Below, one piece after another: positions 1 through 64,000 of a DNA stretch of 64,000 bases. Under the pieces are notes generated by a model. It had not been told where the DNA came from. It saw nothing but the letters and a program-made list of their open reading frames with translations, and searched no databases. Numbering within the stretch: the first letter of the stretch is position 1; the number at the start of each line of letters is the position of its first letter. The translations under genes were made by a program, and so were the position numbers. This stretch comes from a virus. Where the stretch lies: positions 1 to 64,000 of IMG/VR virus record IMGVR_UViG_3300032315_001604. One strand, 5' to 3'.

Positions 1-33
1 AAACCCTCACGGAGAAATCCGTGGGGGTTTTTT
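1..33 (+). terminator. Rho-independent terminator (GAAA-capped hairpin + U tract)
   Basis: CCCTCACGGA-GAAA-TCCGTGGGGG then TTTTTT; identical copy at 452-484. Confidence 0.9.
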
Positions 34-69
34 ATTTCACACAGAACTCTCTCACCTGCAACAACTTAT

Positions 70-99
70 TAGAAGATTCCATGAGTCTTGTAATCTTCT
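70..99. promoter_or_regulatory. Inverted-repeat operator-like site TAGAAGATT-N13-AATCTTCT
   Basis: Same palindrome with 13-nt spacer at 518-548, 1363-1393, 1911-1941. Confidence 0.7.
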
Positions 100-127
100 G
101 AAGTCCCAAAATTCAGGAAAAAAACTA

Positions 128-155
128 TTGACTGCGGAAGTCTTTGGTATATCTT
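128..155 (+). promoter_or_regulatory. sigma70-type early promoter
   Basis: TTGACT-16nt-TATCTT preceded by A-tract; ATG 10 nt after the -10 box. Confidence 0.75.
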
Positions 156-165
156 GAGCCTCGTT

Positions 166-429
166 ATGAAAAAAACAACTGAACAACTAATCCTCGTCAT
201 CGGCGTAGCCATCTCATCATCCATTCTGACTGTTTTGGTCGGATTCGTGTGTATGATGTTCTACGTCATCCAACCCTATCAGAAGGAAGCCGTAGATCGT
301 GGCTTTGCTTCTTGGGATGTCGTGGACAATGCGACAGGCTCAACCAAGTTTTCTTGGAACGTGCTTGCCGAATCCCTTCATCCTGCCAACTCCGACATTC
401 TCGGAGAATTGGAAAAGCCTTTAGAGTAG
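166..429 (+). CDS. Small membrane protein (early cassette)
   Basis: ATG at 166 in CGTT-ATG context; N-terminal hydrophobic helix then QKEAVxxGxAxW motif shared with 25866-26042. Confidence 0.7.
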   Translation: MKKTTEQLILVIGVAISSSILTVLVGFVCMMFYVIQPYQKEAVDRGFASWDVVDNATGSTKFSWNVLAESLHPANSDILGELEKPLE

Positions 430-451
430 GGTTCTTAACATAACACAAACC

Positions 452-484
452 AAACCCTCACGGAGAAATCCGTGGGGGTTTTTT
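452..484 (+). terminator. Rho-independent terminator, exact repeat of 1-33
   Basis: 33-nt identity with 1-33. Confidence 0.9.
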
Positions 485-517
485 CTTGCTCGAATTCAAA
501 CCCGTATTCTCGAGCCA

Positions 518-548
518 TAGAAGATTGCAAGAATCAAATAATCTTCTA
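518..548. promoter_or_regulatory. Inverted-repeat operator-like site
   Basis: TAGAAGATT-N13-AATCTTCTA; half site again at 614-622. Confidence 0.7.
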
Positions 549-702
549 AGCCTCGATCTCGAACCTGCTCGAACTCGATGTCGAACATTCCGAAGAGTCT
601 CGAACCAACCCTTTAGAAGATTGCAAGATTCATCAAACATTTTCCCCCAATCCTGTCAAGTGTTTTCGTCAAAAAAAAGTTTTGAAAAAGTGAAAGATTC
701 CC

Positions 703-730
703 TTGCACCTCTCTCCCCTCATGCTATGCT
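703..730 (+). promoter_or_regulatory. sigma70-type early promoter
   Basis: TTGCAC-16nt-TATGCT with TG extension. Confidence 0.6.
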
Positions 731-734
731 TTCC

Positions 735-1265
735 ATGTTGTCAGAAGGCAACAAGGTCGGAACCGAACCTGTTAAACAAATCGGAACTGGCGAAAATCCA
801 GAAAGCAAAGTGAACATCGAAGAAATCAAAGCAAAGCTCAAAACCAAGAAAGGCGCGAACCTCTCCGTGGTCTTTGATCGTCAACTCAAGACTCGTAAAG
901 GAGTCATGGAAGCCGTCACCAAAGTTACTCGCATCGTTGCGCGTGGCGGGGTGGAATACGACAACCTTGGCATCGTCCAAGAAAAACGCGAGAACGGCGA
1001 ACTCCCCTCGGAGAACGCTGGACTCCCTTGGGGTGAGTGGGTGGAGTTTCCCCTTCACATCCGCCACAAGGACATGGACTATGCTCGCTTCTACCCTGCA
1101 AGCGGCATCGGCTTCAAGCCCCAAGTCTCCTACTTCCTCGACGGAGTGGAAGTCTCCAAGGATCAAGTGCAACCTCTCTGCCTCGCCTCGGAGTTTCCGA
1201 AGCGTGACGAAGAACCGCTTTGCTTCACGATCAAGGCGCACAATGTCGCCATGATCCGCGACTGA
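735..1265 (+). CDS. Hypothetical phage protein (early cassette)
   Basis: Track ORF 486..1265 trimmed to ATG downstream of promoter; the upstream part runs through repeats; GLPWGEW motif; followed by terminator. Confidence 0.7.
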   Translation: MLSEGNKVGTEPVKQIGTGENPESKVNIEEIKAKLKTKKGANLSVVFDRQLKTRKGVMEAVTKVTRIVARGGVEYDNLGIVQEKRENGELPSENAGLPWGEWVEFPLHIRHKDMDYARFYPASGIGFKPQVSYFLDGVEVSKDQVQPLCLASEFPKRDEEPLCFTIKAHNVAMIRD

Positions 1266-1288
1266 AGATTCTTCCAATCTTCTAACAG

Positions 1289-1320
1289 CCCCGATCATCG
1301 AAAGGTGGTCGGGGTTTTTT
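1289..1320 (+). terminator. Rho-independent terminator
   Basis: CCCCGATCATC-GAAA-GGTGGTCGGGG + T6. Confidence 0.9.
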
Positions 1321-1362
1321 GCATCTTGCCATCTTCTAAAACCCTCACCTGCAACGACTTAT

Positions 1363-1393
1363 TAGAAGATTTCATGAATCAAACAATCTTCTA
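1363..1393. promoter_or_regulatory. Inverted-repeat operator-like site
   Basis: TAGAAGATT-N13-AATCTTCTA preceded by CTCACCTGCA box. Confidence 0.7.
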
Positions 1394-1422
1394 AGCCTCG
1401 ATAAATCAGGAAAAATATTCCC

Positions 1423-1450
1423 TTGACTCTCCCATCAGACTCTTTATCTT
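1423..1450 (+). promoter_or_regulatory. sigma70-type early promoter
   Basis: TTGACT-16nt-TATCTT, ATG 10 nt after -10. Confidence 0.75.
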
Positions 1451-1460
1451 CTCCCTCGTT

Positions 1461-1826
1461 ATGAACACCACACCATCAACACTCAAACTGGCAGACCTCC
1501 AAGCCATTGCTGACCTCACAGCAAAGTTTCTCGGTCTGTCCTATAAGCCAAAGGCAGTCATCAAAGACACACGCAGGGGCAAAGCCTACACCCACAAGGG
1601 ATGGTTCTCCATTCCCCAATGGGCATGGCAACGTGGGGATCGCTACGTCACCTACTACACAGTCCACGAAGTCTGTCACTTCTATGCTGGTGGCATCAAT
1701 CACGGAAGTCTCTTCAAGAAGGTAGAGGATCGTGCTATGGCCTACTGGGGAATCTATCTGGAACGCAAGAAGGTCTACCCCAAACGAATCTTCGATGGCC
1801 CTTGCAAGAACGATACCATCTTCTAA
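1461..1826 (+). CDS. SprT/YgjP-like zincin metallopeptidase domain protein
   Basis: HEVCH followed by NHG..F. Confidence 0.6.
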   Translation: MNTTPSTLKLADLQAIADLTAKFLGLSYKPKAVIKDTRRGKAYTHKGWFSIPQWAWQRGDRYVTYYTVHEVCHFYAGGINHGSLFKKVEDRAMAYWGIYLERKKVYPKRIFDGPCKNDTIF

Positions 1827-1841
1827 TCTTTGTGTGTGGGG

Positions 1842-1879
1842 AACCCCATCATCCGAAAGGGTGGTGGGGTTTTTCTTTT
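1842..1879 (+). terminator. Rho-independent terminator
   Basis: CCCCATCATCC-GAAA-GGGTGGTGGGG + T tract. Confidence 0.9.
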
Positions 1880-1910
1880 GTCCAGAACTCTCTCACCTGC
1901 ACGGATCAAT

Positions 1911-1941
1911 TAGAAGATTCAATGAGTCAAGCCATCTTCTA
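1911..1941. promoter_or_regulatory. Inverted-repeat operator-like site
   Basis: TAGAAGATT-N13-CATCTTCTA preceded by CAGAACTCTCTCACCTGCA shared with 42-60. Confidence 0.7.
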
Positions 1942-1968
1942 AGCCTGAAAGTATTTTGAAAAAAACTA

Positions 1969-1996
1969 TTGACCTCTCCATCAGACCTGATAATTT
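1969..1996 (+). promoter_or_regulatory. sigma70-type early promoter
   Basis: TTGACC-16nt-TAATTT with TG extension. Confidence 0.7.
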
Positions 1997-2006
1997 TATC
2001 ACCGTT

Positions 2007-2237
2007 ATGAACAAACACACATTCAAACGTGGACGAGGCAGCAACCCTGCTTCCAAAAACAACCTCAAACTCGGAGCCGCCTCACGCAACTGGTGGGTCT
2101 ATGAGCGTGGTGCTGGCATCGGTTGGACTCCAGTATTCGGCCCTTACTTCCAGAAGAAAGCTATGGAGATCGCATCCTCCCTTGAAGCCACCAACCAAGA
2201 CAAATCCAACCCCATCTACACAGCAGCAACAATCTAA
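2007..2237 (+). CDS. Hypothetical protein (early cassette)
   Basis: ATG in CGTT-ATG context 10 nt after -10 box. Confidence 0.65.
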   Translation: MNKHTFKRGRGSNPASKNNLKLGAASRNWWVYERGAGIGWTPVFGPYFQKKAMEIASSLEATNQDKSNPIYTAATI

Positions 2238-2245
2238 CCACTACC

Positions 2246-2419
2246 ATGAACCAATACATCGCCTACAACAAACTCACAGGTCTTTACTGGCAAGTCGGTA
2301 AAGGCTTCACCACAAGCAAGTGTGCAGCCACCTTACTGTCACCTGCTGAACTGGCAGTCCTTAACTATACCTACGATAACGTCTCTCACGAAATCGTTGC
2401 CCTCCGTCTTGTCTACTAA
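2246..2419 (+). CDS. Small hypothetical protein, 57 aa (not in ORF track)
   Basis: MNQYIAYNKLTGLYWQVGKG...; ACC-ATG context, tightly packed between neighbours. Confidence 0.55.
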   Translation: MNQYIAYNKLTGLYWQVGKGFTTSKCAATLLSPAELAVLNYTYDNVSHEIVALRLVY

Positions 2420-2423
2420 TACC

Positions 2424-2624
2424 ATGAACAGAAACATTACCTTCAAACGTAAAGGAGTCACCTTCAGAGTCGAAGAATTCTTTGAGGACACCACACCCAA
2501 CATCAATGTCTGGGTCTTGAACAAGGAAGGGAACCATTGGGATTGGAAGATGCTAACCACTTGGGACTACGAGAAAGTTGTCCGTGCTTTGAAGAGTAAA
2601 GGAATGGACTACTTCAAAGACTGA
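2424..2624 (+). CDS. Small hypothetical protein
   Basis: ACC-ATG start; followed by terminator. Confidence 0.6.
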   Translation: MNRNITFKRKGVTFRVEEFFEDTTPNINVWVLNKEGNHWDWKMLTTWDYEKVVRALKSKGMDYFKD

Positions 2625-2645
2625 TCGATCTCAACCTCGATGTCT

Positions 2646-2677
2646 AACCCACCGCTGGAAACGGCGGTGGGTTTTTT
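2646..2677 (+). terminator. Rho-independent terminator
   Basis: CCCACCGCTG-GAAA-CGGCGGTGGG + T6. Confidence 0.9.
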
Positions 2678-2833
2678 CGTGTCTGTGTTTATATAAACAT
2701 GTCATCTTCTAAAACCGTTATGACACGACACACAGTAAATTTTTCAGCATGTGTTTATGACAGACCCATGCTGTGAAAATATGCCTATAGGAACCTTAGA
2801 AGATTAGAAGCTTCATGGGGCAATGCCCCCTAC

Positions 2834-2861
2834 CCTATATAGGTATAGGTATAGGTATAGG
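2834..2861. repeat. (TATAGG)x4 tandem repeat starting in CCTATATAGG palindrome
   Basis: TATAGG at 2838, 2844, 2850, 2856. Confidence 0.9.
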
Positions 2862-2895
2862 TATACAGTCTTTTACTTGAATCTTTCCTTACCCT

Positions 2896-3564
2896 TTAAT
2901 TTTTTGTAATAGGGTTTCTGTAAACAGTTTGGCCTTTTTCGAATACTATGATACTATCGTAGAAGCTGATGGAAGTTGTGTTATTTCCTGACTCTGTTTC
3001 TTGATAACCGCTTCTTGTTCCTCTGTTAATTCCATCTGGATCTATATTAGCCGTCTTTGCATTGATTTGGTCTATATAGTCCTTTGCATACTCTGTAAAG
3101 GATTTTTGATAATCTCCTGAGAATTCTTTCCAATATGAGGTATGGGTATCTTCCACGGCATAGATTCCTAGAGTAGAGAGTTTTGGATAGAGATATTCGA
3201 AGGTTTTGATCTGGTGGCTCCATTGGTGACTTCCGTCATCCAAAACGATAGTGGGTATACCGAATTCGTCTATGATACTCTGTAAGAAGTTTGGATCCGA
3301 TTGATCGCCTATTCTCACGGAAATTTCTCCATCATCGAATCTTTTGCAGTTTCCATTTATATCCACTCCGACGATTTTGGTATAGGGACCGAAATAGTTT
3401 TTCCACATTTGCAAGGAACCTCCGTTATTGACTCCTATTTCCAGAAAGAGAAAGGATTTGTTTACTAGATGGGAGAAATGTTTTTCATAGGTTGGCAGAT
3501 ACCAAGGCCATTTGCACATTTCGTTTCCCTTGTGATTATTAAATTGATTCCAGAGTGACATCAT
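2896..3564 (-). CDS. Class I SAM-dependent methyltransferase (MycE/Methyltransf_24-like)
   Basis: LEIGVNNGGSL, GVDIN, GDQSD, IVLDDGSH, VEDTHTSYW motifs. Confidence 0.85.
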   Translation of the reverse strand: MMSLWNQFNNHKGNEMCKWPWYLPTYEKHFSHLVNKSFLFLEIGVNNGGSLQMWKNYFGPYTKIVGVDINGNCKRFDDGEISVRIGDQSDPNFLQSIIDEFGIPTIVLDDGSHQWSHQIKTFEYLYPKLSTLGIYAVEDTHTSYWKEFSGDYQKSFTEYAKDYIDQINAKTANIDPDGINRGTRSGYQETESGNNTTSISFYDSIIVFEKGQTVYRNPITKN

Positions 3565-3607
3565 ATTATATTAGATATTTTTCAGAGAAAGTCAATAAAT
3601 ACTGATA

Positions 3608-4003
3608 ATGAAGTTTTCCGATTATATGAGTTCTAATTTTGAAGGTGCAGGTTTTTTGTTTGTGACATTGGATGATAAAATTCTGATGTTACAGAAGCCG
3701 AACAAGAAGTGGAGTCTGGTTGGAGGGCATAGTGAGAAGGGGGAATCTCCTTTGGAGACTGCTCAGAGGGAATGTAAGGAAGAAATTGGTTTTTTACCTT
3801 CAGGTAAAATTTTTAAAAATATCAAATATAAAAAAGCCGAATCGGATTGTTATTCTTTTGTCCAAAGGGTTGATTCGAAATTCAAACCTCGTTTATCATC
3901 GGAACATATTGACTATAAATGGATACCTTTCAAAAAAATTAACAAGTATGTTATATCCAAAGCAGTTCGTGACTTGCTTCCTCATCTGAAAGGAATGTTT
4001 TAA
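3608..4003 (+). CDS. Nudix hydrolase
   Basis: Nudix box GGHSEKGESPLETAQRECKEEIG. Confidence 0.9.
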   Translation: MKFSDYMSSNFEGAGFLFVTLDDKILMLQKPNKKWSLVGGHSEKGESPLETAQRECKEEIGFLPSGKIFKNIKYKKAESDCYSFVQRVDSKFKPRLSSEHIDYKWIPFKKINKYVISKAVRDLLPHLKGMF

Positions 4004-4015
4004 AATAAATAGTAT

Positions 4016-4645
4016 ATGGCAACTTTTTCTGAATATTTGTTTGAAGAATATCCCCAAAATTTTTCTTTTGGGGAATTCAATGCTATCAAGTCCTATAACG
4101 GAAAATTGAAGTATGCCAACGAAAGATTGAAAAAACTTTCTTCTGGAAGTTCCAGAGTTGTTTATCAAGTTGATGATCAGAAGGTTTTGAAGATTGCCAA
4201 AAACAAAAAAGGATTGGCTCAAAACGAATCGGAAGCCGATTGGTCAAAAGATGCTTACGATGTCACTGCCAAAGTTTTTGAAAACAGTCCAGAATATTTC
4301 TGGGTCGAAATGGAATTTGCCAAAAAGTTGATACCGACAAGATTCAAACAATTGGTCGGATTTTCCATTCAAGATATGCAAACCGCGATGCGAGCATTGA
4401 AAGATCGTATGCGTCCCTCACGCTTTGGCACAACCAAACTTTCCCCTGACCTTGAAAAGCAATTATATGAAAATGAATTTTATCTGGACATGGAAAGATT
4501 TGTCGCAGATTATGATATGGAAACTGGAGATTTCGGAAGATTAAATTCTTATGGAGAAGTAATTCGAGACGGACAGCCAAAAGTTGTTTTGGTTGATTTT
4601 GGAGTGACCAACCAAGTATGGAACGATTATTACAAAGTTTCTTAA
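4016..4645 (+). CDS. Protein kinase-like fold protein
   Basis: GSSRVVY, VLKIAK, NxxE, D....N(S)YG, VLVDFG. Confidence 0.7.
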   Translation: MATFSEYLFEEYPQNFSFGEFNAIKSYNGKLKYANERLKKLSSGSSRVVYQVDDQKVLKIAKNKKGLAQNESEADWSKDAYDVTAKVFENSPEYFWVEMEFAKKLIPTRFKQLVGFSIQDMQTAMRALKDRMRPSRFGTTKLSPDLEKQLYENEFYLDMERFVADYDMETGDFGRLNSYGEVIRDGQPKVVLVDFGVTNQVWNDYYKVS

Positions 4646-4701
4646 AAAAAATTGTAAATTTTTGTTTCTTAAAGAGATATAAATATAATAGAAGTAGTAT
4701 T

Positions 4702-4947
4702 ATGCCAAAAAAGAAAATAGATTATAACAAAAGAATGATGTTCAAAGAGAACGAGAAAAAAAGAAAAAGAAAAGAAAATCTCGTTATCAAAAACGTGGTC
4801 ATCAAAGAAATTTTCGATGAGACAGGAGAGGTTGTAGAAAATACGACTATTCAATTTTCATTCGATGGCATTCTTATCAATTTAAGTGTGGCTGCTGCTA
4901 TTAAAATGAATGTGGAGCTTACCAAGATTTTAAATATAAAACAATGA
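4702..4947 (+). CDS. Hypothetical basic protein
   Basis: Track ORF trimmed to ATG 4702. Confidence 0.55.
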   Translation: MPKKKIDYNKRMMFKENEKKRKRKENLVIKNVVIKEIFDETGEVVENTTIQFSFDGILINLSVAAAIKMNVELTKILNIKQ

Positions 4948-5105
4948 AACAAACCTTTAAAGAATATCTTTTGGAAAAGAAGAAAAGAAAATCCAAGAAA
5001 AAGAAGAAAACAAAATCCAAAAAAGTTTTTGGCGGTTTCTGGTGGGGTGCAGGTTATCCTTATTTTGATGGTGGGGGTGATGGAGATGGAGGAGGAGAAG
5101 GGTAA
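4944..5105 (+). CDS. Small basic/Gly-rich peptide, 53 aa (not in ORF track), putative internal virion protein
   Basis: MKQTFKEYLLEKKKRKSKKKKK...GGGDGDGGGEG; ATGA overlap with upstream stop. Confidence 0.65.
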   Translation: MKQTFKEYLLEKKKRKSKKKKKTKSKKVFGGFWWGAGYPYFDGGGDGDGGGEG

Positions 5106-5115
5106 TTAATATAAT

Positions 5116-5625
5116 ATGAAAAACAAAGATCACATACTTTTGGAACAGCTTTATTCGAAAGTTAAACCTTCTAATATTTTGAATGAAGAGATGATTCCTA
5201 CCAAAGACTATTTTGTCGCAAAAATGGAATCGGAAAGAAGTATTAATGTGTATGATGTTGGAAATGAAGCTAAAGGTTTGTTTTTAAGTGTTAAAGAAAA
5301 AGTTTTGAATTTTTCTTATAAGTTGGAATTTGATTATGCTTCATGGGGAATCGAAGGATTTAGAATGGCAGCATCTATGCTTTCTCCTTTTACTATTGTT
5401 ATCGCAGATGACTATTCACAAGAAGATTTTTCCGAGCAACAAGAAATTATAAAATTTACAAAAAATTTAGACACAGGACTTTTTAAAGTTGATAATCTTG
5501 TGTTAGAAGAAGGTAAATCATTATCTCCTACAATGATCGATCTTTGGGTTAGAAAAGTTGGAGACAAGTGGGAACTCGTAGAAGAAAAGTGTGAAGTAAG
5601 TTTTATCAGACCTGATATCTATTGA
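5116..5625 (+). CDS. Hypothetical protein, putative internal head protein
   Basis: N-terminus MKNKDHILLEQLY...ILNEE. Confidence 0.6.
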   Translation: MKNKDHILLEQLYSKVKPSNILNEEMIPTKDYFVAKMESERSINVYDVGNEAKGLFLSVKEKVLNFSYKLEFDYASWGIEGFRMAASMLSPFTIVIADDYSQEDFSEQQEIIKFTKNLDTGLFKVDNLVLEEGKSLSPTMIDLWVRKVGDKWELVEEKCEVSFIRPDIY

Positions 5626-5657
5626 TTTTATTCTTTTTCTTGTTAGTATATTGATAC

Positions 5658-5801
5658 ATGAGCGCAGGAAAAGGCGATAAACCAAGAAACTGTTTTAGCA
5701 AAGATTTCAAAAGCAATTTTGATCAAATCAAATGGGAAAAAAAAGACCCATCAAAAAAAGTTGTAAAGAAAAAAGGTAAAACTATTTTTTACTTTAAATA
5801 A
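5658..5801 (+). CDS. Small basic hypothetical protein, 47 aa (not in track)
   Basis: MSAGKGDKPRNCFSKDF... Confidence 0.5.
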   Translation: MSAGKGDKPRNCFSKDFKSNFDQIKWEKKDPSKKVVKKKGKTIFYFK

Positions 5802-6472
5802 AATCGAAAACTTTCCAAAGATAAAGTTTTATCTTCTACTTCAGATTTGTAAGCATATAATTTTTCTATATAGCCGTCATGTCGTAATTTTTTAAAAACC
5901 AAATTACCAACAGAATATTCTCCTTCTTTTTCCAAACCATCTACACGTAATTTTTTAATTTGATCTCTAATATTTTTTAAAGTTTCGATTCCTTCTTTAT
6001 TGGAAATCGCAGAATCTATTTTGGTTTCTATATCATTAGCCAAACTTGAAACTACAGGATCATCCATTTGTCTTTTGGCTTTTTTAGGAAAAGCTATCCA
6101 TTTGTTTTGAAGAATATCATACACTCCTTTATCTTTTAACAAATTTTCTTTATCTTTTAAATTGACTTCGACTTTATATCCCTTAATATAAATCTCATGA
6201 TCTTTGTTGAATATTTTGCTTTTGGAATCAAAATAATCATAAGAAGTATCCAAACAACCTTTATCTAAAACATTCACAATAATATGCAAATCAAAATCGC
6301 TAGTTGGTCGCCACTGATAAGAGGCCAAAGAACCAGTAAGAAGAACATTTTTAATTTCTACTGGAGTTTCGATTCCTTTTAAAAAAATTTTTGAAATCTG
6401 TAACAATTTTTCGCGTATTTCTTCACGAAGATTATTTTTATCATCCCATACTTTTGAGTTTAATTTGTTCAT
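5789..6472 (-). CDS. Pol-beta superfamily nucleotidyltransferase
   Basis: LTGSLASYQW...SDFDLH (GS + DxD) and downstream acidic strand VEVNLKD. Confidence 0.8.
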   Translation of the reverse strand: MNKLNSKVWDDKNNLREEIREKLLQISKIFLKGIETPVEIKNVLLTGSLASYQWRPTSDFDLHIIVNVLDKGCLDTSYDYFDSKSKIFNKDHEIYIKGYKVEVNLKDKENLLKDKGVYDILQNKWIAFPKKAKRQMDDPVVSSLANDIETKIDSAISNKEGIETLKNIRDQIKKLRVDGLEKEGEYSVGNLVFKKLRHDGYIEKLYAYKSEVEDKTLSLESFRFYLK

Positions 6473-6514
6473 TTGTTATTCTTCTATTGTAATTAGTTAA
6501 GAATATTTATTAAA

Positions 6515-6724
6515 ATGATGACAGATTTGACATCAACATTATTTTCGGTTGGAATGTTTTCAGGCGCATCGGCCTTTTTTATAGGAACAATGACTGCTAC
6601 CAGTAGTTTTTTGTTCCTTTTTTTATTTATGTTCCTTTCGTCATTTTTAGGACTTGTGGCCTATCATGTTTTAGTGTATTATATTTGCAAACTTGCTGAA
6701 AAACTTAATCTTTTAGAAAAATGA
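6515..6724 (+). CDS. Small membrane protein
   Basis: Two hydrophobic segments. Confidence 0.5.
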   Translation: MMTDLTSTLFSVGMFSGASAFFIGTMTATSSFLFLFLFMFLSSFLGLVAYHVLVYYICKLAEKLNLLEK

Positions 6725-6909
6725 TTTTTGACAGTCTGATTTTTAAAGAAAACGATTCTTTTTATATTGATGTTAGTGATGTTTCTGATATCTCAATTGA
6801 GATTAATGATCATATACGTTTTACACATGAAGGTAAAAAGTATCTTGGTAAAGTCAAAGTAGGAAAATACAGTTTTGATAAAATTTATAGTATAGAAATA
6901 CTAAAATAA
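6721..6909 (+). CDS. Hypothetical protein
   Basis: Overlapping start/stop packing. Confidence 0.5.
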   Translation: MIFDSLIFKENDSFYIDVSDVSDISIEINDHIRFTHEGKKYLGKVKVGKYSFDKIYSIEILK

Positions 6910-6947
6910 CTTGCTTTTTTCTTAGATTAATCTAAAATAGAAAGCAT

Positions 6948-7889
6948 ATGAACAAAGAAATTGCTCTAAGTTATGATGATGTTTATCTTATTCCAGAATA
7001 TTCAGAGCTTGATACGAGAAAACACGCAGACACATCTTTAACTTTGGGTCAGTATAAATTCAATTTACCTGTTGTTCCTTCGAATATGAAAACGGTAATT
7101 GATGAAAAATGGTGTCGTTGGCTTTCAGATAATGATTATTTTTATATCATGCATCGATTTGATGCAATTACAGTTCCTTTTGTCAAAAGAGCAAATGAAG
7201 AAAATCATAAATATATCAGCATTAGCACTGGCGTAAATAAAGATTCTTTGGATGAATTGAATTTAATCAAAAGTGAAGGTTATAAAGTTGATTATATTAC
7301 AATTGATGTTGCTCATGGTCATCATTTAAAAGTAAAAACACGTATACAAGAAATTAGAAATTTATTTCCTGATGTTTTTATAATTGCTGGAAATGTTACA
7401 ACACCAGAAGGAATCAAAGATTTGGAATCTTGGGGAGCAGATGCTACAAGAGTTGGTATTGGACCTGGCAAGGCATGTACCACACGTTTCCAAACAGGAT
7501 TTCATGTGCCAATGTTTACAGCACTTCAAAAATGTGCAGAAGTAGCAAATACTCCTATTTTTGCAGATGGTGGTGTTCACCATTATGGTGATATTGCAAA
7601 AGCTTTGGTTGCAGGAGCAAGTTGGATTATGGCAGGTTCTCTTTTTGCTGCATGTAGCGACTCCCCTGCTATGACAGTAAATGGTAGAAAAGTATATTAT
7701 GGCTCTGCAAGTGCTTATAACAAAGGACATAATAACAATATCGAAGGAACAATTTTAGACTTGGAACCTCATTCATCTTTGGATGAAAGATTGAGAGAAA
7801 TTATGCAAGCATTACAGAGTTCAATTAGTTACTCAGGCGGTAAAAATTTAGATTCATTAAAAACTACAAAATATGTCATTACGTATTGA
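6948..7889 (+). CDS. guaC: GMP reductase
   Basis: SYDDVYLIP, IDVAHGH, AGNV, VGIGPGKACTT, ADGG, GDIAKAL; no CBS insert. Confidence 0.9.
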   Translation: MNKEIALSYDDVYLIPEYSELDTRKHADTSLTLGQYKFNLPVVPSNMKTVIDEKWCRWLSDNDYFYIMHRFDAITVPFVKRANEENHKYISISTGVNKDSLDELNLIKSEGYKVDYITIDVAHGHHLKVKTRIQEIRNLFPDVFIIAGNVTTPEGIKDLESWGADATRVGIGPGKACTTRFQTGFHVPMFTALQKCAEVANTPIFADGGVHHYGDIAKALVAGASWIMAGSLFAACSDSPAMTVNGRKVYYGSASAYNKGHNNNIEGTILDLEPHSSLDERLREIMQALQSSISYSGGKNLDSLKTTKYVITY

Positions 7890-8076
7890 TAATCCTATTC
7901 TGCAAGAAGAATATCTTTATTTGGTAGAATTGCCAGAAAAAGATAAAGACGGAAAAACTATATTTGAAATTGCTCAATATAGAAAAAATAAATTTTGGTT
8001 TTTTGGATGGGAAGTTCCAGAAGTTCCAGAAAAATTTTTATCTTGGAAAGAATTAATTGTTGCAATTAAAGAATAG
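7873..8076 (+). CDS. Hypothetical protein
   Basis: ORF packing. Confidence 0.5.
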   Translation: MSLRIDNPILQEEYLYLVELPEKDKDGKTIFEIAQYRKNKFWFFGWEVPEVPEKFLSWKELIVAIKE

Positions 8077-8096
8077 GTTATTGATAAGTATTATCA

Positions 8097-8708
8097 ATGT
8101 CTTATACGTTATATAGCGATTTATCTGTAAGTCCTTCAAATTCTAATGTAGGATACAACAATTCTTGGTTACACGTACAGAACAATGCAAACAGAGAATT
8201 GTTTGCACAAGCATCTTATATCACAAATTTTGATGATTTAACTATTTCACTATCTGCTGGAAATGTTGATATTGGAGCAGTTGAAATCAAAGATTGGAAT
8301 TCAAATATAAGAGCAGATGTCACAACATCTGATGGATTAAATGCATTACGAGTATTGACTCAAGATTTAGAATCATCGGTTGATGATATCACGATTGGTG
8401 ATAAAAATGGCAATTTTGCTACTATCCAAATGCCTCAATCCGCATTGAGAGTTTATCCCGTTATCACTGCTGGTGGATTTACAAGATGTGAAACAAGAAC
8501 TTCTGGTAACCCAACTTTTGTACCATGCCAAATTTTAATATACAATAGCGCGAATACACATGTCTTTCCAGTATTAACTTTATCAAGTGGGTTATCGTGT
8601 CGAATACCGATTGGTAAAAATAGTGAAAATAACCATATTTTAACATTAAATTTGGAAGTGTCTGGTGTTAATGATTATGCAGGATGCGAAATCACATTCT
8701 TTGCTTAA
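8097..8708 (+). CDS. Hypothetical virion-associated protein, paralog of 9441-9878
   Basis: Shared NVxYxNxW...RxLFAQASYxTN motif; TAAGTA late-type box upstream. Confidence 0.6.
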   Translation: MSYTLYSDLSVSPSNSNVGYNNSWLHVQNNANRELFAQASYITNFDDLTISLSAGNVDIGAVEIKDWNSNIRADVTTSDGLNALRVLTQDLESSVDDITIGDKNGNFATIQMPQSALRVYPVITAGGFTRCETRTSGNPTFVPCQILIYNSANTHVFPVLTLSSGLSCRIPIGKNSENNHILTLNLEVSGVNDYAGCEITFFA

Positions 8709-8710
8709 TT

Positions 8711-9376
8711 ATGATTCTCTGTTTATCAGATATTCATTTAGGAAGTCCGATATGTCAGGCAGAATTGACATTAAAAATATTAGAAGATTGCGAGTACGAT
8801 AAACTTATAATTTGTGGAGATATTTTAGATTCTTATAATATCCACAGGCTTTGTAAAAAACAATGGAAAGTTTTATCTGCATTGAGAAAAATTTCTAAAA
8901 CCAAAGAATGTATTTTTATTAAAGGAAATCACGATAAAAGTTTAGATACAATCAGTGCATTGCTAGGATTTGATTTTAAATTAGAACACATTGAAACAAT
9001 TGGTGGTAAAAAGTTTTACTTTGTTCATGGAGATAAATGGGATTATATAATTCAATTAAGACCATTCCTAACAGAAATAGCATCTGGAATTTATTATTTT
9101 TTACAAAAAATAGACAAGACCCAAAAGTTTACAAGAAAATTAAAAAAGAAAATTAAAACTTGGAGATCTTCTGCTGATAAAGTTATGGAAAGAGTAGCTA
9201 ATCACGGAAAATTTTTAGATTGTGATGTTGTTGTTTTTGGTCATACTCACATGCCAGAGCATAAAAACGTCAATGGAATAGAATGTGTTAATTTAGGTTC
9301 TCAGTGTGATCTACCAGTTACATACTGTAAAATAAGTAATAAAGGTAACATAACATTAAAAAGTTTGGATAAATAA
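8711..9376 (+). CDS. LpxH-like (UDP-2,3-diacylglucosamine hydrolase family) metallophosphoesterase
   Basis: SDIHLG, GDILD, GNHD, HGD, GHTH. Confidence 0.75.
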   Translation: MILCLSDIHLGSPICQAELTLKILEDCEYDKLIICGDILDSYNIHRLCKKQWKVLSALRKISKTKECIFIKGNHDKSLDTISALLGFDFKLEHIETIGGKKFYFVHGDKWDYIIQLRPFLTEIASGIYYFLQKIDKTQKFTRKLKKKIKTWRSSADKVMERVANHGKFLDCDVVVFGHTHMPEHKNVNGIECVNLGSQCDLPVTYCKISNKGNITLKSLDK

Positions 9377-9440
9377 TACGAAAATTAATATTTTTTTTAA
9401 AAATAAAGATACAATAAAAAAGATATTTAAAAGATAAATA

Positions 9441-9878
9441 TTGTTGATGGCCACACTCACACCAACTTTAACTTCAGTAGTTCCAAATCCAAATGTTGCT
9501 TATTGTAATGCATGGATTCCAATATCTAATGACGCTGGTAGGCCGCTTTTTGCCCAAGCATCGTATTTAACAAATGCCTCTGATATTTCTGTTTCTTTAT
9601 CTGCTAGTAATTTAAATATAAATTTAGCAGATGTTGAAAATTTAATTGCAACAACAAATACTCTTGTCGGTGTTCTTACCGCTACATCAAACCGTATTAA
9701 CGGTTTTGTAATTCCTAATTATAACAGAATCGCAAATACCTATTATGGGACTTCAAACAATTTATCTAAGGTAGATTATAAGTTTAATAGTACTATAGTA
9801 GCTTCTTTATCATTTACATATACGACACCTACTTCTGCTGATGGTGCTTTACTTGCTGAAGTAATAAAGACTCTCTAA
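9441..9878 (+). CDS. Hypothetical virion-associated protein (fibre adaptor candidate)
   Basis: Paralog of 8097-8708; directly precedes LRR genes. Confidence 0.55.
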   Translation: MLMATLTPTLTSVVPNPNVAYCNAWIPISNDAGRPLFAQASYLTNASDISVSLSASNLNINLADVENLIATTNTLVGVLTATSNRINGFVIPNYNRIANTYYGTSNNLSKVDYKFNSTIVASLSFTYTTPTSADGALLAEVIKTL

Positions 9879-9882
9879 ATTT

Positions 9883-11028
9883 ATGCCCTATACCTTTAAT
9901 CCGTTTACTGGTGGATTAGATGGAGCAGGTGCAGGTGGGCTTGCAGATGCTCCTTCTGATGGAGTTCTTCGTGCTCGAAAGAACGGATCTTGGTCTACTA
10001 TTGATGCAGCAGATATTCCCAGCTTACCTGCTAATGGTCTTGATATGACTTTAATAGAAGCAACAGATGGCTTGTATGGATACATAGGAGATATAGGAGT
10101 TAATCAGTTTGTTGGGGATACCTCTTTAACGGGTTTGTATCTGGGAAATAGTGTTACAAGTATTGGAAATCAGGCTTTTTATGAGTGCTCTGGTCTTATT
10201 GGTTCTTTAACTATACCAAATAGTGTTACTAGTATTGGTAGTCTGGCTTTTCAAAGTTGCTCTGGTTTTACTGGTTCTTTAACTATTCCAAATAGTGTTA
10301 CAAGTATTGGTAGTAGTGCTTTCTATAATTGCTCTGGTTTTACAGGCTCCTTAACTATCCCTAATAGTGTTACTAGTATTGGTAGTCTGGCTTTTTATGA
10401 TTGCAGTGGTTTCACAGGTTCTTTGACTATAGGAACTAGTGTTTCAAGTATTAATGATGGTGCTTTTGAAAGTTGCAATGGGTTTACAGGCTCCCTCACC
10501 ATTCCGGGAACAGCTTCAATCGGAAGCTTTGCGTTTTATGCTTGCAGCTTTAATGGCTTAAATGTAACTGGAACTTCTATAAATTCTAATGCTTTTGAAT
10601 ATAATAAAACAAATGCTTTTGGATCATTGAATATTGCTAATACCATTACAAGTATTGGAAATCAGGCTTTTTATGAGTGCTCTGGTCTTATTGGTTCTTT
10701 AACTATACCAAATAGCATTACAAGTATTGGTAGTTATGCTTTTGATAGTTGCTCTGGTTTTACTGGTTCTTTAACTATACCAAATAGCATTACAAGTATC
10801 GGAGGTAGTGCTTTTAGAAATTGCTTTAACTTAACAAATGCTTATTTGAATCAGCCCTTGTCTGCAATAGGTTCCAATGCTTTTCAAAATTCAGGTCTTA
10901 CCACAATTCACCTTCAACCATCCCCCAACACTCCTGCGGGTTGGACCATAGGTTCTGGGCAAACAATACGTGGTAAATCTGGAATTACCGTGGTAGCAAA
11001 TTGGACAACCCATCCTAATCCTCCGTAA
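9883..11028 (+). CDS. BspA-type leucine-rich repeat (LRR_5) fibre-like protein 1
   Basis: About 11 GSLTIPNSVTSIGxxAFxxCSGFT repeats; N-terminal MPYTFNPFTG and DAPSDG motifs. Confidence 0.85.
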   Translation: MPYTFNPFTGGLDGAGAGGLADAPSDGVLRARKNGSWSTIDAADIPSLPANGLDMTLIEATDGLYGYIGDIGVNQFVGDTSLTGLYLGNSVTSIGNQAFYECSGLIGSLTIPNSVTSIGSLAFQSCSGFTGSLTIPNSVTSIGSSAFYNCSGFTGSLTIPNSVTSIGSLAFYDCSGFTGSLTIGTSVSSINDGAFESCNGFTGSLTIPGTASIGSFAFYACSFNGLNVTGTSINSNAFEYNKTNAFGSLNIANTITSIGNQAFYECSGLIGSLTIPNSITSIGSYAFDSCSGFTGSLTIPNSITSIGGSAFRNCFNLTNAYLNQPLSAIGSNAFQNSGLTTIHLQPSPNTPAGWTIGSGQTIRGKSGITVVANWTTHPNPP

Positions 11029-11036
11029 ATAATATT

Positions 11037-12260
11037 ATGCCATACAAATTTAATCCATTTACAGGTAGTTTAGATACAGCAGGTTCAGGAGGTATTCCAG
11101 AAGCTCCTGCTGATGGCAATCTCTATGACAGAAAGAGTGGTCAATGGGTTCAACCTGAAGCATCAGATGTTACAGACTTTCCTACAAATTTTGCAGACCA
11201 TACTTTTATTACCACTAATGATGATCCCAGTAAAGTTATCATGACTTATGGAAGTATTGGTAGTAGTGCTTATAATTATAGAACAGATTTAACAGGTCTT
11301 TATTTAGGAAGCTCTGTAACAAGTATTGGAAGTAATGCTTTTCAAGGTTGCGGTGGTTTTACTGGTTCTTTAACCATACCAAATAGTGTTACAAGTATTG
11401 GTAGTGATGCTTTTAGAAGTTGCTCTGGATTTACTGGTTCTTTAACCATAGGAAGCGGTGTTACAAGTATTGGTAGTTCTGCTTTTTATCAAACTAGTTT
11501 AACAGGATCTTTAACCATTCCCAATAATGTTACAAGTATTGGAAGTTATGCATTTTATCAAAATGAAGGTTTTACAGGTACATTGACTTTATCAAATAGC
11601 CTGACAAGTATTCAACAGTCAACTTTTAAGAGTTCTAGTTTTACAGGCTCTTTGACTATACCTAATAGTGTAACAAGTATTAATGATGGTGCTTTCTATA
11701 GTTGCACTGGCTTTACTGGTTCTTTAACTATTCCAAATAGCGTTACAAATATTGGTAATCAGGCTTTTGCTTATTGCACTGGCTTTACTGATTCTTTAAC
11801 TCTTGGTAATACCATTACAAGTATTGGAAGTCAGGCTTTTTATGAGTGCGACTTTTCAGGTTCTCTAATTATTCCGAATAGTGTTACAACTATTGGAAGT
11901 CAGGCTTTTTATGACTGCAACTTTTCAGGTTCTCTAATTATTCCGAATAGTGTTACAACTATTGGGAGTTATGCTTTTGCTTATTGCTACGGTATTGGAA
12001 GTTCTCTAACTATTCCAAATAGTGCTACGAGTATTGGTGATCGTGCTTTTCTTGCATGTGAAAGCGTAATAGATGCTTATTTGAATCAGCCTCTGTCTGC
12101 ATTTAATAATACTTTTCAAGCCTCAAATCTTACTACAGTTCACCTCAGACCATCTCCTAATACTCCTGCGGGTTGGACTATAGGTTCAGAGCAAACAATA
12201 GTCGGGCAAGACGATGTTAATGTAGTGGCAGATTGGACAACATATCCAAATCCCCCTTGA
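11037..12260 (+). CDS. BspA-type LRR fibre-like protein 2
   Basis: About 12 repeats; MPYKFNPFTG and EAPADG motifs; shared C-cap. Confidence 0.85.
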   Translation: MPYKFNPFTGSLDTAGSGGIPEAPADGNLYDRKSGQWVQPEASDVTDFPTNFADHTFITTNDDPSKVIMTYGSIGSSAYNYRTDLTGLYLGSSVTSIGSNAFQGCGGFTGSLTIPNSVTSIGSDAFRSCSGFTGSLTIGSGVTSIGSSAFYQTSLTGSLTIPNNVTSIGSYAFYQNEGFTGTLTLSNSLTSIQQSTFKSSSFTGSLTIPNSVTSINDGAFYSCTGFTGSLTIPNSVTNIGNQAFAYCTGFTDSLTLGNTITSIGSQAFYECDFSGSLIIPNSVTTIGSQAFYDCNFSGSLIIPNSVTTIGSYAFAYCYGIGSSLTIPNSATSIGDRAFLACESVIDAYLNQPLSAFNNTFQASNLTTVHLRPSPNTPAGWTIGSEQTIVGQDDVNVVADWTTYPNPP

Positions 12261-12290
12261 TTTATTTCTCCCAAGATATAAAATAATAAT

Positions 12291-13088
12291 ATGTCTAAAA
12301 CAGTTCATTTTGTATCAGGTCTTCCAAGAGCCACTAGCACTCTTCTCTGCAACCTATTAGCACAGAACCCAAGAGTTCATGCAACAGCAACATCCCCTTT
12401 GCATGAGATTGGTTATATTGCAAGGAAAGTATTTCAAACTGAAGAAGCAAAAGCGATTGGTGGTGATGTGCTTGAGACTATGTTTAAGGATTATGTCAAA
12501 GGTGGGGTCGAAAATGCTTTTAATTCATTGACAGATAGACCTGTTGTAGCCGATAAATGCAGATCATATATTGGTCACTTGGATATGATCTTTCAAATCT
12601 TTCCTGATGCTAAAGTTCTTGTTCCAGTAAGAGATGTAAGAGGCATTCTTTGCTCCATGGAAAAAATCAGAAGAAAGCATCCAGCACCTTTTAATGGCTT
12701 CGAAGAACAAAATCCAGCTAACTTTACTACAATTGAAAAAAGAGCGCAGGGATGGCTTCAACATCCACCTGTTGGCATTGCTATTGAAAGATTGTTTGAA
12801 GCAACAGCAAGATTTAAAGACAAGCTTCACTTTGTTCATTCAGAAGACTTAACATCAAACCCTAAAGAAACTATGCAAAAGGTTTGGGAATATCTTGAAG
12901 AAGATTTCGATAAACATGACTTTAATAATGTAGAACAATATACTAAAGAAGTAGAAGTGGGTTGGCCTTATGGTGATCATTCTATTAGACCTCAAATTAA
13001 ACCATTACCTATGGATTATGATAAGATTCTTGGAAAACAGCTATCAGATGCTATAAAGCAGAAGTTTGCTTGGATAAATAATTTATAA
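12291..13088 (+). CDS. Sulfotransferase family protein
   Basis: 5-prime PAPS-binding loop SGLPRATSTLL; VPVRDVRGILCS second motif. Confidence 0.75.
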   Translation: MSKTVHFVSGLPRATSTLLCNLLAQNPRVHATATSPLHEIGYIARKVFQTEEAKAIGGDVLETMFKDYVKGGVENAFNSLTDRPVVADKCRSYIGHLDMIFQIFPDAKVLVPVRDVRGILCSMEKIRRKHPAPFNGFEEQNPANFTTIEKRAQGWLQHPPVGIAIERLFEATARFKDKLHFVHSEDLTSNPKETMQKVWEYLEEDFDKHDFNNVEQYTKEVEVGWPYGDHSIRPQIKPLPMDYDKILGKQLSDAIKQKFAWINNL

Positions 13089-13555
13089 TGAAATACGCAA
13101 TATTAGGACCAAGAAAAGCAGTTAATAGAATCTCTGATACAGAACCACAAACATTATCAAGTTTAAGTGCTACTGTTGTAGAGTTTACAGATGAACAAGC
13201 ACATACTGTATTAGCAGGTTTATCAGCAACACCATCAACTCGTTATTTTTATCTCAGCGGAAATTTAATTACATTTAAAGATAAGTTTGAACAAGATAGA
13301 TCAACTCCTACATTAACCCAAGAACAGACCATCAAAAGAGGTGAAATGTTTGTTCAGAATAAAGGATTTTCAGCACAGAGGCTTGTTACATTAATGGACA
13401 AGTTGATTCAAGTTAAAGAAGCTAATGCTTTAGCTTCAAACCCAAAGCTTGTTGCTGTATATCAATGGCTCCAAGAAGTAAAAGCGAAAGCGATTGCTAC
13501 GCAAATTAATTTTTCAGAACCACCTTATACATTCGAAGAAGTCATAACCGAATAA
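13088..13555 (+). CDS. Hypothetical protein, possible fibre assembly chaperone
   Basis: Position between fibre-like genes; inference only. Confidence 0.45.
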   Translation: MKYAILGPRKAVNRISDTEPQTLSSLSATVVEFTDEQAHTVLAGLSATPSTRYFYLSGNLITFKDKFEQDRSTPTLTQEQTIKRGEMFVQNKGFSAQRLVTLMDKLIQVKEANALASNPKLVAVYQWLQEVKAKAIATQINFSEPPYTFEEVITE

Positions 13556-13563
13556 GTATTTAC

Positions 13564-15342
13564 ATGGCCTATTCCTTCAATCCGTTTACAGGTAGTTTAG
13601 ATGATTCTGGAGGAACATCTGGTATTGTAGATGCACCTTCTGATGGAGGCTTGTATGGTCGGGGAACTTTTGATACTAGTGGAGTCTCCTTACTGCTTCA
13701 CATGGATGGATCATCTGGATCTCAAAACTTCATTGACAGTTCTTTAAATAATTTCACAGTAACTAATAATGGAGGTGCTCAAATTGATACAGCATTCAAG
13801 AAGTTTGGAACAGGTTCTAGTTATTTTAATTATGGTGACAGTACATATTTGCAAACTGAGTCTTCTTCGGAATTTGGTTTGGGTACTGGGAATTTTACTG
13901 TTGAAATGTGGCTATACAAAGATACTGCAATATTAAACTTTAATGGGTTTTTTTGCATAAATCAGTACAATAATAATGGTATTTTAATTAGAATACAGTC
14001 AGCTTTTGATTCTCTTTATGTTGGTGGAGAAACTTATAATTGGGATCCTAGCACCAACTTTCCATTAAATCAATGGAATCATTTTGCCCTAGTAAGAAAT
14101 AATGGAGTAATAAAAATTTATATTAATGGCATTGCAGTTTTTACTGCAAATAATAATAATAACAATTTAGGATCTACAGGCATAGTCACTGTTGGTGCAA
14201 GTTCTCACAATTATAATGAAGGGTTTGGTGGTTATATTGATGAAGTAAGAGTTGCCAAAGGTGTTGCAAGATACATGGCAAACTTTGATGTGCCTACTGT
14301 GCCTTTTTCTAATCCTGCATATCCTGCTCCAAGTTGGAGTAATCACACCAAGGAAGACATACTCAACAATGAATCTGGTCCTCCTTTAACTCTCCTTATC
14401 AATTCTGATAATACTATTACAGGGGTTTATGGAAGTATTGGTTATCAGGCATATACTGGCCAAGATCAATTGTTAGGATTACAAATAGGTACAAGTGTTA
14501 TAACTGTTGGTAGTGGAGCCTTTGAGTATTGCTCTGGTCTTACTGGCTCTTTAACTATACCAAATAGTGTTACAGATATTGGTAATGGAGCTTTTGGTGG
14601 TTGCACTGGTTTTACAGGTTCTTTAACAATACCAAATAGTGTTACAAATATTGGTAGTTTTGCTTTTTATCAATGCTCTGGTTTTACAGGTTCTTTAACT
14701 ATTCCTAATTCTGTTACGAGTATTGGTAATAATGCTTTTAGAAATTGCAACGGATTTACAAATTCTTTAGCCATACCAAATAGTGTTACAAGTATTGGTA
14801 GTGATGCTTTTATAGATTGCTCTGGTTTTACAGGCTCCTTAACTATCCCTAATAGTGTTACTAGTATTGGTAGTCTGGCTTTTGAAAATTGTACTGGCCT
14901 AACAAACGCTTATTTAAATCAGCCACTATCTGCGGTTGGATCTAATGCTTTCATTAGTTCAGGACTCACTACAATTCACCTTCAACCATCCCCCAACACT
15001 CCTGCGGGTTGGACCATAGGTTCTGGGCAAACAATACGTGGTAAATCTGGAATTACTGTAGTAGCTGATTGGACTGAATATCCAGTTGGTACTTGCAATG
15101 ATGCAACTGCACAAGTTCTTATGACAGGTTGGGTTTATGGAGATAGAACATTATCCCCAATTGGATATTTTCCGTTTGGAGGAGAAACCTATGTTTATGG
15201 GGATGAAGTTGTAAGATATGTAGATGGTGTTTGGATCTATGAAAACAGTGGATTAGAAATAACAAGGGCTTATGGTTATGTGGGACGCCCTTGGCTGGCT
15301 ACTTGGGATTCTCCTTTTACATCAAGTAAAATATGTCCATAA
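13564..15342 (+). CDS. LamG/ConA-like + BspA LRR fibre-like protein 3
   Basis: MAYSFNPFTG; LLLHMDG...FTVEMW...WNHFALVR...GYIDEVRV (LamG-like); about 8 LRRs; extra C-terminal domain. Confidence 0.85.
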   Translation: MAYSFNPFTGSLDDSGGTSGIVDAPSDGGLYGRGTFDTSGVSLLLHMDGSSGSQNFIDSSLNNFTVTNNGGAQIDTAFKKFGTGSSYFNYGDSTYLQTESSSEFGLGTGNFTVEMWLYKDTAILNFNGFFCINQYNNNGILIRIQSAFDSLYVGGETYNWDPSTNFPLNQWNHFALVRNNGVIKIYINGIAVFTANNNNNNLGSTGIVTVGASSHNYNEGFGGYIDEVRVAKGVARYMANFDVPTVPFSNPAYPAPSWSNHTKEDILNNESGPPLTLLINSDNTITGVYGSIGYQAYTGQDQLLGLQIGTSVITVGSGAFEYCSGLTGSLTIPNSVTDIGNGAFGGCTGFTGSLTIPNSVTNIGSFAFYQCSGFTGSLTIPNSVTSIGNNAFRNCNGFTNSLAIPNSVTSIGSDAFIDCSGFTGSLTIPNSVTSIGSLAFENCTGLTNAYLNQPLSAVGSNAFISSGLTTIHLQPSPNTPAGWTIGSGQTIRGKSGITVVADWTEYPVGTCNDATAQVLMTGWVYGDRTLSPIGYFPFGGETYVYGDEVVRYVDGVWIYENSGLEITRAYGYVGRPWLATWDSPFTSSKICP

Positions 15343-15438
15343 GATTAAAGGATTTGGTGTAAATGTATTATCAAATAGCAGGGGAACTGTTAATGTAATT
15401 TTTTAATTCTAAAAAATTCGGATAAGTAATAAACGATT

Positions 15439-16272
15439 ATGTTTATTACAATTTTAGCTTTATCAGCGTTTATTATTGCTGGTGTGGCCGCTTATTTTTC
15501 AGTTCAAGGTATTGCCACATTATATGCAGGGGCTTTTATTTCTGTGTTGGTCATGGCTGGTGCATTAGAAGTTGGAAAACTTGTTGCTACAAGTTTTCTT
15601 TATCGATACTGGCACAAGACCAATTTATTACTAAAAACCTATATATTAATTGCCATTCTTACTTTAATGGGAATTACATCAATGGGTATATTCGGATTTT
15701 TGACATCTGCATATCAAACAAGTCTTATTGAATTTTCTCAAGCAGAAACTCAACAAGAATTTTTGATATCGCAAAAAGCGATACTAGAAAAAGAATTAGC
15801 ATCTTTGACGATGCGTGTTGATACTCTTAATCAATCTCGCCTCTCTCAAGAACAAAGACTTCCATCAATGTCTCGCACAGCAGCAAAACCTGTATATGAA
15901 GATATTAAAAAGTCTGGTGAAGAAATTACACAAGCTAGAGGAAGAATGAATACAATTTTTGAAGAAATTAAAACTCTGGATTTACAAACACTAGAAGCAC
16001 AAAAGCAAAGCGGAAAACAAAAAGATATTGGAACTCTCAAATATGCAGCAGAACTTTTTGGAACAGATATCAACACCATTGTTAAATGGTTTACTTTAGC
16101 AATTATTGTCGTGTTTGACCCATTAGCTATTGCATTGGTTCTTGCATATAATATTGCTGCTAATAGAAAGTTTGATGATGAAGAAGAATATGTAGAGGAA
16201 CCTGAAAATGAAACATCTACCATAAAAACAATTAAAAAAATTTTTAGTAGAAAAGCTAAGTATAGAGACTAA
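15439..16272 (+). CDS. Membrane protein with 3 N-terminal helices, coiled coil and C-terminal helix
   Basis: Hydrophobic segments, GALEVGKLV, VVFDPLAIALV. Confidence 0.65.
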   Translation: MFITILALSAFIIAGVAAYFSVQGIATLYAGAFISVLVMAGALEVGKLVATSFLYRYWHKTNLLLKTYILIAILTLMGITSMGIFGFLTSAYQTSLIEFSQAETQQEFLISQKAILEKELASLTMRVDTLNQSRLSQEQRLPSMSRTAAKPVYEDIKKSGEEITQARGRMNTIFEEIKTLDLQTLEAQKQSGKQKDIGTLKYAAELFGTDINTIVKWFTLAIIVVFDPLAIALVLAYNIAANRKFDDEEEYVEEPENETSTIKTIKKIFSRKAKYRD

Positions 16273-16273
16273 T

Positions 16274-16414
16274 ATGAAATATAGCAAAAACAGAAAATAT
16301 AGAGATCAAGAAAAAGTTATTGAAAAAGAAATAAAGGTTGTTAGAAAAAAGATTAAAAAGAAAACTTTACTCTTAGAAAAAGTTAAAGGATTTTTTAAAA
16401 ATTTTTGGAAATAA
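16274..16414 (+). CDS. Small basic hypothetical protein (not in track)
   Basis: 46-aa ORF MKYSKNRKYRD... Confidence 0.4.
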   Translation: MKYSKNRKYRDQEKVIEKEIKVVRKKIKKKTLLLEKVKGFFKNFWK

Positions 16415-16451
16415 ATTTTGAAATAAACATATATTTTTTTGTTTTAAAAAG

Positions 16452-16908
16452 TGGTGGAGGTGTCGGAGTGCTGCCCTCCGAGTCTTTATAATCTACATTT
16501 ATATGTCTACATGTTTTAGTATCTTTAGCATTTCAGTCACCATACGGTAACGAAGACTTTAGGCTGCTTGGTGACACTAACCGAATTTTTAGTCTGCCTA
16601 TAGATATTAACGCAATCTATATACGGATAGTATTTTGTTTATTATGTCAGAATTACTAACAACCCGACACCCTCTGCTATCAATGAACTCTTAGAGGATC
16701 TAAGTTCAAGGTCTTTAGGCTGCTAAGAGCATTTCGTCTTCAGCACCTACGAGATACTCGTCGGCGTTGTTGAAGATATGTTCAGCTTCAGCTAAGATGG
16801 AGTCAGTATTATCTGCTCTTAATTTTTAATCGATTTTTTACGAGGCCATCGATTAACCTCGACATGCGATACAAATTTCAATTATAAATCGAAATCTAAT
16901 TCACCCCC
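16452..16908 (-). ncRNA. ssrA: tmRNA
   Basis: 5-prime GGGGGTG pairs with CACCTCC-A-CCA including G3:U70; UA at -5/-4 before GCA resume codon; tag ORF 16816-16715 ends LLAA-TAA. Confidence 0.92.
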
Positions 16909-16911
16909 AAA

Positions 16912-16923
16912 TTTTCAAAGATC
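16912..16923 (-). promoter_or_regulatory. boxA-like antitermination element
   Basis: GATCTTTGAAAA ending 3 nt before the tmRNA 5-prime end. Confidence 0.5.
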
Positions 16924-16931
16924 TAATCTAT

Positions 16932-18113
16932 TTATTCAACCTTCAAGGTTTTACCCAATGAATTGATTGTGGCTTTTTTATTCGTAACCTTAATCAATTC
17001 AACACCTGTGCTATTTTCTGAATAATTGACAATACAAAATCCGTTTTGCCAATTTGCACCTTTAACATAGGTAGGATTCAATTTACAAGCGCATCCGATT
17101 TCATGGTTCTCAACAATTTCCATTGGACGAGATCCAATCTTTGGAATGGTTTGATATGTCGATCCCAAACGATGAGTATGGCTTGTGATTGTTGAGGCAA
17201 AATGTTTTTCAAAATTACCTCTAGCAGAGAAGCCACCATGCTTACGAACAATATCACCATGATACACGAAAACGTTATTTGGTAGCTCGACTAATGAATC
17301 CATATCATCAGTAGCATCTACCAAACGAATTCGGGACCATTCTTCTTGGGGATGAAAAACTTTTGTATATGAGAGATTCTCTGCGATTTGTGGAAGCTCT
17401 AATAGTTGTTTGATATCATCACTAGCAGAAATATATCTCCACCAACGACCTTCGATACCATTACCAGAATGATTTCCATTCGTTTCAAGAATCTCTGCTT
17501 TGAATGGCTCTGTAATATCATGAAGAATTTTGAGAAATTTATGATAAGCTTCAATTTCATCATTAATACTATGGGTATGTCTAGGATCTTTAGAATACTT
17601 GCTAATAGAAAGAAGATCGACAGTATCGCCATTAAGAATAATTCTTTCTGGTTTCATTTCTTCAACAGCCTGAAGAAAGATGTTGATCGTATCCCAACAC
17701 TCAAAACCGAAGTGAGTGTCACCAATAATCATTGTTGATTTGTTGGCAACCGAATAGGTTTTAGGTTTTACTGGAGCAGGATATTGAATATATTTAACAT
17801 TTTCCAAAAACTCTTTCAATCGCTCTTGGTGAAAATCATTCTTAGTCATTCCTGCCAAATATGGAGCATCGAAAGATTCTGTTGTTTCTTCTTCGGTAAT
17901 AATGTTAATAGGGTTATCATTCTCATCGAAAGAATTTTGAACCGTAGTTTTTACAATTGTAGTATTACGGCGGCGATCTGTAACCCAATCATGAATTGTT
18001 GATCTTGGAACTCCCAAGAGTTCTGAAATTTCTGTTTTGGTTTTGCCTTTTCCATGAAGCTGTAAAACTTTTTTACGCTTTATGTTTCTATCCAAGTTAA
18101 TATTCATGCTCAT
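16932..18113 (-). CDS. HTH + calcineurin-like metallophosphoesterase
   Basis: N-terminal HTH (EISELLGVPRSTIHDW); GDTH, GDTVD, GNH, HGD, HTH motifs. Confidence 0.8.
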   Translation of the reverse strand: MSMNINLDRNIKRKKVLQLHGKGKTKTEISELLGVPRSTIHDWVTDRRRNTTIVKTTVQNSFDENDNPINIITEEETTESFDAPYLAGMTKNDFHQERLKEFLENVKYIQYPAPVKPKTYSVANKSTMIIGDTHFGFECWDTINIFLQAVEEMKPERIILNGDTVDLLSISKYSKDPRHTHSINDEIEAYHKFLKILHDITEPFKAEILETNGNHSGNGIEGRWWRYISASDDIKQLLELPQIAENLSYTKVFHPQEEWSRIRLVDATDDMDSLVELPNNVFVYHGDIVRKHGGFSARGNFEKHFASTITSHTHRLGSTYQTIPKIGSRPMEIVENHEIGCACKLNPTYVKGANWQNGFCIVNYSENSTGVELIKVTNKKATINSLGKTLKVE

Positions 18114-18195
18114 ATATTAACAGAACAGCCAATAATGTCAATAAAATATGCTTACAGTTGCGTTTATAGATTTATAAATATTAATATATAGTATT

Positions 18196-18588
18196 ATGCC
18201 AAATTTTGTTTCCAAATTCAATATATTAGAAGAAAAACATAGAGCTTTTATTAATTTGATAATCAAACCTTTAATGTCATTGATTATTTTTTTAAGTGTA
18301 GGTTATTATACCATGTGGCTTTCGACCAACTATGTACGTCAAGATAAGTTTTTTGATTTTGTTGAAAAACAAACAAAAGCGGATGAACAACAAGACGATA
18401 GTTCAAAAGCGCGTTTTGAAGTAACGCAAATAAAATTAGAAACTATTATAAATCAACAAGTTGCATATACAGAACAAATTAAAACACTAAACGCGATGTT
18501 ACTGTCTTATCAAAAACAAGTTGATGAGTTAAACGATAGAATTTTATATCTGGAAAGAAATCAAAGATTATATCATCAAGACCCTTAA
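18196..18588 (+). CDS. Single-pass membrane coiled-coil protein
   Basis: One hydrophobic helix then heptads. Confidence 0.55.
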   Translation: MPNFVSKFNILEEKHRAFINLIIKPLMSLIIFLSVGYYTMWLSTNYVRQDKFFDFVEKQTKADEQQDDSSKARFEVTQIKLETIINQQVAYTEQIKTLNAMLLSYQKQVDELNDRILYLERNQRLYHQDP

Positions 18589-18604
18589 GAGGTAAATATA
18601 CTAG

Positions 18605-19204
18605 ATGCCAGCATTACCATCACTTAGAATTAGCGAATTACCAAAATTTACAGGTGATATAACAACGTTATATTTTCCTGCAAATGTCGGTTTTCCTGCG
18701 GAAACATATACGGTTCCTTTTTCAACATTAAGAACACAAATATTAAACGAAGCTACAGTTCAAGGAAATTTATTAATAACCCAAAATTTAAGTGCAAACG
18801 GTTCTTTTATTGTTGGAAGTTATAACCATCAAACAGCAATAACTACTTTGGAAGGTTTTACTAATGGAACCACACTTTCTACATTAAAACCTACAACATC
18901 AATCAATTTTATTTTAAGTCCTAACTCAATATATTCTTATAAAATAACAGTAGCAGCATATGAAGTTAGTACAAACTATGCAAATAGTTTTGAATTTAGC
19001 GGTGTTATAAAAAGAAATTCTTCTAATGCAACATCAATCGTAGGATACCCAACAAAAATCATTAACGTTCAAGAAGACGCTAATGTTGATGTAAACATAT
19101 CTGCAAATAATACAAACAAGTCTTTAGATGTGGTAGTAAAAGGATCTACAGGAAGTGCTTATCGTTGGACGGCATCCGTATATACAACAAACGTTAGAGT
19201 ATAA
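18605..19204 (+). CDS. Putative structural beta-rich protein
   Basis: LRISELP N-terminus typical of fibre-like proteins; late-type box upstream. Confidence 0.5.
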   Translation: MPALPSLRISELPKFTGDITTLYFPANVGFPAETYTVPFSTLRTQILNEATVQGNLLITQNLSANGSFIVGSYNHQTAITTLEGFTNGTTLSTLKPTTSINFILSPNSIYSYKITVAAYEVSTNYANSFEFSGVIKRNSSNATSIVGYPTKIINVQEDANVDVNISANNTNKSLDVVVKGSTGSAYRWTASVYTTNVRV

Positions 19205-19206
19205 TT

Positions 19207-19377
19207 ATGAAATTCGATTTATTAGTAAATTCTATTTTAGAAGAAAAAAAAGATGCTTGTTACTATAAAGTAAAAAGAAGATATAAGGTTTGGCCTTCTG
19301 CTTATGCTTCAGGTGCTTTGGTAAAATGTCGTAAAGCAGGTTCAAAAAACTGGGGAAATAAATCTAAAAAGAAATGA
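19207..19377 (+). CDS. Small basic Cys-containing protein, 56 aa (not in track)
   Basis: MKFDLLVNSILEE + DACYYKVKRRYKVWPSAYASGALVKCRK. Confidence 0.75.
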   Translation: MKFDLLVNSILEEKKDACYYKVKRRYKVWPSAYASGALVKCRKAGSKNWGNKSKKK

Positions 19378-19850
19378 AATTTGATTTATTAGTTGAGCAA
19401 TTATTAACGGAAATTTCTGAAAATAATTCCAAAAAGACCTATAAAGTTTCTTGTTATAAATACGGTATTTCAAAAGAAACAACAGCAGTTTCTCCAGAAC
19501 AAGCTATTTCTTTTGTTGCTGTTAGATATGCAAAAGATAAAGGATTAAAATCTACAGCATATAGTAGAGTGATCAGCGATTTTAAAAAGTGTTCAAAAGC
19601 AAAACTTGTTGAAGAAGGATTTGAATTGGAAAAAAAAGAAGGACTTCGTGGTTGGTTTAAAAGAAATAAAGGAAAGGGATGGATTGATTGTAAAAAAAGC
19701 AAAAAAGGAAAATTGGTTCCTTGTGGTAGAAAAAAAGGAACAAAAAGCGGTAAAGGATATCCTGCTTGCAGACCAACTCTTTCAATGTGTTCTGGAAGTA
19801 AAAGAAAAAAGAAAAGTTCTAAAAGAATAACTTGGAAAAAGAATAAGTAA
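19374..19850 (+). CDS. Basic Cys-containing putative internal head protein
   Basis: MKFDLLVEQLLTE; C-terminal GLRGWF...GWIDC...PCGR...YPACRP. Confidence 0.65.
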   Translation: MKFDLLVEQLLTEISENNSKKTYKVSCYKYGISKETTAVSPEQAISFVAVRYAKDKGLKSTAYSRVISDFKKCSKAKLVEEGFELEKKEGLRGWFKRNKGKGWIDCKKSKKGKLVPCGRKKGTKSGKGYPACRPTLSMCSGSKRKKKSSKRITWKKNK

Positions 19851-19858
19851 TTTGCACA

Positions 19859-20230
19859 ATGAAATCTATTGTTACAAATAAAAATCTGTCTTTTGAAGAT
19901 TATTTTGTCTTATCAGAAGCATTAGAATTTAAAGATGGTGGATTTTCAATGACGGCTGATGATCCTGAAAAAGGCATAACATTAGCTCAAATATTTAAAG
20001 ACGTTAAAGATAACAGAAAAGAAATTGTAAATCGTATAAAACAAAGTATAAAATCTTATCATTTCAGTCCATTAGTTATTGCAGCATCGATGTTGTTAGC
20101 TGGAATTAATACTCAAAATTTTATTGATCAAAATCCTGAAGTTTTAAATTACGGCATTAATCAAAACGTTATAAATAAAGCTGCTGAATTTTTAGATAAA
20201 AATCCTAAAATCCTAAAATTTTTTCAATAA
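19859..20230 (+). CDS. Hypothetical protein
   Basis: SFEDYFVLSEA N-terminal motif. Confidence 0.55.
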   Translation: MKSIVTNKNLSFEDYFVLSEALEFKDGGFSMTADDPEKGITLAQIFKDVKDNRKEIVNRIKQSIKSYHFSPLVIAASMLLAGINTQNFIDQNPEVLNYGINQNVINKAAEFLDKNPKILKFFQ

Positions 20231-20394
20231 TGGAAACATATAAACACGGAATTGTTAATACAGATTCTCATCAAGTTTTGAGAAGAGGACAAGCCGTGAA
20301 AGTTTTATATGAAAAAGATGGTTATTATGTAGTTAAACCTTACATTGCTTGTTTTGAGCAAAAAATAAAAAAAGAAGATATTATTGTTAATTGA
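20230..20394 (+). CDS. Small hypothetical protein (not in track)
   Basis: 54-aa ORF overlapping upstream stop. Confidence 0.45.
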   Translation: METYKHGIVNTDSHQVLRRGQAVKVLYEKDGYYVVKPYIACFEQKIKKEDIIVN

Positions 20395-20439
20395 CATTAA
20401 TGTGGTTTTAAGGTAAGTTCTTAATGTATTAATTTAAAT

Positions 20440-20510
20440 GCCTGGTTAGTTTAATGGTAAAACGGTTGATTTGTAATCATCTAATACCAGTTCGATTCTG
20501 GTACTAGGCT
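20440..20510 (+). tRNA. tRNA-Thr(TGT), no encoded CCA
   Basis: Cloverleaf; loop TTTGTAA. Confidence 0.85.
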
Positions 20511-20518
20511 TATTAAAT

Positions 20519-20594
20519 TGCGGGATAGAGTTCTGGTGAACTCAAGTGTCTCATAAGCACTTTTAGGTGGGTTCGATCCCCACTCCCGCTACCA
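20519..20594 (+). tRNA. tRNA-Met(CAT), initiator-like
   Basis: Loop CTCATAA; U1:U72 mismatch, A11:U24; CCA encoded. Confidence 0.85.
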
Positions 20595-20598
20595 ATAT

Positions 20599-20829
20599 AT
20601 GTATATACCATCAAAACATTTCGAAAATCCTGAACAAGAAGTTGTTTGTCTTTTAACAGGAGAATCTTATGTTTATTTAGAAGGTGATGATATGTCTCTT
20701 CTAGATACAAAATATCATGAAGGTGCTATACAAGAATTACCAAAAAGATTTTTTTATCATCCAATGGGTATAAACAAAGGAAACGGAAATTTTAAAATTT
20801 TGATGAAAAATCCACAGTTTCTTGACTAA
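20599..20829 (+). CDS. Hypothetical protein within tRNA cluster
   Basis: 76-aa ORF. Confidence 0.5.
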   Translation: MYIPSKHFENPEQEVVCLLTGESYVYLEGDDMSLLDTKYHEGAIQELPKRFFYHPMGINKGNGNFKILMKNPQFLD

Positions 20830-20864
20830 TAAATATTTTTTGATATATTTATATATGAATTTAT

Positions 20865-20936
20865 GTCGCCATCGTCTAACGGTTAGGACACATGGTTTTC
20901 ATCCATGTAATCGGAGTTCGATTCTCCGTGGCGATG
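20865..20936 (+). tRNA. tRNA-Glu(TTC)
   Basis: CATGG-TTTTCAT-CCATG; G73. Confidence 0.9.
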
Positions 20937-20941
20937 CTTTT

Positions 20942-21015
20942 GCAGAATTAGTTTAATGGTAGAACGAAGCTCTTCCAAAGCCTAGATGAGGGTTCGATTC
21001 CCTCATTCTGCACCA
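20942..21015 (+). tRNA. tRNA-Gly(TCC)
   Basis: Loop CTTCCAA; A73 (bacterial Gly usually U73); CCA encoded. Confidence 0.85.
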
Positions 21016-21049
21016 CTTGACATATCAAAATAAAAAATAAATTAATCAT

Positions 21050-21274
21050 ATGATTAATGTAGAAGTAAAAATATTCAAAAAAGGAGATCAGAAATTAGCT
21101 TTAGATAAAGCACTCCAAAGACTAAAAACAAAATTAACCAATGAAGGTGTAATGGATACAGTAAGAGCAAAAAGAGCTTTTGAAACACCCAAGGAAAAAA
21201 GAGAAAGAAAATTAAGAAACAGACTTAAATTAATTAAAAGTAAAAAATCCTTTGACAGAAAGAAAGATCTTTGA
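21050..21274 (+). CDS. rpsU: 30S ribosomal protein bS21 homolog
   Basis: LDKALQRLK...EG...VRAKRAFETPKEKRERK matches the bS21 pattern. Confidence 0.85.
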   Translation: MINVEVKIFKKGDQKLALDKALQRLKTKLTNEGVMDTVRAKRAFETPKEKRERKLRNRLKLIKSKKSFDRKKDL

Positions 21275-21280
21275 TAAAGT
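21252..21280 (+). promoter_or_regulatory. sigma70-type promoter inside the 3-prime end of rpsU
   Basis: TTGACA-17nt-TAAAGT; start site would fall just before the hairpin at 21289. Confidence 0.6.
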
Positions 21281-21286
21281 ATTAAT

Positions 21287-21490
21287 ACGATTCGGTAGCA
21301 GTCTATATCCGAATCAGAATAAGGGATCTTGCCTGTTAGTGTGTTGGTGAACTTATTCGCTGGATGAGTTAAGCTGCATAAAACTTTGACTCCATGCATT
21401 GATTAACACAGGCTTTGACGTAGATTATTCTGCGAACTCGCGGAGGCTTCGTTAAGGAAAGGACAATTTCTAGAGTAAAACCTTTCAAAA
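21287..21490 (+). ncRNA. Candidate structured ncRNA (~200 nt), unassigned
   Basis: GATTCGG/CCGAATC hairpin; CAGAATAA/TTATTCTG and GCCTGT/ACAGGC enclosing two inner hairpins; two further hairpins. Confidence 0.6.
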
Positions 21491-21500
21491 ACTAAATTTA

Positions 21501-21585
21501 GGTAGCGTACTCAAGTGGTTTACGAGAACTGTTTACTAAACAGTCGAACAGAAATGTTCCGTGAGTTCGAATCTCACCGCTACCA
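21501..21585 (+). tRNA. tRNA-Ser(ACT), long variable arm
   Basis: ACTGT-TTACTAA-ACAGT; G1,G2,U3 acceptor, G15:C48, GAACA-GAAA-TGTTC arm. Confidence 0.8.
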
Positions 21586-21607
21586 TATACTTGCACCGAT
21601 TCATTTT

Positions 21608-22027
21608 ATGGAAAAAATAGAATACGATTTGTTTAAAAAATCAATTGTTCCTTATGGCTTAGATAGGGGTGCTCCTAAATTTGATATAATTGAAACAAAA
21701 ACTAAAAAAGATCAACACTACAATCTTGCGGTGCAACAAGCACAAAAAGAATTTGAAAATCTTAAACAAATAGCTGATGTAATCAGCAAACAAGCTCAAC
21801 AAATAAAAGAGCGTTTAGAAACTACAGAACTCATATATAACGCTGAACGTAGCTTTACCCCTGTTGTTGGAGCCAGCTACTGGCTTATAAAAGATACAAA
21901 AAAGAATAATATAAAAATTGTTGTTTTGGGACCGAATGATTGGGCTACAAACCCTCCAGAAAATTATCAATATATTTCAGAAGTTCAATTTTTAGCTAAT
22001 GGTCTTTGGGAAAAATTAACTGACTAA
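21608..22027 (+). CDS. DUF2452-like hypothetical protein
   Basis: Start moved past tRNA; PYG...APKF and FTPVVGASYWL motifs. Confidence 0.5.
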   Translation: MEKIEYDLFKKSIVPYGLDRGAPKFDIIETKTKKDQHYNLAVQQAQKEFENLKQIADVISKQAQQIKERLETTELIYNAERSFTPVVGASYWLIKDTKKNNIKIVVLGPNDWATNPPENYQYISEVQFLANGLWEKLTD

Positions 22028-22066
22028 TAACTTTGACTTTTTTGTTTATTATAATAAAATATTGAA

Positions 22067-22273
22067 ATGGAAAATTGTTATTATACAAAAATTAAATTCA
22101 TGAATAGAAATTTTGGTATTTATATTCTTACCAAAGGAGAAAATGAATTTGATTTACAAATGGAAGTCAAAGGTTCTCTTTGTGGAGATGATTTTATTTT
22201 GTTAAGAAGATATCTTATAGAAGAAGGATACGTTGAAGAAGCAAGAGAATATAATAAAAATTTAATTGGGTAG
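22067..22273 (+). CDS. Hypothetical protein
   Basis: TTGACT-16nt-TAAAAT promoter with ATG 6 nt later. Confidence 0.55.
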   Translation: MENCYYTKIKFMNRNFGIYILTKGENEFDLQMEVKGSLCGDDFILLRRYLIEEGYVEEAREYNKNLIG

Positions 22274-22358
22274 ATGGCAGAGTTGGTCTATTGCATCTGA
22301 CTTGAAATCAGAAGTGGGGGAAACTTCACCGTGGGTTCGAATCCTACTCTACCCGCCA
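22268..22358 (+). tRNA. tRNA-Ser(TGA)
   Basis: TCTGA-CTTGAAA-TCAGA; long arm; G73; CCA. Confidence 0.9.
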
Positions 22359-22388
22359 TTTTTAATCTGAAATGTAAGTATTTGAACT

Positions 22389-22595
22389 ATGAATAACAGC
22401 GGAAACTCATTTATGGATAAAACATCAGATTTTTCAATCAAACTTTCTATTGAAGAATCTTTGTCACAATTAAAACTTTCAAAAAATTTATTTCAAGCAG
22501 TTTTTCCAAATGGTGAAACTGTTGATTTTGAAAAATACGAAGAAGCAATTTCTTTTTTATCAACTAACCCATCTTGTAAAATTTACGTAAAATGA
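22389..22595 (+). CDS. Hypothetical protein
   Basis: TAAGTA box upstream. Confidence 0.5.
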   Translation: MNNSGNSFMDKTSDFSIKLSIEESLSQLKLSKNLFQAVFPNGETVDFEKYEEAISFLSTNPSCKIYVK

Positions 22596-22831
22596 AATTT
22601 GATACATTAATAGAACAGACATTAAGTGGATTAGCTCAAGGAAAAACCTTGGAAGATATTGCCAAAAAACATAATGTTGATATTGAGTCTTTAAAAAAAG
22701 AACTTGATAAAGGAATAAAAGTCGAACACGAACATACCAAAAATAATCAAACCGCTAAAACAATTGCGATGGATCATTTATTTGAAAATCCAGAATATTA
22801 TACAAAATTAGCAAATATAGAAAAGAAATGA
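22592..22831 (+). CDS. DUF5661-like protein
   Basis: KGIKVEHEHT...IAMDHLFENPEYYTKL. Confidence 0.7.
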   Translation: MKFDTLIEQTLSGLAQGKTLEDIAKKHNVDIESLKKELDKGIKVEHEHTKNNQTAKTIAMDHLFENPEYYTKLANIEKK

Positions 22832-23256
22832 GTTTTGAGCAATATTTTGAATCAAAAGAATTCAATTTAAAAGATTACTACAACTTTTTAAATTCTTTTT
22901 TACAATCTAAAAAAGGGTGGAATTTAAAAGAAATACCAAACGATCCTTACAATCAATTAGAAATTGTAGATAAAAATGGTAAAAGGTTTGGTAAAATTGA
23001 AAGAGAATATAATCCAAAAACAAAGACCTTGTATTTAAATCATATCAGTGTTGGATTTGATGACAAAGGACAAAGAATGAAAGGATTGGGATTGGTAGAC
23101 TTAATCTATAATTTTGAAAAAAATATTGCACAAACATATGGAGTTAAAAAGGTATGTACTGAAGCTGTAAACGAAATTACAGAGAAAAAATTCAAAGAAA
23201 TTTATAAAGATTGTAAAATTATAAAAAGTAGAGATCAATTATGTGCTTATCTTTGA
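22828..23256 (+). CDS. GNAT-fold acetyltransferase-like protein
   Basis: LYLNHISV...RMKGLG motif A-like, TEAVNE. Confidence 0.5.
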   Translation: MSFEQYFESKEFNLKDYYNFLNSFLQSKKGWNLKEIPNDPYNQLEIVDKNGKRFGKIEREYNPKTKTLYLNHISVGFDDKGQRMKGLGLVDLIYNFEKNIAQTYGVKKVCTEAVNEITEKKFKEIYKDCKIIKSRDQLCAYL

Positions 23257-23269
23257 TAAGTAGTATAAT

Positions 23270-23842
23270 ATGAAAAAAGACGATATTAACATTAACGAAG
23301 CTTATGCTCAAATGTATAATCAAAAGCAATTAGATGAAGGTATTTTTGATGTAGCTAAAGCAAGAGGAGCACAAGCTATTGGGGCTGTTAAAGGTCTTGG
23401 TCAAAAGGTTGGTGGTGCTTATAAACAAGCAAAAGGTGGTTTAGTGCAAAAAGCAGTAGGGGCAGGTGCAAAAGCATTAGGTCTTGATCCTACAAAATCA
23501 GAATTATATCAAAAAGGAAAAGAACAACAAAGAGTAGGAAAAGCTCAAATTAAAGATGCTGGTGAAGTAGCTCAAGGTGCAAAATATAATACGTACATTA
23601 ATTCTGCTCTTGATGGTTTGGTAAAAGATTTAAAAAGATTAAACATTCCTATTAGCGATGAGAATGCTATGAAAAAAGAGCTTTTTAATGTTTTAAAACG
23701 TCAAATGACAGAACTTAAAACCAGTGGTGGTCAGTTTAGTGTCGGTTCGTCTACAAAGGTAGGTTTAAATAAACCTAAAGAAACAGCAGAACAAGAGGCT
23801 ATTCGTGCAGGTAAAGCATTCACATATACCCCTCCAAAATAA
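23270..23842 (+). CDS. Basic Ala/Gly-rich putative internal head protein
   Basis: MKKDDININEAY...QLDEG. Confidence 0.55.
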   Translation: MKKDDININEAYAQMYNQKQLDEGIFDVAKARGAQAIGAVKGLGQKVGGAYKQAKGGLVQKAVGAGAKALGLDPTKSELYQKGKEQQRVGKAQIKDAGEVAQGAKYNTYINSALDGLVKDLKRLNIPISDENAMKKELFNVLKRQMTELKTSGGQFSVGSSTKVGLNKPKETAEQEAIRAGKAFTYTPPK

Positions 23843-23896
23843 AACATCCTAATAATCTTCTTGCTTTAATTTAAAAGCAGAGTAAGATAGTTTAAT

Positions 23897-23973
23897 CGGG
23901 ATGTGGCTCAACTTGGTAGAGCATCTGCTTTGGGAGCAGAGGGTTGCAGGTTCAAATCCTGTCATCCCGACCA
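23897..23973 (+). tRNA. tRNA-Pro(TGG)
   Basis: TCTGC-TTTGGGA-GCAGA; C1:G72; CCA. Confidence 0.92.
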
Positions 23974-24015
23974 TTTATTCTTGACAATATTTTGTTTTTA
24001 TAATATTGTCTATTC

Positions 24016-24198
24016 ATGAACGTAAAAATTGTTTTTATTTCTATTGTGTTTATTTCTTTATTCATTATTACAGCAGGAACTGTAACAGAAATTTTTACAA
24101 TTAAACTTCGTAATGAGTTGATCAAAGATATGGCAAAAATGGAATATTACCAGAAAGAAGTAAATGGTAACATTTTGTGGATTAAGGATAAAAAATGA
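24016..24198 (+). CDS. Small membrane protein
   Basis: TTGACA-17nt-TATTGT promoter, ATG 6 nt later; hydrophobic N-terminus. Confidence 0.55.
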   Translation: MNVKIVFISIVFISLFIITAGTVTEIFTIKLRNELIKDMAKMEYYQKEVNGNILWIKDKK

Positions 24199-24842
24199 AA
24201 ATAAAACATTACATCAAAGAAGTAACCCCTGATATTTTTGCTGTTGTTATTAAAAACAAATATGATCGCGCCATGCTTTTTTGTCGCGCCCAAGAATATT
24301 ATGAAAGCCCAAGTCCTAAGTTTCGTGGAAAACAATTTTCTATTTGGGACTATATGAAATGGTATCATGAAAGATACGGAAGGGGATTTAGTTATGCAAA
24401 TGATTGGTCTGGTTTTAATATACCCCTCAAAATTATCACTCAATGCTATAATAAACTTGGTAAATTTGAAATACCCTATGATAAAATAGCGTATGATATT
24501 ATCGTAAAAATAAATAGAAATTGTGTTTTTGCGGATGGTTATGTGATTGGTTGCGGTGATACAAAAGGTGATACCTTCAAACATGAGGTTTGTCATGGTC
24601 TTTATTACACCGATAAAAAATACAAAAAGAAAATGGATGCTTTGACCAAAGGACTTCCAAAACAAATTTACAATACATTCAAGAAAAATATTTTAGAAAT
24701 GGGATATACTACAAAAGTCGTTGATGATGAGATACAAGCATATCTTCAATATGGATATGAAAATGAAGATTTTGGAAAAGGGGTTGACATTGGTGTTCGT
24801 ATCGAATATAGTAGTCTTTATAAACAACAATCAAAATTATGA
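24195..24842 (+). CDS. HExxH-containing hypothetical protein
   Basis: FKHEVCHGLYY...DEIQAY. Confidence 0.55.
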   Translation: MKIKHYIKEVTPDIFAVVIKNKYDRAMLFCRAQEYYESPSPKFRGKQFSIWDYMKWYHERYGRGFSYANDWSGFNIPLKIITQCYNKLGKFEIPYDKIAYDIIVKINRNCVFADGYVIGCGDTKGDTFKHEVCHGLYYTDKKYKKKMDALTKGLPKQIYNTFKKNILEMGYTTKVVDDEIQAYLQYGYENEDFGKGVDIGVRIEYSSLYKQQSKL

Positions 24843-25213
24843 AAGCAAAACATACATTTAAATACACATACGAAGAAGGCTGTGAAAACTTTTCACCAGT
24901 TGAAGTCATTTTTGATATACCAACAGGAGAAGTAACTATTACTCAAATGCTTTACAACTTTGAGTGTTACTTGAAAGCTTGTGGCTTTGTCTTTGATGGA
25001 CATTTGGAAGTTGTACCAGAAAGTGGTTATGATGTCATCGATGATACAGACTATTGTTGTATGGGTGATACTGATTATATCAAAACTGATTGTATCGGCA
25101 AGGAACATACACCCAATCACGAAATAGAAAAAAACAAATGGGTTCATGGTATGTGCAATCCTCCTTCACCTGATTGGAAGAAACAAGAAAACAATTGGTA
25201 TCATAACGAATGA
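24839..25213 (+). CDS. Hypothetical protein
   Basis: ATGA overlap packing. Confidence 0.55.
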   Translation: MKAKHTFKYTYEEGCENFSPVEVIFDIPTGEVTITQMLYNFECYLKACGFVFDGHLEVVPESGYDVIDDTDYCCMGDTDYIKTDCIGKEHTPNHEIEKNKWVHGMCNPPSPDWKKQENNWYHNE

Positions 25214-25512
25214 AAAAACCTACACATAAACAAAAGATTGAAATGTATGAAAAATTCTTACATAAGATTAATATGTGTGTAATGTGTTGTAATGATACAG
25301 GAGTTAGAGAACTTGTACATAATGCAGATAATTGGTCTTATATGCATCGTGTAGGAAACGGAGAACCCTCTGAAAGAGAACAACAAAGATTGATTACAAA
25401 AGCATTTTGGCAACTTTGCGATACTCCAGAATCGGATAAAGAAGTCGAAGAAAGACAAAGAATATATACCGAAAAGAAAAAAGAAAGAGAAGAAGCTGCT
25501 ATAAATTTATGA
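25210..25512 (+). CDS. Hypothetical protein
   Basis: ATGA overlap packing. Confidence 0.55.
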   Translation: MKKPTHKQKIEMYEKFLHKINMCVMCCNDTGVRELVHNADNWSYMHRVGNGEPSEREQQRLITKAFWQLCDTPESDKEVEERQRIYTEKKKEREEAAINL

Positions 25513-25856
25513 AAAAGAAAAATAATAAATTTAAACCATATCCATCGACAGATGTATGTTCACCATATTATGATTCAAAATCAACAATTACGGAGGAACA
25601 TTACACACTAGACGGTGATCATCCCGAAGATCGAATCTATAGAGATAAAGAATTTATCAACAGACTTCAATCACATATTGATTTGGTATATGATATTTTA
25701 GCTATGGATTTAAAACTTAATGAAAAGGGCAAAGAATGGCTTTTTGATTTTGTTTATAACGAAGAAGAAAATATTGAGTTTGAAAACTTCTTGGCAAAAT
25801 ATAAGGTCAAGTATAAAGATCTGGTTACTTCAAATGATTGGTATCATAATCAATAA
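25509..25856 (+). CDS. Hypothetical protein
   Basis: ATGA overlap packing. Confidence 0.55.
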   Translation: MKKKNNKFKPYPSTDVCSPYYDSKSTITEEHYTLDGDHPEDRIYRDKEFINRLQSHIDLVYDILAMDLKLNEKGKEWLFDFVYNEEENIEFENFLAKYKVKYKDLVTSNDWYHNQ

Positions 25857-25865
25857 AATAAATTT

Positions 25866-26042
25866 ATGAACGAAAATGGTCCTGTATATATTCTAATGAT
25901 GATCTTTGTCCTAATAGCAATATTCATCTTTGGTGGTGCTGTTAGTGGCTCTCAATGGCAAAAAGAAGCTGTAAAAGCTGGAGTTGCTGAATGGGTAGCA
26001 GATGCGAATGGTGATGCTAAATTTCAATTTAAGACAAAATAA
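25866..26042 (+). CDS. Small membrane protein, paralog of 166-429 (not in track)
   Basis: Helix then QKEAVKAGVAEW...GDAKFQF. Confidence 0.6.
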   Translation: MNENGPVYILMMIFVLIAIFIFGGAVSGSQWQKEAVKAGVAEWVADANGDAKFQFKTK

Positions 26043-26046
26043 ATAT

Positions 26047-26229
26047 ATGATAACAAAACTAGTAGCATTAATCGCAGTAGTTGCCTCATCTATCGGATTG
26101 AGTGTGGCAACTCTTATCTATGGGTGGGGATTAGAACCGAAAAGCTGGACAGCAATTATAATTTTCGGTATATTTGGTCAAGTTGTTGTAAGCAGTCTTT
26201 ATAGAAAAATCATGGAAGATGGCAAATGA
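26047..26229 (+). CDS. Two-helix membrane protein
   Basis: Hydrophobic segments. Confidence 0.5.
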   Translation: MITKLVALIAVVASSIGLSVATLIYGWGLEPKSWTAIIIFGIFGQVVVSSLYRKIMEDGK

Positions 26230-26456
26230 AATACAGAATTAAAGAAGAAACAAAGATGGGTAAACATTACTTTTACCCTCAATATAAAAAATTCCTATTC
26301 TGGAAGAATATGACTGAACGTGATGTTAAGGATGTAGTTGTATACCCTCACCTAAAAGGAGCTAGAGATCATATTGAAATCTTTGAAGAGAGACTAAACA
26401 AGAAAAAGAAGCTTGATAGTTACAAACAAGTATTGTATCATTCCTATATATCATAG
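26226..26456 (+). CDS. Hypothetical protein
   Basis: MKYRIKEE...FYPQYKKFLFW. Confidence 0.55.
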   Translation: MKYRIKEETKMGKHYFYPQYKKFLFWKNMTERDVKDVVVYPHLKGARDHIEIFEERLNKKKKLDSYKQVLYHSYIS

Positions 26457-26717
26457 ATGAAATATAAATTTGTAGAAACTCAAGGTTGCACGGCATTTGG
26501 CTTCACTGTCAATGATGAAGACCTTGCTAATATTTCCAAAGAGAAACAAAAAGAAATTATTGATTATCTTTGTGAAAAAATGAAAGAAGAAATTGATAAA
26601 GGAACTGTTTTGTTTTCAGATATTGTTGGAGTTTTTCAAGAAACGGATCATGGTTCTGAAAAAGAACCTTGCGATCAATGCTATGATACTGTAAGTTGGA
26701 CTATATGGGAGATTTAA
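26457..26717 (+). CDS. Hypothetical protein (CxxC)
   Basis: ORF packing. Confidence 0.55.
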   Translation: MKYKFVETQGCTAFGFTVNDEDLANISKEKQKEIIDYLCEKMKEEIDKGTVLFSDIVGVFQETDHGSEKEPCDQCYDTVSWTIWEI

Positions 26718-26719
26718 AT

Positions 26720-27256
26720 ATGAATACAAATGAATATGTAAAAATATTGGAAGAAGAGTGTGGCAAAAATCAAACACACAAGAAAAAGCATATTAAAAAA
26801 AGCACAGGTATAAATGCGCTTTACATAACAGAAAAACCAGATTATAGTTGGACGATTAAAGATCGTTTGAAACTTACTTTTATTATTCTTAAAAACCGTT
26901 GGATGTTTTTGAAAAACTACAACCCTCTGGATTTTAGATCTTATGAAGAAGAATATAACCCATATGGGTTTGATAAGATCTATACTAAATTTCACAGAAC
27001 ATCAACTCCATTAACTCGTTTTAAAAATTTTTGGGGTGAATTTGAAACTACTTTAAAAAATATTAAAGATGGTTTTTTATATACCCCACTCGCTGTTAAA
27101 CACTATCAAAAAAATAAAGAAAGAATATCTTGGTTTGAAGAAAACCTTTCAAGAATGTTTGCCGATAAGTTAGATGTTGATGTTAGAAAAGAATTAGATA
27201 AACATGGATATGATCTTGACGGACAAGGTAGAATTTGTTATAAAGTAAAGGAATGA
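26720..27256 (+). CDS. Hypothetical protein
   Basis: ORF packing. Confidence 0.55.
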   Translation: MNTNEYVKILEEECGKNQTHKKKHIKKSTGINALYITEKPDYSWTIKDRLKLTFIILKNRWMFLKNYNPLDFRSYEEEYNPYGFDKIYTKFHRTSTPLTRFKNFWGEFETTLKNIKDGFLYTPLAVKHYQKNKERISWFEENLSRMFADKLDVDVRKELDKHGYDLDGQGRICYKVKE

Positions 27257-27420
27257 AAATTGTAATTCTATCTTTACTTTTAACTGGATGCACAACGCTT
27301 ACAGATAAAATGGTAAAACCTGCCATTACTGAAGATAACTATTGGAAAACTCCTTGTATTTGGGATGGAACTATTTTAAAAAAACCTTGGCTTAAAAAAA
27401 ATGAAAGTTCGAATCAATAA
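27253..27420 (+). CDS. Small lipoprotein (not in track)
   Basis: MKIVILSLLLTG-C lipobox. Confidence 0.6.
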   Translation: MKIVILSLLLTGCTTLTDKMVKPAITEDNYWKTPCIWDGTILKKPWLKKNESSNQ

Positions 27421-27802
27421 CATTGGTGCAGAGCCTGTAACGTATATTGGCAAAAGATTTGAAGAGCCAATATATGAATGCTCTATTGTAAAGTATTATT
27501 TTAATAGGTATTATGGAATGCTGGAACAATACCTGAAAGATGGCTGGGTAGATAATGGCGATTGTCTTACTTATAAGAATGCTTCTATTAGTAAGAGTTG
27601 CTTTTTGGGTAAAGAAACAAATTATGTTATAGCATTTCTTAAATACAACAAAGATGGTGGCTATACAGAACTTGAATCGGTTTGTGATAGATTGCTTTAC
27701 ATCGAAGAGGATGAGAAAAAAGATTTCTTTGAAGTTTATAAAATTGCTGATAGGATGATAATAGAGAAGGTTGACAAAGATGAAAAACAAAATTCAAATT
27801 GA
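27401..27802 (+). CDS. Hypothetical protein
   Basis: ORF packing. Confidence 0.55.
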   Translation: MKVRINNIGAEPVTYIGKRFEEPIYECSIVKYYFNRYYGMLEQYLKDGWVDNGDCLTYKNASISKSCFLGKETNYVIAFLKYNKDGGYTELESVCDRLLYIEEDEKKDFFEVYKIADRMIIEKVDKDEKQNSN

Positions 27803-27932
27803 AAAACAAATAAAAACAGCCAAATCTATTTTAAAAGATATAGAATTAAGCTATAAGAATAAAGATGGAAGATATGGTGTTTATGCATATTCCGTCCAAC
27901 ATGAAGAATTGAAAAGGTTGGAAAATTTATGA
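27780..27932 (+). CDS. Small hypothetical protein (not in track)
   Basis: 50-aa ORF, TGA overlaps next ATG. Confidence 0.45.
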   Translation: MKNKIQIEKQIKTAKSILKDIELSYKNKDGRYGVYAYSVQHEELKRLENL

Positions 27933-28054
27933 GTGATAAATTAGAAAAAATCATGGAAGAGATTGGTAAATTGACAATTACCGAACTTAACGAACTTATT
28001 AAAAGTTTAGAACCTATCTTTACACCAAAAGAAGAAAATACATTGACTGATTAA
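27929..28054 (+). CDS. Ribosomal protein bL12 N-terminal-domain-only mini-protein, 41 aa (not in track)
   Basis: MSDKLEKIMEEIGKLTITELNELIKSLEPIF matches the L7/L12 dimerisation helices (I..I.KLT..EL.EL.K.LE..F); no hinge or CTD. Confidence 0.65.
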   Translation: MSDKLEKIMEEIGKLTITELNELIKSLEPIFTPKEENTLTD

Positions 28055-28070
28055 ATATATCTGGTAAATT
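28043..28070 (+). promoter_or_regulatory. sigma70-type promoter for ncRNA/tRNA-Asn
   Basis: TTGACT-16nt-TAAATT with TG extension. Confidence 0.55.
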
Positions 28071-28077
28071 AGATATA

Positions 28078-28089
28078 GTTCTTTGAAAA
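28078..28089 (+). promoter_or_regulatory. boxA-like element
   Basis: GTTCTTTGAAAA right after the predicted start site. Confidence 0.6.
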
Positions 28090-28101
28090 ATTTAAAAAAG
28101 T

Positions 28102-28673
28102 TTAGTGCTGGATAGTCGGACCAGCACTAAAAATCCTGATGCGAAACCCATCAGGTCAGAGATAGGTTTAACCAATTAACAACTCTGCAATAAATGGATT
28201 GGTTTATAAAAAGGTATGCAACTCTACCTCTCTATATAACGGATACGTGTCCGTGTTCTGATCAGACATATAGAGTCCCATAGTGGATAGCTTGGAAGCG
28301 AAAAAAAAGAGTGTAGGTTCTGGGTAAACCAAAGCTATATAGGCTAAAACTCTTGTCCCGAAAGGGGTAAAGGTTCTGTGTTCTTCTGTTGTTGGCTTAT
28401 TGCCAACCAGAAGCCAGCAGTTTAAGGCGCAACTTAAACATCAGTCTGGTCCTGTTTGCGACAAAAACACCAATTTTAAGCCGAGAATCCTAACGAGATT
28501 CTAGTCAGAACCCACTGATGAGATGAAGCTGGTCGTTCCAGTAATAAGGGGGATGGTTGCCATGACCCGCATACGGTGTGCGTAAGTTGACTCGTCTGAA
28601 AAGATAGGGAGTCCGTGCTTGATTCCAGAAGGAAAAATCCGAAAGGAAAATGATGGTATGTAAAGACAGCCGA
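28102..28673 (+). ncRNA. Large structured ncRNA candidate (GOLLD/ROOL size class)
   Basis: No credible ORF; at least 10 hairpins incl. a perfect 10-bp stem and GNRA loops; ends a few nt before tRNA-Asn. Confidence 0.75.
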
Positions 28674-28679
28674 ATTTTT

Positions 28680-28751
28680 TGATGCGTAGCTCAATGGTAG
28701 AGCACTTGGCTGTTAACCAGGCTGTTGTAGGTTCGAGTCCTACCGCATCAG
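28680..28751 (+). tRNA. tRNA-Asn(GTT)
   Basis: CTTGG-CTGTTAA-CCAGG; U1:A72; G73. Confidence 0.9.
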
Positions 28752-28762
28752 TAATTATTATT

Positions 28763-28882
28763 GTGAAAAAACTATTATATACTATTATATTTGTTAGTAT
28801 TTGTTTACTTGTTTCTGGATGTTATAGCACAAAATCTATGGGCGATTCAGAAAAAGCAGATAAATATCTTTTCGTGTATTAA
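28763..28882 (+). CDS. Small lipoprotein
   Basis: GTG start; signal peptide ending LVSG-C. Confidence 0.55.
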   Translation: MKKLLYTIIFVSICLLVSGCYSTKSMGDSEKADKYLFVY

Positions 28883-28961
28883 CTAACGCTAAAAATAATA
28901 AAATTTGGCATTAATTAATTTTTAAATAGACAAAAAACCAATTCGTGATAAAATAACAATA

Positions 28962-29111
28962 ATGAAAAAATATTGCACGTTTCCAGATGAAACCAAAATC
29001 GAACTTCATTCAATTTTGGATGTAACTGATACTCATACTTGTATCTGTTACAATGATGAAAATATTTCCCAAATACTTTGGGTTCCTAACGATTTTATTG
29101 TTAATGATTAA
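28962..29111 (+). CDS. Small hypothetical protein (not in track)
   Basis: 49-aa ORF overlapping next start. Confidence 0.4.
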   Translation: MKKYCTFPDETKIELHSILDVTDTHTCICYNDENISQILWVPNDFIVND

Positions 29112-29625
29112 TAGTAGAAATGATCTGTTTAGTCTTTTAAATGGATCCGAAAATATTGGAATAGAATTAGGAGTAGCAAAGGGAAGATACTCAAAAACAA
29201 TGGTTGATTCTGGAAAGTTTTCCAAAGTATACGGAGTAGATCGTTATACGGATCATCACGATTCAAAAGAATATATATCAGCAATATCTTATATTGGTTT
29301 AGATAAACCTTATGTATTAATTCGTTCTACTTTTGATGAGGCATTAACTTTGTTTGAAGATGGATATTTTGATTTTATATATGTCGATGGTTATGCTCAC
29401 ACTGGACAAGAAGAAGGAAAAACTTTGTATTCTTGGTATAGAAAACTAAAAAAGAATGGCGTTTTTGCTGGTCATGATTATCATGAAAAATGGCATTTGA
29501 CTAAAAAATCAGTAGATGATTTTGTTGCTGAAAACAATTTAACTTTAAACATAACTTCCGAAGAAAACGATGAAAAAAACTGTTTGTATCCATCGTGGTA
29601 TGTGCTAAAGTATTTTTATGATTAA
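29104..29625 (+). CDS. Class I SAM-dependent methyltransferase (Methyltransf_24-like)
   Basis: IELGVAKG, GVDRY, FDFIYVDG, AGHDY. Confidence 0.85.
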   Translation: MINSRNDLFSLLNGSENIGIELGVAKGRYSKTMVDSGKFSKVYGVDRYTDHHDSKEYISAISYIGLDKPYVLIRSTFDEALTLFEDGYFDFIYVDGYAHTGQEEGKTLYSWYRKLKKNGVFAGHDYHEKWHLTKKSVDDFVAENNLTLNITSEENDEKNCLYPSWYVLKYFYD

Positions 29626-30631
29626 ACACGTTGATGTTATCGTCGGTCTTGCTTGGGGGGATGAAGGCAAGGGTAAAATCTCAAGTGCAATGGCGAAAGA
29701 CTATGATATGGTCTGTCGTTGGAATGGTGGACCAAATGCTGGTCATACTGTTTATTTGGATGGTAAAAAATATAAAACTCATCTGATTCCTTCTGGTGTT
29801 TTTCATGGAAAGAAATCTGTTATTGGTCCAAACTGTGTTTTGAATATCGATAAATTTCTCAAAGAAATTGAATATTTAAAACAAAATGGTTTTGATACAT
29901 CTTTGGTCAAAGTTCATCCAAATGTTCATGTGATTACAGATGCACACATTGAATATGATTTAAAACATTTGAAACCCAAACTTGGAACTACTGGTCAAGG
30001 TATTGCTCCTTGCTATGCAGATAAAGCAAATCGTGTTGGTATTCAAATTAGAAATATGAGTTTTGCTCCTTTGAAAGATTTTATTTGGGATGGAAAATTA
30101 GAAGGAAAAATTCTTTGTGAAGGTGCTCAAAGTATCTGGTTGGATATCAATTATGGCGATTATCCTTATGTTACAAGTTCTGAAACATTTCCTCACAATG
30201 CTTGTTCGCTAGGATTTTCTCCCAAGAAAATTCGTGACATTATCGGCGTGGCAAAAATTTACGATACCAAAAGTGGTGTCGATCCTCTGTTTCCAGAATG
30301 TCTTTGGAATGATGCAAGACTCAATCAACTAATTGAACTTGGGGGAGAGTTTGGATCTACGACAGGTAGAAAGCGAATTGTAAATTGGTTAAACTTTGGA
30401 AGATTAAACAATGCTATTAATCTTTCAGGTTCAACCAAAGTAATCATCAATAAATGTGATGTGTTTGAAAAGGTTGGAATCTTCAGAATCAATAATTTTC
30501 ATGAAACATCTTTGGAAACAAATTCTTTTGATCAACTAAAAGATATCATTAAGAAGTCTTTGGTAAATCAAAACATCAACGGATTAAAGCCAAACAATAT
30601 TATTTTCTCTGGTGATCAGACGCATATTTAA
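29618..30631 (+). CDS. purA: Adenylosuccinate synthetase (short form)
   Basis: WGDEGKGK, GGPNAGHT, GTTGQGI, EGAQ, YPYVTSS, GSTTGRKR. Confidence 0.92.
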   Translation: MIKHVDVIVGLAWGDEGKGKISSAMAKDYDMVCRWNGGPNAGHTVYLDGKKYKTHLIPSGVFHGKKSVIGPNCVLNIDKFLKEIEYLKQNGFDTSLVKVHPNVHVITDAHIEYDLKHLKPKLGTTGQGIAPCYADKANRVGIQIRNMSFAPLKDFIWDGKLEGKILCEGAQSIWLDINYGDYPYVTSSETFPHNACSLGFSPKKIRDIIGVAKIYDTKSGVDPLFPECLWNDARLNQLIELGGEFGSTTGRKRIVNWLNFGRLNNAINLSGSTKVIINKCDVFEKVGIFRINNFHETSLETNSFDQLKDIIKKSLVNQNINGLKPNNIIFSGDQTHI

Positions 30632-30964
30632 CTATTTTGCAAACTTTTGTGCTATTTTATCTTGTATTGATGCACTCATATCTACGAATGTAGATTCTTT
30701 TGCAAAATCAAATAAAAGTCTTTGAATTAACATATATTTTTGGTCTAAATCTTCTGGAGATAGTGAATATTTTTCGGAAAAATGTTTTAATACATCAGGA
30801 TTTTTTAATGCTTTATCAACAAATTCGTATAAAAAATTGGATATAAGTACATCTAATTTATCAGCTTCTTCAAAGCGAAAATTTTGATAGCTAGACATAA
30901 CAGAAGGATTCGAAATATCTTCGTTATAAATATTTTCCAATAAAATTTGATCTTTACTTTTCAT
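30632..30964 (-). CDS. Hypothetical protein, putative internal head protein
   Basis: MKSKDQILLENIYNE; TAAGTA box upstream on minus strand. Confidence 0.55.
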   Translation of the reverse strand: MKSKDQILLENIYNEDISNPSVMSSYQNFRFEEADKLDVLISNFLYEFVDKALKNPDVLKHFSEKYSLSPEDLDQKYMLIQRLLFDFAKESTFVDMSASIQDKIAQKFAK

Positions 30965-31007
30965 TATGTTATACTTACATTAGTTTTCATCAATTTAAAA
31001 GATAAAT

Positions 31008-31196
31008 ATGAATATAGTGAACGTGGCAAATACTTCTTTATATAAAGAATTCTTGGCAATGAAAGAAGAAGTCATGAAGCACAAGTGGTATGAATCCGAA
31101 AAAGCAGGATGTGATATCGGCTTCGCAAGAGCAGTGATTGATTGGACAATGAGGTTTAAAACTCAGTGGATTAAAAATAGAAAAAAGAAAAATTAA
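31008..31196 (+). CDS. DUF4032-like small protein
   Basis: SLYKEF...EEVMKHKWYESEKAGCDIGFARAVIDW. Confidence 0.6.
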   Translation: MNIVNVANTSLYKEFLAMKEEVMKHKWYESEKAGCDIGFARAVIDWTMRFKTQWIKNRKKKN

Positions 31197-31238
31197 AAAT
31201 CCTTGTATAATTTTTAAAATCTGTCATAATTATAGTCT

Positions 31239-31772
31239 ATGGTTAAAACATATATCAAACTAATGGTAGTTGGACTCTTCGCTTTGACATCTACTGTCAT
31301 GGCTGGTTCTGACTTTAAATCAAACAAAGAAGTCGTTGTTAACGATTGTCGCTTCCGCAACAATGAGTTGCAACTCGACCTCTTTGGTTCTGGTGCGTTT
31401 TATCAACAAGGACAACCTCTTTGGGGTGGCGGTGTAGGCTTGAACTACTTCTTCCTCAAATATGTTGGTCTTGGTGTTGAACAAACCTTGGCAGGACGCG
31501 AAGAAGGTGGAACCGAATGGGGAACTTTCGGAAACTTTTTCCTTCGCTATCCTATTTGCTCTTGGAATATTGCTCCTTATGCTATCGCTGGCCTTGGAGC
31601 CGTTTATTCTAATGGCAGAGAAGGAACTCTTGCTGGAACAGTTGGTGGCGGTATCGAATATCGTATCACCGACAATATCGGTATCTTTACTGATGCTCGC
31701 TGGCTTTATAACACCAGCAACGGCAACAGCGGAGCAGTTCTTGCTCGTACTGGTATCAAGTTTGCTTTTTAA
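31239..31772 (+). CDS. Outer-membrane beta-barrel (8-stranded porin-like) protein
   Basis: Signal peptide, alternating Gly/aromatic strands, terminal Phe (GIKFAF). Confidence 0.8.
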   Translation: MVKTYIKLMVVGLFALTSTVMAGSDFKSNKEVVVNDCRFRNNELQLDLFGSGAFYQQGQPLWGGGVGLNYFFLKYVGLGVEQTLAGREEGGTEWGTFGNFFLRYPICSWNIAPYAIAGLGAVYSNGREGTLAGTVGGGIEYRITDNIGIFTDARWLYNTSNGNSGAVLARTGIKFAF

Positions 31773-31786
31773 TTAAAGTAACTTTA

Positions 31787-31857
31787 TGGCTCGTAGTGTA
31801 ACGGTAACACCAGAGAATTTGGATCTCTTATTCATAGTTCGAATCTATGCGAGCCAG
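31787..31857 (+). tRNA. tRNA-Gln(TTG)
   Basis: AGAGA-ATTTGGA-TCTCT; U1:A72; G73. Confidence 0.88.
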
Positions 31858-31861
31858 TTTT

Positions 31862-31944
31862 GGGTAAGCGGTAACGTTGGAGAGTTACTTCAGACTGTAA
31901 ATCTGACGCCATTGGCTTAGTAGGTTCGAATCCTACCTTACCCA
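31862..31944 (+). tRNA. tRNA-Tyr(GTA)
   Basis: TCAGA-CTGTAAA-TCTGA; extended variable arm; A73. Confidence 0.9.
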
Positions 31945-31964
31945 CTTTCTTTGAAAATTTTAAA

Positions 31965-32057
31965 AGTCCTATAGTTTAACGGTAAAACAGCACTCTTATA
32001 CAGTGTAAGCTGGGCGACTCTGGCGTGATGAAGGTTCGAATCCTTCTAGGACTACCA
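31965..32057 (+). tRNA. tRNA-Ile(TAT) with long variable arm
   Basis: GCACT-CTTATAC-AGTGT; 23-nt variable region; A73 and CCA. Confidence 0.75.
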
Positions 32058-32104
32058 TTTATATGTAGTTGTATATCCTCTGTATTTTTATAAGTAAATA
32101 TAAT

Positions 32105-33565
32105 ATGTCCGAATTGGAAGACAGCATTATAGATTTATATAGAGAAGCATTAAATTCTAAAAATAATAACAAAGAAGATTTGATTAAAGAAGTATCAAAT
32201 TCTGTCGAATTGTTAAAAAACGATATTGTTGTCGAACAAAAAGATTCCAACGATCCTCTGGAAAAATTTCTTTTTAAACTTACAGGTATTTTAAAAGAAA
32301 ATAAAAAAAGTGAAGAACCTTCATTGATTGAAGAAATAACAGAAACATTTGAAATTCAAGAGGATACAACTGTTAAAAAAATAAAAGAAGAAAAAACCAA
32401 AAATGTTTCTGAAGATATTGAAGAAAAAAACGATCCATTAGAAAATTTTCTTTTCAAACTCAATGATATTTTAGTCACAAAGAAAAACGAAACAGTTAAA
32501 AACTCTGCTTTAAATTTAATTGAGCAATTAAAAAACAAAGAAGACGAACCTAAAAAAATAGAAATAGAACAAAAACCAAAAGAAGTTCCTTTACCTCCTC
32601 AACCAGAATTGGGACAAGTTCCGAATGTTACACCACCGCTTGATGTTCTTAAAAAAAGAGCTAAACCCTTACCTAAAAAGAAAAACGATTATGTAAAAGA
32701 ATTAGAAAGTGCAGACAAAGATTTACCAAAAATACCAAAAGAATCGGAACAGCAAAAAACAATAAAAGAAGAAGTTCAAAAACACATTAAAGAATTTTTA
32801 GGCAAATACAGAAATGGTGTAGTTGCTGAAGGTGGTGGTGGTGATGGAAATTTTTCTACCGAATTTAAAAACGGTGGAACAATGAATGGAGATTTAAATG
32901 TTTTAGGTCAATATCTCTCAGGTGGCGTTGATCTTGCAACTATTTTTAGTGGAGGTGGTGGGGGTTCCAGTGACAGATTAATAGCAGGATTACAACAATT
33001 AATTTTAAATTCAGATGGAACTTTAACATTTCCTGATGACACAATTCGCACATCTGATGGAAAACTTTTATCAATTGAAGCGGAAACTTTAGCACTATCA
33101 GCATTTACAAAAATAGCATTATCTGGAAATGCATTTTATGCATATGATTCAAATGGAAATGCAATAACATTTGATACTATAGATAACGAAATTGTTTTAA
33201 CAACACAAGGAACAAACAGTTGGACGTTTGGTGATGATGGAAAACTTTCAGGACCAAATAATATTTTAGAGATTAATGGAAATTTAAATACATCCAACAA
33301 AATACTTTCTGGTGGTGTAGATCTTGCAAATATATTTTTAACCCAAGTTGTTTCATCAACGTTTTTACCAAATGTTAGACAATTTGATTATGTACAAATT
33401 AATGAGAATAGTTATTCTTATTGTGGGAGCGCACCATACGGATCTTTAACTTCTGATAGTACATGGACTATTAAGCGTTTATTGTTTACAAGCGTGGGAA
33501 CATTTCTTTCTGGTGGTACAGTTTACAATTCTGTTTGGAATAATAGATATTCTTATAGTTACTAA
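32105..33565 (+). CDS. Structural protein: charged N-half fused to fibre-like C-half
   Basis: Repeated DPLExFLFKL; GGGG hinges; repeated LSGGVDLAxIF; C-terminal GSAPYGS...WTIKR...WNNR. Confidence 0.6.
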   Translation: MSELEDSIIDLYREALNSKNNNKEDLIKEVSNSVELLKNDIVVEQKDSNDPLEKFLFKLTGILKENKKSEEPSLIEEITETFEIQEDTTVKKIKEEKTKNVSEDIEEKNDPLENFLFKLNDILVTKKNETVKNSALNLIEQLKNKEDEPKKIEIEQKPKEVPLPPQPELGQVPNVTPPLDVLKKRAKPLPKKKNDYVKELESADKDLPKIPKESEQQKTIKEEVQKHIKEFLGKYRNGVVAEGGGGDGNFSTEFKNGGTMNGDLNVLGQYLSGGVDLATIFSGGGGGSSDRLIAGLQQLILNSDGTLTFPDDTIRTSDGKLLSIEAETLALSAFTKIALSGNAFYAYDSNGNAITFDTIDNEIVLTTQGTNSWTFGDDGKLSGPNNILEINGNLNTSNKILSGGVDLANIFLTQVVSSTFLPNVRQFDYVQINENSYSYCGSAPYGSLTSDSTWTIKRLLFTSVGTFLSGGTVYNSVWNNRYSYSY

Positions 33566-33567
33566 AT

Positions 33568-35442
33568 ATGGCAATTATCAATGCAGCAAACAATGGAAAT
33601 TGGTCAAATAGTAATACTTGGCCAAGCGGAATATTTCCTACCGTTTTAGACGATGTATATGCAAACAATCGAACAATTTACATTGATCAAAATATATCAG
33701 TATATAGTCTCAATACTACAGCGGGTACTGGAGGAACGGCTGGTGGTAGGTTTTATGCAAATCAAGGTGATAGAATTATAAATGCAAATATAATTCAAGC
33801 AGGGACTACATATTGTGTCACAGTAACAGGAACAGGTACTAGAACAATTTCCTCACAATTCATAGAAGGATCTGACACTACAAATACTACTGCTGCTATT
33901 TTAATACAAGGGACATCTACAGCATTACCAAATGTTGTTACTTATGGGAGCGCAGTTGGTGGTTTGGCATCAGGCGGTGGTGCTACTAGTACACCATCAG
34001 CAATAACAATTGAAGGTGGTATTTTAACTCATTATGGGTTTGTTTCTGGTGGAGGTGGACAAGCAACTACAAGAAGTACTGGTATTAAAATATACCAAGC
34101 AGCAAGCAGTACAATACCAGTTTCGGCTATTATATATGGAAATGTTAAAGGTGGTACAAATCCAATATGTACTGGTATAACCTGTGAGTTTTCTCCTGCT
34201 GCTACGACACTTTCAAGTTGTTTGATTTCGATATATGGAAACCTTTCAGGTGGAGATAGTTTATTAACCGCAACAACAAATAATGCAGGTTTATATACCA
34301 ACACAACAATCCATACAGAAGTTTCAGGAAACATACACGGAGGATCTGGTTTTTCTTATACAAATGGTGGTATTGTTGGATTTGCTACAACAACCCTTGA
34401 TGTTAATATTGTTGGAAATGTTTATAATCATAATAGTTTTGGTTTTTGTCCAGGAATATCTTATTCAAGCACTTCGGGTAATATTAATATAACTGGAGAT
34501 GTTGTTTGTCTTGATTCATTTGGTGGCGTTCCTGCTACAAATAGTATTAATAGCTATGCAATTTATCAAAATGGTGGTACAGCTTTAAATATTCTTGGTA
34601 ATGTTTATGGTTGTCGAGGTCTTGTAGGTTTTGCTAATGGTGGAATTTATTTAGATTCAACTAATGTTACAAGTATAACAGGGAATGTTTATGGAGGAAA
34701 TACTGGTAACTCTTATGGGATTTATGTTGCGGACAGTCCGAATATAGTTAACATATATGGTAATGTTTATGGGAATACTGTAGGTAGAGGGGTTGGTGGT
34801 CATGGCATATATATTAATTCGGGAACAGCAAGAGTAAACATTTATGGATCTGCTATAGGTTCAGAAAATGACAATACATCTTGGGGAGTAAGAAATAACA
34901 GTACTGGTGTAGTATATGCCAAAAGAGTTGTAGCTAATTCATTTGGCGTGGGATCGGGAGGAGTGTCCGACAACCCAAATTATGGTGTTGGGAGTGATAG
35001 CATTAGTGGTAGAAATCTTGTTGAAGAGTTGGTTTTTGGACCAAGAGGACAAATACCTGTTTTTGGTCCTACTTATATTGTTAAAGAAACTACCAATAGT
35101 GCAACAATACAAACGTTTGATGTTACAAAATCAAACTTTTATCAAGAAAAAAAATTAGTAGATGATACAATAATCAATACATTTTTACCAAAAGTTTCGG
35201 ATGTAAGGTCAAATGTTGTTTATGATTCTTTAACAGGAACTATGATTGTTCCTGCTCCATCTTCGGTTAATTTTGAAATACCTGTAGACAATACACAAGG
35301 TACAGCATACCTAACACCAAACATTTTATGGAATACCCAAACAACAGAATTAACGAGTCTTTCGACAGTTATTGGTTACAGAATGAATAATATTGCAACA
35401 GTTGAAACGGTTGGAAATACGTTAGCATCTTATAATATATAA
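33568..35442 (+). CDS. Gly/Asn/Ser/Thr-rich beta-helix fibre-like protein A
   Basis: Repeated IxGNVYGG; N- and C-termini shared with protein B. Confidence 0.75.
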   Translation: MAIINAANNGNWSNSNTWPSGIFPTVLDDVYANNRTIYIDQNISVYSLNTTAGTGGTAGGRFYANQGDRIINANIIQAGTTYCVTVTGTGTRTISSQFIEGSDTTNTTAAILIQGTSTALPNVVTYGSAVGGLASGGGATSTPSAITIEGGILTHYGFVSGGGGQATTRSTGIKIYQAASSTIPVSAIIYGNVKGGTNPICTGITCEFSPAATTLSSCLISIYGNLSGGDSLLTATTNNAGLYTNTTIHTEVSGNIHGGSGFSYTNGGIVGFATTTLDVNIVGNVYNHNSFGFCPGISYSSTSGNINITGDVVCLDSFGGVPATNSINSYAIYQNGGTALNILGNVYGCRGLVGFANGGIYLDSTNVTSITGNVYGGNTGNSYGIYVADSPNIVNIYGNVYGNTVGRGVGGHGIYINSGTARVNIYGSAIGSENDNTSWGVRNNSTGVVYAKRVVANSFGVGSGGVSDNPNYGVGSDSISGRNLVEELVFGPRGQIPVFGPTYIVKETTNSATIQTFDVTKSNFYQEKKLVDDTIINTFLPKVSDVRSNVVYDSLTGTMIVPAPSSVNFEIPVDNTQGTAYLTPNILWNTQTTELTSLSTVIGYRMNNIATVETVGNTLASYNI

Positions 35443-35443
35443 T

Positions 35444-37303
35444 ATGGCAATTATCAATGCAGCAAACAATGGAAATTGGTCAAATAGTAATACTTGGCCA
35501 AGCGGAATATTTCCTACTTCTAATGATGATGTTTATGCTAATACCAGAACTGTTTATATTGATCAAAATATAAATGTCAATAGTCTCAATACTACAGCAG
35601 GTACTGGCGGAACGGCTGGTGGTTTATTTTATAATACAGGCTCAATTTCTATAACAGCAGGTACAATTATGCCAGGAACAACAAACGTATTAACGTTAAC
35701 TGGAAATAATAATATTAATATTCAAAGTAGTTTAATTTCTGGTTCTTACACAACCACCAACACATGGGGTATAATTATGATAGGAGCTTCTCCCGCACCA
35801 ACCGTAACAATTAACAGCTATATTTCAGGGGGTAGTTTTGCGGGTACAACTGGAGGTATTAGACAAGAAGCGGGAAATTTAAACGTATCGGGAACTATAG
35901 TTGGAGGATCCGCAAACTCTACATGTCCCGCTATATACATTATCAATGTAGGAAACTATCCAGTTGTTTTTAATGGTGTTGGTAGTGTTGTAGGAAGTAG
36001 ACGTATACAGCTTGGAGCGGGGATCAACATCACATACGTAGGACAAGAATTTTCAAATAAAAACAGTTCTTTTACATTTACTGGTATTGTGTCTGGTTCT
36101 CCTCTAATTTCAGATCAAAACAACCAAACATCGGCTGCTATGCGTATTAATACAACAATACCTGTGTTTATAAATGGGGATGTTATAGGCGGTTCTGGTG
36201 GATTTTCTACATTCGGTGGTACTATTCAAAATTCAGGTCAAGCTGCTGTTTATATTGAAGGTAATTCGGTTGTAACTTTGAGTGGTAATGTTTATTCGGG
36301 AGTTGCTAATTTATCAGGAAGTTCTTTTGAATCTATTTATGTTCGAGGTCCATCACCCACTCTCAACATTATTGGAAATATTGTCAACGTAGAAACTTTA
36401 GGTACTGGAAATGGTTGTTTGGATTTTGGTAGTACAACGGGTTTTTTTAATCTTACTGGTAATATTATTTCAAGTTCTGGTACAAGAAATGTAGCAAGAG
36501 TTGTTGGAGTTGGTAATACAAATACTTTTACTATGTACGGAAATATTAGTGCAAATCGAAGTATAGGATTGACTATGGCAAATAATAGCACAGTAAATAT
36601 ATATGGTGATGTTTATGCGGGTAATACATCAGGTAGTGGTGGCACTGGATCAGCGGGTATAGTTATATCATCAGGTGCAAGAGGAAAACTTAATGTATAT
36701 GGTACGGTAAATTCAGGAAATGCCAACTTTTCACATGGAATTGGTTATGGTAGTAGTGTAGTAACCTCAATTTATGCTAAAAAATTAAAAGGTGGTGTAT
36801 ATGGTATTGGATCTGGTACAGGTACACCTTTGACATATGCAATTGGAGCGACACAAAACGTTGTTTCGTTGCCAACGATGAATATTGTATGCGAAGAATT
36901 AGAATTTGGAAGATATGGAGCACCACCAGTTTTATTAAATGTTTGTTTTGCTGATAAATCTTTTAATACTATTACTATGCCAGTTACAAGTACAACCGCA
37001 GAAATAAAAACATTAGTCGATCCCAATTTTAATAATATCATGCCATCGGTTTCTGATGTTCGTTTAGAAACAATTTATAGTGCAGGTAACTTAATAGGAA
37101 CTTGCAATATACCACCAATTGAAAATGTTGAATTTAAAGTACCAGTTGACAATAGCTATGGAATAGCCGCACTAACACCCCAATCGATTTGGAACACAAC
37201 TACTACACAATTAACTTCTTTATCGACAAGTATTGGTTATAGACTTAATAATGCTGCAACAGTTGAATCGGTGGGTCAGCAGGTAGCAGCATTTGGTGCA
37301 TAA
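35444..37303 (+). CDS. Gly/Asn/Ser/Thr-rich beta-helix fibre-like protein B
   Basis: First 74 coding nt identical to protein A; shared C-terminal PxVSDVR...PVDN...IGYR. Confidence 0.75.
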   Translation: MAIINAANNGNWSNSNTWPSGIFPTSNDDVYANTRTVYIDQNINVNSLNTTAGTGGTAGGLFYNTGSISITAGTIMPGTTNVLTLTGNNNINIQSSLISGSYTTTNTWGIIMIGASPAPTVTINSYISGGSFAGTTGGIRQEAGNLNVSGTIVGGSANSTCPAIYIINVGNYPVVFNGVGSVVGSRRIQLGAGINITYVGQEFSNKNSSFTFTGIVSGSPLISDQNNQTSAAMRINTTIPVFINGDVIGGSGGFSTFGGTIQNSGQAAVYIEGNSVVTLSGNVYSGVANLSGSSFESIYVRGPSPTLNIIGNIVNVETLGTGNGCLDFGSTTGFFNLTGNIISSSGTRNVARVVGVGNTNTFTMYGNISANRSIGLTMANNSTVNIYGDVYAGNTSGSGGTGSAGIVISSGARGKLNVYGTVNSGNANFSHGIGYGSSVVTSIYAKKLKGGVYGIGSGTGTPLTYAIGATQNVVSLPTMNIVCEELEFGRYGAPPVLLNVCFADKSFNTITMPVTSTTAEIKTLVDPNFNNIMPSVSDVRLETIYSAGNLIGTCNIPPIENVEFKVPVDNSYGIAALTPQSIWNTTTTQLTSLSTSIGYRLNNAATVESVGQQVAAFGA

Positions 37304-37311
37304 ATAATTAT

Positions 37312-37497
37312 ATGGAAATTATAAGCGTAGAGGTTTTTATAACCAAACAATATATGTTTAAAAAAAATGATGTAAATTATAGTTGTCTTGTAGAAATAAA
37401 AAATAATCAAATAGCAAATATATCCATTACTTGCAGTAATGGATTAAACGTTGAACAAAATATTACAGAAGAAATTAAAAATTTAATATCTATTTAA
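37312..37497 (+). CDS. Small hypothetical protein
   Basis: TAAATA box upstream. Confidence 0.45.
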   Translation: MEIISVEVFITKQYMFKKNDVNYSCLVEIKNNQIANISITCSNGLNVEQNITEEIKNLISI

Positions 37498-37543
37498 ATT
37501 TTTTCTTGATGTTTTGTTTTTTTTATTATAATATATCAAGTAT

Positions 37544-37618
37544 GCACAGTTAGCTCAGTGGTAGAGCGGTACGTTTACACCGTATTGGTCGGGGGTTCGA
37601 ATCCCTCACTGTGTACCA
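37544..37618 (+). tRNA. tRNA-Val(TAC)
   Basis: GTACG-TTTACAC-CGTAT; CCA. Confidence 0.92.
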
Positions 37619-37620
37619 TA

Positions 37621-37691
37621 GGGGGATTAGTTAAGTGGTATAACTCCTGATTTGCATTCAGGTGTCACCAGTTCGACTCTGGTATCCTCCA
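37621..37691 (+). tRNA. tRNA-Ala(TGC)
   Basis: CCTGA-TTTGCAT-TCAGG; G3:U70; A73. Confidence 0.9.
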
Positions 37692-37731
37692 TTTTTCTTG
37701 TTATATTTTAAAATTCTGTTAGAATCAAAAA

Positions 37732-37998
37732 ATGCAAACTTATATTACAGAATTTTTTGGAATTCTAATGATGCTTAGTTTTATGCTTTGTTATATTCCA
37801 CAAATTGTTAAAATATTCAAAAATCGATCATCAAATGATGTGTCATTAATGCTGATTTTGATGTCTATTGTTGGTTATATATCTGGTATGATTTATATGT
37901 TCTTAACAAGATTTGGAATTTGGTGGTTTATGAATTATTGTGTGGGATTGATCATGTGTAGCATTTTAGTCTATGCGTGGTTTAAATTTAAAAAATGA
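37732..37998 (+). CDS. PQ-loop / SemiSWEET-like transporter
   Basis: Three helices; YIPQIVKIFKNRSSNDVS. Confidence 0.8.
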   Translation: MQTYITEFFGILMMLSFMLCYIPQIVKIFKNRSSNDVSLMLILMSIVGYISGMIYMFLTRFGIWWFMNYCVGLIMCSILVYAWFKFKK

Positions 37999-38047
37999 AT
38001 AATATTTAATTTGCGTTTAAATTTTTTTCTGTTATATTTTAAATACT

Positions 38048-38350
38048 ATGATTAAAACTGTACAGAAAAAAGAAGAATATTTTATTGAATTCACAGATGA
38101 AGAAATGGATCAATTGGGATTTAAACCCAACACAAGATTCACAATAGAATTGAGTGAAGATAAAAGCAGTTTGAAATTAACTCCCCACGAAGAAATGGAA
38201 ATCGATTTGGATGAGTTTTCCAAAGAAGATTTAATTAATATTATTGTTGCTGCAAATAAAGCAGATATGACTTTTGAAGATTTTGTTGTTGACTCTTTGA
38301 CTAAATTCTGCGAAGCTCATAAGGACGAAGATGAAGGGTCTATTTTATAA
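38048..38350 (+). CDS. Hypothetical protein, AbrB-like N-terminus
   Basis: FIEFTDEEMDQLGFKPNT pattern. Confidence 0.4.
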   Translation: MIKTVQKKEEYFIEFTDEEMDQLGFKPNTRFTIELSEDKSSLKLTPHEEMEIDLDEFSKEDLINIIVAANKADMTFEDFVVDSLTKFCEAHKDEDEGSIL

Positions 38351-39014
38351 TAATGTTCGCCAAGAGGCAAGAAACCACGAAATTCTTTTTTGGGGTTGCT
38401 TGCATTGGCATCATAATCCAAAGTGGGATATTCCCATTTGGAAGCGTAGAGGGTTTGATTCTGTTGAAGAGCACGACGAAGCTATTGTTTTAAATTGGAA
38501 TAGTAAAGCATCGGATAAAACTATTGGTTTTCTTCTGGGCGACATCATGTTTGGTTATGGTGGAATGGAAGAATTCATGAAGCTTATGCGCCGTTTGAAG
38601 TTTCAACGCCTCTTTGTTATGTCTGGAAATCATACAGCAGGGTGGAAACAAGCATTTGAAAGTGTAAAAGACAATACAGTATATGTTGATGGATATCGCA
38701 GAGAAGTAATATTTGTTCCAAACTATTTGGAAGCATATATTAATGGTCAGCCTATTGTCATGTGCCACTATCCAATTTTGTCTTGGAACGGAGCAGGAAA
38801 AGGTTCGTGGATGCTTTTTAGTCATGTTCATGGTTCACTTGGAAATAGTGAATTAGGACGTATGTATTTGAAAGATGGAGGTTATAACTTGGAAGTTTCC
38901 GTTGAAGCAACAAAATTTCCTTTGACTTATGGAGAAATTGGTGCTATTATGAGAAATAAATCTAAATTTAAAACAGATCATCACGACGAAAATGCATCAA
39001 CACCATTTAGCTAA
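38331..39014 (+). CDS. Calcineurin-like phosphoesterase
   Basis: GCLH (Cys for Asp), LGD, GNH, CHYP, HVHG. Confidence 0.75.
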   Translation: MKGLFYNNVRQEARNHEILFWGCLHWHHNPKWDIPIWKRRGFDSVEEHDEAIVLNWNSKASDKTIGFLLGDIMFGYGGMEEFMKLMRRLKFQRLFVMSGNHTAGWKQAFESVKDNTVYVDGYRREVIFVPNYLEAYINGQPIVMCHYPILSWNGAGKGSWMLFSHVHGSLGNSELGRMYLKDGGYNLEVSVEATKFPLTYGEIGAIMRNKSKFKTDHHDENASTPFS

Positions 39015-39015
39015 T

Positions 39016-39249
39016 ATGATTTTTCATTTAGGAAAAACATCAATTTATATTGCTTACAAATTAAAATATTTGAGATTTTTTTGGTTTCCCAAATATTCTT
39101 ATTTTGATGGCGGTTCTTATTTTAAATTAAGCTTTTATTGGTTTTATTATTTGGTAGAATTTTCTCGACCAAAAAAAAATAAATGTGTCTATAAAAAAAT
39201 TTCTTTGAAAGAACTTGACAAAATTTTAAAGAAAGATATTATTAAATAA
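39016..39249 (+). CDS. Hypothetical protein
   Basis: ORF packing. Confidence 0.4.
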   Translation: MIFHLGKTSIYIAYKLKYLRFFWFPKYSYFDGGSYFKLSFYWFYYLVEFSRPKKNKCVYKKISLKELDKILKKDIIK

Positions 39250-39744
39250 ATGAACAAAGAACTGGAACTTAAACTTGTTGAAAAATACCCTGTAATTTTA
39301 AAAGATTATGGTGGAGATATGAAACAAACCTGTATGCATTGGGGAATGGAATGTGGTGATGGGTGGTACGATCTTATTGATGAATTATTGGGAAAGCTTG
39401 ATTTAATCTCTAAAAACATGGGAGTTCAAGTAACTGCTGCTCAAATTAAACAAAAATTTGGAACTTTACGTTTTTATTATGATACAGTTATCACAAATGA
39501 TCTAAATGTGGATATGTGCGTTGAAGATATTATCCGAGATGTAGTTTCTACAACGGAATCAAGATCTGCACAAATTTGTGAAAAAACTGGAAAAGGGGGA
39601 ACATTATGCAGTCGAGTAGGTTGGTTAAAAACTCTCTGTAAAGACGAAGCAGACACAGAAGGGTTTACACCAGTAAATCCAGAACTTGCTAAGTATTGGG
39701 ATGAGACTGATAATGAACAATTATCTAATAAAGAAAATATTTAA
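39250..39744 (+). CDS. Conserved phage hypothetical protein
   Basis: ECGDGWY, QIKQKFGTLRFY, CEKTG motifs. Confidence 0.6.
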   Translation: MNKELELKLVEKYPVILKDYGGDMKQTCMHWGMECGDGWYDLIDELLGKLDLISKNMGVQVTAAQIKQKFGTLRFYYDTVITNDLNVDMCVEDIIRDVVSTTESRSAQICEKTGKGGTLCSRVGWLKTLCKDEADTEGFTPVNPELAKYWDETDNEQLSNKENI

Positions 39745-39997
39745 AACATTATTATGTTTTTTATTATGCTCTTGCAGTGTTATTGAAGAAAAAAAATTCA
39801 AAGGAGAATTTAATTATACAAAAAAAGAACAAGATATGTCTAAAAATAAATTTGGCGTAGAATTTAAAAAAAGAATATATGAGACACGCGACAAAACAGA
39901 AATGTATTATATTGGTGGCAGCATTTATCATAACTATGATCTTTTCAGTAAGTCTTATCATATTAACGGCTTTACTCAACTAGGATTAGAATTTTAA
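39713..39997 (+). CDS. Putative lipoprotein
   Basis: LLCFLLCS-C lipobox-like; terminal Phe. Confidence 0.45.
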   Translation: MNNYLIKKIFKTLLCFLLCSCSVIEEKKFKGEFNYTKKEQDMSKNKFGVEFKKRIYETRDKTEMYYIGGSIYHNYDLFSKSYHINGFTQLGLEF

Positions 39998-40008
39998 AGG
40001 AGAAATAT

Positions 40009-40632
40009 ATGGGATTATTTGATAATTTTTATTTTAAAACTTATAAATTAAAAAGAAACATTTTACCTAAAAACTTGGGTGAACTTTCTTTGAAAGAAAT
40101 TCAAGATGCTCAATATCAAACAAAAGACTTAGGAGAAACTTTTGTTGGTCATTTTTACTTAAAGAAAAAAGATGGTGTATATCGTCTTTTTAAACATGAT
40201 ATAGAATATAAATGGATTGAAGGGGATAAAAAAGCTAAATCTTTAATGGATCGTCTTGGTCACATGGAAGAAATATCTTCAAAAGAAATTTTAATCGATG
40301 ATATTGGAACCAATACTATCAATGTTTATAATTTCTTTTCCAAAGAAAATCATGATTATTGGGTAGAATTTGCTTTAGTATTTTTAGAAAATGAACTTTT
40401 AAAAATCGATCTTCATGAGTTTCGTGAAGAAAAAAATGATGATAAGAAAGTTTTTGATTTGGAATTCAACGAAAAAATGCGTAAATCTGTAGAGTTTTAT
40501 AAAACTCCTTTAGGAAAAATTATTCATCTTCTCCGAGAAATATATTTGAAAACTCTTTGGAGATTTCAAATTTTTATTGGAAATATTTTTATTAAAATTG
40601 GAAACGCAATTAAATTGTGGCGACTTCTATGA
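40009..40632 (+). CDS. Hypothetical protein
   Basis: MGLFDNF...YQTKDL. Confidence 0.55.
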   Translation: MGLFDNFYFKTYKLKRNILPKNLGELSLKEIQDAQYQTKDLGETFVGHFYLKKKDGVYRLFKHDIEYKWIEGDKKAKSLMDRLGHMEEISSKEILIDDIGTNTINVYNFFSKENHDYWVEFALVFLENELLKIDLHEFREEKNDDKKVFDLEFNEKMRKSVEFYKTPLGKIIHLLREIYLKTLWRFQIFIGNIFIKIGNAIKLWRLL

Positions 40633-41111
40633 AATTTATAGAGATACTTTTACAAAATAGCACAGTCAAAGAAGCTAAACTTTATTCTGCTGCTAAAAAA
40701 GCGAGTTTAAAGCCTGATACAGGTGTTACCATTGTTAATCAAGCTGCTTATCATGTTATCAAAGATTGTGCAACAATTACATATCGATATCTTCCAATTT
40801 ATATTTGGGGCCAATATCAAGATCCGTTCCAAGCATTAAAAGGAAAATTTACAAAAAAAGACATTCAAGATTTTTTAACTGTCGCCAATTCTGATTTTGT
40901 TTATCATCAATTACTTTCGTTAATTTTAGATAAAATTGGTAAAGAATCAGAACCTCAAGAACAGAAACCAGTAGTTGCAAATTATGCATCAAGTGATGAT
41001 CCTTATGGAGATTATGGATCATCTGCATATGAAGAAGTTTCTCAAGCAACCACACAAATAAGCATATCTACTTTAGATTTACTTTGTGCTGAATTTGGTG
41101 TAACTAGTTAA
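40629..41111 (+). CDS. Hypothetical protein
   Basis: ATGA overlap. Confidence 0.55.
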   Translation: MKFIEILLQNSTVKEAKLYSAAKKASLKPDTGVTIVNQAAYHVIKDCATITYRYLPIYIWGQYQDPFQALKGKFTKKDIQDFLTVANSDFVYHQLLSLILDKIGKESEPQEQKPVVANYASSDDPYGDYGSSAYEEVSQATTQISISTLDLLCAEFGVTS

Positions 41112-41321
41112 ATGATGTTGGAATTCAAAAATCCAATACCTGTTGTCACTCCTATGGGGGATGGATATGCTATATATGTAGTTAATAGCGGAACATTTGA
41201 AAATGATATTTGGACAGTTTGTTTAGAAGAAAGTGGAAAAATCTTGCATTTTCGATCAGATCAACTTAATATTTATGCAAACGCAACATTTGGTATAAAG
41301 AAATGCAACTCACAAAAATAG
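41112..41321 (+). CDS. Hypothetical protein
   Basis: ORF packing. Confidence 0.55.
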   Translation: MMLEFKNPIPVVTPMGDGYAIYVVNSGTFENDIWTVCLEESGKILHFRSDQLNIYANATFGIKKCNSQK

Positions 41322-41369
41322 TCTAACTTTTTCTGTTTACTTTCTTAAAATTTTCTCTATAATGTCTTT

Positions 41370-41546
41370 ATGAAAAATATAGATTATTTCCTTTTTATTA
41401 TCATTCCTATAGCCATATTGTTGACTATTGACATTCAACAAACATTTAAAAATCGAGAACTTCAAACTCAAATCGATGAATTAAAAATTATTGTTGACCA
41501 AAAATTTCTTCCTGCTATAATTCTCGAACAACCCAATATTCGATAA
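41370..41546 (+). CDS. Small membrane protein (not in track)
   Basis: TTTACT-16nt-TATAAT promoter, ATG 6 nt later. Confidence 0.5.
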   Translation: MKNIDYFLFIIIPIAILLTIDIQQTFKNRELQTQIDELKIIVDQKFLPAIILEQPNIR

Positions 41547-42331
41547 TGCATACCATTATAATTCCTGATGTCCACCAAAGAGTAAATTCTGTAAAATGGG
41601 TTTTAGAAAACGAGAAAGAATATGATGAAGTAGTCTTTCTTGGCGATTGGTTTGATTCTTTTTACGATCCACCAAAAGTTGCAGGATTTGAAGAAACTTG
41701 TGAGTATCTAAAACATCTTGTTTTAGAACATCCCAACAAGGATAAATTTGTTTTTTTAATTGGCAATCATGATATTAGTTATATCTATGAAAATAAAAAC
41801 TTTTCACCTAACCCAGTTTCAAAAACTTTAAAATATTATTGTTCTGGTTTTACAATTTCTAAAGCCAGAAAATTTCGTCGTGTGTTTTTTGATCATGGTT
41901 TAAAAGATGATTTCTTTTTTAAACATTTTAAATTTGCACATCAAACACAAGGATGGACTTTATCTCATGCAGGAATTTCGGTTAAATTTTTTCCTTACGA
42001 TTATAGTATAGAAAGATTTGTAAATGAACTTCTTCCCGATGTTTGGAAAAACTTTAGAAATCTTGAGTATAATCATAATGAAATCATTTCTGCTGCTGGT
42101 TATTATCGCGGTGGACATCATCCAGTAGGTGGCGTTATATGGTATGATTGGAGAGCAGAATTTAGTTCTACTATTGAAACTGGAAAACAAATTGTTGGTC
42201 ATACGACAGTAAAAGAACCAGATTGTATTCACATGAATACACCTTTGGAGTGTTGGAACTTAGATACCGAAAAAGATTACGGTATTATAATTGATGGTCG
42301 TTTGATTACCAAAAAAATAAATATTACATGA
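41546..42331 (+). CDS. Calcineurin-like metallophosphoesterase
   Basis: PDVH, LGDWFD, GNHD, SHAG, VGHT. Confidence 0.85.
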   Translation: MHTIIIPDVHQRVNSVKWVLENEKEYDEVVFLGDWFDSFYDPPKVAGFEETCEYLKHLVLEHPNKDKFVFLIGNHDISYIYENKNFSPNPVSKTLKYYCSGFTISKARKFRRVFFDHGLKDDFFFKHFKFAHQTQGWTLSHAGISVKFFPYDYSIERFVNELLPDVWKNFRNLEYNHNEIISAAGYYRGGHHPVGGVIWYDWRAEFSSTIETGKQIVGHTTVKEPDCIHMNTPLECWNLDTEKDYGIIIDGRLITKKINIT

Positions 42332-42540
42332 CTGTTAAAGAATTAATAAATCGATTACAACAAATCGATAACCAAGAAATGATAGTTGTTGTTAATGGCT
42401 ATGAAGACGGATTTGATGACATCAAAGATCCAAAGGTCGTTGCTACTTATGAGCAAGTAGATCGTAATTGGTATAACGGAAAATACGAACAAATTTCTTC
42501 TGGACAAGGTGGCAATCTTATGCTACTATTGCCTAGATAA
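42328..42540 (+). CDS. Hypothetical protein
   Basis: MTVKELINRLQ...GYEDG. Confidence 0.55.
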   Translation: MTVKELINRLQQIDNQEMIVVVNGYEDGFDDIKDPKVVATYEQVDRNWYNGKYEQISSGQGGNLMLLLPR

Positions 42541-42953
42541 TGAAAAAGAAAGTTTTATATATTATAACTGGTCCTTCTGGAGCGGGTAAAACTACTCGCG
42601 CTAAAGAATTAATGCGCGAAAAAGGCATTAAGCACCATTACGAAGCAGATATGCTTATGATTGATCGTAATGGAGATTACGCATTTAATCCTAGAAAATT
42701 AAAAGAGTGTCATGGTTGGTGTCAGAAAGCAACCGAAAGAGCTATGCTTCTCGGTGAAGCTGTTATTATTTCCAATACAATGACAATGAAATGGGAAGCA
42801 GAACCTTATATTGAAATGGCAAGACATCACGGCTATCATATCATAATTGAACATTTAAAAACTGAATACAAAAATGTTCATGAGGTTCCTCAAGAAATTG
42901 TGGAAAAAATGAAAGCTAGAAGAGAATTTTTTAAATTGGAGGATTTTGAATAA
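42540..42953 (+). CDS. P-loop kinase (polynucleotide-kinase-like, AAA_33)
   Basis: GPSGAGKTT, EAD, ISNT, HEVP. Confidence 0.8.
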   Translation: MKKKVLYIITGPSGAGKTTRAKELMREKGIKHHYEADMLMIDRNGDYAFNPRKLKECHGWCQKATERAMLLGEAVIISNTMTMKWEAEPYIEMARHHGYHIIIEHLKTEYKNVHEVPQEIVEKMKARREFFKLEDFE

Positions 42954-43605
42954 TATGAGCATAGAAAAAATTATAGCAAGAGATCATAAACTTAGTGAAG
43001 ATTATCTTAAAGAAGCCAAACTTAATACTTGGCAAAAATTAAATTTTCATATCCGTTCTTGGACAAACAAAAAATTTGGTGTCTGGGATATTTGGGATAT
43101 TGTTCCTTATGGTTGGCAAAGATTTTATTACGACAAAATCAAAACCATTTTTAAACCACATCACTCTAGACTTCGTAAAGCTATTCCTCGTCAATGGTGG
43201 GATCTTACTGGTCTGATTGTTGAGATTAATTTTGAAATCATTAAATCCTTTTACGAAGATGAATACTCAAAAGGAATTGTTGATTGGGACGCTGATGAAC
43301 ACCATAAAAAATTTGCTGAATGGTTGGAAGCATCTTACAAATACATCACTGTGGAACGCCCAGAATTTGAAAAACAAAAAGATGCTTCATATCCAAAAAC
43401 AGATAATTTTTCTGATTGGTTTGGAGAAGAAAAAACTGATAAAAATGGCGTTGTTACTCGCACAATGAAAACTTGTGAAGAACGCTATGGAAAGTCGTAT
43501 GAAGAGGTTTATGCTGAAGTTAATAGACTTGAAGCTCTTATTGATAAAACTGACACAGAAATATTAACAGAACTTATTAAAAAAAGAAATTATTTTTGGA
43601 CATAA
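42946..43605 (+). CDS. Hypothetical protein
   Basis: ORF packing. Confidence 0.55.
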   Translation: MNNMSIEKIIARDHKLSEDYLKEAKLNTWQKLNFHIRSWTNKKFGVWDIWDIVPYGWQRFYYDKIKTIFKPHHSRLRKAIPRQWWDLTGLIVEINFEIIKSFYEDEYSKGIVDWDADEHHKKFAEWLEASYKYITVERPEFEKQKDASYPKTDNFSDWFGEEKTDKNGVVTRTMKTCEERYGKSYEEVYAEVNRLEALIDKTDTEILTELIKKRNYFWT

Positions 43606-44117
43606 TGAAAATAAAATTAAATTCAGAACAACTTGAATATGCTAAAAATTTAGCATCAAAAAGACATGAATCAAAAAACATTTCTTTTAGAAATGCACAT
43701 AGATTACATAAAAATTTAAAAAAATCTAAATTAGATCATTATATTTTACACATTACTCATAAAGCACATTTTTTAGGAGTTTTAGGAGAAATGGCTTATG
43801 CAAAAATTGTTAACGATAAAATTGATGAAAACATTTATGAGGTTAGAGATACAGGAGCAGATGTTGGAGATGTAGAAGTAAAAACATCGACATGGAAAGG
43901 TAATGATATAGAATTAAAAGTTCAGAAAAACCATTTTGAAACAAAATTTCCAAAAAAATATGTTTTGGTAAGAATAGATGAAAATAATTTTGATGAAATT
44001 GAAGTTATTGGGGAAATAACAAGAGAAGATTTTGATAAAAAGAAAAAAATAAAACAATACGCTCCAAATTATCCTATCAATTATATTGTTGGTATGAACA
44101 GTTTAAATTTATTGTAA
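43596..44117 (+). CDS. PD-(D/E)xK nuclease-like protein
   Basis: GVLGEMA...GAD...VEVKT. Confidence 0.5.
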   Translation: MDIMKIKLNSEQLEYAKNLASKRHESKNISFRNAHRLHKNLKKSKLDHYILHITHKAHFLGVLGEMAYAKIVNDKIDENIYEVRDTGADVGDVEVKTSTWKGNDIELKVQKNHFETKFPKKYVLVRIDENNFDEIEVIGEITREDFDKKKKIKQYAPNYPINYIVGMNSLNLL

Positions 44118-44118
44118 T

Positions 44119-44511
44119 ATGGCTGAATATAAAAATTTTATAATGACAAAAGAATTTTTGGATAATAATCCAAAAGCTATTTTTGTATTTGGAGATAATA
44201 CAATTCGTCAAGGTTATGGTGGAGCAGCAATACTAAGAGATCATCCACAATCTTATGGTTTTATTACAAAAAAATATCCTGATAACAAAGACGAATCTTT
44301 TTATCAGCCTAAAGAGTATGCAATTGTTTTTTTTGATGAACTTGTAAAATTGAGAGAAAAAATTCAAGACGATCCATTTAAAATGTTTTACATATCTCAA
44401 TTAGGTGGTGGTTTAGCAAACAAATATAACATTTGGGAAAAGGTTATTAAAAGTGGTTTGGAAAAAAATTTGCAAGAGTTTCCAAATGTGGTATTCTTGT
44501 GGGGGAAATAA
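44119..44511 (+). CDS. Macro-domain-like protein
   Basis: IFVFGDN...GYGGAA...LGGGLA. Confidence 0.45.
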   Translation: MAEYKNFIMTKEFLDNNPKAIFVFGDNTIRQGYGGAAILRDHPQSYGFITKKYPDNKDESFYQPKEYAIVFFDELVKLREKIQDDPFKMFYISQLGGGLANKYNIWEKVIKSGLEKNLQEFPNVVFLWGK

Positions 44512-44512
44512 A

Positions 44513-44737
44513 ATGATTTACGGATTTAATATAACCGAAGAATATGCTTTAAGTTTTGGTCTTTTTTATAAAGTTCGAAATTTTAAAGATGGCATTACAT
44601 TTTTTGAATTTTTGCTTAATTTAAATCTTTATAAAGCAGATCACAATCCACAGATTCGATTAAATTTGGTTATATTTAATTTTACTATTTTTGACATTAC
44701 GTTATATAACGTAAGGCACTATGACTCTTATCTGTGA
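44513..44737 (+). CDS. Hypothetical protein
   Basis: ORF packing. Confidence 0.45.
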   Translation: MIYGFNITEEYALSFGLFYKVRNFKDGITFFEFLLNLNLYKADHNPQIRLNLVIFNFTIFDITLYNVRHYDSYL

Positions 44738-45809
44738 TAAACCATCTGTTGATGATGGGTTTGGTATATACGAACATGACTTTTGTGGTATACCTGCTTA
44801 TTTGATTATTCCTGCTATTGATGCAAAATGGAATAAAAATAATTTAAACTACAGATCCTTAATTATAAGCAAAGAGAATTCCGAAGTTCTTTCTAGTGGC
44901 TGGCCTAAATTTTTTAATTGTGGCGAAAAACCAGATTGCTATCCAGATCCAAACAAATATGATGATTGGAACATACAAGAAAAACTTGATGGTTCTTTAT
45001 TGATTGCAGATTATGTTAATGGAAAATTTAATATGCGAACTCGCGGAACAGCTTCGTATATAACCCAAAACAATTTTTCTGATTTTGAGCTTTTAAAGGA
45101 TTATCATTCAGACATTGTTTCTTTTTTAGAAGAAAATAGTCATCTGTCTTTGCTTTTAGAAATTATTACTCCAAATAATATTATTGTTATTAGAACGCCA
45201 ATGGTTCAATTTTATTTGCTTGGTGCAATCGATAAAACGACTTTAAACCCTTTGCCTTTAAAAAAAGTTGAAGAAATTTCTCAAGAATTAAAAATTCCTA
45301 CTCCTGAAGTATTTTCTTTTGAAAATTTAGAAGAAACTATTAAAACAGTCAAAGAGTGGAAAGGAAAAGAGGGTATTGTTATTTCATATAACGACAATCA
45401 AAATCGAATTAAAATTAAATCAGATTGGTATTGTTGGATTCATAAAATTAAATCTAAATTAAATTCCGAATCAAACTTAATTGAATTTTATGTAAACGAA
45501 GGTCTTCCATCATATAAAAAATTTTATGATATTATAAAAAACAATTTTGATTGGGAACTTGCCGAACAAATGACAAATGAAATTTCTAAAATGGTAGATT
45601 GTGGAAAAAAAGTCAAAAAAATTATTAAAGGAATGGATAGGTTTATTGATACAATTAAACACTATCCTACAAGAAAAAAACAAGCTCAACAAATAATGTC
45701 TTCGTATGGCAGCAATCAAAATAATACGTCAGGAATGCTTTTTAATTTATTAGATGGTAAAAATTTAACCAAAGAACAACTGATCAAACTAATGCATCAA
45801 AATTTATGA
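44721..45809 (+). CDS. T4 Rnl1-like RNA ligase
   Basis: KFFN, EKLDGSL, TRG, LEII, EGIVI, RIKIKS. Confidence 0.85.
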   Translation: MTLICDKPSVDDGFGIYEHDFCGIPAYLIIPAIDAKWNKNNLNYRSLIISKENSEVLSSGWPKFFNCGEKPDCYPDPNKYDDWNIQEKLDGSLLIADYVNGKFNMRTRGTASYITQNNFSDFELLKDYHSDIVSFLEENSHLSLLLEIITPNNIIVIRTPMVQFYLLGAIDKTTLNPLPLKKVEEISQELKIPTPEVFSFENLEETIKTVKEWKGKEGIVISYNDNQNRIKIKSDWYCWIHKIKSKLNSESNLIEFYVNEGLPSYKKFYDIIKNNFDWELAEQMTNEISKMVDCGKKVKKIIKGMDRFIDTIKHYPTRKKQAQQIMSSYGSNQNNTSGMLFNLLDGKNLTKEQLIKLMHQNL

Positions 45810-46066
45810 AAAGAAAACAAATAGAAGAATATATTGAACTATATAATCCAGAACTAGAAATACTTTTAGCAGACGGTTTTGATGAAGCATTTTTAGGTAT
45901 TGGTCAACAATTTAACAATTTTTTTGCAATTTATGATCGATTTAAATGTGTTGAAATTTTAGCTAAAGATATGACTTTGGAAGATGCCGAAGAATATTTT
46001 GATTTTAATGTTGTCGGTGCTTATGTCGGGGAAAACACACCAGTTTTTGTTGACATTATTCGATAA
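45806..46066 (+). CDS. Conserved phage hypothetical protein
   Basis: ADGFDEAFLG...EYFDFNVVGAYVGENTP. Confidence 0.6.
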   Translation: MKRKQIEEYIELYNPELEILLADGFDEAFLGIGQQFNNFFAIYDRFKCVEILAKDMTLEDAEEYFDFNVVGAYVGENTPVFVDIIR

Positions 46067-46084
46067 ATCCTATAGAATGGTTTT

Positions 46085-46513
46085 ATGAATGTTTTAAAAA
46101 TTAAGTTTTTATCCGAATCTGCAACGTGTCCATCAAGAGCAAATATAACTGATGCAGGGTTGGATTTGTGTGCAGCAGAAGATATGACTATTTTGGCTCA
46201 AAATAGGGGTATGATCAAGACTGATTTGGCTTTTGAAATTCCTGAAGGTTATTATGGTAGAGTTGCTCCAAGATCAGGTCTGGCTCTAAAAAACGGTATT
46301 GATGTTTTTGCAGGTGTTGTTGATAGTTCTTATAGAGGACCAGTTAATGTTATTTTATACAATAGCGATAAAGCTGATTTTCATGTATCAAAAGGAGACA
46401 GAATTGCTCAAATCATCATCGAAAAACATTATAATTTTTCTCTTGAAATTGTTGATGTTTTAAGTGATACTACTAGAGGATCTGGCGGTTTTGGATCTAC
46501 TGGAATGCAATGA
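46085..46513 (+). CDS. dut: Trimeric dUTPase
   Basis: DAGLDL, RSG, GVVDSSYRG, RIAQ, RGSGGFGSTG. Confidence 0.95.
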   Translation: MNVLKIKFLSESATCPSRANITDAGLDLCAAEDMTILAQNRGMIKTDLAFEIPEGYYGRVAPRSGLALKNGIDVFAGVVDSSYRGPVNVILYNSDKADFHVSKGDRIAQIIIEKHYNFSLEIVDVLSDTTRGSGGFGSTGMQ

Positions 46514-47007
46514 ATATTTTTGTTTTAGATGAACATCCTGTAATTGCAGCACAATATAACTGCGATAAACATGTTGTTAAAATGGTTTTAGAATTATTTC
46601 AACAACTTGGTTCTGCTGTCATTAGACATGGTGCAAAACCAGAAAAAATGCCTTTGACTTCAAAAGGTACTCCATTAAAGGGCGGATATCACAATCATCC
46701 TTGCACTCGTTGGTGTGGCGATTCTCGTATTAATTTTATGTGGGCATCATCTCATGCTATTGCACTTTGTAAAGAATATACAGCACGATATGGTAAAAAA
46801 CATTCATGCGAAAATGGCATTAATCAATTAGCAAATATGCAATATATGATTCCAGATGGTTCTTTAACACCATTTGCTCTTGCTATGCCCGATCAACACA
46901 AATCTCATGATGCTGTAACAGCTTATCGAAATTATTACCTTAGTGATAAAAAATCATTTGCGACTTGGAATAAACTTAACAATACTCCTTTTTGGTGGAA
47001 ATTATGA
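46510..47007 (+). CDS. Pyrimidine-dimer DNA glycosylase (DenV-like family) protein
   Basis: MNIFVLD...CDKHVVKM...HNHPCTRW...AYRNYY. Confidence 0.7.
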   Translation: MNIFVLDEHPVIAAQYNCDKHVVKMVLELFQQLGSAVIRHGAKPEKMPLTSKGTPLKGGYHNHPCTRWCGDSRINFMWASSHAIALCKEYTARYGKKHSCENGINQLANMQYMIPDGSLTPFALAMPDQHKSHDAVTAYRNYYLSDKKSFATWNKLNNTPFWWKL

Positions 47008-47588
47008 ACAAAAACATTGCTAAACTAATTGCCGATGTTTCTAAAAAATGCATCGAAAATAAAATTAATTTTAGATTAGAATATGCGGAACAAGTTGATG
47101 TTAATAATATACCTTGTAGTGGATATTTTGATGAAGAAAGTTTAGTTGTCGCTGTAAAAAAGAAAAAGATCGAAGATTGGTTGGATATTTTAGTACACGA
47201 ATCTTGTCATTTGGATCAATGTATTAAAAAATCAAAATATTGGTATCCTGATGATGTTGGATTGTTTGTTGTTGAAGGATATCTTAAAGGAAAAAAATAT
47301 AGTCAAAAAAAGATTTATAATGCTTTTATAAACACAATCAATATGGAAATGGATTGTGAAAAGAGAACTATTCAAAAAATTAAAAAATATAAATTGGATA
47401 TTAATATTGATCTTTATATACAAAAAGCTAACTCTTATTTGTTTGGATATGGTGCAGTATTTAAAGATAAATTTTGGCCAAAAGCCCCATACGAAAATCC
47501 TAAAATATATCTAAAAATGCCTAAAATTTTCTTGACAGCAGAAGAATATTTTGATGTGCCTGACAAATATTTAAAATTATATAAATAG
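47004..47588 (+). CDS. HExxH-containing hypothetical protein
   Basis: LVHESCH...MEMDCE. Confidence 0.55.
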   Translation: MNKNIAKLIADVSKKCIENKINFRLEYAEQVDVNNIPCSGYFDEESLVVAVKKKKIEDWLDILVHESCHLDQCIKKSKYWYPDDVGLFVVEGYLKGKKYSQKKIYNAFINTINMEMDCEKRTIQKIKKYKLDINIDLYIQKANSYLFGYGAVFKDKFWPKAPYENPKIYLKMPKIFLTAEEYFDVPDKYLKLYK

Positions 47589-47592
47589 ATGT

Positions 47593-47832
47593 ATGAAAAA
47601 GATAATCCGTCCATCAGAAAACGAAGAAGCCGTTTATTATTCTGATTTTAACGGAAAACTATTAAATGATGTTCCACCAGTTGAAATTAGTATTGACTTT
47701 AATTATGGTTCAAAGTATGATGGATGTAAGCTAGAAATTCATCTTGGTGATGGGGAATTTGATGAAATTTTGGCATTTTTAAAAACAAAATTATCATCTG
47801 ACTTTAAACATAATTATGAGCAGTTTAAATAG
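47593..47832 (+). CDS. Hypothetical protein
   Basis: ORF packing. Confidence 0.5.
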   Translation: MKKIIRPSENEEAVYYSDFNGKLLNDVPPVEISIDFNYGSKYDGCKLEIHLGDGEFDEILAFLKTKLSSDFKHNYEQFK

Positions 47833-48403
47833 AGACACCGTTTTAGTTTTAAATAAAAATTGGCAAGCTATTAACATTAGTACACCAGCAGATGCATTAT
47901 CTATGATGTATGCTAATACTGCTACTGGCTTGGACATTCGCGGTAAAGACGATATGGTTCCTCTGACATGGAAAGAATGGATAAATCTTTCTTGTTCTGA
48001 TCAAGATTCTTTTGTTAAAACCATTCAAGGAAAAGTAAAAATTCCAAAAATTATTATTTTGTGTCGTTATGATAAAGTTCCTAAAAAACGTCCCAAAATT
48101 ACCCGAAGGGGTATTTGGATTAGAGATCAAGGAATTTGCCAGTATACAGGTAAAAAAATTAATCCAAACGAAGGAAATATCGATCACGTTATTCCTAAAA
48201 GTCGCGGAGGTGCTACGGATTGGACTAATTGCGTACTAGCACATAAAAAAGTAAATGCTAAAAAAGCTGATAGAACACCAGAAGAAGCAGGATTAAAATT
48301 AATTCGACAACCTTCTGTTCCAAAAGAATTACCAGTTTCTTTTTATCTTACAAACAAATACAACATTCAAGAATGGGAATTGTTTTTGAATTCTAAATCA
48401 TGA
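47816..48403 (+). CDS. HNH endonuclease (McrA-like)
   Basis: VLVLN, IWIRDQGICQY, IDHVIPKSRGG, NxKK.DRTP. Confidence 0.85.
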   Translation: MSSLNRDTVLVLNKNWQAINISTPADALSMMYANTATGLDIRGKDDMVPLTWKEWINLSCSDQDSFVKTIQGKVKIPKIIILCRYDKVPKKRPKITRRGIWIRDQGICQYTGKKINPNEGNIDHVIPKSRGGATDWTNCVLAHKKVNAKKADRTPEEAGLKLIRQPSVPKELPVSFYLTNKYNIQEWELFLNSKS

Positions 48404-48807
48404 GAGAGTCTTGGCAAAAACACGCTATGGAACTTGCAAAAGTTGCCATGTTAAGATCCGAAGACCCACATAAAAAAGTTGGTGCATGTATTCTTGGACA
48501 TAATAATGAAGTTTTAGCTGTTGCTTATAATGGTTTAGCAAGTGGTGTAAACGTTCACAATACTTTCTGGAAAGACAGAGATGAACGTAGACCTTTTATG
48601 ATTCACGCTGAAACAAATTGTTTGGCAAGAATTCGTCAAGGTGAAGGGAAATTAATAGCTTGTACTTTGTTACCTTGCTCTAATTGTGCAATTAATATTG
48701 TGGCTCATGGAATTAAAGAAGTGTTCTTTAATGAAATGTACAGCAGAGACTATAAGGCTGTAGAGATTTTTAGTTTTTATGGCGTTAAGTGCCATCAACT
48801 TGATTAA
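48400..48807 (+). CDS. dCMP deaminase-family protein
   Basis: KVGA, HAE, PCSNC. Confidence 0.8.
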   Translation: MRESWQKHAMELAKVAMLRSEDPHKKVGACILGHNNEVLAVAYNGLASGVNVHNTFWKDRDERRPFMIHAETNCLARIRQGEGKLIACTLLPCSNCAINIVAHGIKEVFFNEMYSRDYKAVEIFSFYGVKCHQLD

Positions 48808-49706
48808 AGTTCGTATGCGCCTTTTGCCAATCTGTAATCGATTGGTTCAGACATAGAATATTCTTTGACTGCTTTTTCTATACTTTCTTTGACAGTTGGA
48901 AGTCCTAACCCCATACTTTCAATTTTATCAGTGTTTAAAATACAATTACTTCTACCAACTTTAAATTTGGCATCAGGAATAGAAACAAAATTCCACTTTG
49001 GATTTTCTAATCCATGAGACTTTAAAATTTCAACAACTTCTTTGGCTTCAATACTACCTTTATTCGTAACATTATAAATTCCTAAAAGTCTATTCTTTTC
49101 AATGAACTTGTAAACAAAATTTACAAGATCATCAACATTAGTAATAGAATTTTGTTGACTAATTAAATTATCATAGTTTAAAATTTTCCAAAGATAATTT
49201 TTAGATTCAGAAACGCCATTAAAAGGTATACGAATTCTAAAGATATATCTTTCGAAATGCTCACTTAACTTTTCAAAAGCATCTTTAGTTTTAGAATAAA
49301 AAGAACTAAAATTACTATCTGCTCCGAAATTTGGAAGATCATCTTCGGTATATTGTTGTGAATAACCATCATAAATGCAACCAGATCCAATGTGAATAAT
49401 TGGAATTCTGAGACGGTTGGCGACTTTAGTAATATATAAAGGTACTGTTACGTTATAATGATAACAATTTTCTTTGTCGGTTTCACATGCTTCAACATTA
49501 GGTCTACCAGTATAACCAGAACAATTTATAATCCAATCGAAATGTGCTTTTGGATAGTTCGATTCTCTGTGTAAAAAATTTACAAATGTATCAGGATCTT
49601 CATAATTCAAATCAGATTTACTAATATGAACAATGTTATGCTTTTCATTAGCCTTTGCTAAATAGTTTCCAATATAACCTTTTCCGAGTATTAATATTTT
49701 CATCAT
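48804..49706 (-). CDS. NDP-sugar epimerase/reductase (RmlD-like SDR)
   Basis: GKGYIG, GRPNVEACE, GCIY, FYSKTK. Confidence 0.85.
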   Translation of the reverse strand: MMKILILGKGYIGNYLAKANEKHNIVHISKSDLNYEDPDTFVNFLHRESNYPKAHFDWIINCSGYTGRPNVEACETDKENCYHYNVTVPLYITKVANRLRIPIIHIGSGCIYDGYSQQYTEDDLPNFGADSNFSSFYSKTKDAFEKLSEHFERYIFRIRIPFNGVSESKNYLWKILNYDNLISQQNSITNVDDLVNFVYKFIEKNRLLGIYNVTNKGSIEAKEVVEILKSHGLENPKWNFVSIPDAKFKVGRSNCILNTDKIESMGLGLPTVKESIEKAVKEYSMSEPIDYRLAKGAYEL

Positions 49707-50092
49707 TTTATATATTCTGCATTAAAAGTTTTTCCACTCCATTCCCTAGCGGAATGAGATTTTTGAGCAATGTCTGATATATTATCTTTGTAAGATCTAA
49801 TTCTAAAAGATCCTTCTGCGTCATATGTCCAGAGTTGATTTTTACCTGATGGATACATATATGCTGTCATAGCATGACCTCTAAGTTTTCCGTTTTTATC
49901 ATACCAACTATATCTAAAAACTTCTGACCATATATTATATTTTTTTAAAGATTGTTTAAATATTATAGCTGTGGGTAAACAAGAATTTATTTCTTTTTCC
50001 ATCCAAAATTCAGGATTTTGTGGTGTATTAACACAAGCTACGCTTAAAAAACAAACTATTAATAAATAGTATTTTTTTATTTGATAGGACAT
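49703..50092 (-). CDS. Putative lipoprotein
   Basis: FLSVA-C lipobox-like. Confidence 0.45.
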   Translation of the reverse strand: MSYQIKKYYLLIVCFLSVACVNTPQNPEFWMEKEINSCLPTAIIFKQSLKKYNIWSEVFRYSWYDKNGKLRGHAMTAYMYPSGKNQLWTYDAEGSFRIRSYKDNISDIAQKSHSAREWSGKTFNAEYIK

Positions 50093-52059
50093 GCACCACC
50101 TTCACATTCCAAACCTTGAATAGCATCTTCTCCTATATCAGAAGATTTCATCGTTTGAATTGGTTTAACTTTAGCTTTATTTTTTTCGTATGTTTCACCA
50201 TTAATTTCTTCGTATGGTGCTTGTTTGAATCCGTGATTTTGTCTCAACAAAAAGCTTACAGATTTAATTGAATTTTGATAATTTTCTTCTAACCATTTTT
50301 TAAGCTCTGGAAGTTCTTCTTCCGAGTAATATGCGGTAACACTAACCGCATTATCTGACCAAATAGTTTGAAGTTTTTTGACTGTTTCGAGTTGTTTGAT
50401 AACTCCCATATCTGCTGCAAAAATTGCACCATCTGGAGTTTCGCATGGAAACTCAATAACAACGGTATCATGATTTTCGGATCCATCGAAATTGATTACA
50501 TATTCAGTATGATAACCATTATCTCTGCAATATTGAACCAATGGATCATTACTAGCCATACGCACACGACGAATATAGTATTTTGAATAAGCGGGATGGA
50601 TTCCTGGTGTAGCACCACCAAGTAGACTTAATGTTCCACTAGGCTTAATTGTTGTAAGTTTAATACTACGAGGCCAACCTTTTTGTTTGCTCCATTCTTT
50701 ATCAAATTTGCGTAGTTCTTTGTAACAATCGTCTAACCAATCAACTTTATCAAGTGATTGACAAACACCAGTTACTCCAAGACCAAGACGCATGTTCTTA
50801 TGAACAATTTTATTTGTTTCATCATGAATGAATGGAAGTGCAGCAATTGCTTTTTGGGTTTTATAAAGCAATTTAGCACAATCAATTAATTCTTCTTTGT
50901 TTGTAACATTATTCAGATAAAGTTCTGAAAGATTACAACACTCATATGAAGCAAGACTGATTTCACCACAAGGATTTGTACCAACTACATTGTCTTCATC
51001 GGTTGGATAAAGACTAGAATCCTTCATTGGACCGTCTTTAATTCTTCCATATTTCTGAGAAAGAGGAAGGTTAAAGAAACCATAAGGTTCGCCTTTCGCA
51101 AAACCAGTTTCTTTATCTGTTGTATAACCATTTTGCCAGATCTCGTTTGAAATGTGGGAAAAGTCATCAGCATAAATCGTGTTGTTAGACATTGCTCTCC
51201 AGTTAGGAATATTTCCCAATGACCAATTTTTTGCGCGTAAAAAGAGATAATCATCAGGATCTCCTATAGCGATTTGAGCAGAACGACGAACATTACCAGA
51301 AACAACAATACTTCCAATGATATTACAAATATCTAATACATCAATAGAACGAAGTTTTTTACCTTCTCTTGTTTGGAAGATTTTTGCAATTTTATCAATA
51401 CCTTCTATTAATATTCCTGCTCCACTAGCTTGTCCACCAAAACCTCGAATCTTTTCACCTGCACCGCGAACAAGAATTGTAGAATAATTAAAAGATTTTC
51501 CAGATACATAAAAAGCATGAAGAACACGATCTAGCAATTCGATCCAACCTTCACGACTATCGGGAATAATAAATTTTGCATCTTTTGTATATTCGTGTGT
51601 AATCGTTACACCTTTTTTAATTTTAGGAAGTTCGTGAATATCTTCTCTACGAATAGAAAAACCGACACCGCCGCCAAGCATTAAATTTTCAAACAAAAAT
51701 AAAAATGCTTTTGGTTCGTTCATAGATACGTTCCAGCAATTCAATAAAGAATTTGCTCCAAAACGCTCAACTGTGTTTGTTCCTAATTGCCAAAGCATTC
51801 TTCCTGCATAATTGCAGCGCAAATTAAAAATATGATCGAAAAGTCTTTCTGCTTCTTCTTGTGTATAATCTGCTCCTAATTTTTGTGCGCCGTTAATACA
51901 ACGTTGAATCGTTTCATGCCATTCTTCTTTTTGACCATCTTCTTTTAAACGAGCATATGTTCTTTTATAAACAATATAACCTAATCCGTTAAATCCCCAG
52001 TTTGTTTTTTTATTCGAATATTGTTTAGTAAATTCATCTGAAATAATATTTGTGCTCAT
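50077..52059 (-). CDS. nrdJ: Class II (AdoCbl-dependent) ribonucleotide reductase
   Basis: YKRTYAR, LLNC, GNVRRSA, TNPCGEI, TTIKPSGT, C-terminal CEGGACP. Confidence 0.92.
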   Translation of the reverse strand: MSTNIISDEFTKQYSNKKTNWGFNGLGYIVYKRTYARLKEDGQKEEWHETIQRCINGAQKLGADYTQEEAERLFDHIFNLRCNYAGRMLWQLGTNTVERFGANSLLNCWNVSMNEPKAFLFLFENLMLGGGVGFSIRREDIHELPKIKKGVTITHEYTKDAKFIIPDSREGWIELLDRVLHAFYVSGKSFNYSTILVRGAGEKIRGFGGQASGAGILIEGIDKIAKIFQTREGKKLRSIDVLDICNIIGSIVVSGNVRRSAQIAIGDPDDYLFLRAKNWSLGNIPNWRAMSNNTIYADDFSHISNEIWQNGYTTDKETGFAKGEPYGFFNLPLSQKYGRIKDGPMKDSSLYPTDEDNVVGTNPCGEISLASYECCNLSELYLNNVTNKEELIDCAKLLYKTQKAIAALPFIHDETNKIVHKNMRLGLGVTGVCQSLDKVDWLDDCYKELRKFDKEWSKQKGWPRSIKLTTIKPSGTLSLLGGATPGIHPAYSKYYIRRVRMASNDPLVQYCRDNGYHTEYVINFDGSENHDTVVIEFPCETPDGAIFAADMGVIKQLETVKKLQTIWSDNAVSVTAYYSEEELPELKKWLEENYQNSIKSVSFLLRQNHGFKQAPYEEINGETYEKNKAKVKPIQTMKSSDIGEDAIQGLECEGGACPIK

Positions 52060-52096
52060 GTTTTATATTTAAAGGAAATTGACAATAATCAATATA

Positions 52097-52483
52097 TCAT
52101 TTTTTATTTTTTTTGTAAATCTTTTTTTTAGTTTTTTTCTTCAAAATATTCTTTTGAAGTTCTGCTTTATATAATTTGATTGCTAGATATTTTAAAAATC
52201 TTGTAATATCCAGCAAAGATAAATTGTTAATAAGTCGAGATTCTGTATATAAAACTTGAGTTTCTGACCAATCGGGATACAGATAATGAACACATTCATG
52301 ATATGCTGTTCGAAGCATATCTTTACGATGATCAATTTCTAAAACATCTTTTTCGTAATCACACCAACCATAATAGTATCCTCCCAATCTTTTAAAGATA
52401 AAAAAACTAGGCGGCTTTCTGCGAACTAAATTTAGACATTTTTCATGTATCTGATTTAGCTGATACTTTTTGAGTTTTTTCAC
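52097..52483 (-). CDS. Hypothetical protein (HECVH)
   Basis: HExxH motif. Confidence 0.5.
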   Translation of the reverse strand: MKKLKKYQLNQIHEKCLNLVRRKPPSFFIFKRLGGYYYGWCDYEKDVLEIDHRKDMLRTAYHECVHYLYPDWSETQVLYTESRLINNLSLLDITRFLKYLAIKLYKAELQKNILKKKTKKKIYKKNKK

Positions 52484-52498
52484 AATAATATTTAGCCA

Positions 52499-52687
52499 TT
52501 ATTTTAAGTTTGTAGATTGTTGATGTGTAATGCCATGAAATAACGATATAATAATATAAACTGATAACCAATTATTAAAATTATAGGCTATTTCTAGAGA
52601 AAATAGATTATTTAAGCTCCACATTAAAAGAAGTGGAGCAAAAGCTATGTATAAAAGCAAAATGACTAGATAAATTATTATTTTCAT
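52499..52687 (-). CDS. Small membrane protein
   Basis: Two hydrophobic segments. Confidence 0.5.
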   Translation of the reverse strand: MKIIIYLVILLLYIAFAPLLLMWSLNNLFSLEIAYNFNNWLSVYIIISLFHGITHQQSTNLK

Positions 52688-52765
52688 AAGATATCATCTT
52701 AAAATATTTTTTTGAAAAATCAATTTTTATTTGCTTTTATTAGTGTTTAAGGTTAGTATGAGCAT

Positions 52766-53953
52766 ATGCTTTTTTCTAAAAATTTAAATGCAGTATCCGT
52801 TTCAAAAAAAGTTGATTATTATAGATTAGAAATGGGCAATGAGTTTCCTATAAAAAGATATATTACAGAAATGTATGGATATGCTCCATGTAGTTATAGC
52901 ATTGAAACCGATTTCAATTGTAATATTTTAGATTTTTTAACTCAAAATGGCGAATTAATAAACTTTTTAGCATATGGAAAATATGAAAATATTTTAGAGG
53001 GAAATGTTGAAAAATTAAAAAATGGCTTTTTCTTATTTAAATATAAAGACGTTTTTATAAAAATATCTTTAAAAAACTTTTCAAGTAATTTGTTCGATAA
53101 TGACGATATTGAAATTTCAATAGAAAGTAACAAAGAAGAAAAAAAAACATTCGCTTTATGTTTTTATGGTCCTGCTAATATTAAAGAATATCCTTTAAAA
53201 GATTTTGAATCTTTTATTATAAAAGATAAACAAAATACTAAAGTTCATCTTTTTATTAAAAATCAATATGGCGATTATGATTTTGAACCACTTTCAATTA
53301 ACTTGCCAACCAATTTAGATTTGGAATTGAATTACGGTAAAGACTTTTTAGATGTTGATAAAAAAATCAAAGATCGTCTCGCAGAAAAACCAAATGGTTT
53401 ATTCATGTTTCATGGATTGCCAGGTACAGGAAAAACGACATATATCAAATATTTGGCATCACAAGTAAAAAGAGACTTTATCTATATTCCGACATCAATG
53501 ATTGAGTTTTTTACATCGGATCCTAACTGTCTTCATACCTTAATACAAAAACCAAATTCTGTTATTATTTTGGAAGATGCTGAAAAAGCAATTCTTAAAA
53601 GATTGGGTGATGGCATGGATTCTTCCGCAGTATCATCACTTTTAAATCTATCAGATGGTATTTTAAGTGATATATTAAAAACTTCTGTTATTGTGACTTA
53701 TAATTGTCCAAAACAAGATGTTGATGATGCATTAAAAAGAAAAGGTAGATTACAAATAGATTATGAATTTTCTGCACTATCAGTCGAAAATTCTAAAAAA
53801 TTAGCTAAACATTTAAAGTATCCAAAAAAACTTATTGAAGAAAAAATAGCAAAACCTTTAACCCTAAACGAGATTTATAACTTAGAAAAGGATGTAGAGT
53901 TTTATAATGAAACAAAAAAACAAGAGCCAAAAAGAATCGGGTTTGGAGCTTAA
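52766..53953 (+). CDS. AAA+ ATPase
   Basis: GLPGTGKT, ILEDAE, LLNLSDG, RKGR. Confidence 0.9.
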   Translation: MLFSKNLNAVSVSKKVDYYRLEMGNEFPIKRYITEMYGYAPCSYSIETDFNCNILDFLTQNGELINFLAYGKYENILEGNVEKLKNGFFLFKYKDVFIKISLKNFSSNLFDNDDIEISIESNKEEKKTFALCFYGPANIKEYPLKDFESFIIKDKQNTKVHLFIKNQYGDYDFEPLSINLPTNLDLELNYGKDFLDVDKKIKDRLAEKPNGLFMFHGLPGTGKTTYIKYLASQVKRDFIYIPTSMIEFFTSDPNCLHTLIQKPNSVIILEDAEKAILKRLGDGMDSSAVSSLLNLSDGILSDILKTSVIVTYNCPKQDVDDALKRKGRLQIDYEFSALSVENSKKLAKHLKYPKKLIEEKIAKPLTLNEIYNLEKDVEFYNETKKQEPKRIGFGA

Positions 53954-54746
53954 TTCTTTTATTGAATTAGAAGAATGCTTTTCACATATTAAGTTTTTTA
54001 GTAAAAATCACACTTATACTATTAACGATAATCCAGCAAAAACTTCCGTTTCTGGTTTGTTAAAAAAATATGAGAAGCCTTTTGAAAAAAATAAAGTCGC
54101 AACGTATGTTGCAGAACGTGATCAAAAAAGCGTAGAAGCCGTTTTAGCTGAATGGGAATTTGCAAAAAATTATTCATGTCATAAAGGTTCGGAATTTCAT
54201 TTATTTGTAGAAAACTATTTTAGTAGAAAGCAAACAACAATAGATGCTAAAGCATTAAAAAATTTTTATAAAGAAAACGAAAATTTTTATAAAGACACAT
54301 CAATTAGCGAATATTATAAAGAGCTTGCTCACTTAATTAAAAACTTTTTAAATTTTTATAATTGGTGGAAAAAAGATCACATTCTTTTAAAATCGGAATT
54401 TGTTGTAGGAGATAAAGAATCTGGTATTTGTGGAACGATAGACAATTTATCTTATAATAAAGAAACAAACGAGTTGGTCATTTTTGACTATAAAACAAAC
54501 AAAGAAATTAAAAAGAAAAATCCAAGAGATGATACTTTCTTACAACCCATTCAGTATCTATCTCAGTGTGAATATATCAAATATAGTCTACAACTTTGTT
54601 TATATCAAACAATTATTGAAAGAAATAGTGATTTTAAAGTCCCTAAATCTTATATAGTATGGGTAGCCAATAAAGAAAAATATGAGTTAATGGAAACATT
54701 AAATCTTAGAAAAGAAGCAGAAATGTTACTCGATCAGCATAAATAA
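53907..54746 (+). CDS. PD-(D/E)xK exonuclease
   Basis: GSEFH, GTID, IFDYKT, YSLQL..Y. Confidence 0.85.
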   Translation: MKQKNKSQKESGLELNSFIELEECFSHIKFFSKNHTYTINDNPAKTSVSGLLKKYEKPFEKNKVATYVAERDQKSVEAVLAEWEFAKNYSCHKGSEFHLFVENYFSRKQTTIDAKALKNFYKENENFYKDTSISEYYKELAHLIKNFLNFYNWWKKDHILLKSEFVVGDKESGICGTIDNLSYNKETNELVIFDYKTNKEIKKKNPRDDTFLQPIQYLSQCEYIKYSLQLCLYQTIIERNSDFKVPKSYIVWVANKEKYELMETLNLRKEAEMLLDQHK

Positions 54747-54751
54747 TTAAT

Positions 54752-55312
54752 ATGAGATCAAGAGATGAAATTTTATTGGCAGAAGCTTATTCTGCTATTT
54801 TAGAAGAAAAAAAGAAAAAGCTTTCTGATAAACAAAAAAAGATTGCTTCAGTAGCTGAACCAAAAGATGAAATTACTGGTGCAGATTTTAAAAAGTTAAA
54901 AGAAGAAAATTTAGACATGGTTGGTGTTGAAATGGCTGATGAACATCCTCATTTTTCAGGAGGAGGTGAAGAAGAAGAAGAGTCATCAATGAATGAAACA
55001 AACCTTTCAGCAATTTGTAAAAATGCTAAAATGTTAATGAGCATTGTAAAAAGTGGAGCAGATCTTGATACATGGATGCAGCAATCACTTGCAGTAATTG
55101 CTGATAATATTACAAGTGTTGCTCAAGTAGCAGTTTATGATTTCAATAAAAATAACACGTACACCGAAGCTAAACAAGTAAATCCTTGGGCAGTATGTGG
55201 AAAAATTGAAGATAAACCAAAAAAAGAACGTTGCGTAAAAGGTGTGAAAAAAAGTGCTAAAAAGTACGGTAAAAAAATAACATCAAAATCAATTAAAGCA
55301 AAAAGTAAATAA
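54752..55312 (+). CDS. Putative internal head protein
   Basis: MRSRDEILLAEAYSAILEE; NPWAVC...KERC motif. Confidence 0.6.
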   Translation: MRSRDEILLAEAYSAILEEKKKKLSDKQKKIASVAEPKDEITGADFKKLKEENLDMVGVEMADEHPHFSGGGEEEEESSMNETNLSAICKNAKMLMSIVKSGADLDTWMQQSLAVIADNITSVAQVAVYDFNKNNTYTEAKQVNPWAVCGKIEDKPKKERCVKGVKKSAKKYGKKITSKSIKAKSK

Positions 55313-55357
55313 TTTGTAGAAATGTAATTAAACTAGGATAAATAATATTATAATACT

Positions 55358-56218
55358 ATGATAGATCCAATCGCAAAAGCATACTTAAAAGTCATCGAAG
55401 AAGAAACTTCTTCATGTGTAGTCGATTCAACTAAAACACAAGTTGGTAAAGTTTTTGGAGATGCTGAATCTGAAAAGAAAGCACACGAAACAGCACCTAA
55501 CTCATCAACCGAAAAAGTTGAAAAAGAAGTAGAAGAACCAACCGAAGCTCCTGATGAATTGACAAGTGCTGGTGCAGACGGTGAACTCAAAGCAGTAAAA
55601 ACTGAAGCAAGCAATCCTTTTGATGCTCTTTATAATAAAGTTTTAAATGAAGAAATGTTTGATTTTTCAACAGCAGATAATTCATTAGAACCTAGTGATG
55701 AGATGGCATCTGAAGAAGATACAGAAGAATTTGATGATGAATCAGAAGATTCCGATGAAATTACAGTAACATTAGATCGTGAAATGGCTCAAAAACTTCA
55801 TGATGTATTAATGGCAGTTCTCGGAAACGAAGAAGAAACTGAAGAAACTGAAGAAGCAGAAGAAGAAACTGAAGATGAATTAGAAGACATGGATGAAGTT
55901 AAAGAATCTGTTGACGAAGAAGAAGAAGAAGACGAAGAAGAAGACGAAGATGAGGAAGAAATGGAAGAAGCCGTCGAAGCAGAATATCATGGACACGCTT
56001 TAGTAGATCAAGAAAAATTAGAAAAAGGAATGACTAAACATTCTAATATGGAAGTTAAAGGTGCAGTTCCCGTTTCAAAGAAAAAAGCTGAAGTAGTAAA
56101 AGGTAAAAAAGCAGACGGAAAACCTGAAAAAATGACAGGAAATCCAGAAGAACTTACCAGCAAAAGTAAAAACAATGCTGGTGGTGTAAAAACTGGTCAA
56201 TTCCTTTTTGATCAATAA
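55358..56218 (+). CDS. Acidic prohead scaffold/core-like protein
   Basis: Very Glu/Asp-rich with many (I/L/V)xE sites; own late box and terminator. Confidence 0.55.
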   Translation: MIDPIAKAYLKVIEEETSSCVVDSTKTQVGKVFGDAESEKKAHETAPNSSTEKVEKEVEEPTEAPDELTSAGADGELKAVKTEASNPFDALYNKVLNEEMFDFSTADNSLEPSDEMASEEDTEEFDDESEDSDEITVTLDREMAQKLHDVLMAVLGNEEETEETEEAEEETEDELEDMDEVKESVDEEEEEDEEEDEDEEEMEEAVEAEYHGHALVDQEKLEKGMTKHSNMEVKGAVPVSKKKAEVVKGKKADGKPEKMTGNPEELTSKSKNNAGGVKTGQFLFDQ

Positions 56219-56237
56219 AAAACAAATATACTCAAAG

Positions 56238-56262
56238 AAACCCCGCTTCGGCGGGGTTTTTT
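56238..56262 (+). terminator. Rho-independent terminator (UUCG loop)
   Basis: CCCCGC-TTCG-GCGGGG + T6. Confidence 0.9.
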
Positions 56263-56280
56263 ATTAGTAAGTATAGTATA

Positions 56281-56610
56281 ATGAATTTTAAAAAGTTTTT
56301 TAATTTAAATTCTAGCAACCCACAACATCGCAGTATTAAAAGAATTACTGATGTTGGAGCAGACAGAAAACATCAAAACATCGTTGCTAAATCTCAAGGA
56401 ACATATCAATATAAAGATAGTGCTTTAGACGATGCAGAATTAAACAAAAGCGTTTTAATATCTAATACTAGAGCACAAAGTATTGCTAATAAATATGGTT
56501 TAAATATAGAAAAAGAAAATAAAAATAAACCATTTCAAAAACAATTAAAAGATTCTGGAAAATTTTTAATTTATATTCCAAATAAAGGATATTATATAAA
56601 GAGCAAATAA
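56281..56610 (+). CDS. Hypothetical protein
   Basis: MNFKKFF; TAAGTA box. Confidence 0.55.
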   Translation: MNFKKFFNLNSSNPQHRSIKRITDVGADRKHQNIVAKSQGTYQYKDSALDDAELNKSVLISNTRAQSIANKYGLNIEKENKNKPFQKQLKDSGKFLIYIPNKGYYIKSK

Positions 56611-56611
56611 A

Positions 56612-57241
56612 ATGGAAACTTTAAGATATTTAGATAAGCAAAACAATCTAAACGAAAGAAACAATTTTGCCTTTTGGTGGAAAGAGCAGATTAACATATA
56701 CGGTCAAATGACTGAATATTATGCAACTAATGCTACACTATCTGCTATGAATCCTATATATGGTGAACAACCAGATTTAAGTTTTGGAACTGGACAAAAC
56801 TTGGTTGTAATGTTAAATTTAAATAATGATTCATATCTATTATCTAAATTTGGTATTCTTGCAGATAGTGATGTAACAGGGGTGATACATCCATCACATT
56901 TTACTGCTATATATGGATTATCAGCGGAACCAAAAAATGGTGATTTGATTAAACTTTCAGAATTCGGTAATGATCGTCTAAATTATCCAAGAAGAGGTGG
57001 AGGAATTTATGAAATAACAGAAGTAATTGATGAATTTCAATTAAATGCTATTGCTAGTCATTATGTTTGGTTTTTTAAAGCTAAGAGATATGATTACAGT
57101 CATGAAACTGGATCTCCAGGTTCTGGACAAGGAAACAATGCTGCAAATGATAATGATATTATAGAACAAGCAGCACAAGACAATTTTAATTACATTGAAG
57201 ATAATCCATGTAGCAATACATCGGTCTATGGTGATTACTAA
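56612..57241 (+). CDS. Neck/head-completion protein (T4 gp14-like)
   Basis: EQINIYG, IYGE, LSKFG, PKNGDLI, YEITEV. Confidence 0.7.
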   Translation: METLRYLDKQNNLNERNNFAFWWKEQINIYGQMTEYYATNATLSAMNPIYGEQPDLSFGTGQNLVVMLNLNNDSYLLSKFGILADSDVTGVIHPSHFTAIYGLSAEPKNGDLIKLSEFGNDRLNYPRRGGGIYEITEVIDEFQLNAIASHYVWFFKAKRYDYSHETGSPGSGQGNNAANDNDIIEQAAQDNFNYIEDNPCSNTSVYGDY

Positions 57242-57561
57242 AAAGTATATTCTTTTTCAGAAGAATATTTTGTCGTATTTAAATGTTCTTCACTATAACA
57301 AATTTCAATATTATAAAGTTGTTCTAGAACTTTTTTAAGAATAATATTTTCTGTTGCTTCCATGTATTTATAAATCGCTAAAGGTTTAATATCTAATTTA
57401 TCAAACGGTAATTTTTTTTCTTCGGCTTTATCAGCTATCATATTAACAGCTTCAAATAAGCATATCCATCTCGCTAATTGTGATGCTTCATCATGTGTTT
57501 TTTCCCACCACTTTAGCTGGTCATCTTTTTTATTTTTTATTTTTAAGTATTTCTTTTTCAT
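57238..57561 (-). CDS. Hypothetical protein
   Basis: ORF packing. Confidence 0.5.
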   Translation of the reverse strand: MKKKYLKIKNKKDDQLKWWEKTHDEASQLARWICLFEAVNMIADKAEEKKLPFDKLDIKPLAIYKYMEATENIILKKVLEQLYNIEICYSEEHLNTTKYSSEKEYTF

Positions 57562-57983
57562 GCTTTTTCTAAAGGTATTCCTGTTATATTTGAAACATTA
57601 ATAGGTTCTGTTACTCTGGCAACTGTAAATCCTATTGTTACAACATTTTTCTTTTTACAAGAATCACATTCAAATTCTAAGCGTGAAGTGTCTTGTGGTA
57701 AGAATGTCATTAAATTTGGCTGATTACAATATGCACAATTTAAAATTGTTGATAAGTTTTCAAGTTTATCGAGTTCTTTTTGTTTTGTTTTTTCTACGAA
57801 AAAAGAAATAACCATTGACGAAATTGCATAAAATAAAATATATTGAATAGCAATAAATATCAAAAATATAGCTAGAAAATTATAGCCTAATAGATATCCG
57901 CCCATACCAGCAAGTAAAGAAACAACACTAACGTAAAAAGTAGATTTTATAAAGTTTTTAGATTTTGAGTCTAATTTAGACAT
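57558..57983 (-). CDS. Membrane protein with C-terminal zinc ribbon
   Basis: Two helices; CAYC...CDSC. Confidence 0.55.
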   Translation of the reverse strand: MSKLDSKSKNFIKSTFYVSVVSLLAGMGGYLLGYNFLAIFLIFIAIQYILFYAISSMVISFFVEKTKQKELDKLENLSTILNCAYCNQPNLMTFLPQDTSRLEFECDSCKKKNVVTIGFTVARVTEPINVSNITGIPLEKA

Positions 57984-58024
57984 AAAAGAATATTACCAAA
58001 ATATTCCTTTTTTGTCAACACATT

Positions 58025-58507
58025 TTATAATTTAGGTTGAGATTCTGGTTGGGATGGAATAGCCGCAACAGGAACTTGTAGCGGTGGTTGTTCTGACATA
58101 TTAACGACATCTGTAACACGCATACCAACATCTTTAATATCGTTTAAAGATCTTTTTAACTTTTTAAAAAGTTCTAACAATTCTGATTTTTGATTTTCGG
58201 TTAGTGATACTGTGTTATTATTAACACATTGGCTCAATTTTCCAGCAGCAGCTAATAATAATACAAACGCATCAGCTAAATCAGTGTTTATTGTTTGTAA
58301 AGGCCATGGAACACTTGATGGATTAGGAGGCTGTGGAACAGTTGGTGGAAACCCAACTGCTTGATTTTGTTGATTTGGAAAATTGTATCCATCCTTTGTA
58401 GAAAAAGGTACAAAATCTTTTCTTGGTCCTTGGCTATAAGCAGGATATTGTTTTGGTGACCAAGTACTTTCTAAAGATTCATTTAATATTTTATTTAAAT
58501 CGATCAT
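58025..58507 (-). CDS. Hypothetical Pro-rich protein
   Basis: MIDLNKILNES. Confidence 0.5.
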   Translation of the reverse strand: MIDLNKILNESLESTWSPKQYPAYSQGPRKDFVPFSTKDGYNFPNQQNQAVGFPPTVPQPPNPSSVPWPLQTINTDLADAFVLLLAAAGKLSQCVNNNTVSLTENQKSELLELFKKLKRSLNDIKDVGMRVTDVVNMSEQPPLQVPVAAIPSQPESQPKL

Positions 58508-58686
58508 CTTAATTTACCAACTTTAACTAAGTTACCACATCTGCCACAAATCCATCTACATTCTTTAGTTGGTTGTTTGGTTTGTGGATCTACCGTATCT
58601 AAAATTTTTCCATATACTTGAGCACCACAAAAAGAACATCCGATGGGTCTATTGTCTACTGCTTGATATTCTGGTGATTTGTTCAT
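58504..58686 (-). CDS. Small zinc-ribbon protein
   Basis: CSFC...CGRC. Confidence 0.6.
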   Translation of the reverse strand: MNKSPEYQAVDNRPIGCSFCGAQVYGKILDTVDPQTKQPTKECRWICGRCGNLVKVGKLR

Positions 58687-58693
58687 ATTATAC

Positions 58694-59482
58694 TTACTTA
58701 GCGTTTTTAGGTTTCCAAGTATGTTTTTCGTTTTCTAATTTCTCTACGACAAATTTTACAAACTCAGATCTAACAATATCCTCTTTTGTAAATTCAAAAT
58801 GATGTATTCCAAATTTTTTGGAATCTTCATCGGAAAATATATCACATATTTTTGAAAAACCACCAGATTTATTTTCTGGTAAATCTGATTGCATTGGATC
58901 ACCACAAAAAATAATTTTGGAAAATTCGCCCATTCTTGTAATGGTTGTAATCAATTCTCTAAAACTAATATTTTGACATTCATCAACTATTACGCACTTA
59001 GTAGCCCAATGTAAACCACGAATATAATTCACTGGTGTAGCATTAAATCTTTCATCATTTCTTAATCTGTTTATAGTTGCTTTGTCTAATAATTCTTCTA
59101 GCTTTTCCATAAAAGGAACCATATATGCTTCAAATTTTTCATCAATAGTTCCTGGTAAATAACCGATTTTACTATCAGCACTTTCCACTGCACTTCTTAC
59201 AAAGATAATATCAGATATTTTTTTATTTCTTAATAAATGTAAAGCACCATAAACAGCAGTAATAGTTTTTGAAACACCTGCTGGTCCTTCGACAAAAACA
59301 CAACGAGTATCTTTATCAAGTAAAATTTTAATTAATTCTTTTTGTTTTTCAGTCCAAGGTAATTCTTTGATTGGGAAATCAAATGCTACTTTTTCTCTTT
59401 GAAATACATATGGTGATGTGTCTTTAGAAGAACTTTTTTTATCTAAAGACGTATCCTTTGAGCGGATCTTTTTTTTACTCAT
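58694..59482 (-). CDS. phoH: PhoH-like ATPase
   Basis: GPAGVSKT, IGYLPG, YIRG, VDECQN, CGDPMQSD, EDIVRS. Confidence 0.9.
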   Translation of the reverse strand: MSKKKIRSKDTSLDKKSSSKDTSPYVFQREKVAFDFPIKELPWTEKQKELIKILLDKDTRCVFVEGPAGVSKTITAVYGALHLLRNKKISDIIFVRSAVESADSKIGYLPGTIDEKFEAYMVPFMEKLEELLDKATINRLRNDERFNATPVNYIRGLHWATKCVIVDECQNISFRELITTITRMGEFSKIIFCGDPMQSDLPENKSGGFSKICDIFSDEDSKKFGIHHFEFTKEDIVRSEFVKFVVEKLENEKHTWKPKNAK

Positions 59483-59485
59483 ATT

Positions 59486-59860
59486 TTATACTCCGTAAGA
59501 AGTAGGACTGTTATTCGATGTAGCTTGTGAGGTTTGTTGGGTTTCGTTTCCTGTTTTTTGTGGTTCTTTTAAAATACCTTTTTTCATTAAACTTAAAACA
59601 AATTTTTCTTTTTTTTCTGTTGGTAATTTTTCAAAATCTAATTCATCAATTTTGTTGAGTAAATCATCTTCAGGATTAACTTCTGTACTATTTTCAAGAG
59701 GATCTGCTATAGCTTGTAATGCTTTTTTAGTAGCAGGATTTATACTTGTCATAACTTTTTTTAAATCTGATGATACTTGTTGTGGATTTACTGTGACACT
59801 TGAAGAAGAGGTTGTTAATTCTTCAATAACTTTGTTTAAAATGGTTTCAAATTTTTTCAT
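59486..59860 (-). CDS. Putative internal head protein
   Basis: MKKFETILNKVIEE. Confidence 0.5.
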   Translation of the reverse strand: MKKFETILNKVIEELTTSSSSVTVNPQQVSSDLKKVMTSINPATKKALQAIADPLENSTEVNPEDDLLNKIDELDFEKLPTEKKEKFVLSLMKKGILKEPQKTGNETQQTSQATSNNSPTSYGV

Positions 59861-59880
59861 ATCTTTTATATTTATAAAAA

Positions 59881-60159
59881 CTACCAATCTTTACAAGCTT
59901 GATAGCGAGGAGTACCTGGTTTTGCTGATGAACATTTATGTCTTGCTCTGAAAGATTTTTTACGTTTAGTGTTTCCTGATTTACCAGTAACTCTTACGCC
60001 TTTTTGACCCCAATGTATTCTTTTATAACCACCTTTTGGGTTTTTAACACATTTCATCCATTTTTTGCCTTTGCGATCTGAAGATGTTTTTCCTGTAACT
60101 TTCGTGCAACGTGCAGCTTCTTCTAAGAGAGAAGAAACCAATAAATCGAAATTAATCAT
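59881..60159 (-). CDS. Small basic Cys-containing putative internal head protein
   Basis: MINFDLLVSSLLEE + RKKSFRARHKC. Confidence 0.65.
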   Translation of the reverse strand: MINFDLLVSSLLEEAARCTKVTGKTSSDRKGKKWMKCVKNPKGGYKRIHWGQKGVRVTGKSGNTKRKKSFRARHKCSSAKPGTPRYQACKDW

Positions 60160-60238
60160 GCATATACTTATTCTTTGAGAGAAACTAAAAACATTTATAA
60201 AAAATGGTAAAAATTAAAGGTAAATAGTAGTATAAATT

Positions 60239-62434
60239 ATGGCAGCAAGAACAATAGCATCACCAGGCGTACAAATTAACGAAGTTGATTTAAGTTTAAT
60301 CGCAAGACCAACAGGCGAAACAAACATTTTCATGACAGGTTTTGCCGACCAAGGACCAACCGATGAAGTTATCAACGTTACAAGTTTAACAGAATATGAA
60401 GAAATCTTCGGTGTTCCAACAAATGCAGCAGAAAGATATTCATATCATGCTGCTAGACAAATTTTAACAACATCACCAGCTAACTTGTTGGTTACTAGAA
60501 TGCCTTATGGTTCTGGTGCAGGTGTTGGATATACAAACTCTTACAGCGCATTGGTGTATCCAATTTCATCAAACGGTGCTACTTATGAATCTTCAACAGA
60601 GTATAGAGTATTAGAACCAGAATCTATTCTTTTAACTGATGATGAATATCAAAGTTTAGTAGAAAACGATGTAGCATGGTCTGATGGTTGGCTTAATATT
60701 CCAAGTTACAATTTTGATGGTATCGGCAGAGCAGGTTTTGTAGTAGTAAATGCTGCAAAAACAACCGTATCAAATCTTTATGAAGGTTTTTATGTAGCTC
60801 TTGCTGATAATAGTAACAATAACCCTGCAACAAATTTTGATGCTATAACAGGAGTAAAATCTGTTAATACTATCGACTCCAGTAATTCATATCAAACCTT
60901 TGTTAATGTTCCAAGTTCAAGATTTGGTTTCCAATTAACACAAAATTATCAAAATTACACAGGTCAAAGTGTTTCAGAAGTTGTTGAAAACTTCCCAACA
61001 AATTATGATTTTGCAACAACAAAATTCAATGATTACTTGACATTGATGGTCTTTAAATTAAGACCTACGACATATAGCCAAGATACAGTAACTCTCGATT
61101 ATATTGTTACTGAAGGTTATACAGGTTCATTATACATTGACAGAACGCAACAAAATCCAAATGGTGGTTCATTTATTACATCATTTATTGATAATTTAGC
61201 AAATGCTCGTTCTGCTAACATTAAAGTTATTACAAATCCTTACATCTCAACAACAGGAGATTGGATTAATAATGACGGTACATCTAAAAAATCTGTTAGA
61301 GTACAAACAGTAGCTAAAAATCTTTACTCTGCTGGTGTTTATGTATCAGATACAGATAAAGTAGCTAAAGATGTTGGTAACATCCCATTAAAACTTGAAA
61401 GAGTTTTAAGAACATTAGAAAATAATGATACAATAAATTTAGATGTAACAATCGAAGCTGGTTTGGGTAGTATTTGGACTAGTGCAAAAGCACGTTTTGT
61501 AGATTCTACATATACTGGTCAACCAAGAATTTTTGATGACACATATCCATTAGATATTTCTGTTCTTAAAAATACTACAGGTGTTCTTGTTGGTGGAGTG
61601 AGAGAAGATTATTTTTCTATTGTAAACCAATTTGTAACATTTGCAGATAAAACTAGAAAAGATCACATGTTCATTGCAGATCCTTTAAGAAATATCTTTG
61701 TAAAAGGATCCAATTCAAAAATAGCTAAGAGTAGAGACTTCATCTTCTCAACTGACATTTATTGGCCATTGAGAAATCTTTTCGCTGGTGTTGAATCAAG
61801 CTATGTTGCAACATATGGCAACTGGATCAGAACAAATGATACAGCATCAGATACCTTCTGCTGGATTCCTGCATCAGGTTATATTGCATCCATATTTGCA
61901 TCGTCAGCACAAACATCATTCCCTTGGTCTGCACCAGCAGGTTTCACAAGAGGAACATTGTTTAATGTATCAGATATTGCAATCAATCCAACACAAAAGC
62001 AAAGAGATCTGCTTTACAAAATTAACATCAATCCTATTGCATTCTTCCCAAATGATGGAAACGTAGTTTTTGGACAAAAAACACTCTATCGTAAACCATC
62101 AGCCTTTGATAGAATCAATGTTCGTAGATTGTTCTTAACATTAGAAAAAACTGCTCAATCAGTTCTTAAATTCTTTGTTTTCGAACCTAATACATTCACA
62201 ACAAGAGCAAGAGTTGTGGGTGCATTAACACCAATCTTCGATCAAGCACGATTGAATGAAGGATTATACGATTATGCTATTGTGTGTGATGAAAGAAACA
62301 ACACACCAAACACAATAGACAGTAATGAATTGAGAGTCTCTCTTTATATTCAACCTGTTCGCACTGCCGAATTTATTCTTGCAGACTTTATTGCTACAAG
62401 AACAGGAGTGAACTTCGAAGAAATACTATCATAA
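60239..62434 (+). CDS. Contractile tail sheath protein (gp18-like)
   Basis: SPGVQINEVD, W.APAGFTRG, INPI, GQKTL, FDRINVRRLF, VFEPN. Confidence 0.95.
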   Translation: MAARTIASPGVQINEVDLSLIARPTGETNIFMTGFADQGPTDEVINVTSLTEYEEIFGVPTNAAERYSYHAARQILTTSPANLLVTRMPYGSGAGVGYTNSYSALVYPISSNGATYESSTEYRVLEPESILLTDDEYQSLVENDVAWSDGWLNIPSYNFDGIGRAGFVVVNAAKTTVSNLYEGFYVALADNSNNNPATNFDAITGVKSVNTIDSSNSYQTFVNVPSSRFGFQLTQNYQNYTGQSVSEVVENFPTNYDFATTKFNDYLTLMVFKLRPTTYSQDTVTLDYIVTEGYTGSLYIDRTQQNPNGGSFITSFIDNLANARSANIKVITNPYISTTGDWINNDGTSKKSVRVQTVAKNLYSAGVYVSDTDKVAKDVGNIPLKLERVLRTLENNDTINLDVTIEAGLGSIWTSAKARFVDSTYTGQPRIFDDTYPLDISVLKNTTGVLVGGVREDYFSIVNQFVTFADKTRKDHMFIADPLRNIFVKGSNSKIAKSRDFIFSTDIYWPLRNLFAGVESSYVATYGNWIRTNDTASDTFCWIPASGYIASIFASSAQTSFPWSAPAGFTRGTLFNVSDIAINPTQKQRDLLYKININPIAFFPNDGNVVFGQKTLYRKPSAFDRINVRRLFLTLEKTAQSVLKFFVFEPNTFTTRARVVGALTPIFDQARLNEGLYDYAIVCDERNNTPNTIDSNELRVSLYIQPVRTAEFILADFIATRTGVNFEEILS

Positions 62435-62452
62435 GATAAATAATTTAAACAT

Positions 62453-63028
62453 ATGGCAATACCAGAATATACACCGCAAGACAGAGGTTTACTTAACAAT
62501 TATGGAATTTCAAATTTCTATAATGCAGCCGCTAACAACGATTTTATGCGAACAAATTTGTTCCGCATTATATCTCTTGGTGGCGTAAGATTTACAGCCA
62601 ATGAGCTTCTTTATTTAACTTCAACAACATTACCAGGTCGTGCAATCACAAACATCCAAGTTCCTTTTATGGGATTAGTGTTTAACGTACCAGGCACAGC
62701 AAACTATCCTAACAGTGGTGCATGGAATGTATCATTCAGAGTACCACAAAACCTTTCTATTCGTAGAAAATTTGAACAATGGACTAGAGATGTTTTCAAT
62801 GACATCGATAGTTCAGGTTCTTATAGTATTCCAAGTGCAGATTCTTCTAATCAAGTTGTTATAACTTTAATTGATAAAGTAGGAACACCTATCAGAACAT
62901 ATACACTTTATGGTGCATACTGCCAATCAGTAGGCGATGTCAATATGGACATTACTACTTCTGGCGAAGTAATGGTACAACAAGCAACATTAGCATATCA
63001 ATACTGGCAATTAAGTAACAACCCATAA
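62453..63028 (+). CDS. Tail tube protein (gp19-like)
   Basis: LPGR...VPFMG...G, W, Y.L.GAY...VG; follows sheath. Confidence 0.85.
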   Translation: MAIPEYTPQDRGLLNNYGISNFYNAAANNDFMRTNLFRIISLGGVRFTANELLYLTSTTLPGRAITNIQVPFMGLVFNVPGTANYPNSGAWNVSFRVPQNLSIRRKFEQWTRDVFNDIDSSGSYSIPSADSSNQVVITLIDKVGTPIRTYTLYGAYCQSVGDVNMDITTSGEVMVQQATLAYQYWQLSNNP

Positions 63029-63060
63029 ACAAAAACTTAAATTAGGCATAAATATTTGAT

Positions 63061-63810
63061 ATGGCTAATTTAAGATCAAGTCCTTACGAATATTATCTAA
63101 AACTATTAGGCAGATGGCCTACTGGTTTAGCATTAGCTAGTCAATGGTTAGTGTATTTTGATTTTAGTTCTGTGGGTTGTTTACAAGGGGATTTACAAGG
63201 GTTAATCCGCAATAAAGAGAGTGCTTTCGGTTCGAATGGTTGGACTATAACAAACACTGTTACAAAATATCTTTTAGATGGTGGATTACAGTATTCATCT
63301 GATAATTTAACTGGTTGTGTATTTGCTAGACAAGTTAATTTACCAAGCGAGAGTATTAATGCAGGAAATGTCGGTTTAGATTATGGGGGTTATCAAGCAC
63401 CAGCAACAATAGGAAATAGAGAAAAATATAAAAAACTAACAGTCACCTTTCTAGAAACTAATGCATCGTTTTTAGATTTAGTTTTAAGACCTTGGACAGT
63501 AATGGTAGGTTATAATGGTTTAGTTGCAAGAGCTAGTAATTCATCAAAAAATGTTAAGTGTAACTATGCAGATGTTTTAATGTATGCAAAAACTGGTGTT
63601 AGTAACAGAATGCAAGTACGTAAAATATACAGGTTTTATAATCTTGCACCAGTTTCTATAGATGGTGAAGAATATTCTTATATGACGGAAGGCATGAAAT
63701 ATAGTAATGTTTCTTTTGTTTATGATGGTTATAGTGTATTAGATGCCAATACACCTAGTTTAATTGACTTAAATAATTCATTTTTAAGTCAATTAGGATT
63801 TTCAAGTTGA
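63061..63810 (+). CDS. Baseplate tail-tube initiator/cap (gp54/gp48-like)
   Basis: Tube-like fold signature (LTVTFLET, W, P.SI...Y) and position. Confidence 0.6.
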   Translation: MANLRSSPYEYYLKLLGRWPTGLALASQWLVYFDFSSVGCLQGDLQGLIRNKESAFGSNGWTITNTVTKYLLDGGLQYSSDNLTGCVFARQVNLPSESINAGNVGLDYGGYQAPATIGNREKYKKLTVTFLETNASFLDLVLRPWTVMVGYNGLVARASNSSKNVKCNYADVLMYAKTGVSNRMQVRKIYRFYNLAPVSIDGEEYSYMTEGMKYSNVSFVYDGYSVLDANTPSLIDLNNSFLSQLGFSS

Positions 63811-63840
63811 AAAACTTTTGTTGTTTGTTAGTATCTAACT

Positions 63841-64000
63841 GTGAATAAAAATTTTTTTTATAAGGTAGATTTACCTTTTTCTAAAAAAGTTATTAATTTT
63901 AAAGAACTTACAACCGAAAATCAATTAGAAATTGAAAAAATCAATCACTATTATCCATCTAATATTGAATATTATATGGAATACCATAACAATTTTTTGA
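63841..64000 (+). CDS. Partial gene, baseplate hub assembly (gp26-like)
   Basis: GTG start; YKVDLPFSKKVINFKELT; runs off window. Confidence 0.5.
   Translation, partial: MNKNFFYKVDLPFSKKVINFKELTTENQLEIEKINHYYPSNIEYYMEYHNNFL

Follow-up and report, generated by a model that had tools for sequence, protein, structure and literature searches.

Proteins of the TpLRR/BspA type (Pfam LRR_5) have been described as surface proteins of bacteria and protists that carry secretion or anchoring domains, and their solved members include 4fs7, 4gt6, 4fdw, 4h09, PcpA (4cp6) and TpLRR (6mlx). Their repeats follow the consensus LxxLxLxxxLxxIgxxAFxxC, with ‘x’ positions in the variable segment (PMC2946307). LRR scaffolds are also found in the VLRs of jawless vertebrates, where a fixed framework displays variable exposed residues and cassettes are joined via short homology. 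Among phages, mosaic fibres and multi-receptor-binding-protein systems (T-even gp37/38, lambdoid side fibres, CBA120-type branched sets) combine an N-terminal anchor with a swapped distal part, bring several paralogous binders together in one genome and show recombination-driven mosaicism. The targets of diversity-generating retroelements (DGRs), such as Mtd of Bordetella phage, are receptor-binding proteins in which variation is focused on a stable scaffold. Our literature searches returned nothing relevant on LRR or BspA phage fibres.

We have examined three LRR genes, g1, g2 and g3, in the record IMGVR_UViG_3300032315_001604, which derives from an uncultured marine T4-like phage (myovirus), measures 195 kb and is 92% complete; the window analysed is the 64,000-nt stretch comprising positions 1-64,000 of this record. 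These genes probably encode paralogous receptor-binding fibres of modular build, which homologous recombination diversifies, with a sulfotransferase as partner. The three-gene cluster lies outside the main structural block, at a distance from the genes for sheath and baseplate, and is organized as follows.

9441-9878, + strand: ORF of 145 aa directly 5′ of g1, possibly fibre-associated
9883-11028, + strand: g1, putative LRR fibre paralogue, 381 aa (ORF list, Pfam LRR_5)
9883-9921, + strand: g1 N-peptide
9925-10002, + strand: g1 foldon-like unit
10132-10836, + strand: g1 LRR_5 array of ~10 modules, irregular in its middle part
10837-11025, + strand: g1 C-terminal cap
11037-12260, + strand: g2, putative LRR fibre paralogue, 407 aa (ORF list, Pfam LRR_5, AF2)
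11037-11075, + strand: g2 N-peptide
11079-11156, + strand: g2 foldon-like unit
11295-12074, + strand: g2 LRR_5 array of 11-12 modules, four of them 23-mers
12075-12257, + strand: g2 cap
12291-13088, + strand: sulfotransferase (Sulfotransfer_3) of 265 aa between g2 and g3 (Pfam, profile against PDB, synteny)
13088-13555, + strand: ORF of 155 aa between the sulfotransferase and g3, its start overlapping the sulfotransferase stop
13564-15342, + strand: g3, putative LRR fibre paralogue, 592 aa (ORF list, Pfam LRR_5)
13564-13602, + strand: g3 N-peptide
13609-13677, + strand: g3 degenerate foldon-like unit, in which F replaces W
13834-14256, + strand: g3 Laminin_G_3/ConA-like domain
14476-14904, + strand: g3 LRR_5 array of six modules
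14905-15081, + strand: g3 cap
15082-15339, + strand: g3 C-terminal extension of 86 aa

Both small ORFs have counterparts in a Tara relative: the 155-aa ORF is 88% identical there and gave zero family matches, and the 145-aa ORF, of which there is a paralogue at 8097-8708, occupies the same place (67% identical). Searches of Pfam and the ESM Atlas returned no match for the g3 C-terminal extension or the neighbouring small ORFs. The T4 late-promoter motif TATAAATA was not enriched and was absent 5′ of the fibre genes, and a generic promoter and terminator scan gave counts at shuffle level.

An initial sequence-only reading had proposed three fibre-like LRR genes with about 31 modules, and this count was borne out, since the three ORFs contain ~30-33 modules: 11 in g1, 12-13 in g2 and 7-8 in g3, ranges that depend on whether cap modules are counted. 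All three proteins matched BspA-type LRR_5 (PF13306) with E-values of 6e-70 (g1), 7e-94 (g2) and 4e-38 (g3) and scores of 233, 311 and 131 bits, above the gathering score of 27.7. The 25 modules that we tabulated are repeats of 23-25 residues fitting LxxLxLxxxLxxIgxxAFxx(C/N)xx. The AF2 model of g2 reached a pLDDT of 85-97 across the array, although the N-terminal 52 residues were modelled poorly in the monomer (pLDDT <50). Its best Foldseek matches were 4gt6, 4fs7, 4cp6, 4fdw and 4h09 (probability 1.0), with 6mlx further down (E 1.2e-3). The g3 model, built from a 3-sequence alignment, had a mean pLDDT of 49 and was therefore left out of the fold search. The phage arrays thus share with TpLRR/BspA proteins the repeat length (23-24 residues), the consensus, the fold and the variable x positions near A-F, but they stand behind a putative docking peptide and a foldon-like unit and end in a phage-type cap. 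Homologues are scarce among GenBank phages: 12 of 50,697 records matched the fibres, all uncultured and unannotated, and no cultured-phage counterpart was found in that set. A nucleotide search of the same records with the fibre region and 20 kb of the window gave no match.

The common N-terminus M(P/A)YxFNPFTGxLD and the (D/E)APxDG motif, both pointed out from the sequence, are present in all three genes and, within the 195-kb record, the FNPFTG and (D/E)APxDG motifs occur in these genes only. The 13-residue N-peptide also starts ~50 metagenomic ORFs with unrelated distal parts. When the distal parts of ten of these ORFs were tested, five (L043, L074, L045, L058 and L060) matched PHROG ‘tail fiber protein’ or ‘tail protein’ families and a sixth (L084) gave a weak PHROG tail-family match. 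A profile of the three N-termini against PDB aligned residues ~15-40 with the foldon 1v1h (E 1.2e-5) and with many foldon fusions, covering the I-P-E-A-P-R-D-G-Q-A-Y-V-R-K-D-G-E-W-V core. The foldon motifs P-x-D-G, Y-x-R and G-x-W are complete in g1 and g2, and g3 lacks the Trp. Judged by this profile match, the (D/E)APxDG motif marks a unit resembling the foldon of T4 fibritin, one per chain and conforming to G-x-I-P-E/D-A-P-x-D-G-x-x-Y-x-R-K-x-G-x-W-V; it differs from the fibritin foldon in being N-terminal instead of C-terminal, in having no preceding coiled coil and in being degenerate in g3. Related foldon-type units form long tandem arrays in >2000 other proteins. The tail-fibre matches and the foldon match are both consistent with the suggestion that the three proteins follow a common fibre design in which the N-peptide would dock on the virion. 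tblastn with the 72-aa N-terminus gave no match, and nothing relevant on the FNPFTG peptide was found in the literature. Two further matches link the genes to virion parts: one homologue of the LRR array and cap (P0002) is fused to a T4 gp9/10-type N-terminus, and the lectin domain of g3 hits PHROGs of the baseplate wedge and of virion structure.

Per-position amino-acid entropy confirmed that the module scaffold is fixed and that the residues flanking A-F vary. Entropy was high at module positions 14, 17, 18 and 20 only, and intermediate at position 13, all of which flank the invariant A-F, whereas strand positions 1-5 (G/S-L-T-I-P; canonical concave strand GSLTIP) were near-invariant, with 0-1.5 bits. 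Placed by sequence register and DSSP rather than by solvent-exposure calculations, the variable residues fall on those positions of the TpLRR variable segment that the consensus leaves as x, so that ‘ligand-face’ hypervariability in the VLR sense is not supported. Indeed, variation in VLRs lies on the concave β-sheet, and concave-strand residues are variable in the TpLRR/BspA consensus too, whereas they are near-fixed (G-S-L-T-I-P) in the phage arrays. The scaffold positions showed a pN of 0.12 against a pS of 0.48, and the variable positions a pN of 0.65 against a pS of 0.44. In orthologous modules, the pN/pS of the variable positions was ~1.1-1.6, a value inseparable from 1 because it rests on ~20 synonymous sites. 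Variable positions are therefore far less constrained than the scaffold and, in these data, indistinguishable from neutral change, which does not support selection. Tyr was enriched 6-9-fold at these positions, and Ser, Asn, Asp and Gly were enriched too, giving a binding-site-like composition.

The exact DNA blocks of 86, 70 and 68 nt noticed in the initial reading were recovered almost to the base.

10903-10988 = 14971-15056, + strand: 86-nt conversion tract, g1 C-cap identical to g3 C-cap (exact identity, permutation test)
10154-10223 = 10646-10715, + strand: 70-nt block within g1, in the first module of each array half (exact identity)
10328-10395 = 14816-14883, + strand: 68-nt block shared by g1 and g3 (exact identity)

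Further exact blocks measured 46 nt (within g2) and 42 nt. When the modules were shuffled by codon column 1000 times, the longest in-register exact run never exceeded 47 nt, with 41 nt as the 99th percentile, and in the C-terminal cap g1 and g3 match at each of 22 polymorphic sites in a row, which none of 20,000 permutations reproduced. The exact blocks are thus longer than chance would give and represent tracts of conversion or duplication, which supports the proposed exchange and duplication of DNA both among the genes and inside them. Comparison with relatives gave the same picture. The N-parts of orthologues, which define orthology, are 90-92% identical, whereas LRR arrays and caps are 68-75% identical between orthologues as against 67-85% between paralogues in this genome. 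Module numbers also differ from those of the orthologues: 11 against 6 and 5 for g1, 12 against 5 for g2 and 7 against 12 for g3. Two pairs of proteins, P0008/P0271 and P0019/P0272, are 100% identical save for clean indels of 23 and 48 aa, that is, one or two modules; short-read assembly taking a shortcut through repeats of at least 54 nt could also have produced these indels. No relative emerged when viral contigs were scanned with g3. Related phages have arrays of unequal module number and differing content rather than invariant ones, and hence the idea of a repertoire stands on this point. Unlike in described mosaic fibres, the binding part would here be an LRR solenoid that lengthens or shortens in steps of whole modules.

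The sulfotransferase between g2 and g3 matched PF13469 (Sulfotransfer_3) with an E-value of 1.7e-17, and S-G-L-P and V-R-D-x-R-G..S are invariant among five homologues. Profile searches against PDB gave protein-tyrosine sulfotransferases as its closest solved relatives; it aligns to TPST1 across the PAPS-binding region (G-x-P-R-x-x-S/T-T-L, V-R-D-x-R; 24 bits, E 1.8e-4). The phage enzyme thus has the Sulfotransfer_3 domain and PAPS-binding motifs of TPST1/2, but it is cytoplasmic and phage-encoded, and the match amounts to just 24 bits. The family is almost exclusively viral. In 54 of 80 viral loci a canonical LRR_5 gene ends 0-700 nt upstream of the sulfotransferase gene, in a further 13 a divergent LRR_5 gene ends 0-43 nt upstream, and nine have no upstream sequence; the same linkage is present in L007, L009, L011 and four MAG contigs. 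Essentially all of the ~70 viral contigs with upstream sequence therefore carry the sulfotransferase directly downstream of an LRR_5 fibre gene. Most likely, the enzyme would sulfate the fibre before assembly. We also considered Tyr enrichment as a sulfotransferase-linked trait and rejected it, since database homologues of the same subfamily are similarly enriched. The literature held nothing relevant on phage fibre sulfation.

The three proteins might have a role other than host-receptor binding, either as head, neck or collar adhesins or decoration proteins (like Hoc or the fibritin whiskers) or outside the virion, in which case particles, mucus-like polymers or other surfaces would be the targets of the arrays and drift the source of their variation. 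T4 fibritin, the protein known to bear the foldon, is a collar whisker and not a receptor-binding fibre; bacterial BspA-type LRR proteins serve broadly as surface adhesins (NCBIfam HupY/LrrG and Gli349 matches), and the genes do stand apart from the main structural block. We nevertheless regard such a role as rather unlikely, because the N-peptide is common to proteins with tail-fibre-family distal parts, an LRR/cap homologue bears a gp9/10 baseplate-type N-terminus, and a conserved anchor followed by a swapped distal part is the classic receptor-binding-protein signature. It is less probable still that the hypervariability and the differences in repeat number are non-adaptive, arising from neutral change, tandem-repeat instability and, in part, assembly artefacts. 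The pN/pS of the variable positions would fit this explanation, as would the fact that these positions are ‘x’ in the family consensus (PMC2946307) and vary in an identical pattern in 1366 modules of database homologues. Arguing against it, at least three related phages have kept all three paralogues intact and their anchors and caps conserved, and the variable positions are enriched in Tyr and the other residues typical of a binding-site-like composition.

At the other extreme, the arrays might be actively reshuffled during infection by VLR-like copy choice, a DGR or an invertase shufflon. The cassette-like modules with exact homology blocks of 20-86 nt and the clean module indels between otherwise identical proteins are what such a process could leave. 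However, VLR assembly is somatic and depends on AID-like deaminases, for which a match in a T4-like phage would be ambiguous because such phages carry a dCMP deaminase. In VLRs, an incomplete gene is filled from silent cassettes that number in the hundreds, whereas LRR_5 matches in the 195-kb record are confined to three complete ORFs, so that there are no silent donors, and an LRR_5 search of the record revealed neither silent cassettes nor an incomplete expressed gene. Profile searches of the record for DGR, invertase/shufflon and integrase mechanisms were all negative, with no match to reverse transcriptase (PF00078) or to serine and tyrosine site-specific recombinases (PF00239, PF00589). 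Compared with Mtd, the phage record lacks a template repeat as well as a reverse transcriptase, and the variation sits on an LRR scaffold in place of a C-type lectin fold. Furthermore, synonymous divergence is high between most modules (pS ~0.45), which indicates that most modules are old. A programmed VLR-, DGR- or shufflon-like mechanism is thus not supported, and we consider it very improbable. What stands of the likeness to VLRs is the analogy of scaffold and cassette-wise evolution, with change running over evolutionary rather than somatic time; programmed or somatic assembly and concave-face variation do not.

In receptor-binding fibres diversified by ordinary homologous recombination, which is the reading we favour, the 13-residue N-peptide would dock the fibre on the virion and one foldon-like β-hairpin unit would trimerise it, followed by a linker (in g3, a ConA-like lectin domain), a TpLRR/BspA solenoid of 6-12 modules and a conserved cap. 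Purifying selection holds the solenoid scaffold, and the five positions that flank the invariant A-F in each module, exposed and free to vary, would form a candidate specificity stripe. Recombination between 72-nt repeats, without a dedicated diversifying enzyme, would generate diversity as whole-module gain or loss, conversion tracts between paralogues and distal replacement behind the conserved anchor, and the adjacent sulfotransferase would be a conserved functional partner. A more far-reaching version is conceivable but doubtful: a widespread class of foldon-nucleated LRR-solenoid trimers, with a Tyr-rich stripe sulfated by the always-adjacent TPST-like enzyme and with fast whole-module recombination of length and specificity.

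Host recognition is obscure for most marine phages. The locus described here points to a new fibre architecture (putative docking peptide, foldon-like unit, TpLRR array and cap) that has no cultured or characterised example, whose array differs by whole modules among near-identical relatives and which is tied to a previously overlooked sulfotransferase partner. If the enzyme modifies the fibre, protein sulfation would join the means by which phages tune adsorption. Should the sulfated-trimer version be true, this would be the first post-translationally sulfated phage fibre and a viral counterpart, on an evolutionary time scale, of LRR-based adaptive receptors. Finally, the 13-residue N-peptide, which many otherwise unrelated fibres carry, is a candidate for a universal adaptor handle and would be a useful mark for annotating receptor-binding proteins in metagenomes.

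The three LRR genes proposed by the sequence-only reading were confirmed in their coordinates and counts, and all three encode strong LRR_5 (BspA-type) matches. The fibre locus is organized as follows:

9883-11028, + strand: g1, LRR protein of 381 aa
11037-12260, + strand: g2, LRR protein of 407 aa
12291-13088, + strand: sulfotransferase (Sulfotransfer_3, E 1.7e-17), between g2 and g3
13564-15342, + strand: g3, LRR protein of 592 aa

The shared or duplicated blocks of 86, ~68 and ~70 nt were recovered as exact identities: 86 nt (10903-10988 and 14971-15056), 70 nt (10154-10223 and 10646-10715) and 68 nt (10328-10395 and 14816-14883). When codon columns of 21 in-register modules were shuffled in 1000 trials, the longest exact run was at most 47 nt (99th percentile, 41 nt). 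Also, in the aligned C-terminal caps that follow the arrays, g1 and g3 agreed at 22 consecutive polymorphic sites, a run equalled in 0 of 20,000 permutations. Chance thus does not account for the exact blocks, which are tracts of conversion or recent duplication; this upholds the suggestion of module shuffling or gene conversion.

We tabulated 25 canonical modules for per-position statistics. Amino-acid entropy exceeded 2.3 bits solely at module positions 14, 17, 18 and 20; position 13 showed 1.65 bits and twelve scaffold positions less than 1 bit. Synonymous p-distance between modules was ~0.45-0.48 in scaffold and variable codons alike, whereas non-synonymous distance was 0.12 in scaffold codons versus 0.65 in variable codons. 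High synonymous distance combined with low scaffold non-synonymous distance indicates that most modules are old and that the scaffold is under purifying selection; judged by its codons, the LRR array is not merely the product of recent amplification. When modules of the phage were compared with the positionally orthologous ones of its Tara Oceans relative, variable positions gave pN 0.46 and pS 0.28-0.42, and scaffold positions pN 0.07-0.16 and pS 0.41-0.50. With ~20 synonymous sites, positive selection and lack of constraint would both fit the variable positions. These positions also varied in 1366 modules of database homologues and 437 of other phage fibres, and the variability pattern, on this comparison, is a property of the subfamily and not of the g1-g3 locus. 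In the other phage fibres, Tyr was enriched 6-9-fold at the variable positions (20-33% versus 3.5% overall); Ser, Asn, Asp and Gly were frequent there as well.

The modules of g1-g3 match the TpLRR class consensus, LxxLxLxxxLxxIgxxAFxx(C/N)xx (PMC2946307), plus one extra residue. An AF2 model of g2 showed pLDDT of 85-97 across the array, with positions 2-4 and 10-11 of the module in beta-strands. Its best structural matches were the solved LRR_5 proteins 4gt6, 4fs7, 4cp6, 4fdw and 4h09, with 6mlx lower (E 1.2e-3); the g3 model was of poor quality. Every test run placed g1-g3 in the LRR_5/TpLRR family. The concave sheet of LRR proteins, which is built from the first strand, is the usual ligand face and the place of hypervariability in variable lymphocyte receptors (VLRs). 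The first strand of the phage modules, G/S-L-T-I-P, is nearly invariant, and the variable residues sit in the variable segment, around A-F. Thus, the proposed hypervariability stands as variation around a fixed AF, but is not supported as ligand-face variability in the VLR sense. The spacing i, i+1, i+4, i+5, i+7 suggests a single exposed stripe of variable residues, on the convex side or the flank.

Rather than being invariant across strains, the arrays of relatives differed in module number and content. At the protein level, paralogue-specific N-terminal parts were kept in homologues from other metagenomes (90% identity between g1 and P0008, 92% between g2 and P0073), while module number was 11 in g1 versus 6 in P0008 and 5 in P0199 (the g1 orthologue of the Tara relative), 12 in g2 versus 5 in P0073, and 7 in g3 versus 12 in P0019. 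Array and cap identity was 68-75% between orthologues versus 67-75% between the paralogues of this genome (85% for the g1-g3 cap); that orthologues are no closer than paralogues is a signature of paralogue exchange or wholesale distal replacement. The last two modules of P0008 resemble the last two of g2. The cluster mates P0008 and P0271 are 100% identical apart from one clean 23-aa module indel, and P0019 and P0272 apart from a clean 48-aa indel, equal to two modules and flanked by an 18-aa direct repeat. Either modules are gained and lost faster than point substitutions accumulate, or short-read assembly skipped over repeats. The 195-kb record yielded no LRR_5 match outside the three complete genes g1-g3 and no reverse transcriptase, serine recombinase or tyrosine recombinase, and its gene content indicates no dedicated diversifying system. 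T4-type recombination serves replication in such phages and would be enough to explain the tracts and indels. Likeness to VLRs is limited to the LRR scaffold and cassette-wise change, and the VLR-like repertoire proposed earlier persists in these two respects only: two defining features of VLRs, donor cassettes and concave-face variability, were both sought in the phage genes and neither was found.

A profile of the three N-termini matched T4 fibritin foldon constructs (e.g. 1v1h, E 1.2e-5) across the core I-P-E-A-P-R-D-G-Q-A-Y-V-R-K-D-G-E-W-V, and also 8rk3, a DUF2793 fibre protein; the profile thus identifies (D/E)APxDG as a foldon-like unit. In an exhaustive profile search, >2000 proteins had this unit, many with tandem arrays of it. 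It is preceded by the 13-residue peptide M(P/A)YxFNPFTGxLD, which within the genome is confined to g1, g2 and g3 and which starts ~50 metagenomic ORFs with unrelated distal parts, including collagen-like and coiled-coil ends. Five of 10 such ORFs matched PHROG families named 'tail fiber protein' or 'tail protein', and one more matched weakly; the peptide may be a widely used virion-docking handle. A related LRR-plus-cap cassette lies behind another phage anchor, a T4 gp9/10-type N-terminus, in P0002, and others follow a K-R-I-K-D-L-type fibre N-terminus and then a foldon-like unit in P0024 and P0033. The GVMAG-M-3300023179-114 contigs L008, L010 and L012 encode three LRR_5 proteins that have 55-57% identity to g1 and a common N-terminus of their own, M-S-T-I-V-V-T-F-S-Q-D...; as these contigs are binned as a giant-virus MAG, the LRR subfamily is a paralogous set there too.

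Homologues of the sulfotransferase lie directly 3′ of an LRR fibre gene at loci L007 and L011, and ~600 nt 3′ at L009. Among the best 80 of 160 relatives in viral contigs (61-73% identical), a canonical LRR_5 ORF on the same strand ended 0-700 nt upstream in 54, mostly ≤70 nt, and a divergent Cys-less LRR_5 ORF ended 0-43 nt upstream in 13. Four had an LRR_5 ORF ≤4 kb away (~2.7-3.3 kb upstream in three cases and immediately downstream in one), and in 9 the contig had no upstream sequence. The upstream LRR_5 ORFs ranged from 160 to 1191 aa, with ≤26 modules. In 185,579 species genomes, matches were limited to 11 loci. Four close matches (53-55% identical, all on MAG contigs) were again 3′ of an LRR fibre gene, whereas distant ones in species genomes (32-40%) did not follow such a gene. 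By gene order, the sulfotransferase gene is part of the fibre system. Its best solved relatives were protein-tyrosine sulfotransferases (5-sequence profile: TPST1, E 1.8e-4; TPST2, ~0.07; cytosolic sulfotransferases, ~0.6), and the PAPS-binding motifs were invariant among the homologues in this profile. On the basis of this likeness and the fibre-gene linkage, we propose that the fibre is sulfated by this enzyme, with the Tyr-rich stripe as a possible site; Tyr enrichment at variable positions is not limited to sulfotransferase-linked genes. Many divergent sulfotransferase-linked LRR fibres (L089-L168) start M-A-N-I-T-V-S-S/T-x-V-D... and many end ...H-V-P-V-G-A-T-G-Y-G-T-T-Y-G-G-L-T-V-V-A-D-L. 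None in this set has the FNPFTG peptide or the foldon-like unit, so the LRR-plus-sulfotransferase cassette has been joined to several different anchors.

The IMG/VR record, of which the window makes up the first 64 kb, comprises 195,163 bp and is 92% complete (CheckV). It encodes a contractile-tail sheath, whose C-terminal half is 34-40% identical to cyanophage sheaths, a ribonucleotide reductase and the following ORF:

44721-45809, + strand: T4 RnlA/gp63-like protein (phrog_562, 'RNA ligase and tail fiber protein attachment catalyst', E 9.5e-38)

Taken together, the distant sheath, the reductase and the RnlA-like protein identify the virus, by gene content, as a distant T4-like myovirus. The T4 counterpart of the phrog_562 protein promotes attachment of fibres, and thus this ORF may bear on the mounting of the LRR fibres. 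The nearest DNA relative found was a Tara Oceans scaffold (L016, L017; flanking genes 77-85% identical), which makes the phage marine.

Other genes were also observed. A 337-aa ORF (29618-30631, +) matched phrog_1211 (E 5.9e-70), a family annotated as the PurZ-type relative of adenylosuccinate synthetase that serves 2-aminoadenine (Z-base) DNA; the genome could thus be a modified one. The fibre cluster lies between two calcineurin-like metallophosphoesterases (8684-9376, +; 16932-18113, -), the second with an N-terminal helix-turn-helix domain. ORFs 8097-8708 and 9441-9878 (both +, no family match) have a common 57-aa N-terminal domain (49% identical, E 2e-16); the latter is 67% identical in the Tara relative, where it is likewise directly 5′ of g1. 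The gene content of L016:1-2233, 5′ of the g1 orthologue, is unlike that of the window, and two of its ORFs have the N-terminal motif T-E-C-I-G-x-S-L-x-K-I-N-G-N-F, so that they may belong to a further set of paralogues sharing an anchor. Right 3′ of g3, a 277-aa ORF without family match (15439-16272, +) has a hydrophobic, multi-pass-looking N-terminal half and a Q/E/K-rich, coiled-coil-looking region.

Matches to g2 in 50,697 GenBank phage records numbered only 12, every one uncultured and unannotated; the PHROGs matching the LRR fibres are annotated 'unknown function', and we found no literature on these proteins. Overall, the putative fibres g1-g3 would work like mosaic phage receptor-binding fibres, and their interest is raised by the N-terminal position of the foldon-like unit, by the evidence of module indels and by the conserved pairing with a sulfotransferase.

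Follow-up and report, generated by a model that had tools for sequence, protein, structure and literature searches.

Results

The window analysed here, a stretch of 64,000 nucleotides, belongs to the 195-kb record (~92% complete) of an uncultured freshwater phage with an AT-rich (31% GC), aquatic genome, which is T4-like by its terminase, DNA polymerase B and portal and just 31-36% identical to its nearest cultured relatives. All the parts considered below lie within one 29-kb arm, every part except the tmRNA on the same strand (Table 1). They correspond to what an earlier note on this DNA had listed, namely a tmRNA, 13 tRNAs with three atypical members, bS21, a mimic of the bL12 N-terminal domain (NTD), two orphan structured RNAs, boxA sites, an RNA ligase/kinase/phosphoesterase set and near-leaderless mRNAs, all of which were recovered. 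These translation and RNA parts are a minority of the genes of the span; most are unrelated ORFans, and about 45 of the roughly 56 ORFs have no known family in Pfam or PHROG. Fibre-like, purine (PurA-like), methyltransferase and PQ-loop genes lie between the parts, as do three interspersed ORFs of 500-620 aa. Sigma-70-type promoter-like sites precede the tRNA-Glu/bS21 unit, RNA A and RNA B (for the last at 28043-28070). No gene for SmpB, an aaRS, or an initiation or elongation factor was detected in the genome.

Table 1. Positions of the features within the window
Feature	Position	Strand	Evidence or remarks
tmRNA	16452..16908	-	Rfam RF00023, 93 bits (cut-off 47)
boxA-like motif	16912..16923	-	exact TCTTTGAAAA, 3 nt 5' of tmRNA start
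HTH + metallophosphoesterase gene	16932..18113	-	directly upstream of tmRNA; Pfam HTH_23, weak Metallophos
tRNA-Thr(UGU), initiator-like tRNA-Met(CAU)	20440..20594	+	
Unit tRNA-Glu(UUC), tRNA-Gly(UCC), bS21	20865..21274	+	promoter-like site 20822-20849
bS21	21050-21274	+	PF01165, 40.8 bits (cut-off 27)
RNA A, non-coding, ~215 nt	21283..21500	+	no Rfam family
tRNA-Ser(ACU), A34	21501..21585	+	kept in G002, G004
tRNA-Ser(UGA)	22268..22358	+	
tRNA-Pro(UGG)	23897..23973	+	
bL12-NTD miniprotein, 41 aa	27929..28054	+	only bL12 N-terminal domain
RNA B	28078..28675	+	boxA-like 28078-28090, leader hairpins, D1 ~28200-28476, D2 28477-28675
tRNA-Asn(GUU)	28679..28752	+	always immediately 3' of RNA B
tRNA-Gln, tRNA-Tyr, boxA-like spacer (31946-31958), tRNA-Ile(UAU)	31787..32057	+	
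tRNA-Val(UAC), tRNA-Ala(UGC)	37544..37691	+	
Second phosphoesterase	38331..39014	+	phrog_547 at 6e-34; weak Metallophos
Metallophosphoesterase	41546..42331	+	PF00149 at 3e-9; DxH / GD / GNHD intact
P-loop kinase, polynucleotide-kinase type	42540..42953	+	AAA_33 2e-13; phrog_2071, phrog_505; GPSGAGKT
Rnl1-type RNA ligase	44721..45809	+	PF09511, 48.5 bits (cut-off 28.3)

The tmRNA, missed in an ARAGORN run, is a one-piece molecule with the G3:U70 pair and a non-canonical T-loop (GGCAGCA). Its tag frame is open for 33 codons from the canonical resume GCA and terminates in LLAA. Differences among the tags of relatives number 0, 1 and 15, 1, 2 and 10, and 4, 1 and 15 at the first, second and third codon positions, a third-position bias, and judging from these alignments the tag frame is under coding selection. 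This long-tag tmRNA would have to rely on host SmpB and AlaRS. The gene directly upstream of the tmRNA is, by its domains and its match to phrog_221 (1e-23), not an integrase.

The boxA-like motif TCTTTGAAAA is present in four exact copies in the 195 kb, three of them directly 5' of stable RNAs in the sense orientation, and the form G[TA]TCTTTGA[AT]AA is retained 3-13 nt upstream of the tmRNA in 10 of 10 clade members. Bacillus rrn operons carry a boxA with G at position 8. The phage motif, too, has G there, where it departs from the rRNA-operon consensus GYTCTTTAANA (Baniulyte et al., 2017, PMC5725501), which it matches at 10 of 11 positions. Like rRNA boxA, the motif occupies a transcribed leader or spacer of long RNAs that are not translated, and that of RNA B is 3' of the promoter-like site, but the RNAs that follow it are a tmRNA, an unclassified RNA and a tRNA instead of rRNA. 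It stands at the head of the longest of the untranslated transcripts and is a probable recruiter of host NusB and NusE; this candidate recruitment would keep Rho from early termination.

The genome has 16 tRNAs, 13 of them in the span. Their anticodons fit the commonest phage codons, AGT (19.4 per 1000, vs 5.8 for AGC) and ATA included, and the set is probably a lineage core adapted to the A/U-ending codons that the phage itself uses. The atypical members are tRNA-Ser(ACU), tRNA-Ile(UAU), which bears a class-II long variable arm, and tRNA-Met(CAU). The last had been claimed as tRNAfMet; the U1xU72 mismatch and A11:U24 uphold this in part, with G2:C71 and C3:G70 also present, but the anticodon stem is without the three G:C pairs.

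At ~70 aa, bS21 is similar in size to those of the freshwater phages of Chen et al. (2022, PMC9723584) and of Pelagibacter phage HTVC008M, which encodes this protein (Mizuno et al., 2019, PMC6375957), and the present phage shares with those phages the AT-richness, aquatic origin and many tRNAs; a tblastn search of GenBank phages gave no match at E up to 1e-5. Unlike the bS21 gene of Chen et al., which, in genomes of 293-331 kb, lies on the reverse strand among the structural (late) genes, the gene here sits in the tRNA arm after tRNA-Glu and tRNA-Gly, an order identical in the relatives G002 and G004; in G006, bS21 has a different context without tRNAs. Shine-Dalgarno sequences precede 16 of 243 starts, compared with 19 of 243 in the control, indicating a phage without Shine-Dalgarno use, and start codons stand most often 6 nt from the -10 hexamer (12 genes, vs 1-4 at other distances), in line with the claimed near-leaderless mRNAs. 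The phage bS21 would displace host bS21 on the 30S subunit, and this swap would tilt initiation to the phage mRNAs, without Shine-Dalgarno and partly leaderless.

Neither orphan RNA contains an ORF or gives an Rfam match at E up to 10, GOLLD and ROOL included for RNA B. RNA A is 74-75% identical in G004 and G006; 8 of its 36 predicted pairs show compensatory changes among four sequences, and its single-sequence fold z-score is just -0.47. RNA B has a fold z-score of -2.8, is conserved in relatives with compensatory changes, and contains long blocks invariant between G000 and G004; contig L182 carries a form with D1 only. In being large (~600 nt), GC-richer, highly structured and non-coding, and in lying directly beside a tRNA within a tRNA region of a phage, RNA B resembles GOLLD and ROOL, but its sequence and architecture differ from theirs, since it matches no Rfam model.

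The bL12-NTD ORF scores 24.2 bits against PF16320, and 26.3 in two relatives (cut-off 25), with the Thermotoga maritima L12 NTD (1zav_U, 1dd3_C) as its best PDB match. The predicted structure has helices at residues 3-13 and 17-31; residues 5-31 align with 3-29 of the 30-residue fragment crystallised in the L10-(L12 NTD) complex 1ZAV, with 0.8 Å between it and the predicted two-helix hairpin on superposition. The family is conserved as NTD only, with 29-79 aa and an acidic tail, and forms 32 clusters of 29-60 aa in metagenomes; a search of the phage genome for the bL12 C-terminal domain found none. This is the reverse of published phage bL12 proteins, which have the C-terminal factor-binding domain, often within larger proteins (Mizuno et al., 2019, PMC6375957). 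The miniprotein corresponds to the bL12 fragment that dimerises and binds uL10 helix alpha-8, and because it lacks the C-terminal domain that recruits factors, it could sit on stalk sites or cap them.

The Rnl1-type ligase matches phrog_562 (T4 RnlA family) at 1e-37, with a KLDG motif at residue 88, and the phosphoesterase at 41546 weakly matches the phosphoesterase part of phrog_8238, a profile that joins phosphoesterase-like and ligase-like parts in the manner of bacterial Pnkp. Bacterial Pnkp combines kinase, metallophosphoesterase and ligase in a single chain. With its KxDG Rnl1-family ligase, P-loop polynucleotide-kinase-like domain and metallophosphoesterase, the phage set resembles both T4 Pnkp/Rnl1 and bacterial Pnkp, but it is spread over three genes, and four unrelated ORFs separate kinase from ligase; a HAD-type phosphatase like that of T4 Pnkp was not found, and unlike in bacterial Pnkp the phosphoesterase follows an inheritance of its own, apart from kinase and ligase. 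In the manner of T4 Pnkp and Rnl1, the kinase and ligase, with the metallophosphoesterase in some genomes, would repair, by healing and sealing, tRNAs that host anticodon nucleases have cleaved.

Among seven near-complete related genomes (G003 being 73% and G005 82% complete, so that absences there could be missing sequence), tmRNA is present in all seven, each with 10-22 tRNAs. Four have bS21 (G000, G002, G004, G006); three have the bL12-NTD gene, RNA B, kinase and ligase (G000, G002, G004); RNA A, as called by blastn, which divergent homologues could escape, is in three (G000, G004, G006), and close homologues of the 41546 phosphoesterase likewise (G000, G002, G006). Besides the universal tmRNA and tRNAs there are at least four presence patterns, which do not track the terminase tree: G004 groups with G006 as its sister (100/100 support), yet the two differ in four parts, and G001 groups with G000 and G002, with nearly all optional parts missing. 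The co-occurrence analysis across relatives, proposed in the earlier note, thus returned a largely patchy and independent distribution, which the note had itself named as grounds for refutation.

Some parts are, at the same time, tightly and repeatedly linked across relatives. The conserved small units are boxA-tmRNA, tRNA-Glu/tRNA-Gly/bS21, RNA A/tRNA-Ser(ACU), bL12-NTD gene/boxA/RNA B/tRNA-Asn, and kinase with ligase. G004 keeps its parts in rearranged order and orientation. The bL12-NTD gene, RNA B, kinase and ligase share one exact pattern across both main branches of the tree; this exceeds full independence, but represents just two or three independent lineages.

Discussion

Translation interception by large phages is an already published idea (PMC7162821, PMC6375957, PMC9723584). 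Al-Shayeb et al. (2020, PMC7162821, Fig. 3) described tRNAs, tmRNA, bS21, an L7/L12-related protein and tRNA-ligation genes together, as here, and made the same proposal of host translation interception, with the full set in no phage. The present genome differs in being T4-like and <200 kb, in its NTD-only bL12 relative and in the SmpB, aaRS and factor genes not detected. Presence, conservation and linkage of the parts are what we observe; the functional steps are all ones that we infer. Because the relatives hold the parts in different combinations, we regard the span as a known kind of accessory arm rather than one integrated machine: with a probability of roughly 70%, it is an accessory stable-RNA/translation arm, a mosaic of separately inherited themed units and not one co-evolved system. 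The one presence pattern that four parts share and the position of all parts inside one ~45 kb arc, even in the rearranged G004, speak against this mosaic.

The earlier note had instead proposed one integrated system, taken here as co-regulated: initiation would be remodelled by bS21 and the initiator-like tRNA and elongation by the bL12 mimic and tRNAs, the tmRNA would see to rescue and the ligase set to repair, and the orphan RNAs may be further components. The common translation/RNA theme of this proposal stood up, some parts being tightly and repeatedly linked, and one arm with all parts except the tmRNA on one strand, the three promoter-like sites named above, a common boxA-like motif 5' of three stable RNAs, four parts with an identical presence pattern, and mRNAs without Shine-Dalgarno, some seemingly leaderless, argue for it. 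The claimed integration gave way to the patchy distribution: nine parts in seven genomes show at least five presence patterns, off the terminase tree, the closest relative, G002, is without RNA A, G004 is without the 41546 phosphoesterase, and bS21 of G006 stands in a tRNA-free context. Considering also that the parts are a minority of the genes and that no SmpB gene is present, we find a single system unlikely.

Perhaps the arm serves anti-defence, not takeover, its tRNAs replacing those destroyed by anticodon nucleases, its enzymes repairing cut tRNAs, and its tmRNA clearing ribosomes that cleaved mRNAs or a loss of tRNAs have stalled. T4 Pnkp and Rnl1 are known to undo PrrC cleavage of tRNA-Lys, and the phage ligase and kinase always co-occur, adjacent in G004, while the metallophosphoesterase motifs are intact. 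The tRNA set, however, tracks phage codon usage so closely that codon supply alone explains it, and relatives without ligase and kinase still keep tmRNA and tRNAs. This possibility, which we hold only tentatively, overlaps the mosaic reading for tRNAs, repair enzymes and tmRNA, and has no role for bS21 or the bL12-NTD miniprotein. For the latter, let us consider one ribonucleoprotein with RNA B, in which the RNA could, for example, offer a uL10- or stalk-like surface for binding, or sequester host bL12. In all six distinct contigs with RNA B the miniprotein gene lies 0-1.25 kb 5' of it and tRNA-Asn directly 3', and gene and RNA are jointly absent from G001, G003, G005 and G006. Nevertheless, conserved gene order among relatives could explain this linkage, most genomes have 0.6-1.25 kb inserted between the two, no similarity of RNA B to rRNA or an L10 leader was found, and the D1-only contig L182 has no miniprotein gene within its 3 kb, making such a particle very improbable.

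The NTD-only bL12 miniprotein family, the two-domain RNA B and the long tmRNA tags, with 33-35 codons under coding selection, look new, and each merits a study of its own. If the arm is indeed a mosaic, the tRNA set and the long-tag tmRNA would form the lineage core carried by every relative, while tRNA-Glu/Gly/bS21, bL12-NTD/boxA/RNA B/tRNA-Asn, RNA A/tRNA-Ser(ACU) and kinase/ligase would be its optional units.

Distribution of the translation and repair genes among relatives

The window makes up the first 64 kb of a linear virus record of 195,163 bp (~92% complete), whose genes include those for a T4-type large terminase, a family-B DNA polymerase and a portal. The record's nearest cultured phages, Sinorhizobium phiM9 and Caulobacter Cr30, share only 31-36% terminase identity with it, and a search of the span 16452-45809 against GenBank phages returned tRNA-sized DNA matches only, with no near relative. 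The earlier note had suggested co-occurrence in related phages as a check; of 107 terminase relatives found, six near-complete genomes (G001-G006) and 13 fragments were compared with the window's own genome, G000.

Features of the window, their identification and their occurrence in G000-G006; absences in G003 (73% complete) and G005 (82% complete) are weaker evidence than the others
Feature	Position (strand)	Identification	Present	Absent
NUDIX hydrolase	3608-4003	purine gene set
IMPDH/GMP-reductase-like protein	6948-7889	purine gene set; 313 aa
Large ORFs between tRNA clusters	9883-15342; 32069-37303	no Pfam match
tmRNA	16452-16908 (-)	RF00023, 93 bits vs gathering cut-off 47; model positions 1-374 (whole model)	G000-G006 (7/7)
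HTH + metallophosphoesterase gene	16932-18113 (-)	HTH N-terminal; directly upstream of tmRNA
bS21	21050-21274	PF01165, 40.8 bits vs curated cut-off 27	G000, G002, G004, G006	G001, G003, G005
RNA A	21283-21500 (+)		G000, G004, G006	G001, G002, G003, G005
Miniprotein (bL12-NTD gene)	27929-28054 (+)	41 aa; PF16320 (bL12 N-terminal dimerisation/uL10-binding domain), 24.2 bits vs cut-off 25	G000, G002, G004	G001, G003, G005, G006
RNA B	28078-28675 (+); domain D2 28477-28675		G000, G002, G004	G001, G003, G005, G006
Methyltransferase	29053-29625	overlaps start of adenylosuccinate synthetase
Adenylosuccinate synthetase	29618-30631	purine gene set; 337 aa, short
Metallophosphoesterase	41546	DxH, GD, GNHD motifs intact	G000, G002, G006 (close homologue)	G001, G003, G004, G005
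DUF7831 / phrog_2072 gene	44119-44511	between kinase and ligase
P-loop kinase		137 aa, stand-alone domain	G000, G002, G004	G001, G003, G005, G006
Rnl1-type RNA ligase		PF09511, 48.5 bits vs 28.3; KLDG (KxDG motif) at residue 88; phrog_562	G000, G002, G004; fragment G007	G001, G003, G005, G006
tRNAs		10-22 per genome	G000-G006

In the terminase tree G004 forms a sister pair with G006 (100/100 support), G000, G001 and G002 being in the other group, and presence patterns set against this tree indicate that the optional parts track neither the tree nor one another. The phosphoesterase gene at 41546 is not co-inherited with the kinase and ligase, and more distant homologues of it, at 32-36% identity, are present in three further genomes (G001, G003 and G005) and two fragments (G013 and G015); those of G003, G005 and G013 are no more than ~2.5 kb from the tmRNA. 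Patchy and largely independent distribution was among the refuting outcomes that the earlier note had named, and it argues against the single integrated translation-takeover and RNA-repair system drawn there across the span. An exception is that the miniprotein gene, RNA B, kinase and ligase have one common presence pattern, although in only two or three independent lineages.

Linkage is seen at a smaller scale. The tRNA-Glu, tRNA-Gly and bS21 genes stand together in G000, G002 and G004, RNA A is followed by tRNA-Ser(ACU) in G000 and G004, and all six distinct contigs with RNA B have the order miniprotein gene, 0-1.25 kb, boxA-like motif, RNA B, tRNA-Asn. G004 keeps the optional parts in rearranged order, with its kinase and ligase genes adjoining. 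Unrelated genes stand between the parts, and ~45 of roughly 56 ORFs in the span are without a family; since large ORFs without a Pfam match lie among the tRNA clusters, the arm cannot be regarded as a module devoted to translation. Positions 1-4000 of the window have a GC content of 40-47%, compared with ~31% elsewhere, and the NUDIX gene is the sole ORF there with a Pfam match.

tmRNA, tRNAs and transcription signals

The individual components listed by the earlier note are all present. The tmRNA, which ARAGORN did not report at its position, carries the alanine identity pair G3:U70; its 5' GGGGGUG is paired to CACCUCC, and ACCA comes next, giving a CCA end. Its tag frame, located after pseudoknot 1 and open from the canonical resume codon, runs for 33 codons and ends in LLAA and a stop; all ten clade tmRNAs (L098-L106, from relatives, and the window's) keep such a frame, 33-35 codons long and falling into two sequence families. 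Tag differences among relatives fall at the first, second and third codon positions as 0, 1 and 15, as 1, 2 and 10, and as 4, 1 and 15. This strong third-position bias shows that the entire tag frame is translated and under coding selection, and the bias upstream of the short 9-residue tag that ARAGORN gives for G002 and G004 led us to drop that tag in favour of the full frame. No match to PF01668 (SmpB) was found across the 195-kb record, so the tmRNA would need host SmpB, together with which it would rescue stalled ribosomes and add the 33-35-residue tag.

The tmRNA T-loop in G000 is GGCAGCA, not the canonical GTTCRANYC found in G002 and G004. G000 and G013 stand on separate branches, yet both have the D-loop changed from TGG to TAG and, paired with it, the T-loop from GTTCGAC to GGGCAGC/T. 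Four clade genomes (G000, G003, G005 and G013; loci L134, L135 and L137 in the relatives) have a metallophosphoesterase gene no more than ~2.5 kb away from the tmRNA.

The span has thirteen tRNA genes, and another three are found at 190-194 kb. Their anticodons match the phage's commonest codons (TTA, AGA, AAA, GAA, CAA, ACA, GCA, CCA, GGA, AGT and ATA), with AGT used 19.4 times per 1000 codons vs 5.8 for AGC, and ATA 23.6 times; the phage tRNAs would thus serve its A/U-ending codons. Three are atypical, namely Ser(ACU), an Ile(UAU) whose long variable arm is of class II, and Met(CAU). The last, which had been called a tRNAfMet, has U1xU72, G2:C71, C3:G70 and A11:U24 but lacks the three consecutive anticodon-stem G:C pairs, positions 29-31:39-41 being U-A, G-C and U-G; it resembles an initiator as regards formylation but is no canonical tRNA-fMet.

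The 195-kb record has four copies of a boxA-like motif, TCTTTGAAAA, three of which lie just upstream, in the sense direction, of the tmRNA, RNA B and tRNA-Ile(UAU). Compared with the published boxA consensus GYTCTTTAANA (PMC5725501), the sites at 28078 and 31946 agree at 10 of 11 positions, and in the pre-tmRNA site position 2 is A. The motif is conserved ahead of 10/10 clade tmRNAs, all RNA B copies and two dissimilar long-arm tRNA-Ile(UAU) genes, and would shield these long untranslated transcripts from Rho. Long-variable-arm tRNA-Ile(UAU) genes of two plainly distinct sequence types follow tRNA-Tyr in the window (31946-32057) and in L141, L173 and L138, both types behind one conserved spacer, TTTCTTTGAAA(A/T)TTTTA; in the G006 copy of the G000-type gene the boxA-like motif is missing.

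The near-leaderless mRNAs proposed earlier are in keeping with a sharp peak at 6 nt in the spacing between -10 hexamer and start codon; predicted sigma-70-type promoters place the start exactly 6 nt after the -10 in 12 genes, among them the genes at 22067, 24016, 37732, 41370 and 46085. Shine-Dalgarno cores gave no signal in G000 (16/243 starts vs 19/243 control sites inside genes), and regions upstream of starts are A/U-rich across the genome. TTGACA-type sites are enriched upstream of genes (13 vs 3 inside genes), and the T4-type late promoter TATAAATA has too few sites for expression-class assignment.

bS21 and the bL12-NTD miniprotein

All 56 close metagenomic homologues of the phage bS21 contain PF01165. 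A search of GenBank phages gave no match, and one of bacterial genomes, made to look for the host, found no relative. Incorporation into the 30S subunit has been demonstrated only for HTVC008M bS21 expressed in E. coli (PMC6375957); the present protein may displace host bS21, which would favour phage mRNAs without Shine-Dalgarno sequences or leaders.

The 41-aa miniprotein scores 24.2 bits against PF16320 in G000, a little short of the cut-off (25), and 26.3 in G002 and G004, matching only profile positions 1-25 of 48. Its best match to L12 NTD structures in the PDB (E 0.004) is the 30-residue Thermotoga L12 NTD crystallised on L10, upon which its predicted two-helix model superposes at 0.8 A. 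The family comprises 32 clusters of 29-60 aa, in which a core of 31 residues is invariant and the acidic tail varies, and the G000 and G002 copies differ by seven synonymous and three non-synonymous codons. PF00542, the C-terminal factor-binding domain of bL12, has no match anywhere in the genome, and the protein collection holds no long form. As the ORF ends at 41 aa without hinge or C-terminal domain, we consider it a bL12-derived miniprotein rather than a bL12, unlike published phage bL12 proteins, which are C-terminal domains.

RNA A and RNA B

Both orphan RNAs are conserved in relatives and contain no ORF, and their regions (21200-21620 and 27900-28800) matched only tRNA in Rfam at E up to 10. 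The G004 and G006 copies of RNA A show 74-75% identity to the window's, with compensated changes at 8 of 36 pairs across four sequences, and the single-sequence fold of RNA A is not unusual (z-score -0.47). RNA B gives a more stable fold than shuffled sequence does (z-score -2.8) and has long invariant blocks between G000 and G004, though their terminases are only 67% identical; entire hairpins have been gained or lost, and compensatory changes occur in peripheral stems. It consists of two domains, D1 and D2, between which G004 has an extra insert of ~125 nt. Metagenome contig L182 (1400-1830) carries D1 alone, matching window positions 28200-28476, preceded by a TTGACA-type promoter and a boxA-like motif and followed by tRNA-Met(CAU) and a T-run. 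A covariance model of D2 matched only G002 and G004 among 19 relatives.

Repair enzymes

The ligase, kinase and phosphoesterase set, as judged by its motifs, is as the earlier note described it. T4 Pnkp is a kinase fused to a DxDxT phosphatase, whereas the kinase here is unfused, and the DxDxT motif of HAD 3'-phosphatases is absent from it and from the neighbouring ORFs. Bacterial Pnkp combines kinase, metallophosphoesterase and ligase, which are here three separate genes. Acting together, these enzymes would mend tRNAs cut by anticodon nucleases, as T4 does.

Discussion

Several other identities were weighed for these elements and set aside. GOLLD, ROOL or Y-RNA would each place RNA A or RNA B in a known family, and neither RNA has an Rfam match to them. 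Short CR-I- and CR-V-like words in RNA B invite comparison with RNase P RNA; their order is reversed, they form local hairpins, and again Rfam gives no match. The ORF beside the tmRNA might suggest a prophage with its integrase, yet it encodes an HTH and a metallophosphoesterase and sits in a virus record. The short adenylosuccinate synthetase could point to PurZ and a 2-aminoadenine Z-genome, but PurA structures score 134-191 bits vs 76 and 38 for PurZ; the purine gene set may instead shift G nucleotides toward A, suiting a genome of 31% GC. The missing Shine-Dalgarno signal would fit a Bacteroidota host, in which case TAnnTTTG should stand before genes; it is not enriched there (11 upstream vs 17 inside genes), and this host was set aside.

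Because the miniprotein appears equipped to dimerise and bind uL10 and has nothing for factor recruitment, competition for the stalk sites would be the most economical reading. The fuller scenario, in which it is a phage-made uL10-site competitor that strips or caps the host's factor-recruiting arms and, perhaps with RNA B, bS21 and the long-tag tmRNA, gives rise to a phage-specific class of ribosome, is a long shot, to which we would assign roughly one chance in eight.

An overall model of translation interception by phages has already been published (PMC7162821, Fig. 3), and bS21 and bL12 have been described from phages before (PMC6375957, PMC9723584); the parts that look new are the NTD-only bL12 family, the long coding tmRNA tags and RNA B. 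The conserved 41-aa family would offer a natural dominant-negative probe for the ribosomal stalk, and the long tags under coding selection raise the question of what role a long, phage-written degradation tag has. RNA B, headed by boxA, built of two domains and invariably flanked by the miniprotein gene on one side and tRNA-Asn on the other, may represent a new RNA family. The arm as a whole is one more case of a large phage with translation and RNA-repair genes, and the comparison with its relatives shows that such gene sets are put together from small movable units.

Follow-up and report, generated by a model that had tools for sequence, protein, structure and literature searches.

ROOL and GOLLD are two enigmatic RNA classes of phage tRNA islands, both building RNA-only cages. 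They are encoded by phages and prophages, are often located in or beside tRNA islands, display multi-pseudoknot folds, and have no known protein partner or function; ROOL is ~580 nt long and GOLLD at least 800 nt, and GOLLD, with members from lake metagenomes, is conserved in its 3' part and variable in its 5' part. PMC12286853 reports self-assembly of both RNAs via symmetric kissing loops, seen by cryo-EM, with palindromes covarying at adjacent positions. OLE is a ~600-nt bacterial RNA of extremophile Firmicutes, which is membrane-associated via known protein partners, forms a homodimer via a palindromic loop switching between palindromic tetramers, and has a proposed link to ribosomal protein S21. 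T4 rnaC and rnaD (species 1 and 2 RNAs; 139 and 119 nt, respectively) are small, stable RNAs of unknown function, which are encoded within the phage tRNA cluster on the tRNA strand, directly adjoin a tRNA, and are presumably matured by tRNA-processing enzymes; rnaC has a tRNA-like T arm at its end. A purine-flanked hairpin loop drives RNA-RNA association in the HIV-1 dimerisation initiation site (self-complementary) and phi29 pRNA (inter-molecularly complementary). These two, a part of a viral genome and the RNA of a packaging motor, respectively, have known roles, and both are cited as cases in section 8 of PMC12286853.

The locus described here was found in a virus record of 195,163 bp (IMG/VR record IMGVR_UViG_3300032315_001604; 92% complete), whose first 64,000 nt are together referred to below as the window. 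The window was AT-rich and phage-like, and it contained 13 tRNA genes, a tmRNA, and a ribosomal protein S21 gene. The element was located between the S21 gene and a tRNA-Ser gene, with the S21 gene ending 9 nt upstream in the window as well as in the related contig L118 (Table 1). Judged from comparative analysis, window 21287-21496 (+) was a real element encoding a conserved RNA of an uncatalogued family; covariance model R1 found one copy in the whole 195-kb genome. No + strand ORF of at least 40 aa was found inside 21287-21496, and a small gene was not what the alignments displayed: there were 1-2-nt indels together with paired compensatory changes, and no conserved ORF. An earlier note, made from the window sequence, had proposed an unassigned structured RNA of ~200 nt at 21287-21490. 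This was borne out by the lack of an Rfam 15 match and by strong covariation in 22 homologs, and the start was kept; the end had been placed too early and was moved to ~21496, since pairing with the H2 loop extends into the tail at 21491-21494.

Table 1. Coordinates of the RNA, its predicted helices, and the adjoining features in the window
Feature	Position	Strand	Details
Ribosomal protein S21 gene (rpsU)	21050-21274		Pfam E = 1.8e-10
Promoter, sigma-70-type (predicted)	21252-21280	+	Overlaps 3' end of S21 gene; 10/12 consensus matches, TG present
RNA, ~210 nt	21287-21496	+	Covariance model R1, 226 bits over 21283-21496; 22 full-length homologs
H1, 7 bp, 13-nt loop	21289-21315	+	21289-21295 with 21309-21315
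H2, long hairpin	21317-21358	+	21317-21323 with 21352-21358; 21326-21328 with 21346-21348
H2 conserved 18-nt loop	21329-21345	+	Clamped by PK1-PK3 (predicted)
PK1	21331-21413	+	H2 loop 21331-21336 with 21408-21413; pseudoknot relative to H2
PK2	21337-21494	+	H2 loop 21337-21340 with 3' tail 21491-21494
PK3	21343-21407	+	H2 loop 21343-21345 with 21405-21407; directly beside PK1 3' strand
H3	21359-21397	+	Outer 21359-21363 with 21392-21397 (one bulge); inner 21367-21370 with 21382-21385; conserved internal loops
H6 enclosing H4	21418-21452	+	H6 21418-21423 with 21447-21452; H4 21429-21434 with 21439-21444
H5, 6-bp stem	21457-21486	+	21457-21462 with 21481-21486; loop 18 nt, 21463-21480
Self-complementary hexamer in H5 loop	21469-21474	+	Centre of nearly invariant loop
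tRNA-Ser, anticodon ACT	21501-21585	+	ARAGORN; Rfam tRNA 52.6 bits; adjoins RNA

Compared to ROOL and GOLLD, the RNA displayed the same phage encoding near tRNA islands (21 of the 22 full-length members), a multi-pseudoknot fold, and no known protein partner or function, and it resembled GOLLD in its lake-metagenome members and in the distribution of conservation between its two halves. Its H5 loop carried the same adjacent-position palindrome signature as those of ROOL and GOLLD, with assembly being predicted here. It differed from both in its length, with ~210 nt between promoter and tRNA harboring neither the large size nor the core specific to either family; there was no cmscan match to them, and the single palindromic loop would predict a dimer instead of an 8-mer or 14-mer cage. 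The comparison with OLE gave a shared switch between palindromic tetramers in the loop of a homodimer (predicted here), and an S21 gene abutted the RNA in the window, an adjacency not conserved across the family; OLE differed in length, bacterial origin, and membrane association via known protein partners, and no OLE model matched. The RNA shared with T4 rnaC and rnaD the small size, the position and strand within a phage tRNA cluster, and the direct contact with a tRNA, but these two were shorter, gave no R1 match with filters off, and in the case of rnaC ended in a T arm that the RNA did not contain. The HIV-1 site and pRNA had no homology to the RNA and, unlike them, the H5 loop was one element of a larger pseudoknotted RNA.

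The main type of the family comprised 22 distinct full-length homologs (IMG/VR and JGI metagenome contigs), and there were ~15 more divergent ones; the sources were at least 13 IMG/VR contigs and ~30 metagenome contigs. The family was carried by large, uncultured phages (~195-211 kb) and, in freshwater metagenomes, by related phage contigs, and all contigs bearing full-length members looked phage-like. Loci reached via the neighbouring S21 and downstream proteins harbored the same element at 94, 83, 72, and 69% identity, and further IMG/VR members were recovered by a loop pattern, nhmmer, and R1. The first loop pattern gave 31 viral-contig matches, many of them by chance and scoring only over the pattern itself, while a second pattern gave 63 matches, three of which were new true members. 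The metagenome scan yielded 33 stretches, of which 30 were family members with E below 1e-5. One of nine matches in the genome contigs of 185,579 prokaryote species was true; the 7-kb contig harboring it had been binned to a Melainabacteria MAG. Four genomes of 195-211 kb with a completeness of 92-100%, one of which had terminal repeats, harbored exactly one copy each. The 3' half of the RNA was conserved and the 5' half more variable; in the divergent types, the 3' half was retained together with the long-range pairings. At L020:11689-11799, ~540 nt downstream of the first copy, there was a second one that had diverged strongly; it kept the H5 hairpin and tail with another loop palindrome, and the stretch included two masked bases.

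The evidence for structure was comparative, not thermodynamic, because the single-sequence folding energy of the window RNA was unremarkable (z = -0.33, no better than shuffles). The structure-blind MAFFT alignment A5 (n=22) had 85% of its cells paired and double changes in 22 of 47 pairs, which was reached by none of 500 shuffles, and sliding the partners by 1-3 columns as a control left 29-44% paired. In alignment A6, which included the tertiary helices (n=22) and, being fitted to the model, leans towards it, 88% of cells were paired and 30 of 57 pairs doubly changed (0/500 shuffles). Several compensatory changes were common to one clade (L002, L014, and L040) and so count as few events. G-U pairs were frequent on the + strand (e.g., 14 at one H4 pair), and the strand of the RNA was thereby fixed as +.

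The predicted hairpins H1-H6 were supported by compensatory changes, directly so in the case of H1, H3, H4, and H5: (i) H1 had 97% of cells paired and both-side changes in four of seven pairs; (ii) H2, which was misaligned by MAFFT and in part poorly paired in automatic alignments, was tested by cognate versus non-cognate strand binding and gave -12.7 versus -7.8 kcal/mol, with 13% of non-cognate partners equalling the cognate value, and its length in relatives was 10-14 bp; (iii) the outer helix of H3 was 100% paired, with one pair splitting into 12 G-C and 10 A-U, and the inner helix was 89% paired with two covarying pairs; (iv) H4 displayed G-C to C-G swaps in 10-11 sequences; (v) the H5 stem was 98% paired with double changes in five of six pairs; and (vi) H6, the least secure helix, had 58-63% of cells paired in automatic alignments owing to register shifts and was compensated on manual reading.

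The H2 loop was predicted to be the centre of three tertiary helices, each 100% paired on the structure-blind alignment (n=22) and each with compensatory changes. Numbered from element position 1 (window 21283), loop positions 49-54, 55-58, and 61-63 were matched with 126-131 (PK1), the 3' tail at 209-212 (PK2), and 123-125 (PK3), respectively. PK1 displayed three pair types, with G-C to U-A and C-G to U-A changes, and two further compensated variants in divergent members. PK2 changed from A-U to G-C in three main-type sequences, and the G-C version was found in most type B members. PK3, with one U-A to C-G change and eight G-U pairs, was the weakest of the three. A helix 21341-21345/21405-21409 in place of PK1 was rejected, because changes at 21342 were uncompensated. 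The comparative data showed the molecule, as modelled, to be a compact multi-pseudoknot in which the H2 loop contacts three distant segments by base pairing, the 3' tail being one of them.

Covariation among homologs had been named in the earlier note as a check, and it was strong in the 22 homologs; the fold drawn in the note was right in part. Its hairpin 21289-21315 corresponded to H1, its 6-bp helix 21331-21336/21408-21413 to PK1, and its two hairpins before the tRNA to H4 inside H6 and to H5; these and the promoter stood. Three further helices were not conserved: (i) the 8-bp closing helix 21315-21322/21425-21432 was perfect in the window, but across the 22 homologs its cognate strands bound at -8.7 versus -8.2 kcal/mol for non-cognate ones, and it competed with H2 and H4, both of which covaried; (ii) the inner hairpin 21350-21358/21363-21370 had few or no double changes and clashed with H2 and H3; and (iii) the 5-bp hairpin 21375-21379/21394-21398 had no double changes and clashed with the fully paired outer helix of H3. 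The pseudoknots had been missed.

The 18-nt H5 loop was almost invariant save for a central self-complementary stretch of 6-8 nt, and its flanks were nearly invariant purine runs. Among true members, the central tetramer was CTAG in 33 distinct contexts and CCGG in seven, counting two that were missed by the regular expression, and never a mixed form. The search pattern had admitted all four tetramer forms, and the only three mixed matches were low-scoring non-members; likewise, the three non-member stretches among the 33 of the metagenome scan were the only ones with a non-palindromic loop centre. On a tree from which the loop had been left out, the main type displayed at least four switches between CTAG and CCGG, each on a branch of its own and without intermediates, and the switch was seen again in divergent members. 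In 36 of 38 members, the positions flanking the tetramer were complementary or could form G-U; two divergent members had a mismatch adjoining the palindrome core. The loop self-duplex had a mean of -10.3 kcal/mol, compared to -3.7 for shuffled loops and -5.4 across the two palindrome types, and two members had a weak palindrome (-4.6 kcal/mol, no better than shuffles). The sole contig with two copies carried a different palindrome in each. No trans target for the H5 loop was found within the window.

Adjacent nucleotides cannot pair within one chain, and a hairpin loop of 0-2 nt is impossible. Because adjacent nucleotides of the H5 loop covaried nonetheless, the pairing is best placed between the H5 loops of two molecules. 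For OLE and GOLLD, this adjacent-nucleotide argument was made by Kretsch et al., with kissing loops seen by cryo-EM (PMC12286853, section 8). The H5 palindrome would pair with the same loop of a second molecule, and its self-complementarity probably lets two copies of the RNA associate as a symmetric kissing-loop homodimer. As a separate observation on these tetramers, CCGG occurred once in the 64-kb window versus ~36 expected (second-order model) and CTAG 75 times versus ~112; this depletion looks like restriction-site avoidance, which may be the reason for the CTAG form in the H5 loop of this phage.

A dimeric protein reading the symmetric site may be an alternative to loop-loop pairing, in which case the RNA would be a protein-binding scaffold or decoy, its palindromic H5 loop being read by a dimeric phage or host protein, with S21 as a candidate partner. 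We regard this as unlikely, if still the strongest of the rivals. The invariant purine runs would suit protein or tertiary contacts, the S21 gene lay immediately upstream in the window and L118 and ~600 nt upstream of the RNA in three relatives, and PMC12286853 reports a proposal that the OLE dimer holds S21. However, in two complete relatives the S21 gene and the RNA were 27-28 kb apart, and the adjacency was confined to the subclade of the window, as local synteny. A protein site should also keep its sequence, not swap both central bases together at least four times and still remain self-complementary. The fragmentary contigs compared for S21 co-occurrence came from records only 33-53% complete. 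Moreover, no conserved partner gene and no conserved RNA-binding protein gene emerged near the element across loci. The neighbouring genes were small, and searches of their proteins against Pfam and PHROGs gave weak or uninformative matches, among them DUF2087 and DUF2452 below cut-offs, DUF5661, and an outer-membrane beta-barrel match that was weak; an HNH endonuclease was a neighbour in one group of loci, and a 68-aa protein (window 22067-22273; weak DUF2087 match below cut-off) was located within 0.1-1.4 kb in 10 loci, in variable order.

The predicted promoter consisted of a -35 element at 21252-21257, a 17-nt spacer with TG at 21272-21273, and a -10 element at 21275-21280. Six promoter-like matches were found in the AT-rich stretch versus 8.5 expected, so the count alone was not above chance. 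The TTGACA-17-TAAAGT promoter of the earlier note nevertheless held up by position, which was conserved in the five closest homologs, and the L027 group and the divergent type B group harbored other, equivalent promoters with an unchanged distance to H1. Seven relatives had no promoter, and their RNA began 3-8 nt after the 3' end of a tRNA. The full-length members were all situated in tRNA arrays and shared the strand of the tRNAs, with a same-strand tRNA within 1.5 kb in 21 of the 22; several directly abutted one. Divergent members often had no tRNA nearby. The distance from the modelled end of the RNA to the next tRNA was 4 nt here (tRNA-Ser) and 8 nt in L025 (tRNA-Pro), and no terminator-like site followed the RNA.

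RNase P cleaves tRNA precursors at the 5' end during maturation. Transcription would start from the RNA's own sigma-70 promoter, with the start placed from the promoter at ~21287, or, in the promoterless relatives, would arrive by read-through from the upstream tRNA. The ends would be trimmed by tRNA-processing enzymes; the 3' end was placed from the tail pairing and from the expected RNase P cut at 21500/21501, before the tRNA starting at 21501, which would free it. Most simply, the RNA would be made with the tRNAs and excised by the enzymes that process them, a route also assumed for T4 RNAs C and D.

The same junctions with tRNAs, downstream in the window and L025 and upstream in the seven promoterless relatives, could also be read as a cis-acting leader or processing platform for tRNA transcripts, promoting maturation, stability, or antitermination of the adjacent tRNA, with no free RNA. 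A boxA-like word at 21266-21277 points the same way, but it lay between -35 and -10 and hence upstream of the predicted start. The downstream neighbour also varied (tRNA-Ser, tRNA-Pro, small ORFs, or, in the L027 group, a gene with its own promoter directly after the RNA), the divergent members often had no nearby tRNA, and the use of the 3' tail within the fold (PK2) argues for a self-contained molecule. We consider such a leader improbable. Nor did the RNA resemble a riboswitch, attenuator, or T-box, as the downstream gene varied and no terminator-like site came after it.

Further peculiarities were observed in the tRNA arrays. The tRNA-Ser with the unusual anticodon ACT (A34) was kept in L001, L002, L014, L040, L118, L031, L025, and L029, while L074 and L100 had a GCT tRNA at the equivalent place of the array. 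One subgroup carried a second conserved ~200-nt element directly after the RNA (L028:2086-2294), which was also found at equivalent places in L098, L074, L115, L047, L133, L029, and L020 and was absent from the window; its last ~70 nt matched the Rfam tRNA model (L028:2215-2285) and were not called by ARAGORN, which may make the element a non-canonical tRNA preceded by a long, conserved leader. ARAGORN called an unusually long tRNA-Ile (93 nt, anticodon TAT) at window 31965-32057, which may contain an insertion or intron, and a tRNA of TAT anticodon and similar length adjoined the RNA in L107. A group I intron (81.5 bits) was found directly beside the tmRNA gene of a related phage (L027:3844-4078), and a ~600-nt candidate ncRNA at window 28078-28675 lay beside tRNA-Asn, with no Rfam match at E<=10 and no similarity to R1.

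A ribozyme, i.e., a compact multi-pseudoknot catalyst that is self-cleaving or helps to process phage tRNA precursors, is very unlikely: its size, knotted architecture, and invariant junction nucleotides would be like those of mid-sized ribozymes, and full-length members lay beside RNAs needing end processing, but no Rfam ribozyme family matched, there was no conserved end-forming site besides the tRNA borders, and we know of no sequence resemblance to the RNase P catalytic core, none being apparent on inspection.

The search against known families was applied to all 4,227 families of Rfam 15, including tRNA, tmRNA, SRP, 6S, RNase P, riboswitches, ribozymes, GOLLD, ROOL, OLE, raiA, Drum, and HEARO. 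A known match would have removed the novelty claimed earlier for the RNA, which had been described as not a tRNA, tmRNA, or SRP by eye; cmscan found nothing over 21283-21496 at the gathering threshold, and with permissive filters on 801 nt (E<=10) the sole overlap was a 12-bit snoRNA noise match, with no GOLLD, ROOL, or other relevant family. Scanning 15 homolog loci with Rfam gave no family covering the element in any of them. BLAST against 50,697 GenBank phage records matched the flanking tRNAs but not the element, and on these records the family is carried by no cultured phage. No description of the RNA was found in the literature searched or in the text of a 2023 catalogue of ~10,000 viral candidate RNAs (PMC10690425). 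A relation to T4 rnaC or rnaD was rejected, as cmsearch with R1 (filters off) over the T4 tRNA region gave nothing at the coordinates of either. On these comparisons, the RNA family is new to Rfam, in a niche (phage tRNA islands) already known for ROOL and GOLLD. Membership in a known family, obscured by great divergence or truncation (the conserved 3' domain of GOLLD, ROOL, or T4 stable RNAs C/D), is the most improbable reading of all, with the shared habitat and context (lake metagenomes, phages, and tRNA islands) and the conserved 3' half beside a more variable 5' half in its favour, but with these searches empty for GOLLD, ROOL, rnaC, and rnaD, and with 210 nt amounting to about a quarter to a third of the GOLLD/ROOL length.

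Among the possible roles, a self-associating particle was ranked as the most likely, ahead of, in order, a protein scaffold or decoy, a cis-acting processing element, a ribozyme, and a missed member of a known family. We accordingly favour, with somewhat better than even confidence, a multi-pseudoknot ncRNA family of phage tRNA arrays, which would be expressed from its own promoter or by tRNA read-through, trimmed by tRNA enzymes, and joined through the H5 kissing loop into a homodimer, a ROOL/GOLLD-like particle. By analogy with ROOL and GOLLD, such a self-associating RNA particle would be made with the phage tRNAs during the takeover of translation. More tentatively, and with the balance slightly against it, this ~210-nt RNA, expressed with phage tRNAs and self-associating by a symmetric kissing loop, could be a small, independently evolved counterpart of the ROOL/GOLLD assemblies.

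The RNA adds a family to the RNA catalogues, in a stretch that gene callers leave blank in ~200-kb genomes. Its length of ~210 nt makes it a tractable model: synthesis in vitro is possible, the predicted dimer interface is testable by compensatory mutants, mutagenesis and structure determination would be easy, and the small triple-pseudoknot core is within reach of crystallography, cryo-EM, or chemical probing. As a third family in the niche of ROOL and GOLLD, unrelated to them and much smaller but with a matching comparative signature of intermolecular pairing, it suggests a shared theme of structured RNAs made with phage tRNAs and translation genes. If the predicted self-association is true, RNA-only quaternary structure would be recurrent in phage tRNA islands, not a curiosity of two giant RNAs.

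Follow-up and report, generated by a model that had tools for sequence, protein, structure and literature searches.

A gene of 41 codons in a T4-like phage encodes a stand-alone homolog of the N-terminal domain of the ribosomal stalk protein bL12. The peptide carries neither the hinge nor the factor-recruiting C-terminal domain of bL12. Our preferred reading, to which we give an even chance, is that the peptide acts as a free N-terminal domain that would lower the number of stalk heads on the ribosomes of the host. The gene was found in a stretch of 64,000 nucleotides (hereafter the window; positions 1 to 64,000 of IMG/VR record IMGVR_UViG_3300032315_001604). The source record is a 195-kb viral contig, which is T4-like and has an estimated completeness of 92%. 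The gene, its two parts and the ORF that precedes it are as follows.

27929..28054, plus strand: gene of 41 codons for the stand-alone bL12 N-terminal domain homolog, supported by the ORF, the PF16320 match, the homolog clusters and dN/dS
27929..28024, plus strand: conserved core (residues 1–32), two predicted helices, co-extensive with the bL12 N-terminal domain
28025..28054, plus strand: variable polar or acidic tail (residues 33–41) and stop codon, variable in length and sequence and predicted to be disordered
27771..27932, plus strand: upstream small ORF, with its TGA overlapping the ATG of the peptide gene

The ORF begins with an ATG at 27929 and ends with a TAA at 28052–28054; the start, the stop and the peptide are exactly those given in the original prediction. 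Its frame is open for 49 codons only and contains no earlier in-frame start. The TGA of the upstream ORF (27930–27932) shares bases with the ATG at 27929, which confirms the predicted ATGA overlap. The gene is the final member of a series of approximately 12 co-oriented and mostly overlapping short ORFs (24839–28054), and most of the overlaps are a few bases long. Its neighbors in the window are small ORFs without a known family. Among related loci the neighbors are shuffled; the upstream neighbor varies, and the start of the peptide gene always abuts or overlaps some upstream ORF. Within 6 kb around the gene, there are 77 ORFs of at least 25 aa. An ORF of 41 codons is by itself unremarkable in this AT-rich DNA; it is the conservation and the homology that raise this one above chance. 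The gene had been described as hidden, a description that does not hold, because the JGI pipeline calls it and several of its homologs are named 'ribosomal protein L7/L12' by JGI.

A search of 5.8 billion proteins revealed at least 32 metagenome clusters of homologs with 75–94% identity and lengths of 29–60 aa (usually 36–44 aa), located on contigs of up to 225 kb. In an alignment of 30 sequences, 18 columns of residues 1–32 are invariant and 8 are nearly invariant. The invariant core residues include hydrophobic and polar ones, and the tail past residue 33 differs in length and sequence among the homologs. The 96-nt core was compared across 16 loci, where nine DNA haplotypes encode only three peptide variants. 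The 19 variable core sites are distributed over codon positions 1, 2 and 3 as 5, 0 and 14, respectively, and the pairwise dN/dS of the gene is 0.04–0.12. The 41-codon ORF is a real gene under purifying selection at the amino-acid level.

A search for longer relatives yielded nothing beyond a call of 79 aa with an N-terminal extension and an extended form of 93 aa; no full-length phage bL12 was among its matches. The 93-aa relative (P0043, L031:2523-2804) has approximately 60 aa of coiled-coil-like sequence appended to a core that resembles the bL12 N-terminal domain. Its contig is phage-like, and JGI mislabels the protein as terminase Nu1. This form was seen on one contig and could be a fusion artefact or the product of a frameshift. 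No family in PHROGs matched the peptide. Among GenBank phages, tblastn with the peptide gave chance-level matches only, and blastn with the region matched tRNA-Asn alone.

The original prediction stated that the peptide resembles the N-terminal domain of bL12 and no other part of it. The Pfam profile of this domain, the link to a genuine full-length bL12, the profile-profile alignment and the PDB matches all agree with this statement. PF16320 (Ribosomal_L12_N) matches residues 4–28 with 26.1 bits (E = 6.8e-6), which marginally passes the curated Pfam gathering cut-off of 25 bits; the search with an L12 N-terminal profile that had been proposed as a check thus gave a significant match. In a six-frame scan, the same stretch scored 24.2 bits. 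Relatives scored 26.3 bits, and a precomputed PF16320 match is present in 27 of the 32 homolog clusters. We also built a profile from 30 family members and ran it over 1.84 billion representative proteins with no word index. Full-length bL12 proteins were retrieved in addition to family members. The best of these was P0048 (127 aa, E = 1.2e-6 among 1.84e9 proteins), which has both Pfam bL12 domains and whose gene is located directly 3' of a uL10 gene (rplJ-linked). Alignment of the family with ten cellular sequences by hhalign gave a probability of 97.6% and an E-value of 4.6e-12, with 56% identity over 32 columns. Among PDB sequences, bL12 chains were the only matches, including those of the L10-L12(NTD) complex 1ZAV; the best was an N-terminal fragment from T. 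maritima (E = 1.2e-5 with the profile). A systematic difference lies at the end of helix 2, which reads LEPIF(T/A)P in the phage family versus LE(E/D)KFGV in cellular bL12. As judged from these comparisons, residues 1–32 are homologous to the N-terminal domain of bL12, which is responsible for dimerization and uL10 binding.

AlphaFold2 predicted a helix at residues 3–13, a turn and a second helix at residues 17–31 (pLDDT 93–96), followed by a disordered tail. The model was superimposed on the uL10-bound N-terminal chain 1zav_U with an rmsd of 0.9 Å over 28 columns. A match to the bL12 N-terminal domain in Foldseek had a good fit and a non-significant E-value of 3.7. In a VIA-align search of 48,161 PDB representatives, the bL12 N-terminal fragment 1dd3_C ranked at the top with a Z-score of 4.0, and unrelated hairpins followed at 3.9–3.5. 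Hairpins of two helices are common and serve as generic interaction modules. Therefore, the predicted hairpin is consistent with the homology but is no proof of it, and bL12 fragments are not discriminated from unrelated hairpins by the structural scores.

The peptide ends 9 residues beyond the core and has no hinge and no C-terminal domain. The profile of the bL12 C-terminal domain (PF00542) had no match in six frames of the phage or in five related records, including two near-complete genomes, whereas the same search was positive in 12 of 14 control genomes. The predicted form without a C-terminal domain was thus borne out, as neither a hinge nor this domain occurs in any frame of the phage or of the two near-complete relatives. 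Given this shared lack of the domain, the N-terminal-only form is no local truncation but the state under selection in the family. The uL10 profile (PF00466) also had no match in six frames of the phage, and the peptide gene is not adjacent to rplJ. Because the phage encodes neither uL10 nor a bL12 head, the partners of the putative stalk peptide must be supplied by the host.

The phage was placed by its major capsid protein gp23 (G000:C1:136070-137146, locus L017), which is at most approximately 36% identical to those of cultivated T4-like phages. More than 600 viral contigs in IMG/VR carry gp23 with 68–89% identity to that of the phage. Judged by this marker, the lineage is evidently abundant and is without a cultivated member. 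The peptide gene is present in three of five near-complete genomes of the lineage and missing from two near-complete relatives whose gp23 proteins are 84% and 75% identical; three positive controls in this search scored E-values of approximately 1e-26. The peptide gene is an accessory gene of a sub-clade and is dispensable for the lineage.

Two other genes related to translation in the window are as follows.

21050-21274, plus strand: bS21 homolog of 74 aa inside the tRNA cluster (PF01165, 40 bits)
16452-16908, minus strand: one-piece tmRNA (Rfam RF00023, 93 bits)

The bS21 gene is present in all five near-complete genomes, and a tmRNA homolog was detected in all five peptide-bearing relatives that were tested (92–143 bits). 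A search for the host in the scanned bacterial genomes gave no close bacterial relative of the phage bS21 or purA. The window contains 13 tRNAs. ARAGORN reported two unusual tRNAs: a tRNA-Ser (21501-21585, anticodon ACT), which fell short of the gathering score for tRNA in Rfam, and a tRNA-Ile (31965-32057, anticodon TAT). The GC content is 43.6% at window positions 1–4000 and approximately 30% in the remainder. A Shine-Dalgarno motif (GGAG/GAGG) precedes 3.7% of 215 phage ORFs, against a background of 3.7%; just before the phage start codons, G is depleted and A is enriched. Because the motif is not enriched, the host probably initiates translation without Shine-Dalgarno pairing.

The N-terminal domain of bL12 in isolation dimerizes and binds uL10 (titles of PDB entries 1rqt and 1zav; domain limits in PMC1635324), and the C-terminal domain recruits GTPase factors (PMC10931766). 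A copy without the head should therefore cap the stalk or form dimers with a single head. The original prediction likewise supposed that such a mimic could displace or cap bL12 of the host and so retune GTPase recruitment. Homodimers of the peptide could occupy uL10 sites of the host, or the peptide could pair with host bL12 to give single-headed heterodimers; by either route, fewer factor-recruiting C-terminal domains would be present per ribosome. In E. coli, steps that depend on IF2 and EF-G are slower on ribosomes that carry a single bL12 dimer and not two (PMC3299993), and a graded down-tuning of factor recruitment is therefore expected. With fewer heads, the steps sensitive to stalk multiplicity, namely subunit joining driven by IF2 and the action of EF-G, would become slower, and translation may be re-tuned in this manner during infection. 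Viruses favor ribosomal proteins that are easily exchanged (PMC6375957), and bL12 is considered easy to exchange once ribosomes are assembled (PMC6375957; PMC1635324). We infer that the peptide dimerizes, binds uL10 or host bL12, affects translation and is expressed early.

A fuller version of this proposal can be put forward tentatively, and we consider it doubtful. By exchange into host ribosomes, the peptide would cap the stalk, reduce the number of bL12 heads and create a phage-specific ribosome state, which together with bS21 and tmRNA might favor phage messages that lack Shine-Dalgarno sequences or might selectively alter trans-translation. The link to trans-translation is more speculative than the expected down-tuning. 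It is suggested by a small-molecule drug directed at the N-terminal domain of bL12, which is reported to block trans-translation but not normal translation (PMC12548414), and by the tmRNA found in every peptide-bearing relative tested. Several points stand against the stalk model. The LEPIF(T/A)P end of helix 2 could alter the choice of partner, the predicted hairpin does not score above unrelated hairpins, the gene is dispensable in view of the two near-complete relatives without it, and the benefit of fewer stalk heads is not obvious for a phage that needs fast translation.

A non-coding block of approximately 620 nt (28055-28678, plus strand) begins right after the stop codon of the peptide gene and reaches tRNA-Asn at 28679-28752. 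It is 80–94% identical in 13 of 15 related loci, and whole hairpins are swapped or inserted between loci. RNAalifold gave 157 pairs, 11 of which have compensatory changes, and long-range helices were included. An Rfam scan of the region gave no match for the block, which looks like a large structured RNA according to this folding model. The idea that it mimics the GTPase center of 23S rRNA and could thus be a partner of the peptide was dropped, because Rfam gave no match and the bacterial LSU model, in a weak test, had none in the phage. In most loci, the peptide ORF stops exactly at the start of the block. The arrangement varies in the others: approximately 620 nt lie between the peptide gene and the RNA in L005 and L008, another ORF intervenes in L006 and L007, and no match to the block was found in L004, where tRNA-Asn alone matches, approximately 2.9 kb downstream. 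A promoter-like site (28043-28070) overlaps the 3' end of the peptide gene; such matches are no more common than in shuffled sequence.

The position of the ORF at the edge of this block, together with the promoter-like site over its 3' end, would suit a regulatory small ORF that serves as a leader or coupling element for the downstream RNA and tRNA-Asn, with the peptide itself irrelevant. The ORF could alternatively be the decaying remnant of a full-length phage bL12. Both readings are largely refuted, and we regard them as very improbable. The low dN/dS and the excess of changes at third codon positions reveal selection on the amino-acid sequence. The linkage to the RNA is variable in L004, L005/L008 and L006/L007, a length of 36–44 aa is usual across the 32 clusters, and no trace of the C-terminal domain occurs in any frame. 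The leader-peptide and pseudogene readings were rejected on the basis of dN/dS and of this inconstant linkage. A different possibility is that the peptide acts away from the ribosome, where its target would be unbound bL12 of the host or the uL10-(bL12)n complex and where it would disturb the assembly of the stalk or the autoregulation of the host rplJ-rplL mRNA. It draws on the same homology evidence as the stalk model (PF16320, P0048 and hhalign), and the L10(L12)4 complex is an autogenous repressor of rplJ-rplL translation (PMC10931766). However, the evidence does not separate such action from capping on the ribosome, and the ready exchange of bL12 (PMC6375957; PMC1635324) makes action on the ribosome at least as likely. 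We consider the off-ribosome variant improbable.

The main alternative is that the bL12 N-terminal fold was kept as a dimerization or adaptor module and acquired a new partner among the phage proteins or the non-ribosomal proteins of the host, with no action on the stalk. The family-specific LEPIF(T/A)P in place of the cellular KFGV at the end of helix 2 is consistent with such a change, and the coiled-coil-like extension of P0043 hints at modular use, although the one contig with this form may represent a fusion artefact. Hairpins of helices serve generically in interactions, and the gene is an accessory one in a shuffled region. However, the core shares 56% identity with cellular N-terminal domains and retains their entire hydrophobic face, and such a level would be unusually high after a change of partner. 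Moreover, no linked candidate for another partner was found, and the neighbors vary. On balance, exaptation of this kind appears unlikely, though less so than action away from the ribosome, and a peptide that lowers the number of stalk heads remains the reading that we prefer.

The core of the phage peptide corresponds to the N-terminal domain of cellular bL12 (L7/L12, rplL), with 56% identity over 32 columns, and its predicted hairpin has the length of the fragments of 30–32 residues that were crystallized by themselves and in complex with uL10. The phage peptide differs from the cellular protein in that it lacks the hinge and the C-terminal factor-binding domain, it is encoded by a phage and not beside uL10, and a short variable acidic tail replaces the hinge rich in Ala and Gly. 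Fragments of L7/L12 prepared in the laboratory (1rqt, 1dd3 chain C and 1zav) span the same residues as the core of the phage peptide, and the titles of the entries 1rqt, 1dd3 and 1zav indicate that the isolated domain folds, dimerizes and binds uL10. Those fragments are engineered or proteolytic, whereas the phage peptide is the product of a naturally encoded and selected gene.

A survey by Mizuno et al. (2019) ranked bL12 and bS21 as the most frequent ribosomal proteins in viruses (PMC6375957). The viral bL12 in that study was the 'Ribosomal_L12' C-terminal domain (PF00542), either alone or within proteins of up to 724 aa; the carriers were cultivated phages under 80 kb, and the N-terminal domain is not mentioned in the text (PMC6375957). 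Both the surveyed genes and the peptide gene are phage genes from rplL and are thought to engage host ribosomes. However, the peptide represents the complementary half of the protein, it occurs in T4-like phages of approximately 200 kb, and it would imply occupation of the anchor site instead of the supply of heads. L7/L12 was also listed in huge phages by Al-Shayeb et al. (2020), with no domain detail. The bS21 of phages such as Pelagibacter phage HTVC008M and the peptide are both small exchangeable ribosomal proteins of aquatic T4-like phages; bS21 is a full-length replacement present in five of five genomes, whereas the bL12 N-terminal peptide is truncated and present in three of five.

No description of an N-terminal-only viral bL12, and no paper citing PF16320 or Ribosomal_L12_N, was found in the searched literature, where viral bL12 is described only as the C-terminal domain PF00542. 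The statement in the original prediction that such a form was not known is consistent with this result. Virus-encoded homologs of ribosomal proteins are already known, and the new element within the searched literature is the N-terminal-only form of bL12.

Single-domain 'microprotein' inhibitors, which consist of a dimerization domain without an effector domain, titrate their multi-domain partners. By analogy, a like domain logic would predict dominant-negative behavior for the phage peptide, although the sequences are unrelated and the target would be the ribosomal stalk instead of a transcription factor.

The ribosomal proteins known from phages are viewed as replacements, each of which provides a functional component. 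A selected gene for the anchor alone implies the opposite strategy, a graded subtraction of ribosome function in the host. If our preferred reading is correct, the peptide would be a natural reagent of 41 residues with which the number of bL12 heads can be varied. The long-standing question of why each ribosome has four to eight bL12 copies, and of the translation steps that depend on this number, would then become directly testable. A peptide that does cap the stalk would be the first biological agent known to regulate the bL12 copy number on ribosomes. If the peptide instead has another partner, it would still be a clean case of a ribosomal protein domain that was captured and repurposed by a virus. 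Should the stalk be its target, the peptide would add a new layer to the takeover of translation by large aquatic phages, alongside bS21, tmRNA and tRNAs.
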